Positions 1 to 52,009 of a stretch of DNA of 52,009 bases are shown piece after piece (positions within the stretch are counted from its first letter, which is position 1; every line of letters starts with the position of its first letter). The DNA lies in contig JBDGRK010000010.1 in NCBI GenBank assembly GCA_042218075.1, positions 1 through 52,009 on the forward strand, read 5' to 3'. Made by a program: the position numbers and the translations under genes. The notes beneath the pieces were generated by a model, which saw only the letters and a program-made list of their open reading frames with translations, was not told the origin of the DNA and searched no databases. The stretch comes from Candidatus Nanohaloarchaea archaeon. GTDB lineage: Archaea; Nanohalarchaeota; Nanosalinia; Nanosalinales; Nanosalinaceae.

Positions 1-38
1 ATAATTCTTACCAAGGCGCGCTGGAATTTAAGGGTGAG

Positions 39-54
39 CTTACCTAACGGTCAG
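39..54. promoter_or_regulatory. Palindromic operator site (CTWAC-N6-GTWAG family)
   Basis: GAGCTTAC-CTAACG-GTCAGCTC at 36-57. On the minus strand it lies 7 nt upstream of TTAAAT, which would serve the next gene outside the window. Confidence 0.6.
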
Positions 55-1138
55 CTCCTATTTTCTCCTCGAGCTTCCTGATCGCTCTACCTGGCTCTTC
101 GGTTTCCTGTATGTAGGAGCCGGAGACGAAGAGGTCTGCTCCTGCTTGTCGAAGGTCGGCTGCGTTTTCAGGTGTCACGTGTCCATCGACCTCGATGCTT
201 ACCTCGGGATGAGATTCCTTCACTCTCTCGATTCTGGATATCATTTCTTCGTGGAACTCGGAGCCGTAGCTACCCGGGTCAACTGTCATGATCTGGACCA
301 GATCTACCATGTGAACGTATTCCATTACCTGCTCCACTTCAGTTTCCGGGTTGATAGCTATCCCTGCTTCCTTACCCTCTGACTTCAGGAATTCAATAAC
401 AGCTTCGGGATCATCCTCTGATTCGACGTGGAAGTTGAAACGCCTGAAGTCTTCCAAGTTATCTTCTATCCATTCGAGAGGTCTTTCCACCATCAGGTGA
501 GCCTCGTATCTCTGGTATTCCGGCAGCTCAAACTCAAAATAGAGAGATGTATTTTCCACAAAACTACCATCTTCCACGTCTACATGGAAAATCTGTGAGT
601 ACCTGAGAACCTTTTCAAACTCTCTCTCCAGCTCTTCCTGTTTCTCGGCAAGTATGGCTGGCAGAACCTCCGGCTCTTTTTTATTCTCGTAGAGGCATAC
701 CTCGGTCAGTCTTCTCCGATGTCTCTCCTCTCCTGTAAACTCGGTTTGGAGCCATCTCTCCACCTGCTCATGTGCTTCATCTTCCGCCAGGAATGCTGCT
801 CCCAGCGACAGCACGTTTGCATTGTTATGTTTCCTTGAAAGCTCGATTATCTCCGGGTTTCCACCGTAGTAGAGTGCTGCTCTAATACCTTCAACCTTGT
901 TGGCAGCCAGGGCTTCTCCCTGGCCCGAGTGACCCAGCACAATCCCGAAGGCGTTCTCCTCTTCCGACACTTTCTCCGCAGTCTTGATTATATACTCCGG
1001 GTAGTCATCCTTGTCGTCATAGCTATCAGGCCCCTGATCCACCACTTCATAGCCATTCTCACGGAGAAAGTTCTTCAGAGAGTTCTTCAGTTCAAAACCT
1101 GCGTGGTCCGATCCTATGAATATCTTCGGCTTCTCCAT
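44..1138 (-). CDS. rpiB-rpe: Fused ribose-5-phosphate isomerase B / ribulose-phosphate 3-epimerase
   Basis: N-terminal half has RpiB motifs GSDHAG, GHSGQGE, HNNAN and RHRRR. C-terminal half has Rpe motifs HVDVEDG, HLMV, MTVDPG, EVDG and VSGS. Start placed at ATG 1138 (MEKPKIF) behind a TTTAAA box. Confidence 0.9.
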   Translation of the reverse strand: MEKPKIFIGSDHAGFELKNSLKNFLRENGYEVVDQGPDSYDDKDDYPEYIIKTAEKVSEEENAFGIVLGHSGQGEALAANKVEGIRAALYYGGNPEIIELSRKHNNANVLSLGAAFLAEDEAHEQVERWLQTEFTGEERHRRRLTEVCLYENKKEPEVLPAILAEKQEELEREFEKVLRYSQIFHVDVEDGSFVENTSLYFEFELPEYQRYEAHLMVERPLEWIEDNLEDFRRFNFHVESEDDPEAVIEFLKSEGKEAGIAINPETEVEQVMEYVHMVDLVQIMTVDPGSYGSEFHEEMISRIERVKESHPEVSIEVDGHVTPENAADLRQAGADLFVSGSYIQETEEPGRAIRKLEEKIGADR

Positions 1139-1176
1139 GATTAAAACAAAAGCTCGTTTCGATTTAAAGCTGCCAG

Positions 1177-1192
1177 GTAACCTAACAGTTAG
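1177..1192. promoter_or_regulatory. Palindromic operator site between divergent rpiB-rpe and dsrE
   Basis: GTAAC-CTAACA-GTTAG, nearly identical to the site at 39-54 including the spacer. Confidence 0.6.
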
Positions 1193-1228
1193 CTTTCGAA
1201 ATATAGGAGTGAGGCAGAACAGTCCTGT

Positions 1229-1570
1229 ATGACTAAAGCGGCTATCGTGATTCTGGCAGGTACTGATGGACATGAAAATATGGCAAGGGTGACAAACGCA
1301 CTACAGGCAGCGAAAGAGTTCAAGCAAGCTGGTGACGAGCTTGAGCTGATCTTCGACGGTGCAGGAACACAGTGGATAGAAAAACTGGAAAATCAGGACC
1401 ACGATCTACACGAAGTATATTCGCAGGTTTCCGAAGATTCTAAGGCATGCAGCTTCTGCTCCTCGGCCTTTGAAGCAGACATAGGAGAAGTCGAAGAGTC
1501 TGGTGAATATAAAGGTCATCCAAGCTTCAGGGAAATGGTTGATGAAGGCTACGAAGTGATGACATTCTAG
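1229..1570 (+). CDS. DsrE/DsrF-like family protein
   Basis: Beta-alpha pattern with IFDGAGTQW and a CSFC motif, typical of DsrE-like sulfur-transfer proteins. Confidence 0.75.
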   Translation: MTKAAIVILAGTDGHENMARVTNALQAAKEFKQAGDELELIFDGAGTQWIEKLENQDHDLHEVYSQVSEDSKACSFCSSAFEADIGEVEESGEYKGHPSFREMVDEGYEVMTF

Positions 1571-1586
1571 AAAAGAAAGCTGGGAG

Positions 1587-1823
1587 TCAGGCTTTAGCTT
1601 CCAGGCCTGACTTTATATCCTCCACTACCTTTCCTACATTCAGAAAATCATTTTCCTCCGTGAAGACGGTCTCGCCCTCCATACTTACCTCCATAGAGCA
1701 GCTGCCGCACTCAACTGTTTGAATATCTTCCATCTCGATTCCTGCCCTGCTCGCCAGCTCCCGCTCGATCTTTTCAACAAGGCTTTGGTCTCCACAGACG
1801 CCGCAGTAACGTATCTCGATCAT
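1587..1823 (-). CDS. Rdx (SelW/SelT-like) small thioredoxin-fold protein
   Basis: N-terminal IEIRYCGVCG motif, later MEVSMEGETVF strand pair. Strong SD GGAGGTGA upstream. Confidence 0.65.
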   Translation of the reverse strand: MIEIRYCGVCGDQSLVEKIERELASRAGIEMEDIQTVECGSCSMEVSMEGETVFTEENDFLNVGKVVEDIKSGLEAKA

Positions 1824-1917
1824 CTATTTCACCTCCTGTCCCATTAATAGCTTTATACACCTAAAAAAGGCTAGCTGAGCTCCAACTCGGTTACTCTGAA
1901 CTCATCTAAAAACTTGA

Positions 1918-2256
1918 TCAGACTATATCTGCGTTCTCCGTTCCCCAGTCCTTCATCGCCATAACTACAGGCCTCAGGGATTCTCCTCTGCCGGTTAGAG
2001 AGTACCTCACCTTCTTCGGCTTCTCGCTCACGATCTCCTTCTGGACAATATCTTTCTGCTGGAGGTCTTCAAGGCTTTCTGACAGTACCTTATCCGAGAT
2101 TTTGTGGACTTCTCTCTTCAGCTCGTTGAAACCCATCGATCCCTGCATCAGCCTGTGTACGATCACCGGGTGCCACTTCCTCCCAAGAAGTTCGGAGGTA
2201 ACAGTAATCGGACACCATTCCTCTGCCTCGCACCACTCCGGCATCTGTCGGCTCAT
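1918..2256 (-). CDS. HxlR/DUF24 family winged-helix transcriptional regulator
   Basis: WCPITVTSELLGRKWHPVI, FNELKR, ISDKVLSESL, VRYSLTGRGESL. Start placed at ATG 2256 (MSRQMPEW). Confidence 0.9.
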   Translation of the reverse strand: MSRQMPEWCEAEEWCPITVTSELLGRKWHPVIVHRLMQGSMGFNELKREVHKISDKVLSESLEDLQQKDIVQKEIVSEKPKKVRYSLTGRGESLRPVVMAMKDWGTENADIV

Positions 2257-2289
2257 GTATAGAATTTCAGAACGCACCTTTAACATTCT

Positions 2290-2985
2290 TTACATCAGGT
2301 TCGCCGCCAAGATGATTCCCAGGTAGATCAGGACTCCAAGCAGGTACTCCAGGGGCTTGCCTTTTTTCCCCTCTGGAATGGAATCCCTCACCGCAACGTA
2401 AAAGAACATCCCGATCACTGATCCGAAAACCGGGTTGAATAATCGGTCAGATACAAGTCCGGAGGAGAAAAACATTACTCCCAGTACAGGCGCCAGGGAT
2501 ATTGAAATCTTAAGTCCCAGATTTTTCGAGATGCTCTCGTGCAGCTCGTTGAGTGAAAAGCTGCTGACCGCGACGTGAATCAGGATCGGTACGTAGAAAA
2601 GGATGCCTGAGACAGCGCTCTCCTCCAGCAGAGAGGCGATCAGGTAGCCTATAGCTGTGTGGTAGAAAAAGAGGAAGGAATAATGTAGATCCGCGTAGTC
2701 CTTCCTGAGCTGGATGCCGCTGACATCAGATTTCGCCAGGTACTTCTCGATGAGATGAAGGCTGGAGAACCCGATCAAGGGAAACGCAAAGATCATCTCC
2801 GAGGATTCTGAAACAATAGAATGGAACTCTGGAAGCAGCTGGACGAAAACATAGGAGATCGATACACCAGCCCCGAATGAGATTATTTCCTCCTTGAAGC
2901 CCTCAGTGTAGGATTCTATCTCCTCTACCAGGAAATGAACCCCAGCCATTATGGAGGCGAGCGCGAAGGCAAGCTGGAGCTCCAT
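2290..2985 (-). CDS. Multi-pass membrane protein, possibly a ZIP-like metal transporter
   Basis: About 7-8 hydrophobic segments, with GVSISYVFVQLLPE, intramembrane His residues and C-terminal DSIPE. Confidence 0.55.
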   Translation of the reverse strand: MELQLAFALASIMAGVHFLVEEIESYTEGFKEEIISFGAGVSISYVFVQLLPEFHSIVSESSEMIFAFPLIGFSSLHLIEKYLAKSDVSGIQLRKDYADLHYSFLFFYHTAIGYLIASLLEESAVSGILFYVPILIHVAVSSFSLNELHESISKNLGLKISISLAPVLGVMFFSSGLVSDRLFNPVFGSVIGMFFYVAVRDSIPEGKKGKPLEYLLGVLIYLGIILAANLM

Positions 2986-3033
2986 GATATCCTTTTAGCT
3001 AATTTACCTTATTCAGGTTTAAAACTTCAGAAG

Positions 3034-4101
3034 CTAGAGCCAGTGCTTCCTCAGCAGAAGATACCTTTTCTCAACACCGAGGCTTCTCAGCAGTGAAGGA
3101 AAAAGGCCTCTCATGCAGAAATTTCCGATTTCCATGGCCGAGTCTCGACTGCCCAGGTAGATGATTTCTGGATCGTATGGAATACTTCTCTGCTTCAACT
3201 CTGCTTCCTCAGACTTCATACTGATATTCTCCGCCGCCACTTTTGCCTCGAAAATCCCGTAGAGAGCCCTGTTGACCTTTCCCTCGTAGGAACAGCAGTC
3301 ACCAGCCGCAAACACATTCTCCCTCGAGGTCTGCTGGTACTCATCGACTCTGACGCCTCCCCGATCACATTCTAGATCAAGCTGATCGACCAGGCTGCAG
3401 GGCCTGACACCGCCTGCCCATAGAACTATATCAGCTTCAACTTCATCTCCAGATTCCAGCTCCACCGCAGGATTTCCAACCTCGATAGCTTTCTCCCCGA
3501 GGAACAGCTCCACACCTTTCTTTCTCAGAGACTTTTCAGCGCTCCTGCCCAGCTTTTCATGGTTAGAGGGAAGAAGCCTCTCCGAGCCGTGTATCAGCTT
3601 TAAATCGAAATCATGCTCATCCGATACCTCAAGAAGGGAGGCAGCGGCCTCGACGCCTGTCGCCCCTCCCCCCACTATCGCAACCGAGTCAGCCTCGCCC
3701 TCTGAAAGCTTTCTGTAGATTTGCTGCGGGTTCTCCCTGAACCTCATCGTGTCAGCTCTCTCGTGGCCTGGAGTGTCGTAGAACTCCGTCTCCGATCCTG
3801 CCGCGAGCACCAGGTAATCGTATTCCAGCTCTTCACCTTCTTCAGTATACACCCTGTTTTCACCAAATTTTACACCCTCGGCTTTCTGCCTGACCTGCTC
3901 GATGTTCCTTCCCCTGAACTTTCTCCCGTAATCTATCGTGAACTCCTCATGGGAGCTGCCCTCCAGGAGTCGGTGGGCGGATGGATAGAAAAGCATCGAA
4001 TCCTTTGGCTCAACCACAGTTACACTGAAACCTTTCCTCTCGCACCTGAGAGCGGTTTCCAGCCCCGCAATGCCTCCACCAATAACCACTACTTTCTCCA
4101 T
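3034..4101 (-). CDS. NAD(P)/FAD-dependent oxidoreductase, type II NADH dehydrogenase-like
   Basis: Two Rossmann motifs (VVVIGGGIAG and AIVGGGATGVE), plus YDYLVLAAGS, WAGGV and VFAAGD. Start at ATG 4101. Confidence 0.75.
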   Translation of the reverse strand: MEKVVVIGGGIAGLETALRCERKGFSVTVVEPKDSMLFYPSAHRLLEGSSHEEFTIDYGRKFRGRNIEQVRQKAEGVKFGENRVYTEEGEELEYDYLVLAAGSETEFYDTPGHERADTMRFRENPQQIYRKLSEGEADSVAIVGGGATGVEAAASLLEVSDEHDFDLKLIHGSERLLPSNHEKLGRSAEKSLRKKGVELFLGEKAIEVGNPAVELESGDEVEADIVLWAGGVRPCSLVDQLDLECDRGGVRVDEYQQTSRENVFAAGDCCSYEGKVNRALYGIFEAKVAAENISMKSEEAELKQRSIPYDPEIIYLGSRDSAMEIGNFCMRGLFPSLLRSLGVEKRYLLLRKHWL

Positions 4102-4138
4102 GTAGACCTCTGATCTCACAGGGTTTTTGAAATCGGAG

Positions 4139-4182
4139 CTTCCAGCAAGGTAAGTACAGGATAAAACCTACCGCGAGGTAAT
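4139..4182. promoter_or_regulatory. Two operator sites between the divergent NDH-2-like and mqo genes
   Basis: CTTCC-AGCAAG-GTAAG at 4139-4154 and CCTAC-CGCGAG-GTAAT at 4167-4182. Confidence 0.55.
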
Positions 4183-4219
4183 TACCGATCTTAAGAATCC
4201 GTCCGACTATATGATCAAT

Positions 4220-5557
4220 ATGGCGCAGGAGAAAGAGGAATACGAAGTCGTCATCATAGGAGGCGGCATAGTGGGTGCGGCGTTGCTCTACACCCTGTCC
4301 AACTTCACGGATATTGAAAACATTCTGCTAATCGAAAAGGAAGAACAGATAGCGGAGATCAACTCCCACCACACCAACAACTCGCAGACCCTCCACTTCG
4401 GCGATATAGAGACCAATTACTCGCTGGAAAAGGCGGAGGAGGTGAAAGAGGGAGCTGAGATGGTCACAGGATACCTTGAGAAGAGAGACCCGGAGAGGGA
4501 GATGCACTCGAAGAGATCGAAGATGGTGCTGGCTGTAGGGGAAGCAGAGGTAGAAAAACTGGAGGAAAGATGGGAGGAGGGCTTCGGCGACCTATACCCC
4601 AAGCTTGAGAAGATAAGAAACCAGGAGATAGCAGAAATAGAACCAGCCGTGGTGGAGGGAAGGGAAGAAGAGGAAATGCTGGCGCTCCAGACACCCGACG
4701 GTTACATCGTGGATTACGGGGAAGTGGCGAGGTCATTCTTGGAAGATAATGCTGAAAGAGCAGAGGTATCTCTCGGGGAAAAAGTTGAAGATATAGAGAG
4801 ACAGGATGGGAAGTACAGCATAGAAACAGATGAGAGGGAAATCGAGGCTGAAGTCGCTGTGGTCAGCGCGGGTCCGCAGACACTGAAGTTCGCGAAGCAG
4901 ATGGGATACGGCGGGGAAAAATCCATGCTGCCGATAGCTGGAAGCTTCTTCCTGGCGGAGAACGGTTATCTTAATGGAAAAGTGTATACACTGCAGATGA
5001 AGGGGCTCCCTTTCGCCGCTGTCCATGGTGATTCGGATGTACACGACCAGGACATCACCAGGTTCGGGCCCACGGCCAAGCTTGTCCCCACGCTGGAGCG
5101 CGGAAAATTTTCGACTATACCCGGATTCTTCTCCGCATTCAACTTTGATCTCAACGGAATCCTGAGCTACCTTAACGTGCTCTACGACAGGACCCTGTTC
5201 TCCTACGTGGTGAAGAACCTGATCTACGATCTACCCATGATTGGAAGACTGGCCTTCCTTCCAAACGTGAAGAAAGTGGTGCCAAAAGCAGGATTCTTCG
5301 ACATAAAGAGAGCGGAAGGTTACGGAGGGGTCAGGCCCCAGATAGTGGACACTGAGAGGAGAAGCCTGGATCTCGGGGAGGCGAAGATAGTCGAGGATGA
5401 TATAATCTTCAATATCACACCCTCACCGGGGGCATCGACATGCCTCAAGAACGCCAGGAAGGACACCGAGACAATAATAGAATTCCTTGATGGAGACTAC
5501 AGCTTCGACAGAGAGGGATTCGAAAAGGAGACGCTTGGCAACTTCCCGAGAGAGTAA
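4220..5557 (+). CDS. mqo: Malate:quinone oxidoreductase-like FAD-dependent oxidoreductase
   Basis: IIGGGIVG, NSHHTNNSQTLHFGDIETNY, LPFAAVHGD, RFGPTA, GYGGVRPQ and NITPSPGASTCL match the Helicobacter/haloarchaeal Mqo type. Alternative start at 4211. Confidence 0.8.
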   Translation: MAQEKEEYEVVIIGGGIVGAALLYTLSNFTDIENILLIEKEEQIAEINSHHTNNSQTLHFGDIETNYSLEKAEEVKEGAEMVTGYLEKRDPEREMHSKRSKMVLAVGEAEVEKLEERWEEGFGDLYPKLEKIRNQEIAEIEPAVVEGREEEEMLALQTPDGYIVDYGEVARSFLEDNAERAEVSLGEKVEDIERQDGKYSIETDEREIEAEVAVVSAGPQTLKFAKQMGYGGEKSMLPIAGSFFLAENGYLNGKVYTLQMKGLPFAAVHGDSDVHDQDITRFGPTAKLVPTLERGKFSTIPGFFSAFNFDLNGILSYLNVLYDRTLFSYVVKNLIYDLPMIGRLAFLPNVKKVVPKAGFFDIKRAEGYGGVRPQIVDTERRSLDLGEAKIVEDDIIFNITPSPGASTCLKNARKDTETIIEFLDGDYSFDREGFEKETLGNFPRE

Positions 5558-5592
5558 ACGTTTTCAAAAAGAAAAAGAAGAAAAGAGAAATT

Positions 5593-6051
5593 TTACTCCA
5601 GCTGACTTCTGACCGGCGGGTAACTCGCTCCAAGAACCGCTCCGTAGATCAGGTGTCCTACTAGCCCAATCGGACTGAAGTTTGGAGCGCTGGGAGCCTT
5701 GGGGAAACCGACGCTTGATAGCCAGATCGGCATCAGGATCGCTGCAAGAACCACTGTGGTCAGTACACCGTATCCTATTCCCCAGACAGCCGATTTCTCC
5801 ACCTCGTCGAGATGGTGTCCGTAACCTGTTCCCGATACTATAAGGGCGTAAACCACTCCAAGGATCGCTCCGTGGATCAGGTGGATGGCTCCTCCAAGCA
5901 CCAGGTTGGGTCCTGAGAAGCCGTAGAGGGCTGGAATAGCGCCCGCGATAACTCCCTGGTTTCCGATGGCAATAAAGAAAGCTCCGAAAGCCACGGCACC
6001 CAGGGCGCCAGCCAGGGCGCTGCTGATAACTTCTTCAGTGTCTATATCTAT
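5593..6051 (-). CDS. Four-helix membrane protein of a haloarchaeal type, probable ATA start
   Basis: Hydrophobic helices with HLIHGAILG and GHLIYGAVLG. The frame is open upstream of GTG 5994 to an ATA at 6051 behind SD GAGGTGA, which restores the first helix. Confidence 0.7.
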   Translation of the reverse strand: MDIDTEEVISSALAGALGAVAFGAFFIAIGNQGVIAGAIPALYGFSGPNLVLGGAIHLIHGAILGVVYALIVSGTGYGHHLDEVEKSAVWGIGYGVLTTVVLAAILMPIWLSSVGFPKAPSAPNFSPIGLVGHLIYGAVLGASYPPVRSQLE

Positions 6052-6095
6052 TGTATCACCTCAAGATTAATGCGTCCTGTTATTTCAATTCGGGG

Positions 6096-6111
6096 CTTTC
6101 CCGGAGGTAAG
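6096..6111. promoter_or_regulatory. Palindromic operator site
   Basis: GCTTTC-CCGGAG-GTAAGC between divergent genes. Confidence 0.55.
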
Positions 6112-6154
6112 CAAGTCTGGAAGCTTTTTTAGAGGGAATGAGCAAAACTTTATC

Positions 6155-6490
6155 ATGAAAACCGTATTCCACCTGAGCAGTTCTGATAAATCCAAGCATG
6201 GAGAGGTAATAGGAAATATTCAAAACCTTATAGAGGATGAAACGGTTGAGACGGAGGAGATAGCGGTCCTGATGAACGCCGAGGGGATATCGATGGCTCT
6301 GGAAGACTCGGAGGCTGCCGAGCATATACAGGATCTGCCGGAAAAGGTGAAGTTCTACCTCTGCAGCAACTCGGTCGAAAACATGGGCGGTGAAGAGGAA
6401 GACTTTATAGATAGAGCCGAACTAGTGTCATCGGGCGTCGGCAAGCTGACAGAACTACAGGATGAAGGTTACAGCTATATCAGGCCGTGA
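6155..6490 (+). CDS. DsrE family protein
   Basis: KTVFHL, NIQNL, FYLCSNS, VSSGVGKLTELQDEGYSYIRP. Confidence 0.85.
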   Translation: MKTVFHLSSSDKSKHGEVIGNIQNLIEDETVETEEIAVLMNAEGISMALEDSEAAEHIQDLPEKVKFYLCSNSVENMGGEEEDFIDRAELVSSGVGKLTELQDEGYSYIRP

Positions 6491-6498
6491 TCAAGAGG

Positions 6499-7119
6499 AT
6501 GGAGATAATCGATATATCACTCAAGATAGAGGAGGGAATGCCTGTCTACCCCGGGAACCCGGATCCTGAAATAGAAAGATACCGGCAGATACCTGAAGAC
6601 TCGACCACTGAATCAGAGATAACTATCGGGAGCCACACCGGAACTCATGTAGACGCCCCACAGCACGTGATGGAGGAAGGTGAAACAGTTGCGGAGATGG
6701 AGCTGGAAAACTTCTACGGTGATGCAAGAGTGCTGGAGCTGACCGACTGCACCGAGAAAGTGGATAGAGAAGATCTGGAAGAAAAGCAGCTTGACTCGGG
6801 CATAATCCTGCTAAAGACTGAGAACTCAAAGATAGGGTATGAAGAGTTCAGGAAGGACTTCACCTACCTCACCCTTGATGCGGTCGAGTACCTGATAGAG
6901 CAGGGAGTGAAAACGGTTGGAATCGACTACCTCAGCCTAGTAAACTTCGAGGATTCGGAAAAGGCGGATAGAGCCCACAGGAAGGCCAACGAGAGGATGA
7001 CAGTGATTGAAGGGCTGAACCTGAGCGAAGTGGAGCCTGGAGTTTACACTTTCAGCGGTTTTCCACTGAGGATGGATACCGATGGAGCACCGATGAGAGC
7101 CGTTTTGATCAGGGATTAA
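6499..7119 (+). CDS. Cyclase family metal-dependent hydrolase (kynurenine formamidase KynB-like)
   Basis: HTGTHVDAP motif, GIDYLS, IEGL, DGAPMRAV. Start is ATG 6499 or GTG 6487. Confidence 0.9.
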   Translation: MEIIDISLKIEEGMPVYPGNPDPEIERYRQIPEDSTTESEITIGSHTGTHVDAPQHVMEEGETVAEMELENFYGDARVLELTDCTEKVDREDLEEKQLDSGIILLKTENSKIGYEEFRKDFTYLTLDAVEYLIEQGVKTVGIDYLSLVNFEDSEKADRAHRKANERMTVIEGLNLSEVEPGVYTFSGFPLRMDTDGAPMRAVLIRD

Positions 7120-7783
7120 CCATTCTGACCAGAGAAGATTTTCCGAAAATATCCATACTGAAAACAAAATCCTGATATGCCTCTGGAGGAATAGAGATGT
7201 CCGCTATCCAGACCTCTCCAGAGTTATTTTCATCCAACCCATCGAAGGGAGCTGCGAGCGTAACCGTATAGTCAGGCTCCACAGCCGGAACTGTCTTCTC
7301 GCCTGTATCCGGATCCAGACCTGCTGGAATATCTATGGATATAACAGTGTTATGCGAGTTGATTTCCTCTATCATCGAATCGAAAGGAGGTCTGGGATCT
7401 CCCTCTAAATTGTAGCCTATCAGGCCTTCCAATACAACTTCACATTCCTTCTCCGCTGACTGATCGGATATCTTCACGTCCAGATTCTCAAGTATCAGGA
7501 GCTCTTGCTTCCTTATGCCATCAAGTTCTCTCGTGGCAAGAACCACCTCCACATCGTAGCCCCATAGATAGAGTCTTCTGGCTGCGGCGAGAGCATCTCC
7601 ACCGTTGTTCCCCTTTCCCGCATATACAGCTATCGATTCCGGATCAATCTCCCTCCTCACAAACTCAGCGATTTGAAAACCCGCGTTCTCCATCATTCTC
7701 GAAATAGTTATACCGTATTCCTCGGGCACTTTCTCGTCGATTCTCTCCATCTGCTCCCTGGAGACGTAATCGATCTCAACCAC
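7109..7783 (-). CDS. nnrE: NAD(P)H-hydrate epimerase (YjeF-N)
   Basis: MMENAG, GKGNNGGDAL, SIDIPAG, TVTL, ADISIP. Start is GTG 7783 or possibly ATC 7774. Confidence 0.9.
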   Translation of the reverse strand: MVEIDYVSREQMERIDEKVPEEYGITISRMMENAGFQIAEFVRREIDPESIAVYAGKGNNGGDALAAARRLYLWGYDVEVVLATRELDGIRKQELLILENLDVKISDQSAEKECEVVLEGLIGYNLEGDPRPPFDSMIEEINSHNTVISIDIPAGLDPDTGEKTVPAVEPDYTVTLAAPFDGLDENNSGEVWIADISIPPEAYQDFVFSMDIFGKSSLVRMVNP

Positions 7784-7940
7784 CCCTCTCTATCGATTTC
7801 CTGGTCACGCTGTGCTGGCACCTGTTCTCCCTCTCACAGTAGCTCTCGCATTCCTCCGCCACCTGCCTCTCCCGGTAGTGAAGCCCACAGCACTCACAGT
7901 AGAAAGCCTTTTCGCCCTCGTATTTTTCCCTCTCTACCAT
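7776..7940 (-). CDS. Cys-rich 54-aa microprotein (not in ORF track)
   Basis: MVEREKYEGEKAFYCECCGLHYRERQVAEECESYCERENRCQHSVTRKSIERGG. It fills the gap between the SDR and nnrE genes on the same strand. Confidence 0.75.
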   Translation of the reverse strand: MVEREKYEGEKAFYCECCGLHYRERQVAEECESYCERENRCQHSVTRKSIERGG

Positions 7941-7970
7941 AGGCTGGATTTCCTTCCACCAGTAAAAAAT

Positions 7971-8768
7971 CTATGGTTTAAAAGCGTTCTCTATATCAAA
8001 TATCCTGCCCGGATTATCCGACACTCCGTAGATCTGGTGGTAGCCTTGCCTCTCATCGAGGTCGCAGGTCAGTATCTTCTCGAGAAGTCTTCCGAGATCC
8101 CTGTGGCTCCAGTAGAGGCTGGAGAAGTATGGCTCGCCTTCCATCTCCTGCACGTCTTCTTCATTCACTCCTCCTATCCTGATGCTGACGCCTACTTGGA
8201 TGTCGCCGTTCTCGGTCGCCTCTCGAGTCGCTCTCTCTGTGATAACCTTCGACCATCCGTAAGGCGAATCGGGATCTTCCTCTCTCGGGTCTAGGAGCTT
8301 GGAAGGCTTATCCTTCCTTAGATCGAAATCCGAGGCGGGGTCTATACTGCTGCTGTAGGGCTCCGGCGTCTTCTCCAGGGAACCATCCACAGTGTAGGCG
8401 TCTATGCTGCCTGTTCCAGCGTGGATCGATGAGCCGTTTATGAAGATCGGTACCCCTGCCTCTCTGGCCGCTTCGATCACATTCTCGAAGATCTCCATGT
8501 TGCCCTCCCAGGCAGAGTGAGTGTCGAAGTTCTCCTCGGGTATGTTCCAGGCGAGATGGAATACTGCATCTACATCCTCAAGCAGCTCTTCCAGCCTCTC
8601 AAAAGCGTCCTCGTCAAGCAGGTCTATGGACTCTGTATCTGTGAAGCATTCATTGTCCTCGATATTTCTGCTGACCCCGATGACCTCGTGGCCTCTGCCG
8701 CAGAGATATTCTGAGGCAGCCTCTCCTACTGTTCCGTTGGCACCTGTTATTAGCATCTTTCTCGTCAT
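7971..8768 (-). CDS. NAD-dependent epimerase/dehydratase (extended SDR)
   Basis: ITGANGTVG, FHLAW, SSIHA and catalytic YGWSK. Confidence 0.85.
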   Translation of the reverse strand: MTRKMLITGANGTVGEAASEYLCGRGHEVIGVSRNIEDNECFTDTESIDLLDEDAFERLEELLEDVDAVFHLAWNIPEENFDTHSAWEGNMEIFENVIEAAREAGVPIFINGSSIHAGTGSIDAYTVDGSLEKTPEPYSSSIDPASDFDLRKDKPSKLLDPREEDPDSPYGWSKVITERATREATENGDIQVGVSIRIGGVNEEDVQEMEGEPYFSSLYWSHRDLGRLLEKILTCDLDERQGYHQIYGVSDNPGRIFDIENAFKP

Positions 8769-8804
8769 AGTATCAGTACCTTCCAGACAGCGGTTTACAC
8801 TACT

Positions 8805-10169
8805 CTAGAGCTGGTTGCAAGCCCTCTGGACCACTTCGCTCAGCGCCGGGTGTATATGGATCGTATCCTTCAGATCCTCTATATTTCCGCTTCCAGCCCT
8901 CATCGACACAAGCACCTCGTGTATCAATGTCGATGCTTCAGGGCCGATTATGTGGCAGCCGAGAATCTCGCCTTCATCAGTCGTGAGCAGCTTGACGAAG
9001 CCGTCATCCTCCTTCAGCGCCTGGCCCATCCCCGTGTTGTCGTAGCCGAAGCTTGTGGAACTGTATTCTGTTCCTTCCTCCTCCAGTTCCTGCTCAGTCT
9101 TTCCCACACCCGCTATCTGTGGCGAGGTGAAGACTGCGTGGGGCATGTTCTCGTAATCCAGCTTGTATTTATTACCGGTAACAAGGTTCTTGAACACTAT
9201 TTCCGCCTCGTAGTTTGCAGAGTGCTTGAACATCCAGTTGTCGGCTATGTCGCCGAGAGCGTAAATTCCATCCACTGATGTCTCCATGTGTTCATCGGTT
9301 ACTATGAATCCTCTGTCGGTAGTCTCAATACCTGCATTCTCCACTTCAAGGGAATCCGTGTTCGGAAGCCTTCCCGTAGCGAAAAGGATCTCATCGGCGT
9401 AAAACTCCTTCTCATTTCCTTCATCGTCCTCTGCATACACCCTCTTCTCTCCATCCGCCTCTTCTATCCCTGTGGCGGAGACTTCGAGCTCAACCTGGTA
9501 GCGCTCCCCGGCTATCTCGGTGATCTTCTCCGAAACTTCTATATCCTCCCTCTTCAGGACTCTCTCACCTCTCTCAAGAATAGTTACTTCAGTACCCATC
9601 GCATCGTAGAAGTGGGCGAGTTCAAGAGAGATGTATCCTCCCCCTATCATTATTATGCTCTCCGGCTGGTAACCGGGGTTCAGAGCGTCTGTCGAAACCC
9701 AGTAGTCAACTTCATCGGTTCCATCCACTGGGGGAACGAAGGGCCTTGAACCTGCGGAAACAACTATTTTCTCCGCCTTCAACTTTTCCCCGCTATCCTT
9801 GAGCTCCACGGTTTTCTCGTCCACGAACCTCGCCTCATCTTTGTAGAGATCCGGCCCATCAGAATTCTTCAGACCTTTCTCCATCTTGTCGGATTTACCG
9901 TGGACTGTGCTGTTTACCTCTTCAACTATTTGATCGAACTCCACTTCTTTCAGCTCGGAATCGATGTGAAACTCTTCAGAACCCCTGATCTCCTGCACGA
10001 CATCCGCATGGTGTATCAGCATCTTCGAGGGAATGCAGCCCCTGTTGAGGCAGGTTCCTCCCAGCCTCGCGGGTTCGACTATCGCGACTTGCTTTCCCCG
10101 GCTGTAAATGCCCGAGGCAACATCCGAGCCCGAACCCGCACCGAGAACGATCAGATCGTATTCTTCCAT
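8805..10169 (-). CDS. Pyridine nucleotide-disulfide reductase (dihydrolipoyl dehydrogenase / mycothione reductase-like)
   Basis: GAGSG, GGTCLNRGCIPSK redox disulfide, GGGYIS, GDI...KHSANYEA and C-terminal HIHPALSE. Confidence 0.9.
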   Translation of the reverse strand: MEEYDLIVLGAGSGSDVASGIYSRGKQVAIVEPARLGGTCLNRGCIPSKMLIHHADVVQEIRGSEEFHIDSELKEVEFDQIVEEVNSTVHGKSDKMEKGLKNSDGPDLYKDEARFVDEKTVELKDSGEKLKAEKIVVSAGSRPFVPPVDGTDEVDYWVSTDALNPGYQPESIIMIGGGYISLELAHFYDAMGTEVTILERGERVLKREDIEVSEKITEIAGERYQVELEVSATGIEEADGEKRVYAEDDEGNEKEFYADEILFATGRLPNTDSLEVENAGIETTDRGFIVTDEHMETSVDGIYALGDIADNWMFKHSANYEAEIVFKNLVTGNKYKLDYENMPHAVFTSPQIAGVGKTEQELEEEGTEYSSTSFGYDNTGMGQALKEDDGFVKLLTTDEGEILGCHIIGPEASTLIHEVLVSMRAGSGNIEDLKDTIHIHPALSEVVQRACNQL

Positions 10170-10238
10170 ATCTTGAATTTATTCTGGCCCTTCAAGAGTT
10201 TTTTTGATCCGTTCAAGAGAAAGAGATAGGAAAATAGT

Positions 10239-10361
10239 TCAGCCGAATTTTTCCTCTACTTCTTCAGGATCCTTATCGTGTTCCTCCTCAGCGTGGTCCT
10301 TGAGTTCGTCAAGAGTGTCGAAAGCCTGTCCGCAGCCGCATGTAAAGTCGTCTTTTGACAT
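10239..10361 (-). CDS. 40-aa C2H2-like zinc-finger microprotein (not in ORF track)
   Basis: MSKDDFTCGCGQAFDTLDELKDHAEEEHDKDPEEVEEKFG, with a TTTTTATA box upstream. Confidence 0.75.
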   Translation of the reverse strand: MSKDDFTCGCGQAFDTLDELKDHAEEEHDKDPEEVEEKFG

Positions 10362-10503
10362 ATTAATGGATTCTGCTTCCCTGTATAAAAATAGCAACTG
10401 AGTGAACGGTAAGCACACCTCTTCTTACAGGGAGAACATGGAAAAAGATTGGTAGCGCGGGAGGGAACGTGCTGGAGACCATAAAGAGCCTGGAATTAAA
10501 GGA

Positions 10504-12429
10504 TTAATCCTTCAGTTGCTGCTTCTTCTCGGCAAATATCAGAGCTGTCTCTATGAAGGTGGTGTGGGACCAGGTGAGAGGTGCAACGCTCTTCCCCTCG
10601 CCATTGAAGGGATCGATCTGTTCGGGAAGAAGTCCTGTATCCAGGGAGTTGTCGCAGGTCCAGTGCATGTATTCCTCAGCCTCTTCCAGTTCTTTTTCGG
10701 TTTCCGCCGTATTGATAAGATGCTGGGCCACCCAGAGAGTGCAGATTATCCACGGATTTCCAGGCACCCTTTCAAAGTCATCGGTCACGTTGTGGTAGTG
10801 ATCACCCCTGTACCTCGCGACTCCACCGACATCTGTATCAGGCGATAGATCGTGCTGTATCGCATTCATTGTGTTCCTGAAGTACTCGTCATCCTGGTCT
10901 ACAAGCCCGAACTTTTCAAGGAAGAACAGCGGGGCTGAAACCTCGTCCAGCTTTTCTCCGTTCTCAATACCCCTCACGTATCTCTTCGTCTCCTCCGATC
11001 TCAGGTTTTCCAGTCCTTCATTCCTGATTTGATCCGCTCTCTCCATGTATCTCTCTCCATCCTTGCCTATCTCCTCCGCTATCTCTGCCGAAGCCTTCAA
11101 TCCGGCGTAGACCGATGCGACTGTAAAAGTTGAGATATAGTATTTCTCCTCCCAGAGATCGTAGCTGGGCTGCGGCAGCGAAAGACTCATATCAAAGTAG
11201 CTCCTCATGAAATCCGCTGCCGGCTTAACCAGTGAATCCCATTTCTCTTCAAGTATATCCCTGTCACCTGTCTCTTCATAGTACCTATTTAGTGCCCAGA
11301 CAGTCAGGGCAGTTTCATCCTCCTGTATGGGCAGTCTCTTCCTTCCCTCCTCGTCCACCCAGGCGTGCCACGAACTTCCCAGGGAACCTTCCGGGTTGTA
11401 CTTGTGGAGCAGGTAGCCGCCTGATTCAATAGCCTCCTCCGCAAAGTCGAAGAAAGGCCTAACAAGATCCGGGTAACCTGCCTCCGTCATCACTTCTGCA
11501 ACCAGTGCCGCATCCCTCGGCCATACATAGCCGTACTTATCCTGGTTGAACTGGAGATTGGAGGAATCATTCGCGGCGGTGATCGCCCCGTTATCGTTTG
11601 TCTGTCCTCTAACAATCAGCACAGATCTCTTGAACTGCTCCCTCACGTGATCATCAAGTAAGTCAAGACTGCTGTCGATACTACCCACGAAGCCCTTCCA
11701 GCACATCTCAGTCTGTTCAAAAAAGTCCTCGATCCTCTCATCCACTTTCTCGTTCAGCTCAATCACTTCCTCAAAGTTCTTGCCGGTGTTTATCCAGTAG
11801 TAAACTTTCTCGGAGCTTTTCGCACCGATCTCAAGCTTCAAACTGATGGCTGATTCAACATCGCCCTGAGAGATCGGGTTTCCGTTCAGATAACCGTTCT
11901 CGATATCGTTGGAAGGATCTCCACTATAGATCCCGTACTGCTCAAGCTCTCCACACTCGCCGTCTTCAGTCCGGGCCTCCGCCATCACGTACCTCTTCTT
12001 CTTGTAGTGGATGATACCGCTGTGGTCCGGGTGGAAGAAACAGGTGTCCGCCATTCCCGTACCGTAGAGATCGAAGTCCTGGTGAAAGAATATCTCGACC
12101 TCCCTGTCATAGTCTTCCTTGTTCTCTATCTCGACCTCACGGAGAAAGACGTTTTTCTCGCACTCCACAGTGTCACGGAAAGCCATCTCCAGGCCCTCGA
12201 TCTCGTTGTAAGCCTTCGACTCTCCAAGTATCGTATCCTGCCTGTACTCCGGTCTGGTATCCCAGTTCTCGATCCAGGAAAAACCGTTCGCCATCACTCC
12301 TATCCTGTGCTTCCTTCCCTGCACATGGTTCTCCTGTCCAGCGTAGGGGAAGTAGAGATCCCTTATCCTGAGGGAATCGTCCATGTTGACGAGAAGCGAG
12401 CCGTTTCCGAGGGATAGATGCCTTACCAT
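10504..12429 (-). CDS. Glycoside hydrolase family 15 (glucoamylase)
   Basis: YVWPRDA, QEDETA, YDLWEE, LLPEQ and PLTWSH motifs of GH15. Confidence 0.92.
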   Translation of the reverse strand: MVRHLSLGNGSLLVNMDDSLRIRDLYFPYAGQENHVQGRKHRIGVMANGFSWIENWDTRPEYRQDTILGESKAYNEIEGLEMAFRDTVECEKNVFLREVEIENKEDYDREVEIFFHQDFDLYGTGMADTCFFHPDHSGIIHYKKKRYVMAEARTEDGECGELEQYGIYSGDPSNDIENGYLNGNPISQGDVESAISLKLEIGAKSSEKVYYWINTGKNFEEVIELNEKVDERIEDFFEQTEMCWKGFVGSIDSSLDLLDDHVREQFKRSVLIVRGQTNDNGAITAANDSSNLQFNQDKYGYVWPRDAALVAEVMTEAGYPDLVRPFFDFAEEAIESGGYLLHKYNPEGSLGSSWHAWVDEEGRKRLPIQEDETALTVWALNRYYEETGDRDILEEKWDSLVKPAADFMRSYFDMSLSLPQPSYDLWEEKYYISTFTVASVYAGLKASAEIAEEIGKDGERYMERADQIRNEGLENLRSEETKRYVRGIENGEKLDEVSAPLFFLEKFGLVDQDDEYFRNTMNAIQHDLSPDTDVGGVARYRGDHYHNVTDDFERVPGNPWIICTLWVAQHLINTAETEKELEEAEEYMHWTCDNSLDTGLLPEQIDPFNGEGKSVAPLTWSHTTFIETALIFAEKKQQLKD

Positions 12430-12497
12430 GATTCATCCATGCAAATCCTGGTTTTTATTGGCAGGGCTTACCCTCCGCTTATCTTGAAATTCTGGAA

Positions 12498-13154
12498 TCA
12501 TCCAGAAGATTCGGTTTCAAACATTGAAGCATACTTGCCGTAACCCTTCTCCTCAAGTTTTTCGGCAGGGATGAACTCAAGGGCAGCGCTGTTTATACAG
12601 TAACGCAGTCCCGTGGGAGTGTTCGGGTTCCTGAAGAGGTGGCCGAGATGGGAGTCAGCGTAGTTGCTCCTCACCTCCACCCGGTATCCCAGGGGGCCTG
12701 GATCCTTCCTCTCGACGATGTTTCCTGGTTCCAGGGGCCTGTAAAAGCTGGGCCATCCGGTTCCAGAGTCAAACTTGTGCCTGGATGAGAAGAGCGGCTC
12801 GCCGCTCACCACATCGACGTAGATGCCCTGCTTCTTGTGATCGTAGAATTCGTTCCTGAAAGGAGGCTCTGTTCCATTTTCCTGGGTCACCTGGTACTCC
12901 CTGCCGGATAGATTCTGAATCTCCTCCTGGTAGCTCTGCTGTATCCAATGAGGCGAGGCTTCAGGTGAATTCCCTTCAAACCTGGTATCCTCCACTGACA
13001 GGTTCTGGGTTCCCAGCGCCCACATAGTCCCGGATATAACAAGATCGGCGTATAGGACTATGATAAACAGGGAAACAAGAGCTGAAATGCCAACAACCTT
13101 CCTCCTTCGACTGCCCATCAATCTCTGGCTGAGATTTTGAATCCTGTCCTTCAT
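12498..13154 (-). CDS. msrB: Peptide-methionine (R)-S-oxide reductase with N-terminal membrane anchor
   Basis: [32 protein letters not shown]. An N-terminal RRRK is followed by a hydrophobic helix. Confidence 0.93.
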
Positions 13155-14263
13155 CCGGTGTATACCTCTGTCTCAGGGTGGAACTTGCTCCACGCAAACC
13201 AGTAGAATCCTCTCGGCGTGATCACGTCCAGCTGTCGACTTCCATTCAGCTCTTCACCGCTAAAACTCCATCTCGTCCCGGTGGAGTCTACAAGTGCCTT
13301 TTCCGTAAGCGAGAAGTTAAGTGTTTTCCCGCCTACTTCTCTGCTGAACGCGATTATCGACCCATCGTCAGGTCGCTGCATTATCATCACCGGTTCGTTC
13401 CCGACCCGGTCCTGTATAACTCCCCGCTCCTCCACCACATCGGCCGGGTAGGCCTTTGAGGAGTTGCCCACCTCAATTCCCTGTACCAGTTCCATCTCGT
13501 CGAGTTCGTTGCTGTAACCTTTGGCTCCAAACGCCCCAGGACTGTCGTAACCTCTCTCCAGGTAATCCCGGGACTCGTAAGATGATGGCGGAGAGATCCC
13601 TGTATTCCTCGAAAGCACTTTTGTATCTGGATGTGCTTTCTTCCAGCTGCTCCAGTTGGTGATGGAGGAGTACCTCAGCTCCAGCTGCTGGGGAACCCTG
13701 GGCCCGATTATCGCCTTTCCCCCGATCTGGCTCCAGTAGGTCTCGGTCTGGCGGTCGTACATAACAAGGTTTGCGTTCCTCAGCTTGCCGGATACCCCGA
13801 ACTCGAGTACATCACCGTTAACCTTCCTCGAGAACACCAGGCCTGAACGGCAGAGGGGGCAGTAAGTCACGACTATCGGCTCTCCATCGATCTTGGTGTT
13901 GACTATCTCGTGTGAATCCAGAATCCTCAGGGGGAAAGCCAGAGATTCTGTCTCTCCCTCAACTCCTATTATCTCATCGCCGGGCCTCATCCATCCCGCT
14001 TCGTCTGCATCCTCGTACTTCGGGTTGTCTATTGAGGGAATGCAGTCCTTACCCGGGCATCCCTGTCGGAGTTTGTCTGGATGAACGATATACTTCGTCC
14101 CATCATCGAGTCTCTTAACTTTTTCAGAGCTGGTCAAATTCGAACTTTCCCGGGTTTCAGTCGATTTTACGGGTATTTCGGAACTTCTCTGATCCAGCAG
14201 AACTCCCGCAACTGCCAGGAGCGGAATCAGCAGAGCGATGGAGAAGAAGATTTTTCTGTTCAT
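13151..14263 (-). CDS. DUF3179 domain exported protein
   Basis: Signal anchor, then [42 protein letters not shown] and [14 protein letters not shown] overlap with msrB. Confidence 0.85.
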
Positions 14264-14300
14264 ATTTTATCCCTCTCTCTATTGATTTATCAAGAGCGGA

Positions 14301-14316
14301 CTTACCACAGTGTTAG
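14301..14316. promoter_or_regulatory. Palindromic operator site between divergent DUF3179-msrB and msrA
   Basis: GACTTAC-CACAGT-GTTAGTC. Confidence 0.65.
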
Positions 14317-14370
14317 TCAGACAGTTATCCTAGACCGAAGCTATTTAGCCTTCCGGCCAAAATCAGAACC

Positions 14371-15051
14371 ATGGAAAGCTGGAAAACCCTCACCGCTGTA
14401 ATCTCGGCGGCTCTAGTTTTCTCGGCTGTCTCAATAGTGGCGATGGACGTGAAACAAAAGAATAAGGATAAAGGAGTCGATGAAAAGGAGGAGTGGAAGG
14501 AAAAGGTAGAGGATAGAGAACCGAAGCTGGCGACCTTTGCCGGCGGCTGCTTCTGGTGCATAGAGGCTGTCTACCAGGGGGAGAAAGGAGTGGAGTCAGC
14601 GGTCTCGGGATACGCCGGGGGAAGCAAGGAGAACGCGACCTACGACAAGGTAAAGACCGGCGAGACCGACCACAGGGAGGCGGTCCAGGTGGAGTATTAT
14701 CCATCGATTATCTCATACAAGGAGCTGCTTGATATGTACTGGAAGAGCATCGATCCGACTGATCCAGGGGGACAGTTCTCGGACAGGGGCTTCCAGTACA
14801 CCACAGCGATATACGTTCACAGCGAAGAGCAGAGGAGGAAGGCAGAGGAATCCCTGAAAGATCTCGAGGAAAGCGGAAAGTTCGATGAGCCGATAGTCAC
14901 AAAAATCCTGAACTACACCACGTTCTTCCCCGCCGAGGACTACCACCAGAACTACTCCCGGAAGAACAAGCTCAGGTACAAGGCCTACAAGAAAGCCTCG
15001 GGAAGGGAAGGATTTGTAGAGAAACTCTGGAACAGGACACCCCTGGGATGA
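14371..15051 (+). CDS. msrA: Peptide-methionine (S)-S-oxide reductase with N-terminal membrane anchor
   Basis: FAGGCFWCIE, SGYAGG, HREAVQV, GQFSDRG, AEDYHQNY, and a hydrophobic N-terminal helix. Confidence 0.93.
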   Translation: MESWKTLTAVISAALVFSAVSIVAMDVKQKNKDKGVDEKEEWKEKVEDREPKLATFAGGCFWCIEAVYQGEKGVESAVSGYAGGSKENATYDKVKTGETDHREAVQVEYYPSIISYKELLDMYWKSIDPTDPGGQFSDRGFQYTTAIYVHSEEQRRKAEESLKDLEESGKFDEPIVTKILNYTTFFPAEDYHQNYSRKNKLRYKAYKKASGREGFVEKLWNRTPLG

Positions 15052-15151
15052 AAACTGTAGATAGAGTTTTTCTCGAACGCCACCAAACTCTAAATAGTTA
15101 GCGAAAAATGTTCTCACTAGCATGGAAGGAGTTCGAGGTTGGAACTGAAAG

Positions 15152-15898
15152 ATGGATATAATCCATATTGCAGTACTTCTGGGCATCCTAGCCTTTTTCG
15201 CACATATCGTCAAGGGTCTCACAGGTTTCGGGCCGGCGATAGTCTTCGTCTCGATTGGTTCAGTTATCCACGATCCGGTAGAAGTCATAGTTCTGAGCTC
15301 TCTTCTCGATATTATCGGAGGAAGCTATCTACTATTCCTAAACCCTAATTTCCTGAAGAACAGGAAGTACTGGCTTACTCTGGGCCTGCTGATGGTTGCG
15401 GGTGCAGTTACCGGAGGCATGATTCTCTCCATGATAACTGCAGATGTCTTCGAATACCTTTTGGGCGGTTCAATAATCGTGATCGGCCTGTGGTTCCTGA
15501 TCGGAGAATATGAACCGGGGGAAAGTTCAGATATCTATGACAGGTTAGGATTCTTAGATGGAACAGTGGCGGCATTCTCAGGCCTGAGCGGAGGTCTGAC
15601 AGGTATGGGAGGTCCGCCCCTGATAGCCTATCTCGGGGCAAAGTTTGAGAAAGATATGTTTCGCTCCCTGATTGTTCCTGTCTTCCTTATGGCAGCTATC
15701 GCCCGGTTCTTCACCTACGGATTTCTCGGAATGGTTCAGGCCAGTGATCCATGGCTCTACGTTTTTCCACCAATAGGAGTTATACTCGGAAACCGCCTGG
15801 GAGATCACTTTTTTGAAGAGGTGGAACAGGAATGGTTTACAGTGATTATCGGTTTAATTCTGCTGCTCTCGGGAATAAGATTGATTTCTGGCGGATAA
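15152..15898 (+). CDS. TauE/SafE family sulfite exporter-like membrane protein
   Basis: KGLTGFG in the first repeat and GGLTGMGGPP in the second; about 8 TM segments. Confidence 0.85.
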   Translation: MDIIHIAVLLGILAFFAHIVKGLTGFGPAIVFVSIGSVIHDPVEVIVLSSLLDIIGGSYLLFLNPNFLKNRKYWLTLGLLMVAGAVTGGMILSMITADVFEYLLGGSIIVIGLWFLIGEYEPGESSDIYDRLGFLDGTVAAFSGLSGGLTGMGGPPLIAYLGAKFEKDMFRSLIVPVFLMAAIARFFTYGFLGMVQASDPWLYVFPPIGVILGNRLGDHFFEEVEQEWFTVIIGLILLLSGIRLISGG

Positions 15899-15910
15899 GG
15901 GTGTTGGAAC

Positions 15911-16750
15911 TCAATCCGTGTTTTCGATCATTTCAGAAATCTCCACCGGGTCCGGAACGTCGTAACCCTGAGCCACCAGCTCTCCGTTCACGAGCATCAC
16001 AGGCGGATGATATCCTCCCTTCAGTAGCGGTCTGAGAAAGCGGGACCAGTAGGATTTGACCTCTATATCTACCTCGGATTCAACCTTATCCGAGGCCTCT
16101 CTAGCTGCGTTGACGAAAAGATGACACTCTCTGCAGAAGCTCTCAGGTATCCAGATAAGGCCGTGAAATCCTGTAACTATGTAAACTTCTATGCTGTTCT
16201 CCTGGTATGCTGAACCGCTGAAAGGTATCACTGACGCCTTCAGAAAGTCTCCATCAGTAGCAAGTAAATCATTAGCCCTACCAAAGATCGATGTCAGGAA
16301 GCCTGAAATGATGTAAATCATGACAAGGTGGGAGTACAACCTGCCGTAATCGAAGATTATATCACCTAGGAATGGATTCAAATGAGAGTAGAACAGCTTT
16401 AGGGGGAAGAAAACAGGAGTCATCGCACGGTAGGAAAGGTTGAAAACTTCCAGAACCGGGATGGATCTAGCGGAAAGGAAACTGTAGTAGGATCCCAGAA
16501 ATATAATGATCGTCAGAACGATCTCAGGCTTCTTCTCCCTTAACTTATCTGAAAGGACCTCCCGAATGGAGTCGAAGTTCCTGTAGAGAATACCCACAGG
16601 GTAGAGGAAGATAAAGGAAAGCGCAAGACCCAGGAATGAAACCAGTGATGGAGAACTCAGGGATTTTGCCAGGAGACCCAAAACTATCAGAAAAGAGAAA
16701 ACCGATAAGGTAAACCCTGTGAGCTGTATCGCTTTTCTTCTCATCTTCAT
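15911..16750 (-). CDS. Membrane protein with C-terminal thioredoxin-like domain
   Basis: N-terminal TM helices, then IPESFCRECHL and GGYHPPVMLVNGELVAQG. Confidence 0.65.
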   Translation of the reverse strand: MKMRRKAIQLTGFTLSVFSFLIVLGLLAKSLSSPSLVSFLGLALSFIFLYPVGILYRNFDSIREVLSDKLREKKPEIVLTIIIFLGSYYSFLSARSIPVLEVFNLSYRAMTPVFFPLKLFYSHLNPFLGDIIFDYGRLYSHLVMIYIISGFLTSIFGRANDLLATDGDFLKASVIPFSGSAYQENSIEVYIVTGFHGLIWIPESFCRECHLFVNAAREASDKVESEVDIEVKSYWSRFLRPLLKGGYHPPVMLVNGELVAQGYDVPDPVEISEMIENTD

Positions 16751-17484
16751 AACACTGGTAGAAGCTTAAGTTGTTTGAAGACTCCACAGATCGCTTCACC
16801 CGGGGCTCCACCGATGCCGAAGACGCAGGTGAGGTAGTATAGCGAGATTGCCAGCATCAGGAAGCCTGTAGCCCTGTTAATAATTGATTCATGCTTCTGG
16901 ATTTTCTGTATGATCTGCTGTCCCCTGTTGGCCGAAACCAGTGAGAAAGCGAGGAGCGGAAAACCGATACCAAGGCCGAACACCAGGAAGTTGGACAGGC
17001 TCGATACGGGAGTCTGGAAGAGGGAAGCACGAGCCAGAAAAATCGCGATAAATCCGGGGTTGCATGGTATAACTATAGCGCCGAAGAAAAAGCCAAATCC
17101 GAAGGCATCCAGTAGAGGATTTTCAGTTCTGGGACCGGAATAGTTCGGCAGGCGGGACTGGAAGTCTATGTCAAGCAGCATCACCAGGCTGATCAATAGG
17201 AGTACAGTGAATGCTATGGGTGAAACAGTTGCTATCACTCCTGTAAGTGAAACCTGGAGCAGCGCGGAGAAAACTAAACCTATCGACAGCATGAACGATA
17301 TCACCCCCGCGACCACGAGCGTTCCGAACATCGCATAGGTTCTCCTGCTCTCCTCCCCTGTCATCCTGCTGGAAAGATAAGAGATGAAGCCGGGATAGAG
17401 GGGCAGGACGCAGGCAGCTGTCAGAGGGGTCAGCAACCCCAGTGTGAAAGAGTTGATTAGCTGGGAAAGACCGATTTTCAGCAC
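16747..17484 (-). CDS. ccdA: CcdA (DsbD-like) transmembrane electron transporter
   Basis: Two intramembrane Cys motifs (ACVLPLYPGFISYL and IPCNPG) and FGLGIGFPL; six TM helices. Confidence 0.85.
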   Translation of the reverse strand: MLKIGLSQLINSFTLGLLTPLTAACVLPLYPGFISYLSSRMTGEESRRTYAMFGTLVVAGVISFMLSIGLVFSALLQVSLTGVIATVSPIAFTVLLLISLVMLLDIDFQSRLPNYSGPRTENPLLDAFGFGFFFGAIVIPCNPGFIAIFLARASLFQTPVSSLSNFLVFGLGIGFPLLAFSLVSANRGQQIIQKIQKHESIINRATGFLMLAISLYYLTCVFGIGGAPGEAICGVFKQLKLLPVL

Positions 17485-18089
17485 CCTTTCTTGATCTCTT
17501 CCTGGAGCTTTGAAACCGGCTTCACTCCGTTCGGAAGCTTTCTAGTTCCATTCTCACAGACCAGTATCATCGGGGCCGAGGGAGGGTTGGCGATCGAGGT
17601 ATCGTAGCGTTTCACCATCATCCTTGTCAGTTCCAGGGGTGAAACTGCGTACCTCCAGTCGAACCCGTTCCTCTGCCTGTGCCTTCTTATTTTCCTGATA
17701 TCTTCATTCCTGTCGACATCCAGCGATACAGAGGTGACATCCGATTTTTCATGCAGTCTTTTCAGTTCCTGCTGTTGCCTTGTACAAGTCGGGCACCAGA
17801 CAGCAAAAGTTTCAACAAGTACCGGTTTGTCGAGCTCGGAGATCCTGAATTTTTCACATGACTCGACATTCACCAGTGTGTAGTTCCTCCAGTCCTTGAC
17901 ATCCTGATTCAGAGACTCAAGGTCAGTGTCGCATAGATTATCCGCGCTACCCCCTGAACCTGTCAGGAACGCACCTGAAATACCCAGCGCCACGAGCAGT
18001 GCGAGCCCGGTGTAATGCCTTTTTCCAAGATCTAAGGCCTGAATTTTCTCTATTAGCCTAGTGATTTTCCCAGATAATTGATTCTTCAT
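17478..18089 (-). CDS. Membrane-anchored TlpA-like thioredoxin
   Basis: TM anchor, then VLVETFAVWCPTC and a cis-Pro loop (PPSAP). Start placed at ATG 18089. Confidence 0.85.
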   Translation of the reverse strand: MKNQLSGKITRLIEKIQALDLGKRHYTGLALLVALGISGAFLTGSGGSADNLCDTDLESLNQDVKDWRNYTLVNVESCEKFRISELDKPVLVETFAVWCPTCTRQQQELKRLHEKSDVTSVSLDVDRNEDIRKIRRHRQRNGFDWRYAVSPLELTRMMVKRYDTSIANPPSAPMILVCENGTRKLPNGVKPVSKLQEEIKKGC

Positions 18090-18125
18090 GCAATATTGTT
18101 TACAGATATCGCTTTTATTGGATTG

Positions 18126-18141
18126 CTTACCTCCGAGTAAT
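18126..18141. promoter_or_regulatory. Palindromic operator site upstream of the tlpA-ccdA operon
   Basis: TTGCTTAC-CTCCGA-GTAATGCAA, 6 nt upstream of AATAAAA on the minus strand. Confidence 0.6.
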
Positions 18142-18185
18142 GCAACTGTCCAATACATAAAAAAGAAGATCTTGAAGACGGTCCC

Positions 18186-18593
18186 ATGGAGACAGATAAA
18201 AAAGACTATATTATGGCTGCAGCTATTCTGGTGGTTTCAGCGGCTCTAGGTTACGGTACCTCCTCACTGTCCGATCGGGGAGAGAAAATGTTCTCATCTG
18301 AATACAGCGTAGAGGTGAATTCCAGTAATGATGTCGCAAAAGTAGAGTTCGACAACAACTCAGTGGGCATACTATTCGAGGATTCAGCCGAGGCAAAGGT
18401 CTACCTTGACTACAACGGTGACGGCTCCTCTGACAGGCAGCTCAACCTCAGCTCTACCGGCTCTGAACAACTATTAACAGAGATAGTTACAATTGACAGG
18501 AAAAGCTACGAGTTCAGCTTCCGCTTCTTTGATAATCCGGAGATAACGGGCGAGGCATTCCTAGTGGTTGAAAGGATTGAAAGGATACAGTAG
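18186..18593 (+). CDS. Hypothetical membrane-anchored or secreted protein
   Basis: N-terminal hydrophobic helix and an acidic beta-rich remainder with a DYNGDG motif. Confidence 0.7.
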   Translation: METDKKDYIMAAAILVVSAALGYGTSSLSDRGEKMFSSEYSVEVNSSNDVAKVEFDNNSVGILFEDSAEAKVYLDYNGDGSSDRQLNLSSTGSEQLLTEIVTIDRKSYEFSFRFFDNPEITGEAFLVVERIERIQ

Positions 18594-18688
18594 ACATTTA
18601 CCGGGATGAAACAGTTTTTCAGAACCTGTAAGTGCTCACACATCTTTTTATGACTGGAAGAACTAATAATTAAGTCCGGGGGGGATTT

Positions 18689-18823
18689 ATGCATAAAGTT
18701 TCAGACAAGCTTGGAGTCTGTCTAATCTGTGGCGACAGGGTTTTCAGCGACGAGAACCACCTGAAAGCCACCGAAGGCTACTGCCACCACAGCTGCCTGA
18801 CAGATGCAAGCGTTATGGTTTGA
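18689..18823 (+). CDS. 44-aa zinc-finger microprotein (CxxC...HxxC; not in ORF track)
   Basis: MHKVSDKLGVCLICGDRVFSDENHLKATEGYCHHSCLTDASVMV, preceded by a G-run SD. Confidence 0.7.
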   Translation: MHKVSDKLGVCLICGDRVFSDENHLKATEGYCHHSCLTDASVMV

Positions 18824-18842
18824 TCAAGGCGAAGATCAAAAC

Positions 18843-20324
18843 TTACTCGATTCCGTAGAGAGGTTCGTATTTCTCTTCGATGTAATCAAGGAAATGATCC
18901 ACGTTTAACTCTTCACCTGTGGCTTCTTCGATAAGGTTGTCCGTCGGGCGTATTTTCGCCTTCCTATGTATATTCTCCTTCAGCCACTCTCTTATTTCAC
19001 TAAATCTCCCTTCACTGATTTTCTCACCTATATTATCTATATCGTTCTCCATCGAATTGTATATCTGGGCCGAGATTATTATTCCCTCCGAATATGTCGG
19101 GAAGTATCCAAAACTGCCCTGATACCAGTGTATATCCTGCAATACACCTTTATTTGGATTTTCAGGCCTAATACCCATAAAATTTTCCATAATATCTCGC
19201 CATTTCTCCTGGAGTTCACCAACTTCTAAATCACCGTTAATTAGCTGTCTTTCCAGTTTCAATCTAAGAAATATGTGCAGATGGTAGGTTAGCTCATCTG
19301 CTTCGACCCTTATAGGGTTATCCGGCTTTATTCTATTGACGTATCTGTAGAGTTCTTCCTGATCTTCTCGGTCAAAAACATCGTAGTTTTCCGTGAGATA
19401 CTTTGCAAAATATCTCGATCTTGCTATATGGTTCTCCCATATAGTGGATTGAGATTCATGGAATCCAATCTCTCTTGACTGGCCGGTAGGAAGCCCATAG
19501 TTTTCCTCCGGCAAATTCATCTGGTAAAGCGCGTGTCCGAATTCATGAATTGTGGGCATCAGAGATTTTGAGACATCATTTTCATCGAACCTTGTGGTAA
19601 TTCTTACATCAAACTGGTTTCCGGCGGTGAAAGGGTGCTCGGAGGTATCAAGCCTGCCTCTTTCCCAGTCATACCCAAGCTTGTCTACTATCTCTCTGTT
19701 CAGATCCACCTGTTTTTCTTCCGGAACACTCTTCTCGAAAATATTTTCCGGGCTGACATTACTATCCCTAATCTTCTCCAGCAGATTCGTGAGCCGATCC
19801 TTCAGCCTTTCAAGGTTCTCCTCCATCAGCTCGAATTGGAGATAAGGTTCGTAATCCCTGAAGAGAACTTTATAAGGCTCTTCATCAGGATTGATCTGTT
19901 CTGCGTACTCTCTTTTAAGTTCTACAAGCTCTTTCAAATCCTCCTTCACCACATCAAAATCTTCCTGCTCTCTGGCTTTCTTCCAGCTTTCAAGAGTCTC
20001 TGAAGACTTTGATGAGATTTTCTCTATGAGTTCCTGATCTACTTTCTTGGCCCTCTCGTGCTCCCTCTTAATTTCTCTGTATGTTGCCCTTTCTTCCTTC
20101 TCAAGCTCATCCGCGTTTGTCAATTCCAATAAATCTGAAAGCTCATCAGAGACGATAATCCGGTGTTTTAATCCGGAAATTGTAGAAAGCTGTTGTTTCC
20201 TGGCCTCAATTCCCTTTTCCGGCATCATCACCTCCTGATCCCAGTGGAGAACTTCATGGATCTCGAAAAGGTTTGAGATTTTTCTCGCTTTATCCTCAAG
20301 TTTCCTGATAGGATCTTCCGACAT
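18843..20324 (-). CDS. Carboxypeptidase, family M32
   Basis: HPF, DVRITT, HEFGHALY, HESQS, IRVEADE, LQDIHW, GYFPTY. Start at ATG 20324. Confidence 0.95.
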   Translation of the reverse strand: MSEDPIRKLEDKARKISNLFEIHEVLHWDQEVMMPEKGIEARKQQLSTISGLKHRIIVSDELSDLLELTNADELEKEERATYREIKREHERAKKVDQELIEKISSKSSETLESWKKAREQEDFDVVKEDLKELVELKREYAEQINPDEEPYKVLFRDYEPYLQFELMEENLERLKDRLTNLLEKIRDSNVSPENIFEKSVPEEKQVDLNREIVDKLGYDWERGRLDTSEHPFTAGNQFDVRITTRFDENDVSKSLMPTIHEFGHALYQMNLPEENYGLPTGQSREIGFHESQSTIWENHIARSRYFAKYLTENYDVFDREDQEELYRYVNRIKPDNPIRVEADELTYHLHIFLRLKLERQLINGDLEVGELQEKWRDIMENFMGIRPENPNKGVLQDIHWYQGSFGYFPTYSEGIIISAQIYNSMENDIDNIGEKISEGRFSEIREWLKENIHRKAKIRPTDNLIEEATGEELNVDHFLDYIEEKYEPLYGIE

Positions 20325-20376
20325 ATTCAATTCTGGTTTCACCAGCCTTAAATTGATTCTGAGGCCTGATTTAGAT

Positions 20377-21507
20377 ATGGAGTCAACAGAAGATAAACGG
20401 ATCAAGAAATTCGCAACTACTCTGATAGAAAGAAATAATATCGAGAAAGGTGATCGTGTTTATCTGCTGGCAAAGTCGCTCGAAGCTCTACCTCTGTTCG
20501 AGGAAGTCAGGAGACAGCTTTTCCTGTTAGGTGCTCATCCGCAGGAACACCTTCTGTATGACTGCCAGAATGGCTACGATGCGATGGATCACGACTACCT
20601 GAAGTACTCTTCAGAAGAGGATCTGCAGAAGAGTTCCCGGATCAGAATGAACGAGATGGAGGAAGTCGATGCCTACATCAGGATTGGGGGAGAGACCAAC
20701 CACCAAGAACTTTCGGACATAGACCCGGAGAAGATTTCAATGGTCAAGGAGGCGAACAGGGAGATCAAGATGGAGAGGTTCAGGAAGAAATGGATAGCGA
20801 CAAGGTTCCCGACTTCAGGCTTTGCCCAGAGAGCAGGGATGTCGACACAGGAGATGGAAAATTTTATTTTCAGGGCTGTAAATGCAACTGACTGGGATAG
20901 GATGAAAAAGAAGAACAGTGCGATCAAGAAAAGGTTTGACCGTGGTGAGAAAGTCAGGATTTTGTCGGAGGATACGGATATCGAGTTCAGCATAGAGGGT
21001 AGAGAAGGGATTAATAGTCATGGGAGAAGAAACATGCCGGATGGGGAGGTTTACTACGCGCCGAGAAAGTACTCAGTGGAAGGCGAGATCAATTTTACCT
21101 ATACCGGAGTTCTGAACGGTCAGGAAGTCGAAGATGTCAGCCTGGAGTTTGAAGATGGAAAGATCGTGGAGTTCGACTGCAGAACCAATAGAGAGTTCCT
21201 GGAATCGATGATCAACTCGGATGAAGGATCGAGATACCTTGGGGAGTTCGGCATCGGAACAAACCCCTACATACAGAGATTTGTAAAATCCACGATGCTG
21301 GATGAAAAGATAGCAGGATCAATTCATCTAGCTGTTGGGAACGCCTATGAGATGACTGTAGATGAAGGTGAAAGAAATGACTCGGCGATCCACTGGGACT
21401 TGATCAAGGACCTGAGGGATAAGAAAGACGGCGGAAAGATAATTCTAGATGGCGAAACTGTGCAAGAAGATGGCGAATGGCTCTTCGATGTCCCGGAGTT
21501 AAACTAG
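20377..21507 (+). CDS. Aminopeptidase, family M29
   Basis: NMPDGEVY, GEFGIG, LDEKIAGSIHLAVG, SAIHWD. Start at ATG 20377. Confidence 0.93.
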   Translation: MESTEDKRIKKFATTLIERNNIEKGDRVYLLAKSLEALPLFEEVRRQLFLLGAHPQEHLLYDCQNGYDAMDHDYLKYSSEEDLQKSSRIRMNEMEEVDAYIRIGGETNHQELSDIDPEKISMVKEANREIKMERFRKKWIATRFPTSGFAQRAGMSTQEMENFIFRAVNATDWDRMKKKNSAIKKRFDRGEKVRILSEDTDIEFSIEGREGINSHGRRNMPDGEVYYAPRKYSVEGEINFTYTGVLNGQEVEDVSLEFEDGKIVEFDCRTNREFLESMINSDEGSRYLGEFGIGTNPYIQRFVKSTMLDEKIAGSIHLAVGNAYEMTVDEGERNDSAIHWDLIKDLRDKKDGGKIILDGETVQEDGEWLFDVPELN

Positions 21508-23274
21508 TTTCTCTGCTCTTTCAAGGTAGTCCTCGAAAACGGAAAGAGCCTGATCGTAAGGTTCATCCGAAGCCAGGTCGACTCCCGCGTTCCTGACCAT
21601 CTCCACTGGATACTCGCTCCCGCCCTTCCGAAGCATATCCATATACCTTTCTCTTTTCCCATCCATTATTCTCTCGCCAAATGCTATCCCGGCAGTCACA
21701 CCGGTCGAGTACTGGAAGACGTAGAAGTTCCAGGTAAAGAAGTGGTGGATCCTCATCCACTCAGATTTAATCCTCTCATCCACCTCTACATTCCGGAAGA
21801 ATTTATTCTTTAATTCCCCGTATCTGTCATTGATCTCTGAACTCGTCAGCGAACCTTTATCCTCCACCTCCTCATGCATCCATTTTTCCAGCTGGGAGAA
21901 CATGGCCTGCCTGAAGAAAGTGTTCCTGAAGTTGTCCAAGAAATGTCCAAGAACCTTCAATTTTAGTTCCCTGCTTTCAAGATTGTCCAGCAGATGTTCC
22001 GTGAGTAAAACTTCATTCGTGGTTGAAGCTATCTCTGCTACATAGGTTGAATAATTGCTCTTGACATATGGCTGGTTCCTGCAGGTGAAAAGTGAATGCA
22101 TCGAATGGCCCATCTCGTGGGCGAGGGTATACATTGAATCGATATCGTCCTGGTAGTTCATCAGTATGTAGGGATCGGAATCATAGGTTCCTCCCGAAAA
22201 CGCACCTGATCTCTTGCCTTTGTTCTCGTAAACATCTATCCATCCGGAATCGATCCCCGCCTCCATCTCTCGGGTATAATCTTCACCAAGAACCGATAGA
22301 GCACTGCTGACCTTATTTCTTGCCTCGCTGTAACCGATCTCCTCGTCTGATTCCGAGAGCGGCATGTAGATGTCCCAGAAGTTCATCTGCTCTACATCCA
22401 GTGCCTTCCTCTTCAACTCAACGAATCTCTGAAGAAGATCCAGGTTATTATCCGCCTTCTCATTGAGGTGGCTGTATATTGAAACTGGAATATTCTCCCT
22501 GTCGAGAGCCGCCTCCTGGGCCGAGCCGTAATTCCGCATTTCCGCAAGTCTTACATTCTTCTTGACCTCCTTCTCTATCGTCGAGCCTATAGTGCTATCA
22601 TACTCTCTTATCCTATCGTAAAATTTACGATAAACTTTCTCCCTGAAATCCCTGTCGCTGTCGCGCTGAAGTTTTGTGAAGTTGCTGGTGGTTATCTCCA
22701 TTTCCTCTCCTTCTCTCTCGACACTGGGAAAAGTCAGGTCTGCATTCATGAAGGCGGAGTAAATCTCGCTGGAGGAAGAAAAAACCTCTCCAAGATTTGC
22801 GATGGCTTTTTCAAGTTCTCTGCTCAAAATATGCTCTTCCCTCCTGAAAATGTTGTCAAGCTTGTGATCGTATTTCTCAAGCTCGCCTTTCTCCCCGAAG
22901 AAACTCTCCAGCTCTGATCTATCCCACTCCAGCACCTGAGGCTTTATAAAGCTTGAAGCCTTCTTGAAATTGGTTTTCAGCGATCTAGCCCTTGAAAGCC
23001 TTGCCTTGGCATCGTCCCTCCTCATGTCTTCCTGATAGCTCATTCTGGCGTAAACCACCAGATCATCAAGTGTCCTGGATAACCTGTCATAGAGCTTGAA
23101 AGCCTCAAGAACTTTTTCTTCTGAATCAGAAAGTTCTCCCTCCAGATCCTTCAACTTCTCGAATTCCTCCTTCACCCGCTCGAAATCTTTCTCCCACTCA
23201 TCGAAGGAATCGTAGAGAGAACTCTTGTCCCATTTGAACCTGTCATCGATTTCCTCCCTCTCCTTCACTTCCAT
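21499..23274 (-). CDS. pepF: Oligoendopeptidase F (M3B)
   Basis: WIDVYENKGKRSGAFS, PYILMNY, HEMGHSMH, AEIAST, WMRIHHF. Confidence 0.95.
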   Translation of the reverse strand: MEVKEREEIDDRFKWDKSSLYDSFDEWEKDFERVKEEFEKLKDLEGELSDSEEKVLEAFKLYDRLSRTLDDLVVYARMSYQEDMRRDDAKARLSRARSLKTNFKKASSFIKPQVLEWDRSELESFFGEKGELEKYDHKLDNIFRREEHILSRELEKAIANLGEVFSSSSEIYSAFMNADLTFPSVEREGEEMEITTSNFTKLQRDSDRDFREKVYRKFYDRIREYDSTIGSTIEKEVKKNVRLAEMRNYGSAQEAALDRENIPVSIYSHLNEKADNNLDLLQRFVELKRKALDVEQMNFWDIYMPLSESDEEIGYSEARNKVSSALSVLGEDYTREMEAGIDSGWIDVYENKGKRSGAFSGGTYDSDPYILMNYQDDIDSMYTLAHEMGHSMHSLFTCRNQPYVKSNYSTYVAEIASTTNEVLLTEHLLDNLESRELKLKVLGHFLDNFRNTFFRQAMFSQLEKWMHEEVEDKGSLTSSEINDRYGELKNKFFRNVEVDERIKSEWMRIHHFFTWNFYVFQYSTGVTAGIAFGERIMDGKRERYMDMLRKGGSEYPVEMVRNAGVDLASDEPYDQALSVFEDYLERAEKLV

Positions 23275-23299
23275 ATCAATAGCTCAGGATGGAGAATTT

Positions 23300-23488
23300 T
23301 TAACTCTGTTCTCGGTTTCTCCTCTTCAATATCCCGAAGACGAGGTAATAGATTACGGTTATCCCGAACGAAACCTTCACCGCTGAAATGCCATGTTGCG
23401 ATTGAAGGTAGAGCGGAACCGCTATCCACAGAATTATCATTAGAGCTCCGACCGATATTCTCAGTTTTTCCAGATTGTTGAAATCCAT
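23300..23488 (-). CDS. Small two-TM membrane protein
   Basis: 62-aa ORF with two hydrophobic helices and a basic tail, filling the gap upstream of pepF. Confidence 0.6.
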   Translation of the reverse strand: MDFNNLEKLRISVGALMIILWIAVPLYLQSQHGISAVKVSFGITVIYYLVFGILKRRNREQS

Positions 23489-23543
23489 GGTACCGAATAA
23501 AGAATATGAAATCGTTAAAAGTTAACTCAGAAATTCCCTGACA

Positions 23544-24170
23544 ATGAGCTACCACGATCTCTGCCTCAGAGATACAAATGAAGGGATGAAAGAACTCGGT
23601 AAAGAACTCGGCTGGAGCGAGGAAAGCCTTGAACTTGAAAGAGTTTTCCTTGAGGCGGAGGACTGGGGAGAGCTGAAGAGAAAGATCGGTGAGAGAAGGG
23701 AGGAAGCGGATGTGCTTATCTTCTGTGGTGGAGACGAGACACTCAACCGGAAGGCGGCCTCGGATTCTAGAATGGATGTGCTACTGCATCCTGAAAAAGG
23801 GAGGAAGGATTCGGGAATAAATCACGTAATAGCTAGGGAAGCTTCAGATAATGGCGTAGCTATAGGATTTGACTTCAGTATGATGAAAGCCTCAAGAAAG
23901 AAGAGAAGCCATATAACCAGGCACTGGAGCAAGAACCTGATGCTCTGCGGTAAATATGATGCGCCTTTCATTATAACGAGTGGAGCCGATGAAAAATGGA
24001 AAATGAGAGCTCCTGAAGACCTTGCTCCAGTCCTAAATTCTCTTAACGATTCTATAGAGGGAATGGAAGCAGTTAAGGAAAATCCCGGAAAGATAATTGA
24101 GAGATCAAGGGAAAGAGAATCGGAAGATTTTGTGAGGCCTGGAGAAAAGATAAGAGGTGGTGAAGAGTGA
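23544..24170 (+). CDS. rnp3: Ribonuclease P protein Rpp30
   Basis: GGDETLNRKA, DVLLHP, INHVIAREA, ITSGA and MRAPEDL; adjacent to Pop5. Confidence 0.9.
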   Translation: MSYHDLCLRDTNEGMKELGKELGWSEESLELERVFLEAEDWGELKRKIGERREEADVLIFCGGDETLNRKAASDSRMDVLLHPEKGRKDSGINHVIAREASDNGVAIGFDFSMMKASRKKRSHITRHWSKNLMLCGKYDAPFIITSGADEKWKMRAPEDLAPVLNSLNDSIEGMEAVKENPGKIIERSRERESEDFVRPGEKIRGGEE

Positions 24171-24493
24171 AGCCGCTTCCGCCGACTCTGAGAGAGAAAA
24201 CCAGGTACATGAAGTTCAGGATTTACTCCAGGGAAGAAGTTGAGTTCGGAGAGTTAGTTGAAGAAGTCTGGGAAGCATTACTACAACATCTGGGTTCGAA
24301 AGGGGCTGGAGAAGCCAGCATCTGGATAATGAAGAATCAGTTCGATGAGGATAAACAGGAGGGAGTGATCAAGATTAGAAGGGAGAGAGAAGAAGATGTT
24401 AGGACAGCCCTCACCCTGATCGACAACTTCAATAGAAAGAAAGGCTTTCTGGAGATTACTGGAGTTTCAGGCAGCATAAAGAAGCTGGGCTAG
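24167..24493 (+). CDS. rnp2: Ribonuclease P protein Pop5
   Basis: KPLPPTLREKTRY and GVSGSIKK; GTGA overlap with rnp3. Confidence 0.92.
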   Translation: MKPLPPTLREKTRYMKFRIYSREEVEFGELVEEVWEALLQHLGSKGAGEASIWIMKNQFDEDKQEGVIKIRREREEDVRTALTLIDNFNRKKGFLEITGVSGSIKKLG

Positions 24494-24639
24494 TTTCAAT
24501 TTACAGTTTATATAGAAGTTTCAGAGCTCGATTCTTTCCTATCCAGAGAGCCTGTGACCGAACCCTTTAAAAGAGTTGGTTTTATAAATCAAATAAACCT
24601 TCATTTATAAACGAGATGATTCTCAAAACGTGATCAAAA

Positions 24640-25200
24640 ATGAGCGAAGACGCATTCGAAGACGAAAACATCAAGATTGAAAACGTGGTCGCCTCCACAA
24701 CCCTCGACAGGCGGATGCCTCTCGACAGGATAGCGATCTACCTCGAAAACACTGAATACGAACCAGAGCAGTTCCCGGGACTCGTGTATCGGCTTGAAGA
24801 GCCCAAGGCAGCAGCACTTCTCTTCGGTTCCGGGAAAGTTGTGTGCACAGGAACTCAGTCACCTGACCAGGCGAAAGAAGCAGTCCACAAGATCATCGAT
24901 GAGCTGAAAGAGGCCGAAGTAGAGATAGAGACAAAGCCAGACATTACAGTGCAGAACATGGTTGCCAGTTCCGAGCTTGACAAGACACTCAACCTGAACA
25001 GGATCGCCTTCGAGCTGGTGGGTACAGAGTACGAGCCGGAGCAGTTCCCGGGACTGGTATACAGGATCGATGAACCGAAGGTTGTGTTCCTTCTGTTCAG
25101 CTCGGGCAGGATTGTCTGCACAGGCGGACGAACCTACGACGACGTGGAGAACGGCATCAACACACTCAAGGAGAACCTCCGGGAGATCGGGGCTCTCTAG
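24640..25200 (+). CDS. tbp: TATA-box-binding protein
   Basis: Two repeats with ENVVAS/QNMVAS, YEPEQFPGLVYR and LFxSGK/R.VCTG. Confidence 0.98.
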   Translation: MSEDAFEDENIKIENVVASTTLDRRMPLDRIAIYLENTEYEPEQFPGLVYRLEEPKAAALLFGSGKVVCTGTQSPDQAKEAVHKIIDELKEAEVEIETKPDITVQNMVASSELDKTLNLNRIAFELVGTEYEPEQFPGLVYRIDEPKVVFLLFSSGRIVCTGGRTYDDVENGINTLKENLREIGAL

Positions 25201-25225
25201 ATTTTTCCCTTTCATTTTCATTCCT

Positions 25226-25672
25226 ATGGCTGAATTCATCTGCGGTACAAGAGTAATATGCAGGAACGAAGATTCTGAAATACTGATGGTTAGAGAAGGG
25301 CAGGAGAAACACAGGGGCAAATGGGACTTCCCGGGTGGCGGACTCGAACACGATGAGACGGTAAAAGAATCCGCTGAAAGGGAAGTAAAGGAGGAAACAG
25401 GCTTTTTAGTGGAATCAAACGGTTTCTACGGTTGCTATATGGTTGACGAAGACCTGGGAACGCCCGCAATTGCGTTCCTGGTTTCAGCGGAAAATGTCGG
25501 AAAGGGAGAGAAAAAGATGGATGCCGAGGAAGAGATCATAGAACACGGATTCTTCAGCCCGGTGGAAATCAGGAAACTCGAGATCAGGCAGCCAAGCAGG
25601 TTGAAAATGCTTGAAGATGTTCTCACAAAGGAACCAATCGATATCGATAGGATTAAAGATTTGAGACCTTAA
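25226..25672 (+). CDS. NUDIX hydrolase
   Basis: PGGGLEHDETVKESAEREVKEETG Nudix box. Start at ATG 25226. Confidence 0.9.
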   Translation: MAEFICGTRVICRNEDSEILMVREGQEKHRGKWDFPGGGLEHDETVKESAEREVKEETGFLVESNGFYGCYMVDEDLGTPAIAFLVSAENVGKGEKKMDAEEEIIEHGFFSPVEIRKLEIRQPSRLKMLEDVLTKEPIDIDRIKDLRP

Positions 25673-26139
25673 AAATCTTCCAGTAAGTATTTTACTGCTT
25701 CTATTCCCGCTCTTCTCACATTTTCGGGAATTTTTTCCAGCTCTTCCAATTCTTGCCTCGAAAACCATTCAATACCATCATGTTCGTGGAAGTGAGACGC
25801 ATCCTGCTCGGACTTCTTAGTGGCAAGGTAGAGCATGCTATAGTGCCAGTGGCCGTCTCTTATCTGGTGAAGGTTGACGCTGAAAGGTCTCGGAAGATCA
25901 AAGGATTTCTCTTCGTAACTTGTATCTGGAACAAAATCAGGATGAAACTCAGGTTGGATCCCGGTTTCCTCAAGAGTTTCCCTTATAGCTGTCTCCTCAA
26001 GCGTCTCTGCCTCTTCAACGTGTCCGCCGGGCTGTAGCCACATACCAAGCTTTGAGTGCTTCATCAGCAATAGTTTTCCATCCTCCACCACCAGACATCC
26101 AGCCGTGAAGTCTCTATCAGCGTCATCCGGAACTCTCAT
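25669..26139 (-). CDS. NUDIX hydrolase
   Basis: HSKLGMWLQPGGHVE...AIRETLEETG. Start at ATG 26139. Confidence 0.9.
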   Translation of the reverse strand: MRVPDDADRDFTAGCLVVEDGKLLLMKHSKLGMWLQPGGHVEEAETLEETAIRETLEETGIQPEFHPDFVPDTSYEEKSFDLPRPFSVNLHQIRDGHWHYSMLYLATKKSEQDASHFHEHDGIEWFSRQELEELEKIPENVRRAGIEAVKYLLEDF

Positions 26140-26215
26140 ATCACATTGCTTTCCTCCAGACTTGAAATAAATGAACCCACAAGGTATAAGTAAACATTGC
26201 AAACATAGTATACAC

Positions 26216-26506
26216 ATGACAAGCGTGTCCGCAAGAATACCTGAATCCCTCGAAGAGGAGCTGGATGAGTTCGTGGAGGAAGAAAAGCTGGACAAGAGTA
26301 CCGCGATCCGGAAGCTGATATCCGAAGGGATTGAGAACTGGAGGCAGGAAAAAGCCCTGGAGATGCTGGAAAAAGGAGAAACAACTTTCAGCAGAGCAGC
26401 GGAGATAGCAGGAATGGATCAGTGGAGCTTCTCAAACCTTCTGAAAGAGAGAGAAATCCAGTGGGTGAAGGACGATCATGCGAGAGAAGACCTCGAAAAA
26501 TTCTGA
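26216..26506 (+). CDS. UPF0175 family putative antitoxin (RHH plus HTH)
   Basis: SVSARIP...KSTAIRKLI and TFSRAAEIAGM, upstream of a PIN-like gene. Start at ATG 26216. Confidence 0.85.
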   Translation: MTSVSARIPESLEEELDEFVEEEKLDKSTAIRKLISEGIENWRQEKALEMLEKGETTFSRAAEIAGMDQWSFSNLLKEREIQWVKDDHAREDLEKF

Positions 26507-26999
26507 AAAACTGGTCTTCGACGCGACTCCACTGATCTATCTTTCAAAAATAGATTACCTGGAGAAACTCGATCAGCTGGGAACTGAAAAGATTATACCG
26601 GAGAAAGTGTTCAGCGAAGTAGTTGAAGAGGGAAAACAATCAGGAGAGGTTGATGCAGAGAGGATTGGAAAAGCAGTGGAGGAGGGAAGTTTCCGTGTTG
26701 AAGAAGCAGAGATAAATGAAGAACACGACAAGTTGAGCAGAGCCGATCTCCAGGTTCTTGAAATTGCGGAGAAAGAAGACGGGATCGCGGTCATGGATGA
26801 ACAGTACGGGAGAAATATTGCGGAAGTCGAGGATATAGAAACCAGAGGCACAGCCTACCTTGTACTCAGAATCCTTAAGCAGGAAATCATAGATATGAAA
26901 GAGGCAAAAAATGCAATAGATGAAATAATAGACGAGGGATGGTACTGCTCAACCTCTCTATACAAGGATATAATAGCTAAAATCAAAGAGATCGAGTAG
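26478..26999 (+). CDS. DUF3368 / PIN-domain putative toxin
   Basis: VFDATPLIYL, IPEKVFSEV, LSRAD, MDEQYGR, GTAYLV. Confidence 0.85.
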   Translation: MREKTSKNSEKLVFDATPLIYLSKIDYLEKLDQLGTEKIIPEKVFSEVVEEGKQSGEVDAERIGKAVEEGSFRVEEAEINEEHDKLSRADLQVLEIAEKEDGIAVMDEQYGRNIAEVEDIETRGTAYLVLRILKQEIIDMKEAKNAIDEIIDEGWYCSTSLYKDIIAKIKEIE

Positions 27000-27299
27000 T
27001 CAATCCCACTTGATTTTCCTGACTTTCTCCTCGATCCTCTCCGCCAGTTCAAAATCTTTCTCGGTTATTCCGTTCTCCTCATGGGACCAGAGATCTATCT
27101 CCACGGCGCCGTACTCCACCTTGACTTCAGGGTGGTGGAACTCTTCCTCTGCGAGAGAGAACACACAGTTCGCGAAGAACACAGCTTCCCTGTAGTCATC
27201 GAACTCCACCCTTGTTACCAGCTTCTCCATCTCATAACCCCAGATTTCAAGCTCATCCAGTCGTTCATCAACTTCTTCAGAATCAAGTTTTTCTGCCAT
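27000..27299 (-). CDS. Pterin-4-alpha-carbinolamine dehydratase family protein
   Basis: AEEEFHHPEV, WSHEENGITEKDFELA. Confidence 0.9.
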   Translation of the reverse strand: MAEKLDSEEVDERLDELEIWGYEMEKLVTRVEFDDYREAVFFANCVFSLAEEEFHHPEVKVEYGAVEIDLWSHEENGITEKDFELAERIEEKVRKIKWD

Positions 27300-27350
27300 A
27301 ATCTTCTAGAATTCGAGAACTTTTTCACTCTTTCCAACCAAAATAAAATC

Positions 27351-30300
27351 ATGGAGTACGGGGAGGCGGTGACCGAGTTCGAGGAGTTTTTCTCTGAAGA
27401 ATACTACGAGGAGGTAGCCGAAGCAGTACAGGAAGGAGAGGAATCGATAGTAGTAGACTTCATGGAGATGGATGTGTTCAATCCCGAGCTCAGCGACTTT
27501 CTCAGGGAGGATCCGGACTCCGCACTTGATGCGGCTGAAGAAGGAGTGAAGGGAGTCGATATTATCAGCGATGAAGAGTTAAGGGTTCGTTTCTTCAACA
27601 TGCCCGAGGAGGAGTTCGTCCTGATCAAGAATCTGAGGTCGAAGCATCTAGGCAAGTTTGTGCCGATCAAGGGCATGATCAAGAGAGCCTCCCAGGTCAA
27701 GCCGGAAGTTGTATCCGCAATCTTCGAGTGCTCCCAGTGTGGAGACCGCTATGAGAAAGAGCAGGACTCCTCAGAACTGAAGTCTCCTTACAAGTGCGAC
27801 TGCGGTTCGAGGAAGTTTGAGGTGCAGGAGAAAAAGATGACCGACACGCAGAACATAGTTGTCGAAGAAGATCCAGAGTCAAGGGAGGGATCGGAACAGC
27901 CCTCGACGCTTGGAATAAGGCTGAGAGGCGACCTTGTGGATCCTGACTTCCAGAAGAAAGTCGTCCCAGGAAACAAGGCAGAGATCACTGGAGTTCTGAG
28001 GGAAACGCCTCTACAGAAGAATTCGAAGAAGTTTGACATCTACATGGAAGGCAACTACCTGGATCCGACAGAGCAGGAGTTCGAGGAGCTGGAGCTTGAT
28101 GAGGAAGAGATAGAAGAGATAAAGGAGCTCGCGGAAGATCCAGAGATATTTGATAAGATTGCGAGAAGTATTGCTCCAAGCATCTACGGCCACCATCAGA
28201 TAAAGAAGGCGATAGCGCTCCAGCTTTTCGGCGGGGTCAGGAAGACCCGGGAGGACGGTGTTGAATCCAGGGGAGATATTCACATTCTTCTGATAGGTGA
28301 GCCGGGAACAGGTAAGTGTGTCGCACCCGGAACAAATGTATATAAGAACGGTGAAAGGAAAAATATAGAAGACATAGTGGAATCAGGGTTGAATGATTCA
28401 GATCAGATTGAAGAGATAGATGACGGAGTATACGCAGAAGTGGATCTTGAAAGCATTGGAATAAATTCTGCTGGAGAAATCGAGAACAAGAAGGTTTCAA
28501 AAGTCTGGAAGAGAGATGCGCCTGAAGAGATGATCCGGATCACTACTAACTCCGGGAGAAATATAGAAGTTACACCTTCTCATCCTCTTTTCATCCAGAG
28601 GCATGGAAGTATAGAACCTGTTAAGGCAGAAAAACTCAAAGAAGATGAATTTATCGCGGCAAACAGAAGTCTTGAAATCAATGGAGAGGATCCCATAAAG
28701 GTAGATTACAGGAAATCCAAAGCAAGGAATTCAGTCCGCCTGAATCCTCCAGAGAAGATCGATCCCGGCTTCGCCAGGTTGCTCGGCTACACTGCCGCCG
28801 AAGGATATATACAACAGAGAGAAAGTAATTCTAACGCTTTATACATCACTAACAATGACGAAGAGATACTTGGAGATATAGAGCAGCAGCTTGAGAGGCT
28901 CGGGGTTAATCATGAAAGGAGATATCCTCATGAAGGAAAAGAGGCTGAAGAAATTATTTGCTGTTCATCAGAACTAACCAGTTTCCTGACAGAACTGAAT
29001 CCTTCCCTGGACAAGCCTTCAAGCGAAAGAAAAATGTCGGACAAGATCTTCTCAAGCTCCAAAAAATGTGTTAAAGGGTTTCTGAAAGCTTTCATTGATG
29101 CGGAGGGAACAGTTTCTAGGAAAGAAAGGGAAATCTCTGTCGGTTCTACGAGCAGGGAAATACTGGAACAAATACAGGACTCGCTCCTGAGGTTTGAAGT
29201 CCAGTCGCAGCTAAGGCCTAGAGAAGAAAGCTTCAGACTCAGGATGAGTGGAAAAGACTTCGAAAGATACATAGAAGAGATAGGGCTGGTAACGGAGAGA
29301 AAGATAGAATCAGCCAGCAAGTTCGATTCAGATATGAACACTAACACAGATGTCGTACCGCACGTCGGAGAGCCATTTAGAAGAATAAGGAAAACGCTTG
29401 GAATGACACAGTTCGACTTCTCAATCGATAGAGGAAGCTACCAGCACTACGAGAGAATGGATAGGAATCCCTCCAGGAGCAACTTTGACAGAGTTGTGGC
29501 CGACTTCGAGGAGAGACTGGAAACCATGGCTGGAATGCTAGAGACCTTAGAGAATCCTGACTGGGAAACGATCAAACAGGTGCGGAAAGAACTTGGTTTC
29601 AGTCAGAACCAGATCTCGGAGAATATTTCAGGCTCACAGACTCTTCTAAGCAGCTATGAGAACCAGGAAATTAAGAAGGAAAATAAAGAATTGAAGAGTG
29701 AGACCATCGGCTATCTGACCAGAGAAATACTGGAAAGGATATCAAGAGCAGGTGAGAAAATCAGGCAGATGAGAGAATTGGCTGAAAACGATATAAGATG
29801 GGACAAAATAGAGAAAATTGAACGCATCCAGCCTGATTACGACAATATATATGACTTGGAAATCCCGGAACAGCACAATTACATAACGAATGGCCTGATC
29901 TCTCACAACTCCCAGATGCTGCAATTTACAGGAGAACTAGCCCCGAAGGGAAGATACGTGGTCGGAAAAAGCTCGACCGGCGCCGGCCTGTGTGTTACGG
30001 GAGACACTTTAATACATACCGAGAAAGGCTTCAGGGAAATAGGCGAGATCGGAAGGAAGGAAATACCATTTGAAACGAAAAGGGAAACTGCGAAAGATTG
30101 TAGAATGGAGCTTCCGAGCTTCAACGAAGGAGAACTAGATAAATCAGTATCGAATCTTGTATGGCGGATGCCTGAGAAAGATTGTCATAGAATCGAAACA
30201 GTATATGGGAAGGAGATAGAGGCATCCGATAATACCGAAATATTGAGCTGCGACGAATCCGGTCTTGAGTGGAAAAAAATAAGCGAGATTGAAGAAGGAG

Positions 30301-33300
30301 ACTTTATAGCAGCTCCGGATTACAGTGAGATAGAAAGACAGAAACCGGACGCCTTAGGTTACTACAGCTTTGACAGAGAAAAGTTCAAGCTGAAACCAGA
30401 ATCCGCAGAGAAAATAAGGGAGAGGATGAGGAAAGAGTACGGCGATCTCAGAACTGCTGCATCTGAAATGGAGCTCTCTGAAGACTTCGTTTACACGAGC
30501 ATTAAGCAAAGATTCGTGCCGAATAAAAGATTGAGGCACATTCTGAATGAACTGGACCTGGAATTCAGTGAGCTGGAAATCGACGAGATAATGCTCCAGA
30601 ACGGAGAAAGCTTTAGCCTGCCGGAAAAGTTTGACGGTGATATGATGTACCTTATCGGCTTAGTTTTTGGTGACGGCAATATTTCAGTTGAAGATAAGAG
30701 AGGACTGGTGAGAATATCGAATTCAGAAACAGAATTACTGGAAAGAGTCAGGGAAATTATAAGAGAGAAATTTGATAAACAGGTGGAGATAGAGGAACAT
30801 GAGGAAAGAGTTCCCTACATCAGAATCCACAGCAAAACAATAGCAAAATTCTTCGAGAACATCGGAATGCGGAGTCCGAAAGAGGGTCTGGAGCTGAATT
30901 CAAGGCTGACATTAGAAGAAGATGCTGATTACTTCCTTAGAGGCTTATTCGACGCGGACGGTAGCGTGGTTTCGAGAAACAATAGCAGTGATAGTATCCA
31001 GTTATCGACAATAAGCCACAAACTGGCGGACCAGGTCCAGCTAATGCTTGAGACATATGGAATACAATCAAGGAAAAGAACCAGAGACAGGAGAGGAGTA
31101 GAAAAACTGGAAAACGGCCAGGAAATAGAGTCGAAATCCGTGCAGAAACATCTGGTGATAAGAGGAGAGAATATAGACAAATTCGCCGAGAAAATAGGCT
31201 TTGGAAGCGAAAAAAAGGAAAATGCCCTGAAAAGAATAACCGGGAAGGATAGAAATTCGAACATTGATGTTGTGCCAGTAAACCAGATTCTTCAAAAGTC
31301 AGAGGCAAGCGGAGGAAATCACTGGAGCTACTTTAACCAGCAAAAAAATCCGGGGGAGGAGAGATTCCAGAAGATACTTTCGGAAACGTTAATTGAGGAT
31401 GATTTAGATCAAGCCGCGAGAGAAATATCTGAATCAGAGGTAAACTGGGAGGAAGTGAAAAAGATAGAAGAGACTGGAAAGAAAGAATTATTCGACTTGA
31501 CAGTACCTGAAACTAACAATTTCTTTGGGAATGGCATAATAACCCACAACACTGCTGCTGTTGTAAGAAATGAGCAGACGGGAGAGTTCGAGCTTGAAGC
31601 AGGTGCTGTTGTCTTAGCAAACAAAGGAATGGCAGCTATAGACGAGATAGACAAGATGAGCTCGGAGGACCGCTCTTCGCTCCACGAGGCGATGGAACAG
31701 CAGTGTTTCGGCCCTGAACTCAAAGTAACGAGGCCTGATGGTACGATTGAAGAGATTTCGAACATAGTTGATCCCTGGATTGAAAAAGAAGATTCAAAGG
31801 TCCAGAGAGACGGTAAAGAGATCTTGGAACTGGATGAAGGGGATGAAAAAATCTTTACGTTTTCTGGCGGAGAAGTCGAACAAAAATCTGTTTCGGTCGT
31901 TGGCAGGAGACCTGCACCGGAAAAGATGCTTGAGATAGAACTGGAAAACGGCAGGAGAATAAACGTGACAGAGGAACATCCTTTCTACCAGTATAAAGAT
32001 GGAGAGATTACTGAAACTGAGGCTGAAGACCTGAATTTAGGAGAGTATATCATCGCTCCGAGAGAGATTCCTGTAGAAGGAGAGGAGCAAGAACTGAATG
32101 ATATCGAACATGAGGAGGCCAGGAAAGAAGTGGAGATACCTGAACACAATTCTCCTGCTCTAGCCAAATTTACAGGTTACCAGGTATCTGATGGCGGGTA
32201 CGAACTGAATAGAGGAGAAAAAGTAGGGTTCAACTTCACCAATTCAAATGAAGAACTCCTAAAGGATTACGAGGAGTGTATTGATGAATTATTCGGTGTT
32301 GAACCCTATGTTAGAGACAGAGATACCCGGAAGGAAATGAGAGTAGTTTCGACGGAACTTAAGAACTGGCTGGAAGAACTTGGACCCATTCTGGAGAAAA
32401 GAGAGGAGAAGAAAATACCCGGGAGGTTGCTTAAATGCAGGAAAGAGGAACTGAAGCATCTCCTGAGAGCTTTCTTTGACGGTGATGGAGGGGTTTACAG
32501 AATTCAGCGAGGATACAGGATAAGAGCAGTGGTTGAAAACAGGGAACTGATTGAACAGGTCCAGGATATCTTGATGAGGTTTGGAATTCATTCGAAAATT
32601 CTGGAGGATGGAAATGTCTGGAGACTGGAGATAACCAGATACCCGGATATTGAAAAGTTCAGAGAGCATGTTGGATTCCTTTCGGAAGAAAAACAGAGAA
32701 GGTTGGAGGAAGCTACAGAGAGAGAAAGAGATTCGAAGGAAGTTGTTCCGAATATAAGCGAAAAACTCATGGATCTCGTACAGCAGTCTGGACTTAAACA
32801 GAAAGAAATTTTTGACACAAACCTTAAATCTATCTACACGGATGTATCAAGGAAGAGAGTTCTACATGTATTGAGACTGGTCCGGGAAAGACTCAAGAAT
32901 ATTGACGGAGTAGATTACAGCCAGGAAATAGAAGATTTGAGGAAAGTGAGAGAAAAATTCAAAATTTCTGGAAAGGAGATTGCTGAAAGGATAGGGGTAA
33001 GTCCCTCGCTAATACATCAATGGGAGAAAAAAGGCACAGAGAGGAGGAAAGAATATGTCAAAGCTCTACAGAGTATCCTGGAAGAGAAAGAGCAATTACT
33101 GCTGGAGGTCGAGAGAATAGAGCAAACTGTCAAGGGAACAAGATTTATCCGGATAACGGGCGTTGAAATGAAAGAACCAGATTTCGAATATGTATACGAT
33201 CTGACAGTGCCAGGTACAAATAACTTCATAGCAGAAAACATGATTGCACATAACTCCATCTCTATCTCGAAAGCAAACATCCAGGCGACGCTACACGCTC

Positions 33301-34046
33301 AGACAAGTATACTTGCGGCGGGAAACCCCAAGCTCGGAAGGTTTGATCCCTACGAGCCAATCCCGCAGCAGATTGATATCGGAGATACACTGCTTTCAAG
33401 GTTCGATTTCATCTTCCCGGTTAAGGATGAACCCGACGAGGAGAAGGACGAAAAGCTTTCCTCACAGGTGCTGAAGAACCATATCGAGCCGGAGGATACC
33501 GACGCGGAGATACCGCAGGGAATGCTGAGGCGCTATGTCGCTTACGCGAAGAAGAACCTGAGACCCGACCTTACACAGGATGCAGCGGACAAGATCCAGG
33601 AGTTCTACGTCAACATGAGGGCGAAAGGTGGAGGAGAGGCAGGAGACTCCGTCCCGATCACCGCGAGACAGCTTGAGGCGCTTGTCAGGGTCGCGGAGGC
33701 CTCCGCGAGAGCTGAACTTAAAGAGGAAGTTACGGAAAAGGATGCGGACAGGGCGATCGACATTCTCACGTACTCACTGAAGCAGGTGGGAGTGGATCCG
33801 GAGACAGGGGAGTTCGATATTGACGTGGTGGAGTCGGGAGTTACATCCTCCCAGAGGAACAGGGCCCAGACAATAAAACACATACTCAAGCAGATGGCGG
33901 GAGACGAATCCGTACAGATGGAGGATGTGCTGGATGAAGCTGAATCCGAGGGACTTGATAGAGAAAAGGCGGAGAAGATGATCAAGCAGTTAATGAGAGA
34001 TGGAGAAGTATTCGAACCCGAGCCAGGCAAGGTAAAGATGATGTGA
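27351..34046 (+). CDS. mcm: MCM replicative helicase precursor with three inteins (about 663 aa after splicing)
   Basis: Zn finger CSQC...CDC, Walker A GEPGTGK/S, IDEIDKM, HEAMEQQ, LLSRFD, TARQLE and a C-terminal winged helix. Start at ATG 27351. Confidence 0.97.
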   Translation: MEYGEAVTEFEEFFSEEYYEEVAEAVQEGEESIVVDFMEMDVFNPELSDFLREDPDSALDAAEEGVKGVDIISDEELRVRFFNMPEEEFVLIKNLRSKHLGKFVPIKGMIKRASQVKPEVVSAIFECSQCGDRYEKEQDSSELKSPYKCDCGSRKFEVQEKKMTDTQNIVVEEDPESREGSEQPSTLGIRLRGDLVDPDFQKKVVPGNKAEITGVLRETPLQKNSKKFDIYMEGNYLDPTEQEFEELELDEEEIEEIKELAEDPEIFDKIARSIAPSIYGHHQIKKAIALQLFGGVRKTREDGVESRGDIHILLIGEPGTGKCVAPGTNVYKNGERKNIEDIVESGLNDSDQIEEIDDGVYAEVDLESIGINSAGEIENKKVSKVWKRDAPEEMIRITTNSGRNIEVTPSHPLFIQRHGSIEPVKAEKLKEDEFIAANRSLEINGEDPIKVDYRKSKARNSVRLNPPEKIDPGFARLLGYTAAEGYIQQRESNSNALYITNNDEEILGDIEQQLERLGVNHERRYPHEGKEAEEIICCSSELTSFLTELNPSLDKPSSERKMSDKIFSSSKKCVKGFLKAFIDAEGTVSRKEREISVGSTSREILEQIQDSLLRFEVQSQLRPREESFRLRMSGKDFERYIEEIGLVTERKIESASKFDSDMNTNTDVVPHVGEPFRRIRKTLGMTQFDFSIDRGSYQHYERMDRNPSRSNFDRVVADFEERLETMAGMLETLENPDWETIKQVRKELGFSQNQISENISGSQTLLSSYENQEIKKENKELKSETIGYLTREILERISRAGEKIRQMRELAENDIRWDKIEKIERIQPDYDNIYDLEIPEQHNYITNGLISHNSQMLQFTGELAPKGRYVVGKSSTGAGLCVTGDTLIHTEKGFREIGEIGRKEIPFETKRETAKDCRMELPSFNEGELDKSVSNLVWRMPEKDCHRIETVYGKEIEASDNTEILSCDESGLEWKKISEIEEGDFIAAPDYSEIERQKPDALGYYSFDREKFKLKPESAEKIRERMRKEYGDLRTAASEMELSEDFVYTSIKQRFVPNKRLRHILNELDLEFSELEIDEIMLQNGESFSLPEKFDGDMMYLIGLVFGDGNISVEDKRGLVRISNSETELLERVREIIREKFDKQVEIEEHEERVPYIRIHSKTIAKFFENIGMRSPKEGLELNSRLTLEEDADYFLRGLFDADGSVVSRNNSSDSIQLSTISHKLADQVQLMLETYGIQSRKRTRDRRGVEKLENGQEIESKSVQKHLVIRGENIDKFAEKIGFGSEKKENALKRITGKDRNSNIDVVPVNQILQKSEASGGNHWSYFNQQKNPGEERFQKILSETLIEDDLDQAAREISESEVNWEEVKKIEETGKKELFDLTVPETNNFFGNGIITHNTAAVVRNEQTGEFELEAGAVVLANKGMAAIDEIDKMSSEDRSSLHEAMEQQCFGPELKVTRPDGTIEEISNIVDPWIEKEDSKVQRDGKEILELDEGDEKIFTFSGGEVEQKSVSVVGRRPAPEKMLEIELENGRRINVTEEHPFYQYKDGEITETEAEDLNLGEYIIAPREIPVEGEEQELNDIEHEEARKEVEIPEHNSPALAKFTGYQVSDGGYELNRGEKVGFNFTNSNEELLKDYEECIDELFGVEPYVRDRDTRKEMRVVSTELKNWLEELGPILEKREEKKIPGRLLKCRKEELKHLLRAFFDGDGGVYRIQRGYRIRAVVENRELIEQVQDILMRFGIHSKILEDGNVWRLEITRYPDIEKFREHVGFLSEEKQRRLEEATERERDSKEVVPNISEKLMDLVQQSGLKQKEIFDTNLKSIYTDVSRKRVLHVLRLVRERLKNIDGVDYSQEIEDLRKVREKFKISGKEIAERIGVSPSLIHQWEKKGTERRKEYVKALQSILEEKEQLLLEVERIEQTVKGTRFIRITGVEMKEPDFEYVYDLTVPGTNNFIAENMIAHNSISISKANIQATLHAQTSILAAGNPKLGRFDPYEPIPQQIDIGDTLLSRFDFIFPVKDEPDEEKDEKLSSQVLKNHIEPEDTDAEIPQGMLRRYVAYAKKNLRPDLTQDAADKIQEFYVNMRAKGGGEAGDSVPITARQLEALVRVAEASARAELKEEVTEKDADRAIDILTYSLKQVGVDPETGEFDIDVVESGVTSSQRNRAQTIKHILKQMAGDESVQMEDVLDEAESEGLDREKAEKMIKQLMRDGEVFEPEPGKVKMM
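28317..29909 (+). mobile_element. Intein 1 in MCM Walker A (531 aa, LAGLIDADG endonuclease plus two HTH insertions)
   Basis: Junctions GTGK|CVAPGT...ISHN|SQML. Block B VTPSHP. Endonuclease motifs LLGYTAAEG and FLKAFIDAEG. Confidence 0.95.
29991..31550 (+). mobile_element. Intein 2 in MCM (520 aa, LAGLIDADG endonuclease)
   Basis: Junctions GAGL|CVTGDT...ITHN|TAAV. Endonuclease motifs LIGLVFGDG and FLRGLFDADG. Confidence 0.95.
31704..33254 (+). mobile_element. Intein 3 in MCM (517 aa, LAGLIDADG endonuclease plus HTH insertion)
   Basis: Junctions MEQQ|CFGPEL...IAHN|SISI. Block B VTEEHP. Endonuclease motifs FTGYQVSDG and LLRAFFDGDG. Confidence 0.95.
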
Positions 34047-34048
34047 TA

Positions 34049-34441
34049 CTACTCGAGCATATATCTGGACTCGCCATCGAATTTGAAGTACCCTCTCAAG
34101 AGCTCCTCGATGGTAGAATAAACGGGCTCAGATATTTGCCCGTCAAAATCTTCCTCACCGCAAGATTCAAGAAGCTGATCTCTCCTATCCCGAACCATTT
34201 CTACATATTCCTTGGGGCCTTCGGCCTGACCAATCATTGCTGATAGATTTCCGCCGATCAGAGGGTTTCCTCCATTCTTCTTAAACTTCCTGATATTCTT
34301 ATTGACATCCCCCGCTCTTTCAGAGTTTCCCTGGATAAAACCGCCACTTATTTCCATCATATACCTGACCAATTCCTCAAATTCATTTTGACTCATCTCT
34401 TCTATCTCTTCCAGGTAAGTCTTTCCCGTATGTTGGACCAT
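34049..34441 (-). CDS. Hypothetical protein
   Basis: 130-aa acidic ORF with an upstream TTTATA box; no recognised motif. Confidence 0.6.
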   Translation of the reverse strand: MVQHTGKTYLEEIEEMSQNEFEELVRYMMEISGGFIQGNSERAGDVNKNIRKFKKNGGNPLIGGNLSAMIGQAEGPKEYVEMVRDRRDQLLESCGEEDFDGQISEPVYSTIEELLRGYFKFDGESRYMLE

Positions 34442-34522
34442 ATCTAAACTTCAATAGATGTTTCTATAAAATTCGGGTCAAATTAGGTTAGATACATAAG
34501 AATTTAGAGGTGACCCTAAAAC

Positions 34523-35263
34523 ATGCCACAGCAGGAGAGACAGACAGCCAAGATCGCGAACACAGAGGAGCTAAACTCCGGAAAATACTTCCAGCAGGAA
34601 GGTTTCACGCCTAATTATCTTCTGACACCGGAGGGACGGAGGTTTTCACGTGCAAGGGTCGTTGCGACTGTGGTAGATTCTTTCACGAATGAAGACGAGA
34701 CCTATGGCTCTCTTACACTTGACGATGGAACTGACACGATCCAGATCAAGTTTTTCAACGACCTGCAGAAGATTGAAGAGTTCGAGAACGGCGATATTGT
34801 CGAGGCGGTCGGAAAGGTGAGAGAATACCAGGGCCAGATCTATATGAACGCGGAGATTCTGAGGAAGAGGGATGTTGAAGAGGAGCTGCTGCACGAGCTT
34901 CGACACGTCAAGACACACAAGAAGTGGGAGCAGATCAGGGAAACTGTGGAGCAGCTTAAAGAGTCAGGCAAGAACCAGGATGAGATTGAGAAAGAGATGG
35001 CTGGAAAGCTGAAGGAAGAGGAAGTTGATTCCCTTCTGCAGTCTTTCGGAGAAAAGTTTGACCAGCCGGAAGAAGATCTGGAGAACCTTGAGAGAGATGT
35101 GATCGATGCGGTGGAGAAGCTTGACGAGGGAGACGGAGCCGACTACTCCGATATAGCGGACGAAGTGGATGCTCCCGAAGACTCGCTTGAGGATACGATA
35201 AACTCTCTCCTGAGCGAGGGAACCTTCTACGAACCCCAGCCCGGCAAGATCAAGAAACTGTGA
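34523..35263 (+). CDS. RPA32-like protein (OB fold plus C-terminal winged helix)
   Basis: SRARVVATVV, LTLDDGTDTI, VGKVREY; C-terminal INSLLSEGTFYEPQPG winged helix. Confidence 0.85.
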   Translation: MPQQERQTAKIANTEELNSGKYFQQEGFTPNYLLTPEGRRFSRARVVATVVDSFTNEDETYGSLTLDDGTDTIQIKFFNDLQKIEEFENGDIVEAVGKVREYQGQIYMNAEILRKRDVEEELLHELRHVKTHKKWEQIRETVEQLKESGKNQDEIEKEMAGKLKEEEVDSLLQSFGEKFDQPEEDLENLERDVIDAVEKLDEGDGADYSDIADEVDAPEDSLEDTINSLLSEGTFYEPQPGKIKKL

Positions 35264-35328
35264 AGCTTTTTTAATTCACTCAGCTCCTAGAAAGCATTTA
35301 ATAGCCTGGATATCACTATATCGGAAAT

Positions 35329-35847
35329 ATGAAAGCTCGATTGATCTTCCTGTTTTCAATTATTCTAACTTCGGGCTGCATCTCTCTATCTTCGACTCAA
35401 TCCGCCGAGGCTGAGGTAGTTAAGGTGACGGATGGGGACACTGTTGAAGTGCTTATAGATGGAAGAAAGGAGACGGTACGCTTCGATGGTATCGATACTC
35501 CCGAAGTACATGCGGAAAATAAACCGAAAGCCTTTGAAGGAATAAAAAATTCTCAAGAAGGAAAAAATTGTCTCAGAAGCTACGGTGAGAACGCCTCGAG
35601 TTACGTGAAGCAAAGAATCGGAAACTCAACCGTAAGGCTTGAGTACAAGAAGGGAATTTTGGCCGAGACAAGGGGAGATTACGGAAGGTTGCTCGCAGAG
35701 ATATTCTATGATAATAAGTCTCTCAACCAGGAACTGGTGGAGAAAGGCCTGGCGCGCTCCTACACGGAGGAAGGTCCTTACTTTGAGGAGGAAGTGGAAG
35801 CCAAGCTCGATATGAGAGGAGTCTGGAAATGCCAGAGAGTAGGTTAG
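35329..35847 (+). CDS. Thermonuclease (SNase-like) lipoprotein
   Basis: Lipobox-like LTSGC, then VTDGDT, RFDGIDTPE, YGRLLA and NQELVEKGLA. Confidence 0.9.
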   Translation: MKARLIFLFSIILTSGCISLSSTQSAEAEVVKVTDGDTVEVLIDGRKETVRFDGIDTPEVHAENKPKAFEGIKNSQEGKNCLRSYGENASSYVKQRIGNSTVRLEYKKGILAETRGDYGRLLAEIFYDNKSLNQELVEKGLARSYTEEGPYFEEEVEAKLDMRGVWKCQRVG

Positions 35848-35878
35848 CAATAAGAAGATTTACCCTGATTTCTTGTTT

Positions 35879-36274
35879 ATGGAAGACTACGAAGAACTTC
35901 TTGAAAAAGGGCTTGAAGAGACGGAGGATATTGAACAGGGAGAGAGGTTTGAACTTCCTGTCGCCGACACAAGGAAGGACGGTTCGAAGACGATTATAAC
36001 GAACTTCTCGGAGATTGCCGAGACGATCAAGAGGGATGAAAAGCATTTCTCCAAGTACATCCAGAACGAGCTGGGAACAGCCGGACACGTTGAAGGCGAT
36101 GAGATGGTGCTGAACGGAGAGTTCAGGAGAGGAAATGTACAGGCAAAGGTCAAGCAGTACGCGGAAGAGTACGTCTACTGTGACGAATGTGGCAAGGCCG
36201 ACACAGAGATCACAAAGGAGAAAGGCGTGGAGATGATGAAGTGCCAGGCCTGCGGAGCCAGGAATCCGGTCTAG
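35879..36274 (+). CDS. eif2b: Translation initiation factor aIF-2 beta subunit
   Basis: ERFELP, KTIITNF, ELGTAG and zinc ribbon CDEC...CQACGA. Confidence 0.95.
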   Translation: MEDYEELLEKGLEETEDIEQGERFELPVADTRKDGSKTIITNFSEIAETIKRDEKHFSKYIQNELGTAGHVEGDEMVLNGEFRRGNVQAKVKQYAEEYVYCDECGKADTEITKEKGVEMMKCQACGARNPV

Positions 36275-36283
36275 GTGGTTGAG

Positions 36284-36565
36284 ATGGCGGAAGAGAAAAC
36301 CGATGAAAGGGATGAAATATCGACTGAACTGCTTAATGAATCACATCCTTCAACGGAAAGAGAAGAACTTTAAGGTTTCCTGGAAAAGGCTCAAGAATTA
36401 ATCCAGAGCGATTATCATCCTAGTAAGCTCGGCCTTAAAGTTGCTGAAGCATATGATGAATCAAGATATGAGGGTTTGGAAGACTATTTCAGAGGTTTAA
36501 CTGAAAATCTCTTTGAAGACGACGAAACTGCTAAATTCAGGATGGGCTGGTTCAGCTACGGTTAG
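36284..36565 (+). pseudogene. Acidic ORF interrupted by an in-frame TAA
   Basis: SD AGGTGG plus ATG 36284, 29 codons, TAA at 36371-36373, then 63 further sense codons to TAG 36565. Confidence 0.55.
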
Positions 36566-36665
36566 CCATTAATCTCATTTATAAAAGTTCCTCCCGGTTT
36601 CTGGTCTAGGTGTAGGGATGGCAGGTTGATAGCCTGTTATCTTTCCTTTTCAGGTGTAAGACGAG

Positions 36666-36893
36666 ATGACAGATCAACCTCAGCAGATGGACGGTCAGCA
36701 AGTAATGCAGGTAATGCAGCAGAAACTAGGAAACATAGAAATCACTGTACACGCTCTTCTATCAGTTCTCCAGGAAGAAGGAATTGTGGATCAGGAAGAG
36801 ATCAACGAGAAGGCGGAAGAGATAGTCCAGGAGATGCAGGAACAGCAGCAGGAAATGAATCCTGAAGATCTTGAAGACCAACTGGAAGACTGA
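36666..36893 (+). CDS. Small acidic Gln/Glu-rich hypothetical protein
   Basis: SD AGGTG; helical 75-aa ORF with a HALLSVLQEEGIV core. Confidence 0.75.
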   Translation: MTDQPQQMDGQQVMQVMQQKLGNIEITVHALLSVLQEEGIVDQEEINEKAEEIVQEMQEQQQEMNPEDLEDQLED

Positions 36894-36953
36894 GAAAACT
36901 GCTAGAGAGGAGTAAAATCCTCAAACATTTTATTTTTAATTGTAATAGGGGAA

Positions 36954-37433
36954 ATGAACACTCCAGCCTCAAACGACGAATTCGATGTTTCTAACAAATT
37001 ACTTTCTGAGATAGAATCTGCTTATATGGAAACTGATGGAGACAAATTTAGAATACTCGATATTGGATGCGGAACAGGAAGATATCACCAAGAACTGGAT
37101 GAATTTTCTAAAAACTTAGGAGACAGAGAAATTGAAATAATAGGGATCGATAAAAATATACACAGCCTTAAGCACGCAATTTTTGAAACCGAGTATGATT
37201 TTTACGGCCCAAGAAAACATAGAAGAAAAAAAGATGTTGAATGTATTGGCCACGAGCTAAGCCAAGAAAACCTTCCCCTAAAGGATGACTCTGTAGATTT
37301 CGCCTGTAGTAGAGCAGTATCACATCTAGTTAAGAACTACCGATCTGTAGAAGACTGGGAGCAAGTCAAAGAAGAAGCTGAAAGAGTGCTTAAAGAGGGA
37401 GGCCGACAACTAAATTACACAACTTTATACTGA
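36954..37433 (+). CDS. Class I SAM-dependent methyltransferase
   Basis: ILDIGCGTG, IGID, LPLKDDSVD, RVLKEGG. Confidence 0.85.
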   Translation: MNTPASNDEFDVSNKLLSEIESAYMETDGDKFRILDIGCGTGRYHQELDEFSKNLGDREIEIIGIDKNIHSLKHAIFETEYDFYGPRKHRRKKDVECIGHELSQENLPLKDDSVDFACSRAVSHLVKNYRSVEDWEQVKEEAERVLKEGGRQLNYTTLY

Positions 37434-37438
37434 TCAAG

Positions 37439-38086
37439 CTATTTCCCGTACTTCTGACAGAGTTCACATCTACAGTCTTCCTTCCTGGCAGAACACTTCT
37501 CCCTCCCATGCTTTATCAGAAGGCGGTGGAAGGGATACTTGATTTCATCGGGAACTTTCTGCTCCATTATCTCATGCGTCTTCTTCCTTGAGGCATCCCT
37601 TGGAACTAGCCCATACCTCCTGCAGAGCCTGTGTACATGGGTGTCGACTGGAAAGGTAGGTTTCTGGAAGTGGAAGCATAGTATTATCGAAGCGGTTTTG
37701 GGTCCGATGCCCGGTATCTTTGTCAGCCAATCTTTAGCCTCCTCAAGATCAAGTTCATCAAGAAACTCTATACTGTAATCTCCCTGATCCTTTCTTATGA
37801 TCCTGAGAGCTTCCTGGATTCTCTCCGCCTTTGTAGGACCCAGACCTGCAACTCTGATAGTATCGATAAGCTCTTCTCTGGGGGCTTCCTCGATCCTCTT
37901 ATAATCCTGTCCGTACTTCTCTTTCAGATTCTCCATCGCCCTATCCCTGTTTACATCATTAGTATTCTGGGAGAGAATAGTTTCAACCACATAGTCGATA
38001 CCGGACTTCGAATCAGGCTTCTCCGGCTCACCATACTTCTGAAGCAGCCAGTCGTAAATCTCTCTTATTTTCTTGCTATCTTCCAT
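37439..38086 (-). CDS. nth: Endonuclease III (HhH-GPD glycosylase)
   Basis: ILSQNTND, HhH LTKIPGIGPKTA, PVDTHV and a C-terminal Cys cluster. Confidence 0.9.
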   Translation of the reverse strand: MEDSKKIREIYDWLLQKYGEPEKPDSKSGIDYVVETILSQNTNDVNRDRAMENLKEKYGQDYKRIEEAPREELIDTIRVAGLGPTKAERIQEALRIIRKDQGDYSIEFLDELDLEEAKDWLTKIPGIGPKTASIILCFHFQKPTFPVDTHVHRLCRRYGLVPRDASRKKTHEIMEQKVPDEIKYPFHRLLIKHGREKCSARKEDCRCELCQKYGK

Positions 38087-38109
38087 ATCAAGAGTAAGAG
38101 CTGGCAGAG

Positions 38110-39006
38110 TTAAAACACTGTCTTGAATCTTACGCGATAGAACTGCTCAGGTTTTCTGCTGGTGGGATCGAAGCCTCCGAGATATTCTCCAGGTAATTCT
38201 TCACAGAGCGATTCCTCACCTAGCAGATAAACATTCCTGTAATCCTCAAGCTCCTCCTTAACCTTATCCAGATGTTTTTCAATCTGCTCATCTCTCTTCC
38301 TCTCAAACCTTCCCTGCGAGAAACCACCCTTTGAATGTTCTCTGTCGACTCTAGAGTTTATGCGTTCCACTCTCTCATAGTTTCCGGATTCCTCTCTGAA
38401 TATCTCTGTCTCTCCCGCAGAGACAAGACACAAGTGCTTCTCCAAATCCAGGAATTCCATCAAATCCTCCACGTGAAACTCCATTCCGACTTCGACTTTT
38501 TCATCGAAAAATGGAACCAGACGGAAACAGAATACTCCAAGTACAGGATCGATGAATGCTATAAATGACTCCAGCCCCTGGATTTTACTGTACTGTTTCT
38601 TTCTTACCGAATTTTTAAGTTCTCTCAGATTCGAAAGATCACCTATCTCGCCTGGACAGTACACTTTCACAAGATCTCTATCACTCGATTCAATAGAATT
38701 CAACCTATTGAGGCCATCAATAAATTCGGAAAATTCAAGCTGCCTGAATTCTTCCTCCTCATCTATATCTTCATCCTTTTTCTCTTCTTCGCTATGCGTC
38801 TGTTGAAGCTTCTCTCTTAACCTGTTCCGTTCCTCCTCGGCTTCCTGCTTTTCCGTGGAAAGTTTCGATCTCCTTTGCTTCTCGGCCTCAAATTTTTTCT
38901 CCCACTTCTCCTTCTGCTGTCTTAATTCTTCTATTTCAGCGTTCAGCTCTTCAACTTCTTCCTCTTTCTCTTCCAGCTCTTCACGGAGTTTCCACGGCAG
39001 TTTCAT
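38110..39006 (-). CDS. Vms1/Ankzf1-like (VLRF1) release-factor-family protein with N-terminal coiled coil
   Basis: HSKGGFSQGRFERKR catalytic-loop motif and a long N-terminal coiled coil. Confidence 0.8.
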   Translation of the reverse strand: MKLPWKLREELEEKEEEVEELNAEIEELRQQKEKWEKKFEAEKQRRSKLSTEKQEAEEERNRLREKLQQTHSEEEKKDEDIDEEEEFRQLEFSEFIDGLNRLNSIESSDRDLVKVYCPGEIGDLSNLRELKNSVRKKQYSKIQGLESFIAFIDPVLGVFCFRLVPFFDEKVEVGMEFHVEDLMEFLDLEKHLCLVSAGETEIFREESGNYERVERINSRVDREHSKGGFSQGRFERKRDEQIEKHLDKVKEELEDYRNVYLLGEESLCEELPGEYLGGFDPTSRKPEQFYRVRFKTVF

Positions 39007-39095
39007 GGGTAAGGCTTAAAGCTGTAACGGTTTAAATCCCGGGAGTATAGAAATAGTTTTAAAGGTGACAGCCGCTTTCAGCCGTGTGGGATAAT

Positions 39096-39398
39096 ATGAC
39101 TGAAATGACAGTTGAGGAACTCGACCCTGAAGCAGACGGAGTTGAAATCACAGGAACAATAGCCGAGCTTCCTACCCCAAGAGCGGTCAACACGAAGTAC
39201 GGGCAGAAAAGGATCACGACAGTAAAGTTTGAGGATGACACCGGAACCATAGACCTGACGCTCTGGGAGGAAGAGATCGACGCGATTGAGGAAGGAGCAA
39301 AGGTACACATCACAGGAGCCTACGTCCGTGAATGGGCTGACGACATCCAGCTCAACATCGGACGGGACGGCAACATCGAGCAGGTAGAGGAGGAGTAA
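39096..39398 (+). CDS. Single OB-fold single-stranded DNA-binding protein
   Basis: EDDTGTIDLTLW, GAYVREW, QLNIGRDG. Start at ATG 39096. Confidence 0.88.
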   Translation: MTEMTVEELDPEADGVEITGTIAELPTPRAVNTKYGQKRITTVKFEDDTGTIDLTLWEEEIDAIEEGAKVHITGAYVREWADDIQLNIGRDGNIEQVEEE

Positions 39399-39501
39399 CT
39401 CTACAACCAATTCAATTTTCTCCACCTTATTATTCTTAATTCAACTCTGATCAGGCTTTTCAAGGGAAAAATTCTTATTTGTTACTAATTAATGACATTT
39501 C

Positions 39502-40557
39502 ATGAACTCCTCAAGACCTGTGCCAGTCGGTTACGGTAGCCTGATGAACTTCACCTCTATTCCGCAGAGAGTGGCAGGCCTACTGGTTGATAAAGGTTAT
39601 ATCGACCAGGAGGATCTGAGAAGGATAGGGCTTCACACAGGATCGGGAAGTCTGTACACAGATTTTGGCAAAATTCTGGAGCGTGATGGAATAATAGAGG
39701 AGGTAGATTTCGAGGATAACGAAGGTTTCCAGAAAGCAGTGGACAAGACTCTACTGAGAGCTGGACTCAGAAAGGAACTTAACGAGGGCTATGGCGCAGA
39801 AATTGGAAGGAATAGAGAAGACTCTCTACTTGAATACATTGCTGGAACTGGATTAGTCTCAAAGCAAAATTATATTGACAACTACATTGGATTTTTCGCC
39901 GAAGAAGGTCTTATTCCGGATGATTACGATGAGAAAGAATACAGGGAAAGCTTCGCGAAGCTGGTGACGAAAGCCATGCTGGACGAGGAAAGGAATGAGG
40001 GAGAATATGACCCGGAGGATGTTTTCAGGCCGATGGGCAAGTATGTATGGGATGAAATGAGAAGCGGTATGGAAATAACTCCTGTACCAGTCCAGATACC
40101 CGGCAAGAGAGGGTACTGGATTGAACCGGTCACCAAGGAAGGACTGATGCTGGGAGCTGTTGAGACTGATGAAGAAGAGAAAATGACTGTGATGGCTTTT
40201 CCCAGACTGGAAGAAGAATTCTACCAGGAGTTAATAGCGGACGAGAACGAGGAATCGGAAAAATACTCGGTAAATGTTACCGAGGTAGAAATACCGGAGG
40301 AGATAGAGAAACAGATTAATCAAGAGATAGAAGAGATACCGGAAGAAGCCAGATACCTTCTTATGAATCCTGAAAGTCCTGAAGTGAACACGGATTCGGA
40401 TAAAGAACCTAACATGCACTACCACAGCCTGATAGAGGAGACGGAAAAGATGTTGTCGGAGATTTTTGGAGAATATGTCGGAGAGTGGGTTGTCGAACGA
40501 TACAGGAACGAGACATCAGGAATTGAAGAAATCGACGATAATGATGTAGCGGTGTAG
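39502..40557 (+). CDS. Hypothetical protein with possible split gamma-glutamylcyclotransferase-like fold
   Basis: N-terminal VGYGSLMN motif; the remainder is acidic. Confidence 0.55.
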   Translation: MNSSRPVPVGYGSLMNFTSIPQRVAGLLVDKGYIDQEDLRRIGLHTGSGSLYTDFGKILERDGIIEEVDFEDNEGFQKAVDKTLLRAGLRKELNEGYGAEIGRNREDSLLEYIAGTGLVSKQNYIDNYIGFFAEEGLIPDDYDEKEYRESFAKLVTKAMLDEERNEGEYDPEDVFRPMGKYVWDEMRSGMEITPVPVQIPGKRGYWIEPVTKEGLMLGAVETDEEEKMTVMAFPRLEEEFYQELIADENEESEKYSVNVTEVEIPEEIEKQINQEIEEIPEEARYLLMNPESPEVNTDSDKEPNMHYHSLIEETEKMLSEIFGEYVGEWVVERYRNETSGIEEIDDNDVAV

Positions 40558-40592
40558 ACGGTTTCTTCAATTTTCGGAACAGTTTTTGATAT

Positions 40593-41681
40593 ATGGGGAT
40601 AGATGCCGAGATCAGGCAGCTAGAAGAAAAACTGGAAGAGACACCGGTAAACAAGGCGACAGAGAAGGAGCGCGCCAGACTGAAGGGAAGAATCGCAGAA
40701 CTGAAGGAGGAAAAGCAGAAGAAGCAGAAGGGAACAGGCGACACTTCCGGGTACGCGGTCGAGAAAAAGGGAGACGCGACCGTGGCGCTGGTAGGTTTTC
40801 CATCAGTCGGGAAGTCCACGCTTCTGAACAGCCTGACCAACGCTGAGTCAGAAACCGGAGAGTACGAGTTCACAACCCTGGATGTAGAGCCGGGAATGCT
40901 GCAGTACAGAGGCGCGAACATCCAGATACTTGATGTTCCAGGACTTATAGGCGGAGCGGCCGATGGCAGAGGAGACGGAAAACAGGTTCTATCGGTCGTT
41001 AGGAACGCCGACCTAATTCTTGTATTGCTTGATCCGGAGGAGATGAGGGAGGATCAGATCAAGAAGGAGATCCACGAGGTCGGGATACGGTTGAACCAGA
41101 ATCCACCCGATATGAAAGTGGAAAAGAAGGGAAAGGGAGGTATCAGGATTTCCTCCACTGTTGACCTGGAAGTTGAAGAGGATACGCTTGAGCAGCTGAT
41201 GAAACAGAACGGCTACACAAACGCAAACGTCACTGTGAGAGAGGAAGTTGACATCGATCGATTTATCGACGGGCTGATGGAGAACAGGAAATACTTGCCT
41301 GGAATTACTGTTGTAAACAAGGCAGATACTCTAGATGAACAGATGAAGGAAGATTATAGAGGAAAATACGATATGCTGATATCGGCTGAAGAAGGTAAAA
41401 AACTTGAGAAATTGAAGGAAATGATCTTTGAAAGGCTGGAGCTGGTGCGAGTCTACATGAAGGAGAGAGGTGAGGAGCCGGATAAGGATGATCCTTTGAT
41501 CCTGAAGGAAGGAGATACAGTCGAGGATGCGCTTGAACAGCTACCGGGGGACATGAAGGACCGGTTCAGGAAGGCGAAAGTTACAGGACCTAGCTCGGAT
41601 TTCCCGGAGCAGAAGGTGGGAATGGAGCATGAGCTAGAGGATGAGGACGTTCTCGAACTCAACCTGAGACACCTTGCGTAA
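40593..41681 (+). CDS. drg: DRG/OBG-family GTPase with TGS domain
   Basis: GFPSVGKS, YEFTT, DVPG, NKAD and a C-terminal TGS domain. Confidence 0.95.
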   Translation: MGIDAEIRQLEEKLEETPVNKATEKERARLKGRIAELKEEKQKKQKGTGDTSGYAVEKKGDATVALVGFPSVGKSTLLNSLTNAESETGEYEFTTLDVEPGMLQYRGANIQILDVPGLIGGAADGRGDGKQVLSVVRNADLILVLLDPEEMREDQIKKEIHEVGIRLNQNPPDMKVEKKGKGGIRISSTVDLEVEEDTLEQLMKQNGYTNANVTVREEVDIDRFIDGLMENRKYLPGITVVNKADTLDEQMKEDYRGKYDMLISAEEGKKLEKLKEMIFERLELVRVYMKERGEEPDKDDPLILKEGDTVEDALEQLPGDMKDRFRKAKVTGPSSDFPEQKVGMEHELEDEDVLELNLRHLA

Positions 41682-41868
41682 AACATTATTTTATTTTGTA
41701 ATACAAAAATTCATATAAGCCAATTATCTCCCAATTTTTAATACAGAATTTTCTGTATAGCTCTCACCGATTATATTTTATTACAGCCAGAGAAATTTCT
41801 CTACCGGAACTGGCGGAACTTCAAGGTTTTCTTTTAAACTACCGGAACCACTATCTTTCCGTGAGGCG
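41682..41868. other. Candidate replication origin (AT-rich tract plus ORB-like repeats)
   Basis: AT-rich tract ~41682-41785 followed by CTACCGGAAC at 41801-41810 and 41839-41848, directly upstream of cdc6. Confidence 0.55.
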
Positions 41869-42888
41869 ATGAGACGCCCCAACACTATAATAGAGGACGC
41901 GAGGGTTCTGAAGGCAGACTACCTTCCAAACAGGATGGTCCACAGAGACCCACAGATAGAGGAGATCAAGAGGAACCTGGAGCCGATGCTTGAGTCGGGA
42001 GGAGCAAGAAACATGCTTCTCTACGGACCTCCCGGCACAGGAAAGTCGACGATGGCGCAGTACGTGATCGATGAAATGCAGAAGTACTCATCCGAGGTGA
42101 TTTCAGGGAAGGTAAACTGCTGGCGCTACCCTTCGCGGTTCAAGGTGTACTACAACATTCTGCAGGATCTTGGAGTCAATCTGATACACAGGACCGGCAC
42201 TCCCACTGACAAACTGGTTGACAAGTTCAGGTCCAAGGTAAACGAGAGGCCAACTATCGTGGTTCTGGACGAGGTCGACCAGGTGGAGGAGGAAAGAATA
42301 CTTTACGACTTTGTCAGGGAGAAAAACGTTTCACTAATAATGATAGCCAACAAGGAGACCGCGCTCTACGATGTTGACGACAGGATAAGAAGCTCACTGG
42401 AGGGAACACAGGAGATACACTTCCCCAAGTACTCGAACGAGGAGTTGATAGACATTCTTGAGGATCGCCGGGAGTGGGGGCTCAGGAGCGGGGCGATAGA
42501 CAGGCAGAACCTGAGAAGGATCGCTGTGAGAGCCAGGGGAGACGCGAGGATAGCTATCAATACCTTGAGGATCGCTGCAGAGGAAGCGGAGCAGCAGGAC
42601 AGGGAGGAGATATCCAGCGAGATAATCGACGAGTCAGTTCCGGAAGCGGAAGAACAGAACAAGTCGAAGTCAATCGACAAGCTGAACAGGCACCAGAAAC
42701 TTCTATACGAGATAATCAAGGAGGAAGGCCAGGTATCACCGGGCGACCTCTACGACAGGTACGAGGAGGAGATAGACGATCCAAAAGTGGAGAGAACTCT
42801 GAGAAAGTACCTCTCCAAGATGGACCACTACCGGCTGATAGAGTCGGAGGGAGAGGGACGGTGGAGGAAGTACACTATCCAAGAGTAA
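41869..42888 (+). CDS. cdc6: Orc1/Cdc6 replication initiator
   Basis: YLPNRMVHRD, Walker A GPPGTGKS, Walker B VVLDEVD, GDARIAI and a C-terminal winged helix. Confidence 0.96.
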   Translation: MRRPNTIIEDARVLKADYLPNRMVHRDPQIEEIKRNLEPMLESGGARNMLLYGPPGTGKSTMAQYVIDEMQKYSSEVISGKVNCWRYPSRFKVYYNILQDLGVNLIHRTGTPTDKLVDKFRSKVNERPTIVVLDEVDQVEEERILYDFVREKNVSLIMIANKETALYDVDDRIRSSLEGTQEIHFPKYSNEELIDILEDRREWGLRSGAIDRQNLRRIAVRARGDARIAINTLRIAAEEAEQQDREEISSEIIDESVPEAEEQNKSKSIDKLNRHQKLLYEIIKEEGQVSPGDLYDRYEEEIDDPKVERTLRKYLSKMDHYRLIESEGEGRWRKYTIQE

Positions 42889-42928
42889 TTTTGAGATAGG
42901 TTGAGAATGAACCGTTTAAGGGTATAAA

Positions 42929-43270
42929 TCAGCATTTCGGCTCTTCTCTGATTGTTACTTGTTTAGCCTCCGGATCAATATCATCCAGATATAGACCAGA
43001 TTCTTCATCACCTTTGATACAGAGCAATTCCTCTCCCTCTTCATATGTCTGATGAGAGCCAGAAACAAGAGAAATTCTGGCAGTTTCATTCTCGTTTATT
43101 CTTTCTACTTCAATAGATCTCTTGTAACTATCTCCTTCCTCTAAAGTTGTATAATCAAATTCGCCATTCTCAGCCGAGGGCGCAGTACAGGCTGAAAAAA
43201 GTGCAGGAACGGATGCCAAACCTGCTTTCTTCCAAATTTCACGTCTCGACATCAAATATTCTTCCGGCAT
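42929..43270 (-). CDS. Putative Tat-exported lipoprotein
   Basis: SRREIWK twin-arginine motif followed by a hydrophobic stretch and FSAC lipobox. Confidence 0.65.
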   Translation of the reverse strand: MPEEYLMSRREIWKKAGLASVPALFSACTAPSAENGEFDYTTLEEGDSYKRSIEVERINENETARISLVSGSHQTYEEGEELLCIKGDEESGLYLDDIDPEAKQVTIREEPKC

Positions 43271-43306
43271 ATAAACTTTTACACAGTAAAACTTAAGGCT
43301 TTCAGG

Positions 43307-43328
43307 CTACCGGAACAACCGGAAGTTT
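43307..43328. repeat. Third copy of the cdc6-associated repeat
   Basis: CTACCGGAACAACCGGAAGTTT, compared with CTACCGGAACTGGCGGAACTTT at 41801-41822. Confidence 0.6.
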
Positions 43329-43368
43329 CTTCACTTGTTTATAATGAGAGTCTGACGCAGTAGATTGT

Positions 43369-43533
43369 ATGTCAGCAAACCACCGCAACTACGAGGCCTA
43401 CTTGGAATACTTCCCGGAAAAGGAGCGAAAAGCGCTTGAACAGGCAGAATTCGTCGAGAACGGCATCGATGAGGCAGCCGTTGACACTATAAAACAGCTC
43501 AACCGGTCAAAGAAGGCTGAATCCTTCGCATGA
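43369..43533 (+). CDS. 54-aa hypothetical microprotein (not in ORF track)
   Basis: MSANHRNYEAYLEYFPEKERKALEQAEFVENGIDEAAVDTIKQLNRSKKAESFA, with TTTATAA about 30 nt upstream. Confidence 0.65.
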   Translation: MSANHRNYEAYLEYFPEKERKALEQAEFVENGIDEAAVDTIKQLNRSKKAESFA

Positions 43534-43623
43534 AAAAGCCTCAGAAACCTTCGTTAACGCTCTTGAACGATTAGATCGGTTTTTCAGTCGAAGTCTATTT
43601 AAAGAGTGAGGATAAATATCAGG

Positions 43624-43734
43624 ATGATGCGAACCGAATTCGCAGACGAAGCCGGACAGCAGATTCCGGTGGAGTTCGAGGAAGGGAACTTTGTTTCCCG
43701 GACGGTTAGCAGGTTAAGATCAGTTTTCAAGTGA
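43624..43734 (+). CDS. 36-aa hypothetical microprotein (not in ORF track)
   Basis: MMRTEFADEAGQQIPVEFEEGNFVSRTVSRLRSVFK, with a TTTAAA box upstream. Confidence 0.5.
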   Translation: MMRTEFADEAGQQIPVEFEEGNFVSRTVSRLRSVFK

Positions 43735-43819
43735 GAGAGGGGCAAGCAACTTTCCCTGCAAATTCTCTATTTATTTTTATTTAGAAAGAAACAAATTTCT
43801 TGAGCCGTATAGAGTAAGT

Positions 43820-44068
43820 ATGGGAAAAAAGGAGATGGTCTCTGGATATTCCCAGGAACAAATCGATGGAGTTGTAATGGACGCTACCTGGAACAGGTAT
43901 GAAGAGGCAAGGAATATAGCGGAAGAACTGGGTATTGAGGTTGAGGAGGTGGAAAACTTCAACACTTATCGCGACAAACATACTGTGATGGAAGTAGAGG
44001 CATCCATGAATGTTTGCCTGACTCCGGATGATCTTTCTGGAGTAAATATCAGAAGTATGCTGGGTTAG
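43820..44068 (+). CDS. Hypothetical protein
   Basis: 82-aa acidic ORF converging on rps8e. Confidence 0.6.
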   Translation: MGKKEMVSGYSQEQIDGVVMDATWNRYEEARNIAEELGIEVEEVENFNTYRDKHTVMEVEASMNVCLTPDDLSGVNIRSMLG

Positions 44069-44442
44069 TCCTCTATAAGCTCTCCGTTGACTAAGCCGTC
44101 CTGTCCAGGTCTAGATGTGATCCTGGCCTTACCATCCGGGGTGTTAACGATCGTTCCCTTGGTCAGAAGCGATCTCCTCACAAAGTTGGGGTTTGCGGGA
44201 TTGTCCTCGACTGATTCTATCTCTACCTGTTCGACTTCTCCATCCCTGGCAAGATTGATCTTCTCCGTTCTCTTTACTACATTCTTCGAGTTTCCTCCCC
44301 TTGTTCTCCTTTTCTCAATCCTTTTCTCTCCTTTCTCTGGCTCTGAAAACACCGATCCCAGCTGGTGCTTCTTCGACTTCCTGTACCTTCTGGTCTTTCC
44401 ACCGGTCTTCTTCCTCCTAGATCTTTTCTGCCAGACTGCCAT
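44065..44442 (-). CDS. rps8e: 30S ribosomal protein S8e
   Basis: SRRKKTGG, RTRGGN, NPANPNFVRR, TKGTIV, SRPGQDG. Confidence 0.97.
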   Translation of the reverse strand: MAVWQKRSRRKKTGGKTRRYRKSKKHQLGSVFSEPEKGEKRIEKRRTRGGNSKNVVKRTEKINLARDGEVEQVEIESVEDNPANPNFVRRSLLTKGTIVNTPDGKARITSRPGQDGLVNGELIED

Positions 44443-44576
44443 ATCTAGAAAGGTAGAGTGAAAATTTATAAACCAGGGGATCGCCCTCCCAAGATAGCGG
44501 ATATAGGCGATGAAAAACCGGTTCTCGGAAGGTTTATATAAATTATCGATGGAATTGAGATATAGGTGTATCAGCT

Positions 44577-44810
44577 ATGGGAAATGATGACAGTGGCAGA
44601 AGACCTTTCGACGTTCTAGACGGTGCAAAAGGAAGCATGATAATAGCGGACCTGAAAGGAGGAGAAACCGTCTCCGGAAACCTGAAAGCCTTTGACAGGC
44701 ACCTGAACATGTGGCTGGAAGACGCTTCTGTAACGAGAGACGAGGGACAGACGGACTACGGCAAGCTTTTCATCAGGGGCGACAACGTGATTGTTGTAAG
44801 CCCGGAGTAG
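44577..44810 (+). CDS. Sm-like (Lsm) protein
   Basis: RPFDVL, GNLKAFDRHLNMWL and FIRGDNV; directly upstream of L37e. Confidence 0.95.
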   Translation: MGNDDSGRRPFDVLDGAKGSMIIADLKGGETVSGNLKAFDRHLNMWLEDASVTRDEGQTDYGKLFIRGDNVIVVSPE

Positions 44811-44820
44811 AGTGATAAGG

Positions 44821-44982
44821 ATGGGACTGAACAAGGGAAAGAAAAACAAGAAAGTACACGGCAAGTGCAGGAGATGCGGAGAAAAGTCCTTCCACCTCAG
44901 AAAGAAGAAATGTGCGGCCTGTGGTTTCGGAAGGACTTCGAAGAGAGAAGATTTCGACAAGGCCAAGCCCCGGAAGGAGTGA
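44821..44982 (+). CDS. rpl37e: 50S ribosomal protein L37e (not in ORF track)
   Basis: MGLNKGKKNKKVHGKCRRCGEKSFHLRKKKCAACGFGRTSKREDFDKAKPRKE; matches the conserved Sm-L37e gene order. Confidence 0.95.
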   Translation: MGLNKGKKNKKVHGKCRRCGEKSFHLRKKKCAACGFGRTSKREDFDKAKPRKE

Positions 44983-44988
44983 ATCAGA

Positions 44989-45213
44989 GTGGAAGAAGAT
45001 TTTGAAGTAATTGTTCTGAGCAGGTCTGGAGATTTTCTACTGAAAGAAGAGGAAGAACTGCATAGAGACCAGAAAGGTGTTGAGATAGAAAATCCCTATG
45101 TAATCAACGAAGAGGAAGAAGCACAGCCGGTCCAGGCGACCCAAATATTTATCCCCTACACCGCATTAGAAAACATACAGTACGGCAGTTTCGAACACAA
45201 AGTAATCGAATAG
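44989..45213 (+). CDS. Hypothetical protein (beta-rich, possibly Sm-fold-like)
   Basis: GTG start with SD GGAG; IFIPYTALENIQY resembles an Sm2-type strand. Confidence 0.65.
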   Translation: MEEDFEVIVLSRSGDFLLKEEEELHRDQKGVEIENPYVINEEEEAQPVQATQIFIPYTALENIQYGSFEHKVIE

Positions 45214-45285
45214 AATAGACTGAAAGCGGTTGAGAATCCCTGATTCGAATACCGCTTCGGCGTCCCAACTTCGCCTTGAAGTTGC

Positions 45286-45433
45286 GGGCTCGTAGCTCAG
45301 TCTGGCAGAGCACCGGCCTTTTAAACCACCTCCTGACGCGGAGTGCGGCACGCGTCAAGGCATGCTTTGATGCCTTTTGGAAATATTTGGTAAGGTCAGC
45401 CGGTAGTCGCGGGTTCAAATCCCGTCGAGCCCA
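45286..45433 (+). tRNA. tRNA-Lys(TTT) with 74-nt intron at 37/38 (intron 45324-45397)
   Basis: Acceptor GGGCTCG/CGAGCCC, anticodon stem CCGGC/GCCGG, anticodon TTT at 45320-45322, T-loop TTCAAAT. BHB motif with central helix CTTT/AAGG and outer helix ACCA/TGGT. Confidence 0.93.
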
Positions 45434-45434
45434 C

Positions 45435-45914
45435 TCAGAATCCAATACTCTTCTTGACTATTCTTGAGATCTTTGTAAGCTGGGCGGAGACACCAAGCTC
45501 TTTCAGGAATGCAGCGGAGACAAGTGCCTCCTCATCAAAAAGTCCCAGATCCGATAGAGCTCCAAACGTTCTAACCTCTCTCAGAACCGACACCGCCGGA
45601 ACAACGAGCAGAAAGTCTAGCCAGTGAGTTCGGAAGAAAGTATCTCGATGGCTGGACAGCCTGAACTCTATCGCCAGCCTTGCTGCGAAGTAGACTATAA
45701 CGCCCCAGTTAAGATAGGTGATGTAAATCCTCAGCTTCTCTGTCACAGGTACGAAAAGACCGAACAGTACAACGAAGGTCAGCGAAAGAAGCGCTACAGG
45801 CAGAATCTGGTCGAGAAAAGCTTTAAGCCTGAAAGCTTTCTTCTTGGATATAAGCTGTTCCGTGGCCTCGCCTATCCTCTCCACTTCCTTCCTGTACTCT
45901 TCTGAGAGGTTCAT
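45435..45914 (-). CDS. Ion-transport (voltage-sensor-like) membrane protein without pore domain
   Basis: TM helices, then FFRTHWLDFLLVVP (S2-S3 signature) and LREVR. Start at ATG 45914. Confidence 0.6.
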   Translation of the reverse strand: MNLSEEYRKEVERIGEATEQLISKKKAFRLKAFLDQILPVALLSLTFVVLFGLFVPVTEKLRIYITYLNWGVIVYFAARLAIEFRLSSHRDTFFRTHWLDFLLVVPAVSVLREVRTFGALSDLGLFDEEALVSAAFLKELGVSAQLTKISRIVKKSIGF

Positions 45915-46005
45915 GAAGGAAGATTTAATTTGAGACCGGTTAAAAGTTAAGGCTGAGGATGGCATTAAAAACCGTTACCCAACTAAAACTCTGATAACAG
46001 GCGAG

Positions 46006-46126
46006 GGACCGGTAGCTTAGCCAGGTTATAGCGCCACGCTGATAACAACTGCCAGGCGAAGCAGTTTGGCGGTTCTTGAAAAACTTGGATACGTGGAGAT
46101 CCCCGGTTCAAATCCGGGCCGGTCCA
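46006..46126 (+). tRNA. tRNA-Ile(GAT) with 46-nt intron at 37/38 (intron 46045-46090)
   Basis: Acceptor GGACCGG/CCGGTCC, anticodon stem CCACG/CGTGG, anticodon GAT at 46041-46043, T-arm CCCGG-TTCAAAT-CCGGG. Confidence 0.92.
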
Positions 46127-46264
46127 CTTTAGTCCAGTTAAATGATTGTTCGTCATCTTTTTTCCTCAAATTATTCGATAAATTATTACGAAGTCGTACT
46201 GACAAACCGTAAGGCACTTAATATATTAATCACATAAATATCATATAAGAGGTGAAATTTTGAT

Positions 46265-46492
46265 ATGGCAAGAATAAGCGTTGACGTACCAGAAGGGCTG
46301 AAAGACGAAATCAAGGAAACGGCTGAAAGAAAGAACTTCAAGAGCCCTTCAGAGTACATTCGACAGGCATTGAGAGAGAAGCTGGAAGAGGACAACGAAC
46401 TAGATCCTGAACTACTTCTGAGAGCAATTAAAGTTAAACAGGGCGATGTTGAAACTCAGCCTCTAGAAGAGGTTAGAGAGGAGATCACTTAG
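46265..46492 (+). CDS. Ribbon-helix-helix antitoxin
   Basis: RISVDVP...FKSPSEYIRQALRE; SD GAGGTGA; upstream of a RelE-like gene. Confidence 0.88.
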   Translation: MARISVDVPEGLKDEIKETAERKNFKSPSEYIRQALREKLEEDNELDPELLLRAIKVKQGDVETQPLEEVREEIT

Positions 46493-46506
46493 GGGTAGAA
46501 ATAACC

Positions 46507-46809
46507 TTGGAAGCCAAGCAAGACCTAAAAGAGTTTGAAATAAAAACTAGAGAGGGTCTGCTTGACGAAATAGAAGAAAGACTAGGTAAAGACAGAGATA
46601 ACGATAACATCAGCTACATCAACAAACCGCAGTTCGGAATTGAATTTCATCGATTGAAGTTGACAGAAAACGGCTACAATCACAGAATCTACTTCGACTA
46701 CATAGATTCAGAATTGGTAGTTTTCGCTGTCAGGCACCGCGGCTATGCTTACTCGGAAGAAGATCTAAAAGATGTTGAAAGGCGACTGAACAATATGAAA
46801 ATAGATTAA
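46507..46809 (+). CDS. RelE/ParE-like toxin
   Basis: EAKQDL helix, FHRLKL, HRIYF, VVFAVRHRGYAY. The frame is open upstream (GVEIT), so the true start may be near 46489. Confidence 0.8.
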   Translation: MEAKQDLKEFEIKTREGLLDEIEERLGKDRDNDNISYINKPQFGIEFHRLKLTENGYNHRIYFDYIDSELVVFAVRHRGYAYSEEDLKDVERRLNNMKID

Positions 46810-47159
46810 TTGTGTGAGAAGATGCTGAATATCAGCTATAATAAGAACTCGATATTCTGATTATCGAAAAACTCAGTTACGAGAATTACTGAGGGATTTT
46901 GATACGTCACTGACCATTAGATGCCGATGAATCGTTCGCTCGAACATGATATGTCATAAACATCACTATGCTTAATAAAGGTTTTAAAGGGTAAAGAAGT
47001 ACCGGGGAGGACTTGTTGAACATCCTTCTATCTTACATCTCTCCTTCAATCATATTTTCTTTCTAATGAGAATATTTTCAATTATTTGAGAATAGCCAGA
47101 AATTTGCTACTGAATTGTGAGGATAAAATAACAAAAAGGTTTTGCTATATTTGAAACCT

Positions 47160-47546
47160 ATGGATCCTCGGGCGGATCATGCCATCACAAATAAGGCAAG
47201 ATTATTGTCAGAAATTCATAATGAGGCAGAAAACGAGGAATTCAGATGGGATAATATTCACGTCGACAAAACGTACTCGATGGCAGATGGATTGGATCCG
47301 AAGAAACATCAAACTGACGGCATGATACATATATTGCTGGAAAACGGAGCTCAGGCCTACGGATTATTTGTAAAGACAGTAACCGACCCTGAAGAAATGG
47401 AATATCGTTTAGAAGACGTTGAGAAACAAATGGGGAGAGCCTACGAGTTTCTTGATGAAGAATATCCAGGTTTTGCGGATGTCGGCGCTATCTTATTTAC
47501 AGAAAGAAGCGGAAAAGAATATGAGGTCGTTGAATTTGAGAAATAA
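47160..47546 (+). CDS. Hypothetical protein, possible degenerate PD-(D/E)xK fold
   Basis: TDGMIHI...LFVKT...KQMGRAY pattern; AT-rich codon use. Start placed at ATG 47160. Confidence 0.5.
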   Translation: MDPRADHAITNKARLLSEIHNEAENEEFRWDNIHVDKTYSMADGLDPKKHQTDGMIHILLENGAQAYGLFVKTVTDPEEMEYRLEDVEKQMGRAYEFLDEEYPGFADVGAILFTERSGKEYEVVEFEK

Positions 47547-47548
47547 TT

Positions 47549-47800
47549 TCAACCGTAGTGCTCCTCAAGATACTCAACTATATCATCGCTCTCTGGCATC
47601 ACTGTGTCAGTGTTTGGATCAACCAGCACCGGTACTCCTGTCTGGCCTGAAACCTCTTCTACTTCCGGCCTATCCCCACTCGGAGAAACCTGGCGGGCGA
47701 TGAAGTCTATCTGTAATTCAGTGAGCTTTTTCCTGACTTTGGAGCAGAAAGGACAGCCCTCGAACTGGTAGAGTTCAAGCATCTGGTCGAGTTGAGTCAT
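47549..47800 (-). CDS. Glutaredoxin-like (GST-N) protein
   Basis: LYQFEGCPFC, SGQTGVPVLVD, ESDDIVEYL. Confidence 0.92.
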   Translation of the reverse strand: MTQLDQMLELYQFEGCPFCSKVRKKLTELQIDFIARQVSPSGDRPEVEEVSGQTGVPVLVDPNTDTVMPESDDIVEYLEEHYG

Positions 47801-47843
47801 TTTATTTCACCTGTGAGTATAATCCAATCCGACTGTTAAAACA

Positions 47844-48275
47844 CTATCCTTCGATCTCCTCAACCGCTCTCTCAAGCAGCTCCACCTGTTCATCGTAGGT
47901 TAGAAGTGATTTAGCATCTCTCTCCCTGAAGAAGAATCCCTGTGAATGCTCTTCATGAGGATTCCCTCCCACATCTACGATTGCATTCTCATCCACTTTT
48001 ACCAGAAACCCGGAATATTTTCTCTCAACTTCCTCTCCGTCATCCTCGTAGCTCCACTCAACGGCTTGATCAAGACGTCGAATACTCTCTATCTCATTCC
48101 CATCTATACCTGCCTCCTCCTTCAGCTCCTGCCTGACCGTCTCCTCCTCTGCATCTTCCAGGTGGCCCTTCGGGAGCTCCCAGCCCTCCCAGTTCTTCTG
48201 CCTCTTCAGAACTATGAAACGGGGATTCCTCTCCTGCTTGTATGCAGCAATTATGACACCTTTTTCAGTTCTCAT
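47844..48275 (-). CDS. NUDIX hydrolase
   Basis: WELPKGHLE...RQELKEEAG. Confidence 0.88.
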   Translation of the reverse strand: MRTEKGVIIAAYKQERNPRFIVLKRQKNWEGWELPKGHLEDAEEETVRQELKEEAGIDGNEIESIRRLDQAVEWSYEDDGEEVERKYSGFLVKVDENAIVDVGGNPHEEHSQGFFFRERDAKSLLTYDEQVELLERAVEEIEG

Positions 48276-48388
48276 ATCAGATTATACGTGGTCCAAATTC
48301 TTTAAATCAGGTTGAAGCCGGGCAGAGGCTGAAACGGGCAAATAGTTTTTATAGCTGTGGACCGAGTTTACCATTATTAGGTGTAAAC

Positions 48389-49012
48389 ATGATTAAACGG
48401 CTGAAAGAGCTCTTCAACAATCTTTTCAGCGGTTCCGAGGATGATATCAGCATAGGTATCTACGGTCCTCCCAACGCAGGGAAGTCGACACTGGCGAACA
48501 AGATTTCGGAAGACCTGACCGGGGAGGAAATGAGTGATGTTTCGGAAGTTCCGCATGAAACCAGGGCTGTCGAGAAAAAGGAGAAAGCGACGATTGAGGC
48601 AGAGGGCAGGGAACTTGAGATAAACCTGCTGGATATGCCAGGGATTTCAACAAACGTGGACTTCAAGGATTTCACCGAACATGGATTGGAAGAGGATGAA
48701 GCGAAGGGAAGAGCCAAGGAGGCCACGAAGGGTATCGTAGAGGCTATAAAGTATCTTGATGACGTGGATGCATGCCTGGTCATCTTTGACGCGACCGAAG
48801 ATCCGTATACTCAGGTGAACGTCACTATTATCGGCAACCTGGAGGCGAAGGACATACCGATACTGGTTCTTGCGAACAAGATCGATCTTGAGGACGCTGA
48901 CCCTGAAAGAGTGAGAGATGCGTTCCCGCAGCACCCTGTACTCGAGATTTCCGCGAAAGAAGGCACTAACATAGACAAACTTTATCAGGAAATAGTTGAA
49001 AGGTTAGGTTAA
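48389..49012 (+). CDS. oapA: Era-like GTPase (OapA/ArvA)
   Basis: IGIYGPPNAGKSTLAN, PHETR, DMPG, DPYTQVN, NKID, ISA. Confidence 0.9.
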   Translation: MIKRLKELFNNLFSGSEDDISIGIYGPPNAGKSTLANKISEDLTGEEMSDVSEVPHETRAVEKKEKATIEAEGRELEINLLDMPGISTNVDFKDFTEHGLEEDEAKGRAKEATKGIVEAIKYLDDVDACLVIFDATEDPYTQVNVTIIGNLEAKDIPILVLANKIDLEDADPERVRDAFPQHPVLEISAKEGTNIDKLYQEIVERLG

Positions 49013-49395
49013 TGGGAGAGGAAGGTGTCACCATAGAGTTTCTCTCAAGAGAAAAGCTTGGAGAACACGAATTCGAGCAGAAGCTGGAGCTTATCCTGGA
49101 GAAAGTTAAGAATGACGCGGTCCTGGTACTTGAGGAATCCTGGACTCCTGACGAGAAGAGAGAACTGATTGAGAATTCCATGGAGGAGGTGGACGAGGAT
49201 TTTCCGGGCGTTGAATTCATGGGATTAGACTCCGCGACCTCGAAGCTGGAGAAGGCCAGGAACTTCCTGTATGACCGGATTCTTGACGAAGAGTACAGGA
49301 GAGGAATAACTATAGTTGGAAATTCAAGGGTTATGGAAAAAATCAAGGAAGAGCGGGACTCGGTTTCATTCCTAGCAAAGATGGAAGAAGAGTAG
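49012..49395 (+). CDS. oapB: DUF2073 protein (OapB/ArvB)
   Basis: VLVLEESWTPDEKRELIE, FPGVE, ITIVG; second gene of the conserved triplet. Confidence 0.85.
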   Translation: MGEEGVTIEFLSREKLGEHEFEQKLELILEKVKNDAVLVLEESWTPDEKRELIENSMEEVDEDFPGVEFMGLDSATSKLEKARNFLYDRILDEEYRRGITIVGNSRVMEKIKEERDSVSFLAKMEEE

Positions 49396-49405
49396 GTGAT
49401 TAAAA

Positions 49406-49795
49406 ATTCCACACAGGTGCATGAACTGCGGCAAGACGTACGAGGACGATTCTGACGAGTTGATCGAGGGATGCGAATGCGGTTCCTCGCTATTCATATT
49501 CGAGAAAGAGCCGGGAGAAGAATTCTCAGAGGAGGAAAGGACCGAGGTGAGATCGGATATAGAGCAGATGATGGAGGAAGGCATAGAGGAAAGGGAAAAC
49601 ATTAAATTCAGGTTCGATCTAGACTCTATTGTAGTCGAAGAGGAAGGCGTCTATACTATCAACGTCTCAAAACTGCTTGAGGAAGTACCCCTTGTTATCA
49701 GGAAGCAGGAGGGGATGTACCACATCCACCTGCCTTCCGCCTTCGAGCCGGGTAAAACCGATATAACCGAAGAAGAGCTTGATTTAAATGACTGA
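49406..49795 (+). CDS. oapC: Zn-ribbon protein (OapC/ArvC), probable ATT start
   Basis: (M)PHRCMNCG...GCECGSSLF and GVYTINV. The ATT at 49406 follows SD AGGTGA and restores the first CxxC. Confidence 0.85.
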   Translation: MPHRCMNCGKTYEDDSDELIEGCECGSSLFIFEKEPGEEFSEEERTEVRSDIEQMMEEGIEERENIKFRFDLDSIVVEEEGVYTINVSKLLEEVPLVIRKQEGMYHIHLPSAFEPGKTDITEEELDLND

Positions 49796-50045
49796 AGAAG
49801 AACGCGACAGGTTTGGACTTCCGAAGATGAGTACAAATCAGGAGGTAGCTGTATCGTTTACGCTATTCACGCTGGGGACTCTTCTGGTTGTCTCGATGTT
49901 CTACTCGATTTCCAGCGTAGTAGACATAGGTCCCGCCTTAATGGGACTGATCATGATGGCTACAGGCTACGTGTTCGCTATCGAATCGATCAGGGAGTTC
50001 GAGGAGAAAGACCATTTCCTGTCCCGGAAACTGATGGAAAACTAG
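49788..50045 (+). CDS. Small two-TM membrane protein
   Basis: Two hydrophobic helices; overlaps the oapC stop. Confidence 0.7.
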   Translation: MTEEERDRFGLPKMSTNQEVAVSFTLFTLGTLLVVSMFYSISSVVDIGPALMGLIMMATGYVFAIESIREFEEKDHFLSRKLMEN

Positions 50046-50092
50046 GAGATGCTACCATTAAAAAATAAAACCTTTTCTCCAAGTTACTAGTT

Positions 50093-50365
50093 ATGTCGGA
50101 AGAAGTAGAACTAGATTTCAAGTTTTCGAACGAAGAACTCGCAAACTTCCTGGAAAGTTTCTCCGAAAAACTCAGAGAGGGTGAAGTGGGACTGAGCTTC
50201 AGGGGGAGAGAAGAAGTGGAGATAGAACCCAACACAGAGAACCAGGTCGAGATGGAGTTCCAGGAGGGCGAGACTCACAAGAGGCTGGAACTGGAGATAG
50301 AGCTCAACCAGGAGATGGAAAGTACTGAAGACGGAAGGAGAAAGATGAAGGTTAAAGTTGTTTAA
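50093..50365 (+). CDS. Amphi-Trp domain-like protein
   Basis: EELANFLESFSEKLREGEV...LELEIEL pattern, but lacking the terminal Trp. Confidence 0.6.
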   Translation: MSEEVELDFKFSNEELANFLESFSEKLREGEVGLSFRGREEVEIEPNTENQVEMEFQEGETHKRLELEIELNQEMESTEDGRRKMKVKVV

Positions 50366-50709
50366 GAACTGAAGCCTTCCAGAATTTCAATCATCCTGTC
50401 GTTCTGCTCTATTATTCGGTCAAGTTTCTCCTCAATTCCAGAAGAGTTAGCCTCTCTGTTTTTCTCCACAGGCTGCTTTATTTCCTCTTTTTCTTGCTTT
50501 GCCTTCTCTCTCGATTTCTGTTTTCCCTGACTCGCCTCTCTCTTGCTGAGACCTCCTTCCTCAAGCACTTCTATAGGCGTGTCGTTAGCCTTCTCCTCAT
50601 CGCTCTTCTCCTCCTGGGCTGCTTGCTTCAGAGTATCGAAAGAGGCCGTGTTTTCATCCGAATCTCCCTGATTCTTTATATCATCCTTTACATTGTCATA
50701 ATAGCTCAT
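50362..50709 (-). CDS. Hypothetical low-complexity protein with C-terminal QNxR helix
   Basis: MSYYDNV...LDRIIEQNDRMIEILE. Start at ATG 50709 after SD GGAGGTGG. Confidence 0.7.
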   Translation of the reverse strand: MSYYDNVKDDIKNQGDSDENTASFDTLKQAAQEEKSDEEKANDTPIEVLEEGGLSKREASQGKQKSREKAKQEKEEIKQPVEKNREANSSGIEEKLDRIIEQNDRMIEILEGFSS

Positions 50710-51022
50710 CCATTCCACCTCCTGCATTTTTAGAATCGTCTTTTTCGCTTCTATCTGTTACTCTGTGAGAGCTGGAGGAGCCGGAACTTCTCGAAGAACT
50801 CCTGCCTGAGTTCGAATCACCCTTTATATCCTTCAGGAGAGCTATAATCCTCTTGTTCTGGCTGTGGATATCCTCAAGTGTGATCTCGGGGGAACTCCTT
50901 GAACCAGAACTTTTTTCCTCAGAGATTCTTTCCTCCACGTCCGATTTAAGCCTTGATTCATCCTCTGAGGCGGAAATCCTTACTTCTCCCTTTTCAGTCG
51001 TATCCTTGTCAAAAAGACCCAT
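50696..51022 (-). CDS. Hypothetical Ser-rich protein with QNxR helix
   Basis: MGLFDKD...LEDIHSQNKRIIALLKDI...GGGMDELL. Confidence 0.7.
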   Translation of the reverse strand: MGLFDKDTTEKGEVRISASEDESRLKSDVEERISEEKSSGSRSSPEITLEDIHSQNKRIIALLKDIKGDSNSGRSSSRSSGSSSSHRVTDRSEKDDSKNAGGGMDELL

Positions 51023-51076
51023 ACATGCTAATTCCATTAGCCTAAATAAAAGACTTTGTCCCCTGAAAGTGAAAAT

Positions 51077-51559
51077 ATGGAGGCCGAGGTAGATCCTGGC
51101 GGAAGAATTGAGATACTTTTGGAGAACCTTGAGAAGAGAGTTGAAAAAGTGGAGATTGAAGAAGGACGGCTGAAAGTCGAGGCTGAAGACGTTTCAGTTC
51201 TCGAAAGAACTCCAGGGGTTGAAAGCTTCACGGTGGAAGAGGAGAAGAGAAGTGGTATAGGAGGTAAACCCGTGGAAGAGATGGCCTTCACCAGGATAGA
51301 ATCAAGGGAGGATGCGGTCAGGGCTTTTCTCGCTACAGTGGAAGGATACAATCTCGTGGTGCTTGAGACGGAACGGATCTGGGACCTCAGACAGCTGAGA
51401 AGATACAATCCTGACATCAAGCACCTGAAATCCAGCGACCCTGTGGAAGAGCTTGGTATAGAGAGATGCGTTGGAGAAGTAGAGGGTAAGAAAAAGATCG
51501 GGATAGAGATGCCTGATAAAAGTAAGGTAGAAAAAATCTACAGGGAGAAACTGACTTGA
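51077..51559 (+). CDS. Hypothetical protein resembling a degenerate ThiI
   Basis: VLERTPGVESF and GIGGKPV segments; no intact SGGxDS motif. Start at ATG 51077. Confidence 0.5.
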   Translation: MEAEVDPGGRIEILLENLEKRVEKVEIEEGRLKVEAEDVSVLERTPGVESFTVEEEKRSGIGGKPVEEMAFTRIESREDAVRAFLATVEGYNLVVLETERIWDLRQLRRYNPDIKHLKSSDPVEELGIERCVGEVEGKKKIGIEMPDKSKVEKIYREKLT

Positions 51560-51605
51560 AAACTTGCAAAGATTTAAACCTGAACCTGTTACAACTCTTG
51601 ATAGG

Positions 51606-51917
51606 ATGAAAGAGATAGACTACGAAAAGGCGGAATACGTCACCAACAGAGAGGTGGAGAACGACGAGGGAGAGAAAACCGGCAGAGTCAAGATGTTCTC
51701 CTACGACAAAGAGATGTACCACTACCAGATAAAATGTCCCTACTGCGGAAACGAGTGGGAGGACTCGGAAGAACTGGAATCCCGACCGTGGTGGATCGAG
51801 TGTCCTGAATGCGGAAGATCGACAAACGTCAACAGGATCAAAGACGCAGCAAAAAAGGAGATAAAGAACCGAGGTCCCGATGCCGATGTTGACGAAGCAG
51901 ACGTTGATGTAACTTGA
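51606..51917 (+). CDS. Zinc-ribbon protein
   Basis: CPYCG and CPECG pairs; start placed at ATG 51606. Confidence 0.75.
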   Translation: MKEIDYEKAEYVTNREVENDEGEKTGRVKMFSYDKEMYHYQIKCPYCGNEWEDSEELESRPWWIECPECGRSTNVNRIKDAAKKEIKNRGPDADVDEADVDVT

Positions 51918-52009
51918 TCGGAAGTTCAGTACTCATCCTGTATATTCTCATAACTTTCTTTAATCGAATAAAAATCCGATCGAGCATCCTCCCCATGAAG
52001 AATACCGCT

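Follow-up and report, generated by a model that had tools for sequence, protein, structure and literature searches.

A recurrent promoter dyad in a nanohaloarchaeal cluster of thiol and oxidative-repair genes, probably the operator of an HxlR-family regulator

The first 18.2 kb of the window, a 52,009-nucleotide stretch of Candidatus Nanohaloarchaea archaeon DNA (genome G000; other G numbers denote relatives' genomes), contain a real recurrent element, [C/G/A]TT[T/A/C]C-N6-GTAAG. This dyad is asymmetric, with a degenerate left half. At the majority of leaderless promoters in an 18-kb gene cluster it precedes the TATA box by 5 to 10 nt, and the TATA box itself stands 20 to 23 nt before the leaderless ATG; in two cases the dyad lies midway between divergent TATA boxes. 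We consider it probable that the element is a genuine transcription factor binding site, most likely the operator of the HxlR protein that 1918-2256 encodes, and also of the paralogue encoded on contig C3. The connection to HxlR is drawn from a related dyad with a 5-nt spacer at hxlR TATA boxes and from the co-occurrence of the trx-promoter site with a close HxlR. The features are collected in Table 1.

TABLE 1 Genes and dyads of the cluster. Scores come from a matrix built from relatives' sites only; ranks are among about 2.2 million genome positions
Feature	Position	Strand	Remarks
hxlR	1918..2256	-	112-aa winged-helix regulator; W-C-x5-W-C-P at residues 8-16
Five-TM membrane protein	2290..2985	-	No known family; directly upstream of hxlR
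Pyridine-nucleotide-disulfide oxidoreductase (Pyr_redox_2)	3034..4101	-	Leaderless promoter, sharing site 4139
FAD-dependent oxidoreductase, DAO/Mqo/LhgO type, putative	4211..5557	+	Profile matches
Class I flavoprotein disulfide reductase	8805..10169	-	Dihydrolipoyl dehydrogenase, mycothione or glutathione reductase type
Cys2-His2-like zinc-finger micro-ORF, 40 aa	10239..10361	-	First in transcription unit of the 8805-10169 reductase
GH15 glucoamylase-like hydrolase	10504..12429	-	Sequence match
DUF3179-msrB operon	12498..14263	-	One N-terminal TM anchor on each product
msrA	14371..15051	+	N-terminal TM anchor
4-TM protein, weak Thioredoxin_3 match	15911..16750	-	Part of operon 15911..18089
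CcdA/DsbD_TM protein	16747..17484	-	Part of operon 15911..18089
Thioredoxin-like protein, membrane-anchored	17478..18089	-	Part of operon 15911..18089
Dyad	39..54	-	Score 16.2, rank 7; minus reading ends GGTAAG; 7 nt, then TATA-like TTAAATT at 25-31; promoter directed left, gene past contig end
Weak dyad	1177..1192		Score 7.1, reached by 9% of background regions; minus, 8 nt to TTTAAAT, then 23 nt to ATG at 1138 (rpiB-rpe); plus, 7 nt to AATATAG, then 22 nt to ATG at 1229 (dsrE-like)
Additional candidate site	1890..1905	-	Score 12.1, reached by 0.8% of background regions; between hxlR stop and rdx; T-rich TATA-like stretch about 21 nt on
Dyad	4139..4154		Score 16.5, rank 5; divergent TATA boxes on both sides, 6 nt each: plus, ATAAAA at 4161-4166; minus, TTTCAAAAA at 4124-4132, then 22 nt to ATG at 4101
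Second dyad of the site-4139 intergenic region	4167..4182		Score 12.1 (minus strand), rank 51; downstream of plus-strand TATA 4161-4166
Dyad, best-scoring	6096..6111	+	Score 18.2, rank 1; 13 nt to TTTTTTAGA, then 21 nt to ATG at 6155 (dsrE-like, cyclase operon)
Dyad	10398..10413	-	Score 12.2, reached by 0.6% of background regions; 5 nt to ATTTTTATAC, then 22 nt to micro-ORF ATG at 10361; TATA-proximal half is the weak half
Dyad	12467..12482	-	Score 11.2; 8 nt to ATAAAAA, then 22 nt to GH15 ATG at 12429
Dyad	14301..14316	-	Score 9.2; 10 nt to ATAAATC, 20 nt to ATG at 14263; divergent msrA TATA 25 nt off on the other side
Dyad	18126..18141	-	Score 15.7, rank 9; 7 nt to ATAAAAG, then 22 nt to ATG at 18089; divergent 18186 TATA 15 nt away

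The theme of the cluster is thiol and oxidative repair, as an earlier note on this DNA had recognized. Its products include membrane-anchored MsrA and MsrB, DUF3179, a CcdA-thioredoxin set, two flavoprotein disulfide reductases, DsrE-like and Rdx proteins, NAD(P)HX repair, and sugar or pentose-phosphate enzymes. The "quinone oxidoreductases" that the note had also named are not established. The protein in question matches "Mqo" only weakly, and its best NCBIfam hit, L-2-hydroxyglutarate oxidase, reaches 114 bits where the cut-off is 299. Two cultured strains of nanohaloarchaea are reported to be devoid of all respiratory complexes (PMC10266531). The gene for HxlR appears to lie in an operon behind 2290-2985, and this pair is also present in G011. 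Reductases of the 8805-10169 type often adjoin hxlR in relatives, and upstream of the reductase orthologues we found ORF ends resembling the zinc-finger micro-ORF.

The product of 1918-2256 does belong to the HxlR family (PF01638; E value, 8.8e-27; 93 bits, cut-off 20.8), and its start at 2256 agrees with the hxlR orthologues. Its best solved relative is HypR/YybR (4a5m; E value, 2.8e-20), and others are YodB (5hs7) and QsrR (4hqe, 4hqm). The N-terminal cysteine pointed out previously was confirmed by alignment, in which the CP cysteine of the nanohaloarchaeal protein (Cys15) falls on the sensing Cys14 of Bacillus subtilis HypR. Nanohaloarchaea are not alone in having this regulator: proteins 56 to 66% identical to it are common in Halobacteria, with the same kind of operator. 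Across genera hxlR adjoins the same families in shuffled order, its haloarchaeal neighbors being YjeF_N in 9 loci, DUF3179 in 7, and DUF1440 in 5.

The earlier note had described ten palindromes of the form CTWAC-N6-GTWAG, and all ten 16-mers are present where it placed them. They carry, in order, 1, 1, 1, 2, 1, 2, 2, 0, 2, and 1 mismatches to that consensus, and with up to two mismatches allowed the window has 44 matches, compared with 47.6 ± 6.9 in shuffles (74 of 100 shuffles reach 44). The recurrence as first stated is thus at chance level, whereas the refined element is enriched in the cluster. With a matrix trained on 14 sites, all from other genomes, and a cut-off score of 11, hits occurred in 7 of 13 promoter-bearing intergenic regions within 1 to 18.2 kb versus 9 of 635 background regions from the rest of the genome; this test and its reverse, described below, are not fully blind, because the relatives' training sites were picked by eye with the motif already known. 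Four of the ten best matrix matches genome-wide fall in the 18 kb (6096, 4139, 39, and 18126), and the tenth is the trx promoter on contig C3. At C16:7266 there is a near-perfect dyad with neither a TATA box nor redox neighbors. No well-scoring intergenic copy was found with the relatives-only matrix in the window beyond 18.2 kb, in agreement with the inspection by eye, and all seven window matches to the loose consensus with at most one mismatch lie within 1 to 18.2 kb, one of them (17232) intragenic.

It is very unlikely that the sites are chance resemblances chosen by eye in a G+C-richer region. Such a reading is favored by the behavior of the loose consensus in the window, by the unremarkable clustering of hexamers after multiple testing (for intergenic recurrence of GGTAAG the window is 61st of 630 windows after taking the maximum over all hexamers, which is not decisive), and by exact counts in five relatives, where genome-wide matches to the refined consensus number 5 to 8 against 7 to 16 for the reversed control, which is chance level, and matches to the exact N5 form number 1 to 3 against 0 to 3. 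GGTAA and GTAAG rank first and second of 1,024 pentamers for cluster enrichment 4 to 11 nt before leaderless-type TATA boxes, with a best p value of 1.3e-4, which fails correction for 1,024 tests. Against chance stand the result with the external matrix, the spacing specificity of the enrichment, and the orthologous promoters, which keep the element while their flanks have diverged.

Eight of the ten sites are supported; 1177 is plausible despite its weak score, and 15113 is not supported. Site 1177 lies midway between two divergent leaderless promoters with the right geometry on both strands, and its intergenic sequence differs in a related strain (run X2). The candidate at 15113 to 15128 (plus strand, before tauE) scores 2.1, which 44% of background regions reach, and has no TATA box behind it. 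Two sites can be added to the earlier list, namely the 1890 candidate and one on contig C3, at the trx promoter. The position just upstream of BRE/TATA stands, the gap to the TATA box being 5 to 10 nt at 39, 1177, 4139, 4167, 10398, 12467, 14301, and 18126 and 13 nt at 6096. A genome-wide AT peak at -24 to -32 marks promoters as leaderless. Of the cluster's promoter regions, three lack a site (2980-3040, 7775-7975, and that of tauE).

Fixed distances to TATA and ATG would also be expected if the element were no regulator's operator but a promoter-class signal that a basal factor recognizes, for example an extended BRE serving an alternative TFB or TBP. We regard this as highly improbable. Only one TFB reading frame was found in the 92%-complete genome, the element is located not within the 6-nt BRE place but upstream of it, it has dyad character and occurs in both orientations, and GGTAAG shows no positional peak over 1,262 upstream regions.

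Comparison with orthologous promoters, proposed in the earlier note, bore out the element, which is kept in other genera while the flanks diverge; related genomes are, however, not independent samples. In the reverse test, with a matrix built from G000 sites only and applied to the relatives' loci, every noncoding match scoring at least 11 fell at an orthologous promoter: trx in G011, G001, G008, and G023; the msrA/DUF3179 region in G011 and G008; GH15 twice in G006; and beside msrA in G010. The G022 trx site scores 12.0 and was flagged as coding by a crude mask. The loci of the HxlR-less genomes G002, G003, G020, and G024 gave zero noncoding matches. Both GH15 copies of G006 share the arrangement of site 12467 with different spacer letters, and the counterparts of the site-14301 intergenic region in G011 and G008 also have dyads. 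All nine trx promoters whose genomes encode a close HxlR contain an xTTTC-like-N6-GTAA[G/C] dyad, which is missing from each of the six readable trx promoters of genomes lacking such a protein. In the nine, GTAA[G/C] stands at -42 to -38 from the ATG (n = 7) or at -41 to -37 (n = 2), with a gap to the TATA box of 6 nt in eight and 7 nt in one, while the dyad spacer and the TATA-to-ATG stretch vary throughout.

A related dyad, GTTAC-N5-GTAAC, abuts the hxlR TATA box in nanohaloarchaea and in many haloarchaea. The relatives' loci, 216.6 kb in all, contain 12 copies of TTAC-N5-GTAA, 8 of them directly upstream of hxlR, compared with 0 to 6 copies for the other spacings tried (N6, 6). Among haloarchaeal orthologues the N5 dyad is found in 28 of 68 hxlR upstream regions, versus 0 to 1 for other spacings, and a strand-wise count over the haloarchaeal loci gives 51 upstream of hxlR and 10 elsewhere. 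These operators and the co-occurrence at trx tie the half-site to HxlR comparatively.

That the cis-element is read by another DNA-binding protein, encoded elsewhere, with HxlR merely a member of the regulon, is an unlikely alternative. It would fit the G000 hxlR operon, before which no recognizable operator was found (the region upstream of 2290-2985 scores -1.5), and the difference in spacing, N6 at the targets versus N5 at the hxlR promoters, which makes binding of both by one protein an assumption. Yet the trx-promoter dyad tracks close HxlR, the half-site letters GTAAC, GTAAG, and GTTTC are common to N5 hxlR operators and N6 target sites, N6 dyads are enriched beside haloarchaeal hxlR (10 versus 0 to 2 for spacings other than N5), and the cluster's sole recognizable regulator is HxlR itself.

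If HxlR is the reader, its dimer would bind the dyad, and oxidation or alkylation of the Cys9/Cys15 pair would change its DNA binding or conformation. The bound protein may touch or compete with TFB/TBP, because the site ends where BRE begins. A plain YodB/QsrR-type repressor, whose reduced dimer at BRE/TATA would block TFB and whose oxidation or alkylation at the N-terminal cysteine would release it and derepress all of the cluster, is a possible though clearly less probable account. YodB and QsrR, both repressors, are among the solved relatives; the N5 operators of hxlR promoters overlap BRE/TATA; site 4167, downstream of a TATA box, has a position that would suit a repressor of the 4211 gene; and at 10398 and the 3034-4101 promoter no more than 5 to 6 nt separate the TATA box from the nearest half-site, so that TFB occlusion is sterically plausible. 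On the other side, the fixed 6-nt gap in eight of nine trx promoters leaves the BRE place free, as is more typical of TFB-cooperating factors, and weakness is seen in some of the TATA boxes. HypR, the nearest relative with a solved structure, regulates positively and is switched by a disulfide of Cys14 (PMC3351151). None of these points against a plain repressor is decisive.

For the HxlR operator, we slightly favor activation at the target promoters, a role read from position only, and at relatives' hxlR promoters the one-base-shorter dyad over BRE/TATA would autorepress. We read the regulon as small and local, probably comprising the cluster and the trx promoter on contig C3. This putative regulon would join the HxlR/DUF24 thiol switches as a variant.

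All ten 16-bp dyads that the earlier note had read in the first 18 kb of the window (starting at 39, 1177, 4139, 4167, 6096, 10398, 12467, 14301, 15113, and 18126) are present at those positions. The consensus derived from them, CTWAC-N6-GTWAG, carries little information as written: with up to two mismatches it has 44 matches in the window, against 47.6 expected. Site 15113 was dropped; its score of 2.1 lies below the listing threshold of the genome-wide matrix scan, and no TATA box stands behind it. The original observation is thus upheld in part: a real conserved element is present, although the motif had been drawn too loosely and one of the sites was mistaken. The strong half of this element reads GGTAAG; the opposite half, six bases away, is a degenerate CTnAC or CTTTC. 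An additional candidate dyad was found at 1890-1905, before the rdx gene.

Two more general explanations of the word were rejected. The first, a general promoter element, fails because GGTAAG peaked at no position across 1262 upstream regions, where only TATA-like words were enriched and an AT peak of the TATA type, between -24 and -32, corresponds to a leaderless geometry. A Shine-Dalgarno role for 'GGAGGTAAG' was discarded in view of the leaderless promoters and of the position of the element, 38 to 45 nt upstream of the ATG. Tests within the genome under study, G000, are only suggestive by themselves. Once the maximum over all hexamers is taken, the window ranks 61 of 630 for hexamer clustering, which was not counted as support. 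Of the 1024 pentamers, GGTAA was the most enriched in the cluster under a strict-geometry test and GTAAG the next, with raw P values of 1.3e-4 and 8e-4.

A position weight matrix built from 14 sites of other genomes, which were picked by eye with the motif already known, placed sites 6096, 4139, 39, and 18126 at ranks 1, 5, 7, and 9 over the whole of G000 and the promoter of a CPHC thioredoxin gene (trx) on contig C3 at rank 10. Sites 10398, 4167, 12467, 14301, and 1177 followed at ranks 49, 51, 91, 228, and 628. Matches of at least 11 bits to this matrix occur in 7 of the cluster's 13 promoter-bearing intergenic regions versus 9 of 635 elsewhere. A large genome-wide regulon was rejected, as the top matches outside the cluster are mostly intragenic, and the noncoding extras (C16:7266, C20:26816, C10:111946, and C33:2175) lack either redox neighbors or a TATA box. 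The exact consensus is no commoner than its reversed control in five whole relatives, which points to a small regulon and to a motif word that by itself is not specific. The best dyad outside the cluster, C16:7266-7281, is nearly perfect; it has no TATA box behind it and is flanked by unknown proteins that are secreted or membrane looking. Near-identical copies that look like repeats also emerged from the matrix scan, noncoding on C29 (2426, 2814, 4252, and 4589) and inside a predicted coding sequence on C12 (9728 and 10224).

Of 41 related genomes, 23 encode homologues of HxlR, the winged-helix regulator of the cluster, and the cluster recurs around these in shuffled gene order. At orthologous promoters in those loci the element reappears with diverged flanks, although the relatives share ancestry and the comparative counts are not independent. 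It was found at the msrA/DUF3179 region in G011 and G008, at GH15 in G006 (two copies) and G014, at msrA in G010, and most notably at the small CPHC thioredoxin gene, which usually follows hxlR. Where the genome encodes a close HxlR, all nine trx promoters carry it (G000 on C3, G001, G008 twice, G010, G011, G014, G022, and G023), versus none of the six readable promoters from genomes without one (G020, G024, G027, G035, G039, and G040); G031, where the gene is inside an operon, and G038, where it is cut, were left out of this count. The element in these promoters is an xTTTC-like-N6-GTAA[G/C] with GTAA[G/C] spanning positions -42 to -38 or, alternatively, -41 to -37 relative to the ATG and a gap of 6 nt to the TATA box (7 nt in one), while the letters of the dyad spacer and of the stretch from TATA to ATG are unrelated. 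In the reverse scan, a matrix made from G000 sites only found noncoding matches in the loci of relatives at orthologous promoters only, and none in the loci of G002, G003, G020, and G024, which lack HxlR.

Where the start codon is clear, the promoters follow a set order, in which the site is followed after 5 to 10 nt by a TATA box of 7 to 9 nt and after a further 20 to 23 nt by the ATG. This geometry fits sites 39, 10398, 12467, 14301, and 18126 and, in both directions, 1177 and 4139, each a single dyad midway between divergent TATA boxes. The gap between site and TATA box is longer at 6096 (13 nt), at 18126 toward the 18186 gene (15 nt), and at 14301 toward msrA (25 nt), and site 4167 lies downstream of a TATA box. 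Site 10398 belongs to the promoter that serves the zinc-finger micro-ORF at the head of the reductase unit. In sequencing run X2, a related strain has a different rpiB-rpe/dsrE intergenic sequence at window positions 1138-1229, with loose ends on both sides, so that this strain lacks the weak site 1177.

HxlR is the only recognizable regulator in the cluster. Its PF01638 winged-helix domain scores 93.3 bits against a cutoff of 20.8 (E value, 8.8e-27; residues 33 to 119 of the long reading frame), and the genome-wide family search also recovers this gene. The best solved relative is HypR (YybR) of Bacillus subtilis (4a5m; E value, 2.8e-20), which has the same fold; the phmmer alignment sets the query EEWCPITVT over KEGCPVEFT of 4a5m, and likewise over the C14S form, 4a5n. 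A reactive cysteine at the N-terminal end of helix α1 is typical of the family members HypR (Cys14), YodB (Cys6), and HxlR (Cys11). The CP cysteine of the protein studied here falls on the sensing Cys14 of HypR, at the start of helix α1, and is kept in all close homologues listed. With numbering from the Met at 2256, this residue is Cys15, and the only other cysteine, Cys9, lies six residues before it in a W-C-x5-W-C-P motif and is kept throughout the subfamily, in a homologue comparison of identities and N-terminal motifs. The partner of the HypR sensor, Cys49', has no counterpart here, since the aligned column holds no cysteine, and the disulfide partner must differ, with Cys9 conserved instead. 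The E value for YodB of B. subtilis (5hs7) is 1.2e-17 and that for QsrR of Staphylococcus aureus (4hqe and 4hqm) about 1e-12, which places both in the same family by sequence.

A second HxlR paralogue lies at C3:4633-5078 (minus strand), truncated by the contig end and followed by the CPHC thioredoxin gene. At its left end, the window holds a leftward promoter (positions 1-54, site 39) whose gene is beyond the contig end. These two ends may be neighbors, in which case site 39 would serve as the second hxlR's promoter; metagenome contigs, searched for the join with an exact 36-nt sequence, gave no match. Contigs from runs X1 and X2 extend 143 and 282 nt beyond the left end of the window.

The link between the half-site and HxlR comes from a second spacing class. 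The promoter of hxlR itself in the relatives carries GTTAC-N5-GTAAC, often duplicated 3 bp apart; the copy closer to the TATA box directly adjoins it. In a clade at 40% identity, the half-site reads GATAC instead of GTAAC. In 216.6 kb of relatives' loci there are 12 copies of TTAC-N5-GTAA, 8 of them just upstream of hxlR, against 6 matches with an N6 spacer and 0 to 5 for the other spacings tried. An intergenic matrix scan found no dyad before the hxlR operon of G000. The HxlR subfamily is common in Halobacteria at 56 to 66% identity, including the genera Haloarcula and Halobacterium. Among the haloarchaeal orthologues, N5 dyads stand in 28 of 68 regions upstream of hxlR, versus 0 or 1 for other spacings. 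Across 64 haloarchaeal loci, counted strand-wise, N5 dyads number 51 upstream of hxlR and 10 elsewhere, N6 dyads 0 and 10, and all other spacings 0 to 2. Tandem GTTAC-N5-GTAAC operators abutting the hxlR TATA box occur among loci L130 to L204. The haloarchaeal neighbors of hxlR include YjeF_N, DUF3179, disulfide oxidoreductases, and DUF1440. Both spacing classes occur in two genomes with a single detectable close HxlR (G010 and G014). The earlier proposal that one thiol-sensing HxlR protein governs the cluster through the dyads thus gains partial support: conserved autoregulatory placement, co-occurrence, and neighborhood tie the half-site to HxlR and make it the best candidate, which falls short of proving binding.

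In the mechanism that we propose, a dimeric HxlR would bind the element and would change when Cys15, partnered by Cys9, becomes oxidized or alkylated. Since the site at a target promoter would end where the BRE begins, and a single TFB gene was found in G000, HxlR would be expected either to help or to hinder TFB/TBP. YodB and QsrR are quinone- and diamide-sensing repressors of the HxlR family with an N-terminal reactive cysteine and small local reductase regulons; their operators overlap σ70 promoters and are unlike those described here in sequence. Repression of this kind at the target promoters is nearly as likely as activation, toward which we lean slightly because the fixed gap to the TATA box leaves the BRE free, because some TATA boxes are weak, and because HypR, a MarR/DUF24 (HxlR-family) redox switch, is a positive regulator that responds to disulfide stress (PMC3351151). 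The N5 operator overlapping the BRE/TATA of hxlR in the relatives reads as autorepression. It has been reported that the recognition helices of HypR move about 4 Å closer upon oxidation (PMC3351151), roughly one base-pair step. On this basis one could suppose, although we consider it improbable, that one HxlR dimer reads both classes according to redox state, N6 at targets just upstream of the BRE and N5, often in tandem, across the BRE/TATA of its own promoter, and that this switch is shared by Halobacteria and their nanohaloarchaeal symbionts. Oxidation of the W-C-x5-W-C pair would then draw the recognition helices together by roughly one base-pair step and shift the protein between the two classes, and a single thiol switch would send the repair cluster one way and the synthesis of HxlR itself the other.

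The G000 genome comprises 1.10 Mb in 40 contigs and is 92% complete; the window is its contig C2, of which positions 1 to 18.6 kb hold about 22 genes, including those tabulated here. The sources of close homologues of its proteins name them Candidatus Nanohaloarchaeota or Nanohalobium, in agreement with the earlier note's assignment to a nanohaloarchaeon.

Gene products encoded in the redox cluster at the left of the window
Product	Coordinates	Strand	Remarks
RpiB-Rpe fusion			
DsrE-like proteins (two)			
Rdx-fold protein (rdx)			
HxlR	1918-2256	-	
5-TM protein			Family unknown
Pyr_redox_2 oxidoreductase			
DAO/Mqo-type flavoprotein			
DUF1440 protein			
Cyclase			
YjeF_N			
SDR ("epimerase")	7971-8768	-	Weak match to haloarchaeal NAD-dependent glucose-6-phosphate dehydrogenase Azf (67 bits; cutoff, 400)
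Cys2-His2-like zinc-finger micro-ORF (40 aa)	10239-10361	-	Own leaderless promoter; first in the disulfide reductase unit
Class I flavoprotein disulfide reductase			Downstream of the micro-ORF
GH15 hydrolase			
DUF3179-MsrB			
MsrA			
TauE			
Thioredoxin-like protein, CcdA, and 4-TM protein (operon)	17478-18089 (thioredoxin-like)		

Domain matches among the products include PMSR, SelR, DsbD_TM, and Redoxin/Thioredoxin. By a simple hydropathy scan rather than a dedicated predictor, a single N-terminal hydrophobic segment is present in MsrA, in MsrB, in DUF3179, and in the thioredoxin-like protein. The features of an extracytoplasmic Msr repair module are present, namely, anchored Msr enzymes and an anchored thioredoxin-fold protein, with CcdA/DsbD_TM encoded alongside. 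On family assignments only, the gene set fits one task with three arms: the supply of reducing power (GH15, the Azf-like SDR, RpiB-Rpe, and NAD(P)HX repair), disulfide reductases with small thiol proteins, and cell-surface repair of oxidized methionine and cysteine via CcdA. If the SDR has true Azf function, the supply of reducing power would belong to the cluster. A similar zinc-finger micro-ORF ends directly 5' of reductase, GH15, or thioredoxin genes in relatives. Downstream of 18.6 kb lie peptidase genes, and a very long ORF of about 2320 aa occupies 27081-34046 on the plus strand. The G+C content steps from about 0.50 (range, 0.48-0.53) to about 0.45 (range, 0.43-0.47) at about 18 kb, where the redox cluster ends; this step and the closeness in sequence between HxlR and haloarchaeal proteins hint at a possible exchange with hosts.

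Among known systems, SurR of Pyrococcus furiosus is an archaeal redox-switched winged-helix regulator with a CxxC cysteine pair near its N terminus, which represses its own gene, activates from sites upstream of the BRE/TATA, and represses where its site overlaps or lies downstream. It works alike but belongs to another family (not PF01638), with another motif and other targets, and was not a homologue of HxlR in the sequence searches run. OxsR of Haloferax volcanii (TrmB family) and RosR of Halobacterium salinarum are, like the candidate here, thiol- or ROS-responsive regulators of hypersaline archaea; they are described as members of other protein families with broader regulons, and neither appeared among the sequence relatives of HxlR found. 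HypR likewise adjoins and controls an oxidoreductase gene (PMC3351151), whereas the basal machinery here is archaeal (TBP, TFB, and leaderless promoters) and about ten operators in two spacing classes are predicted. The target genes match the CcdA-Etrx-MsrAB system of Streptococcus pneumoniae (PMC3914529) in its anchored MsrA and MsrB, anchored thioredoxin-fold protein, and CcdA/DsbD_TM conduit; they differ in the archaeal envelope and in DUF3179 and further partners, and the HxlR regulation proposed here is not known to be part of the pneumococcal system. In kind, the system would be an HxlR/DUF24 thiol-switch regulon, distinguished by its cysteine pair, archaeal promoter context, number of operators per cluster, and two spacing classes.

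Nanohaloarchaea are tiny fermentative symbionts. One paper describes cultured strains that live alongside an aerobic haloarchaeal host and have to withstand oxygen (PMC10266531); its two strains are said to have no respiratory complexes, which makes quinones a doubtful signal here. The same paper lists redox genes and names no regulator with them. Our searches of open-access articles turned up neither an HxlR regulon nor an HxlR operator from nanohaloarchaea or haloarchaea, and no account of the control of nanohaloarchaeal oxidative defenses. What emerges is a well-founded prediction of a regulon that appears to extend to cultivable haloarchaea, and not a new kind of system. It offers a testable regulatory unit in which the operator is defined, the candidate thiol-sensing regulator has a conserved cysteine pair, and the target promoters share a fixed TATA and start-codon geometry. 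The subfamily and its operator type are widespread among haloarchaea that can be grown and genetically manipulated, so that the prediction can be tested in these and transferred to the symbionts that are not in culture. Confirmation would make it the first characterized HxlR-family redox regulon in Archaea within the literature searched and a useful case of a bacterial-type winged-helix switch acting against archaeal TBP/TFB.
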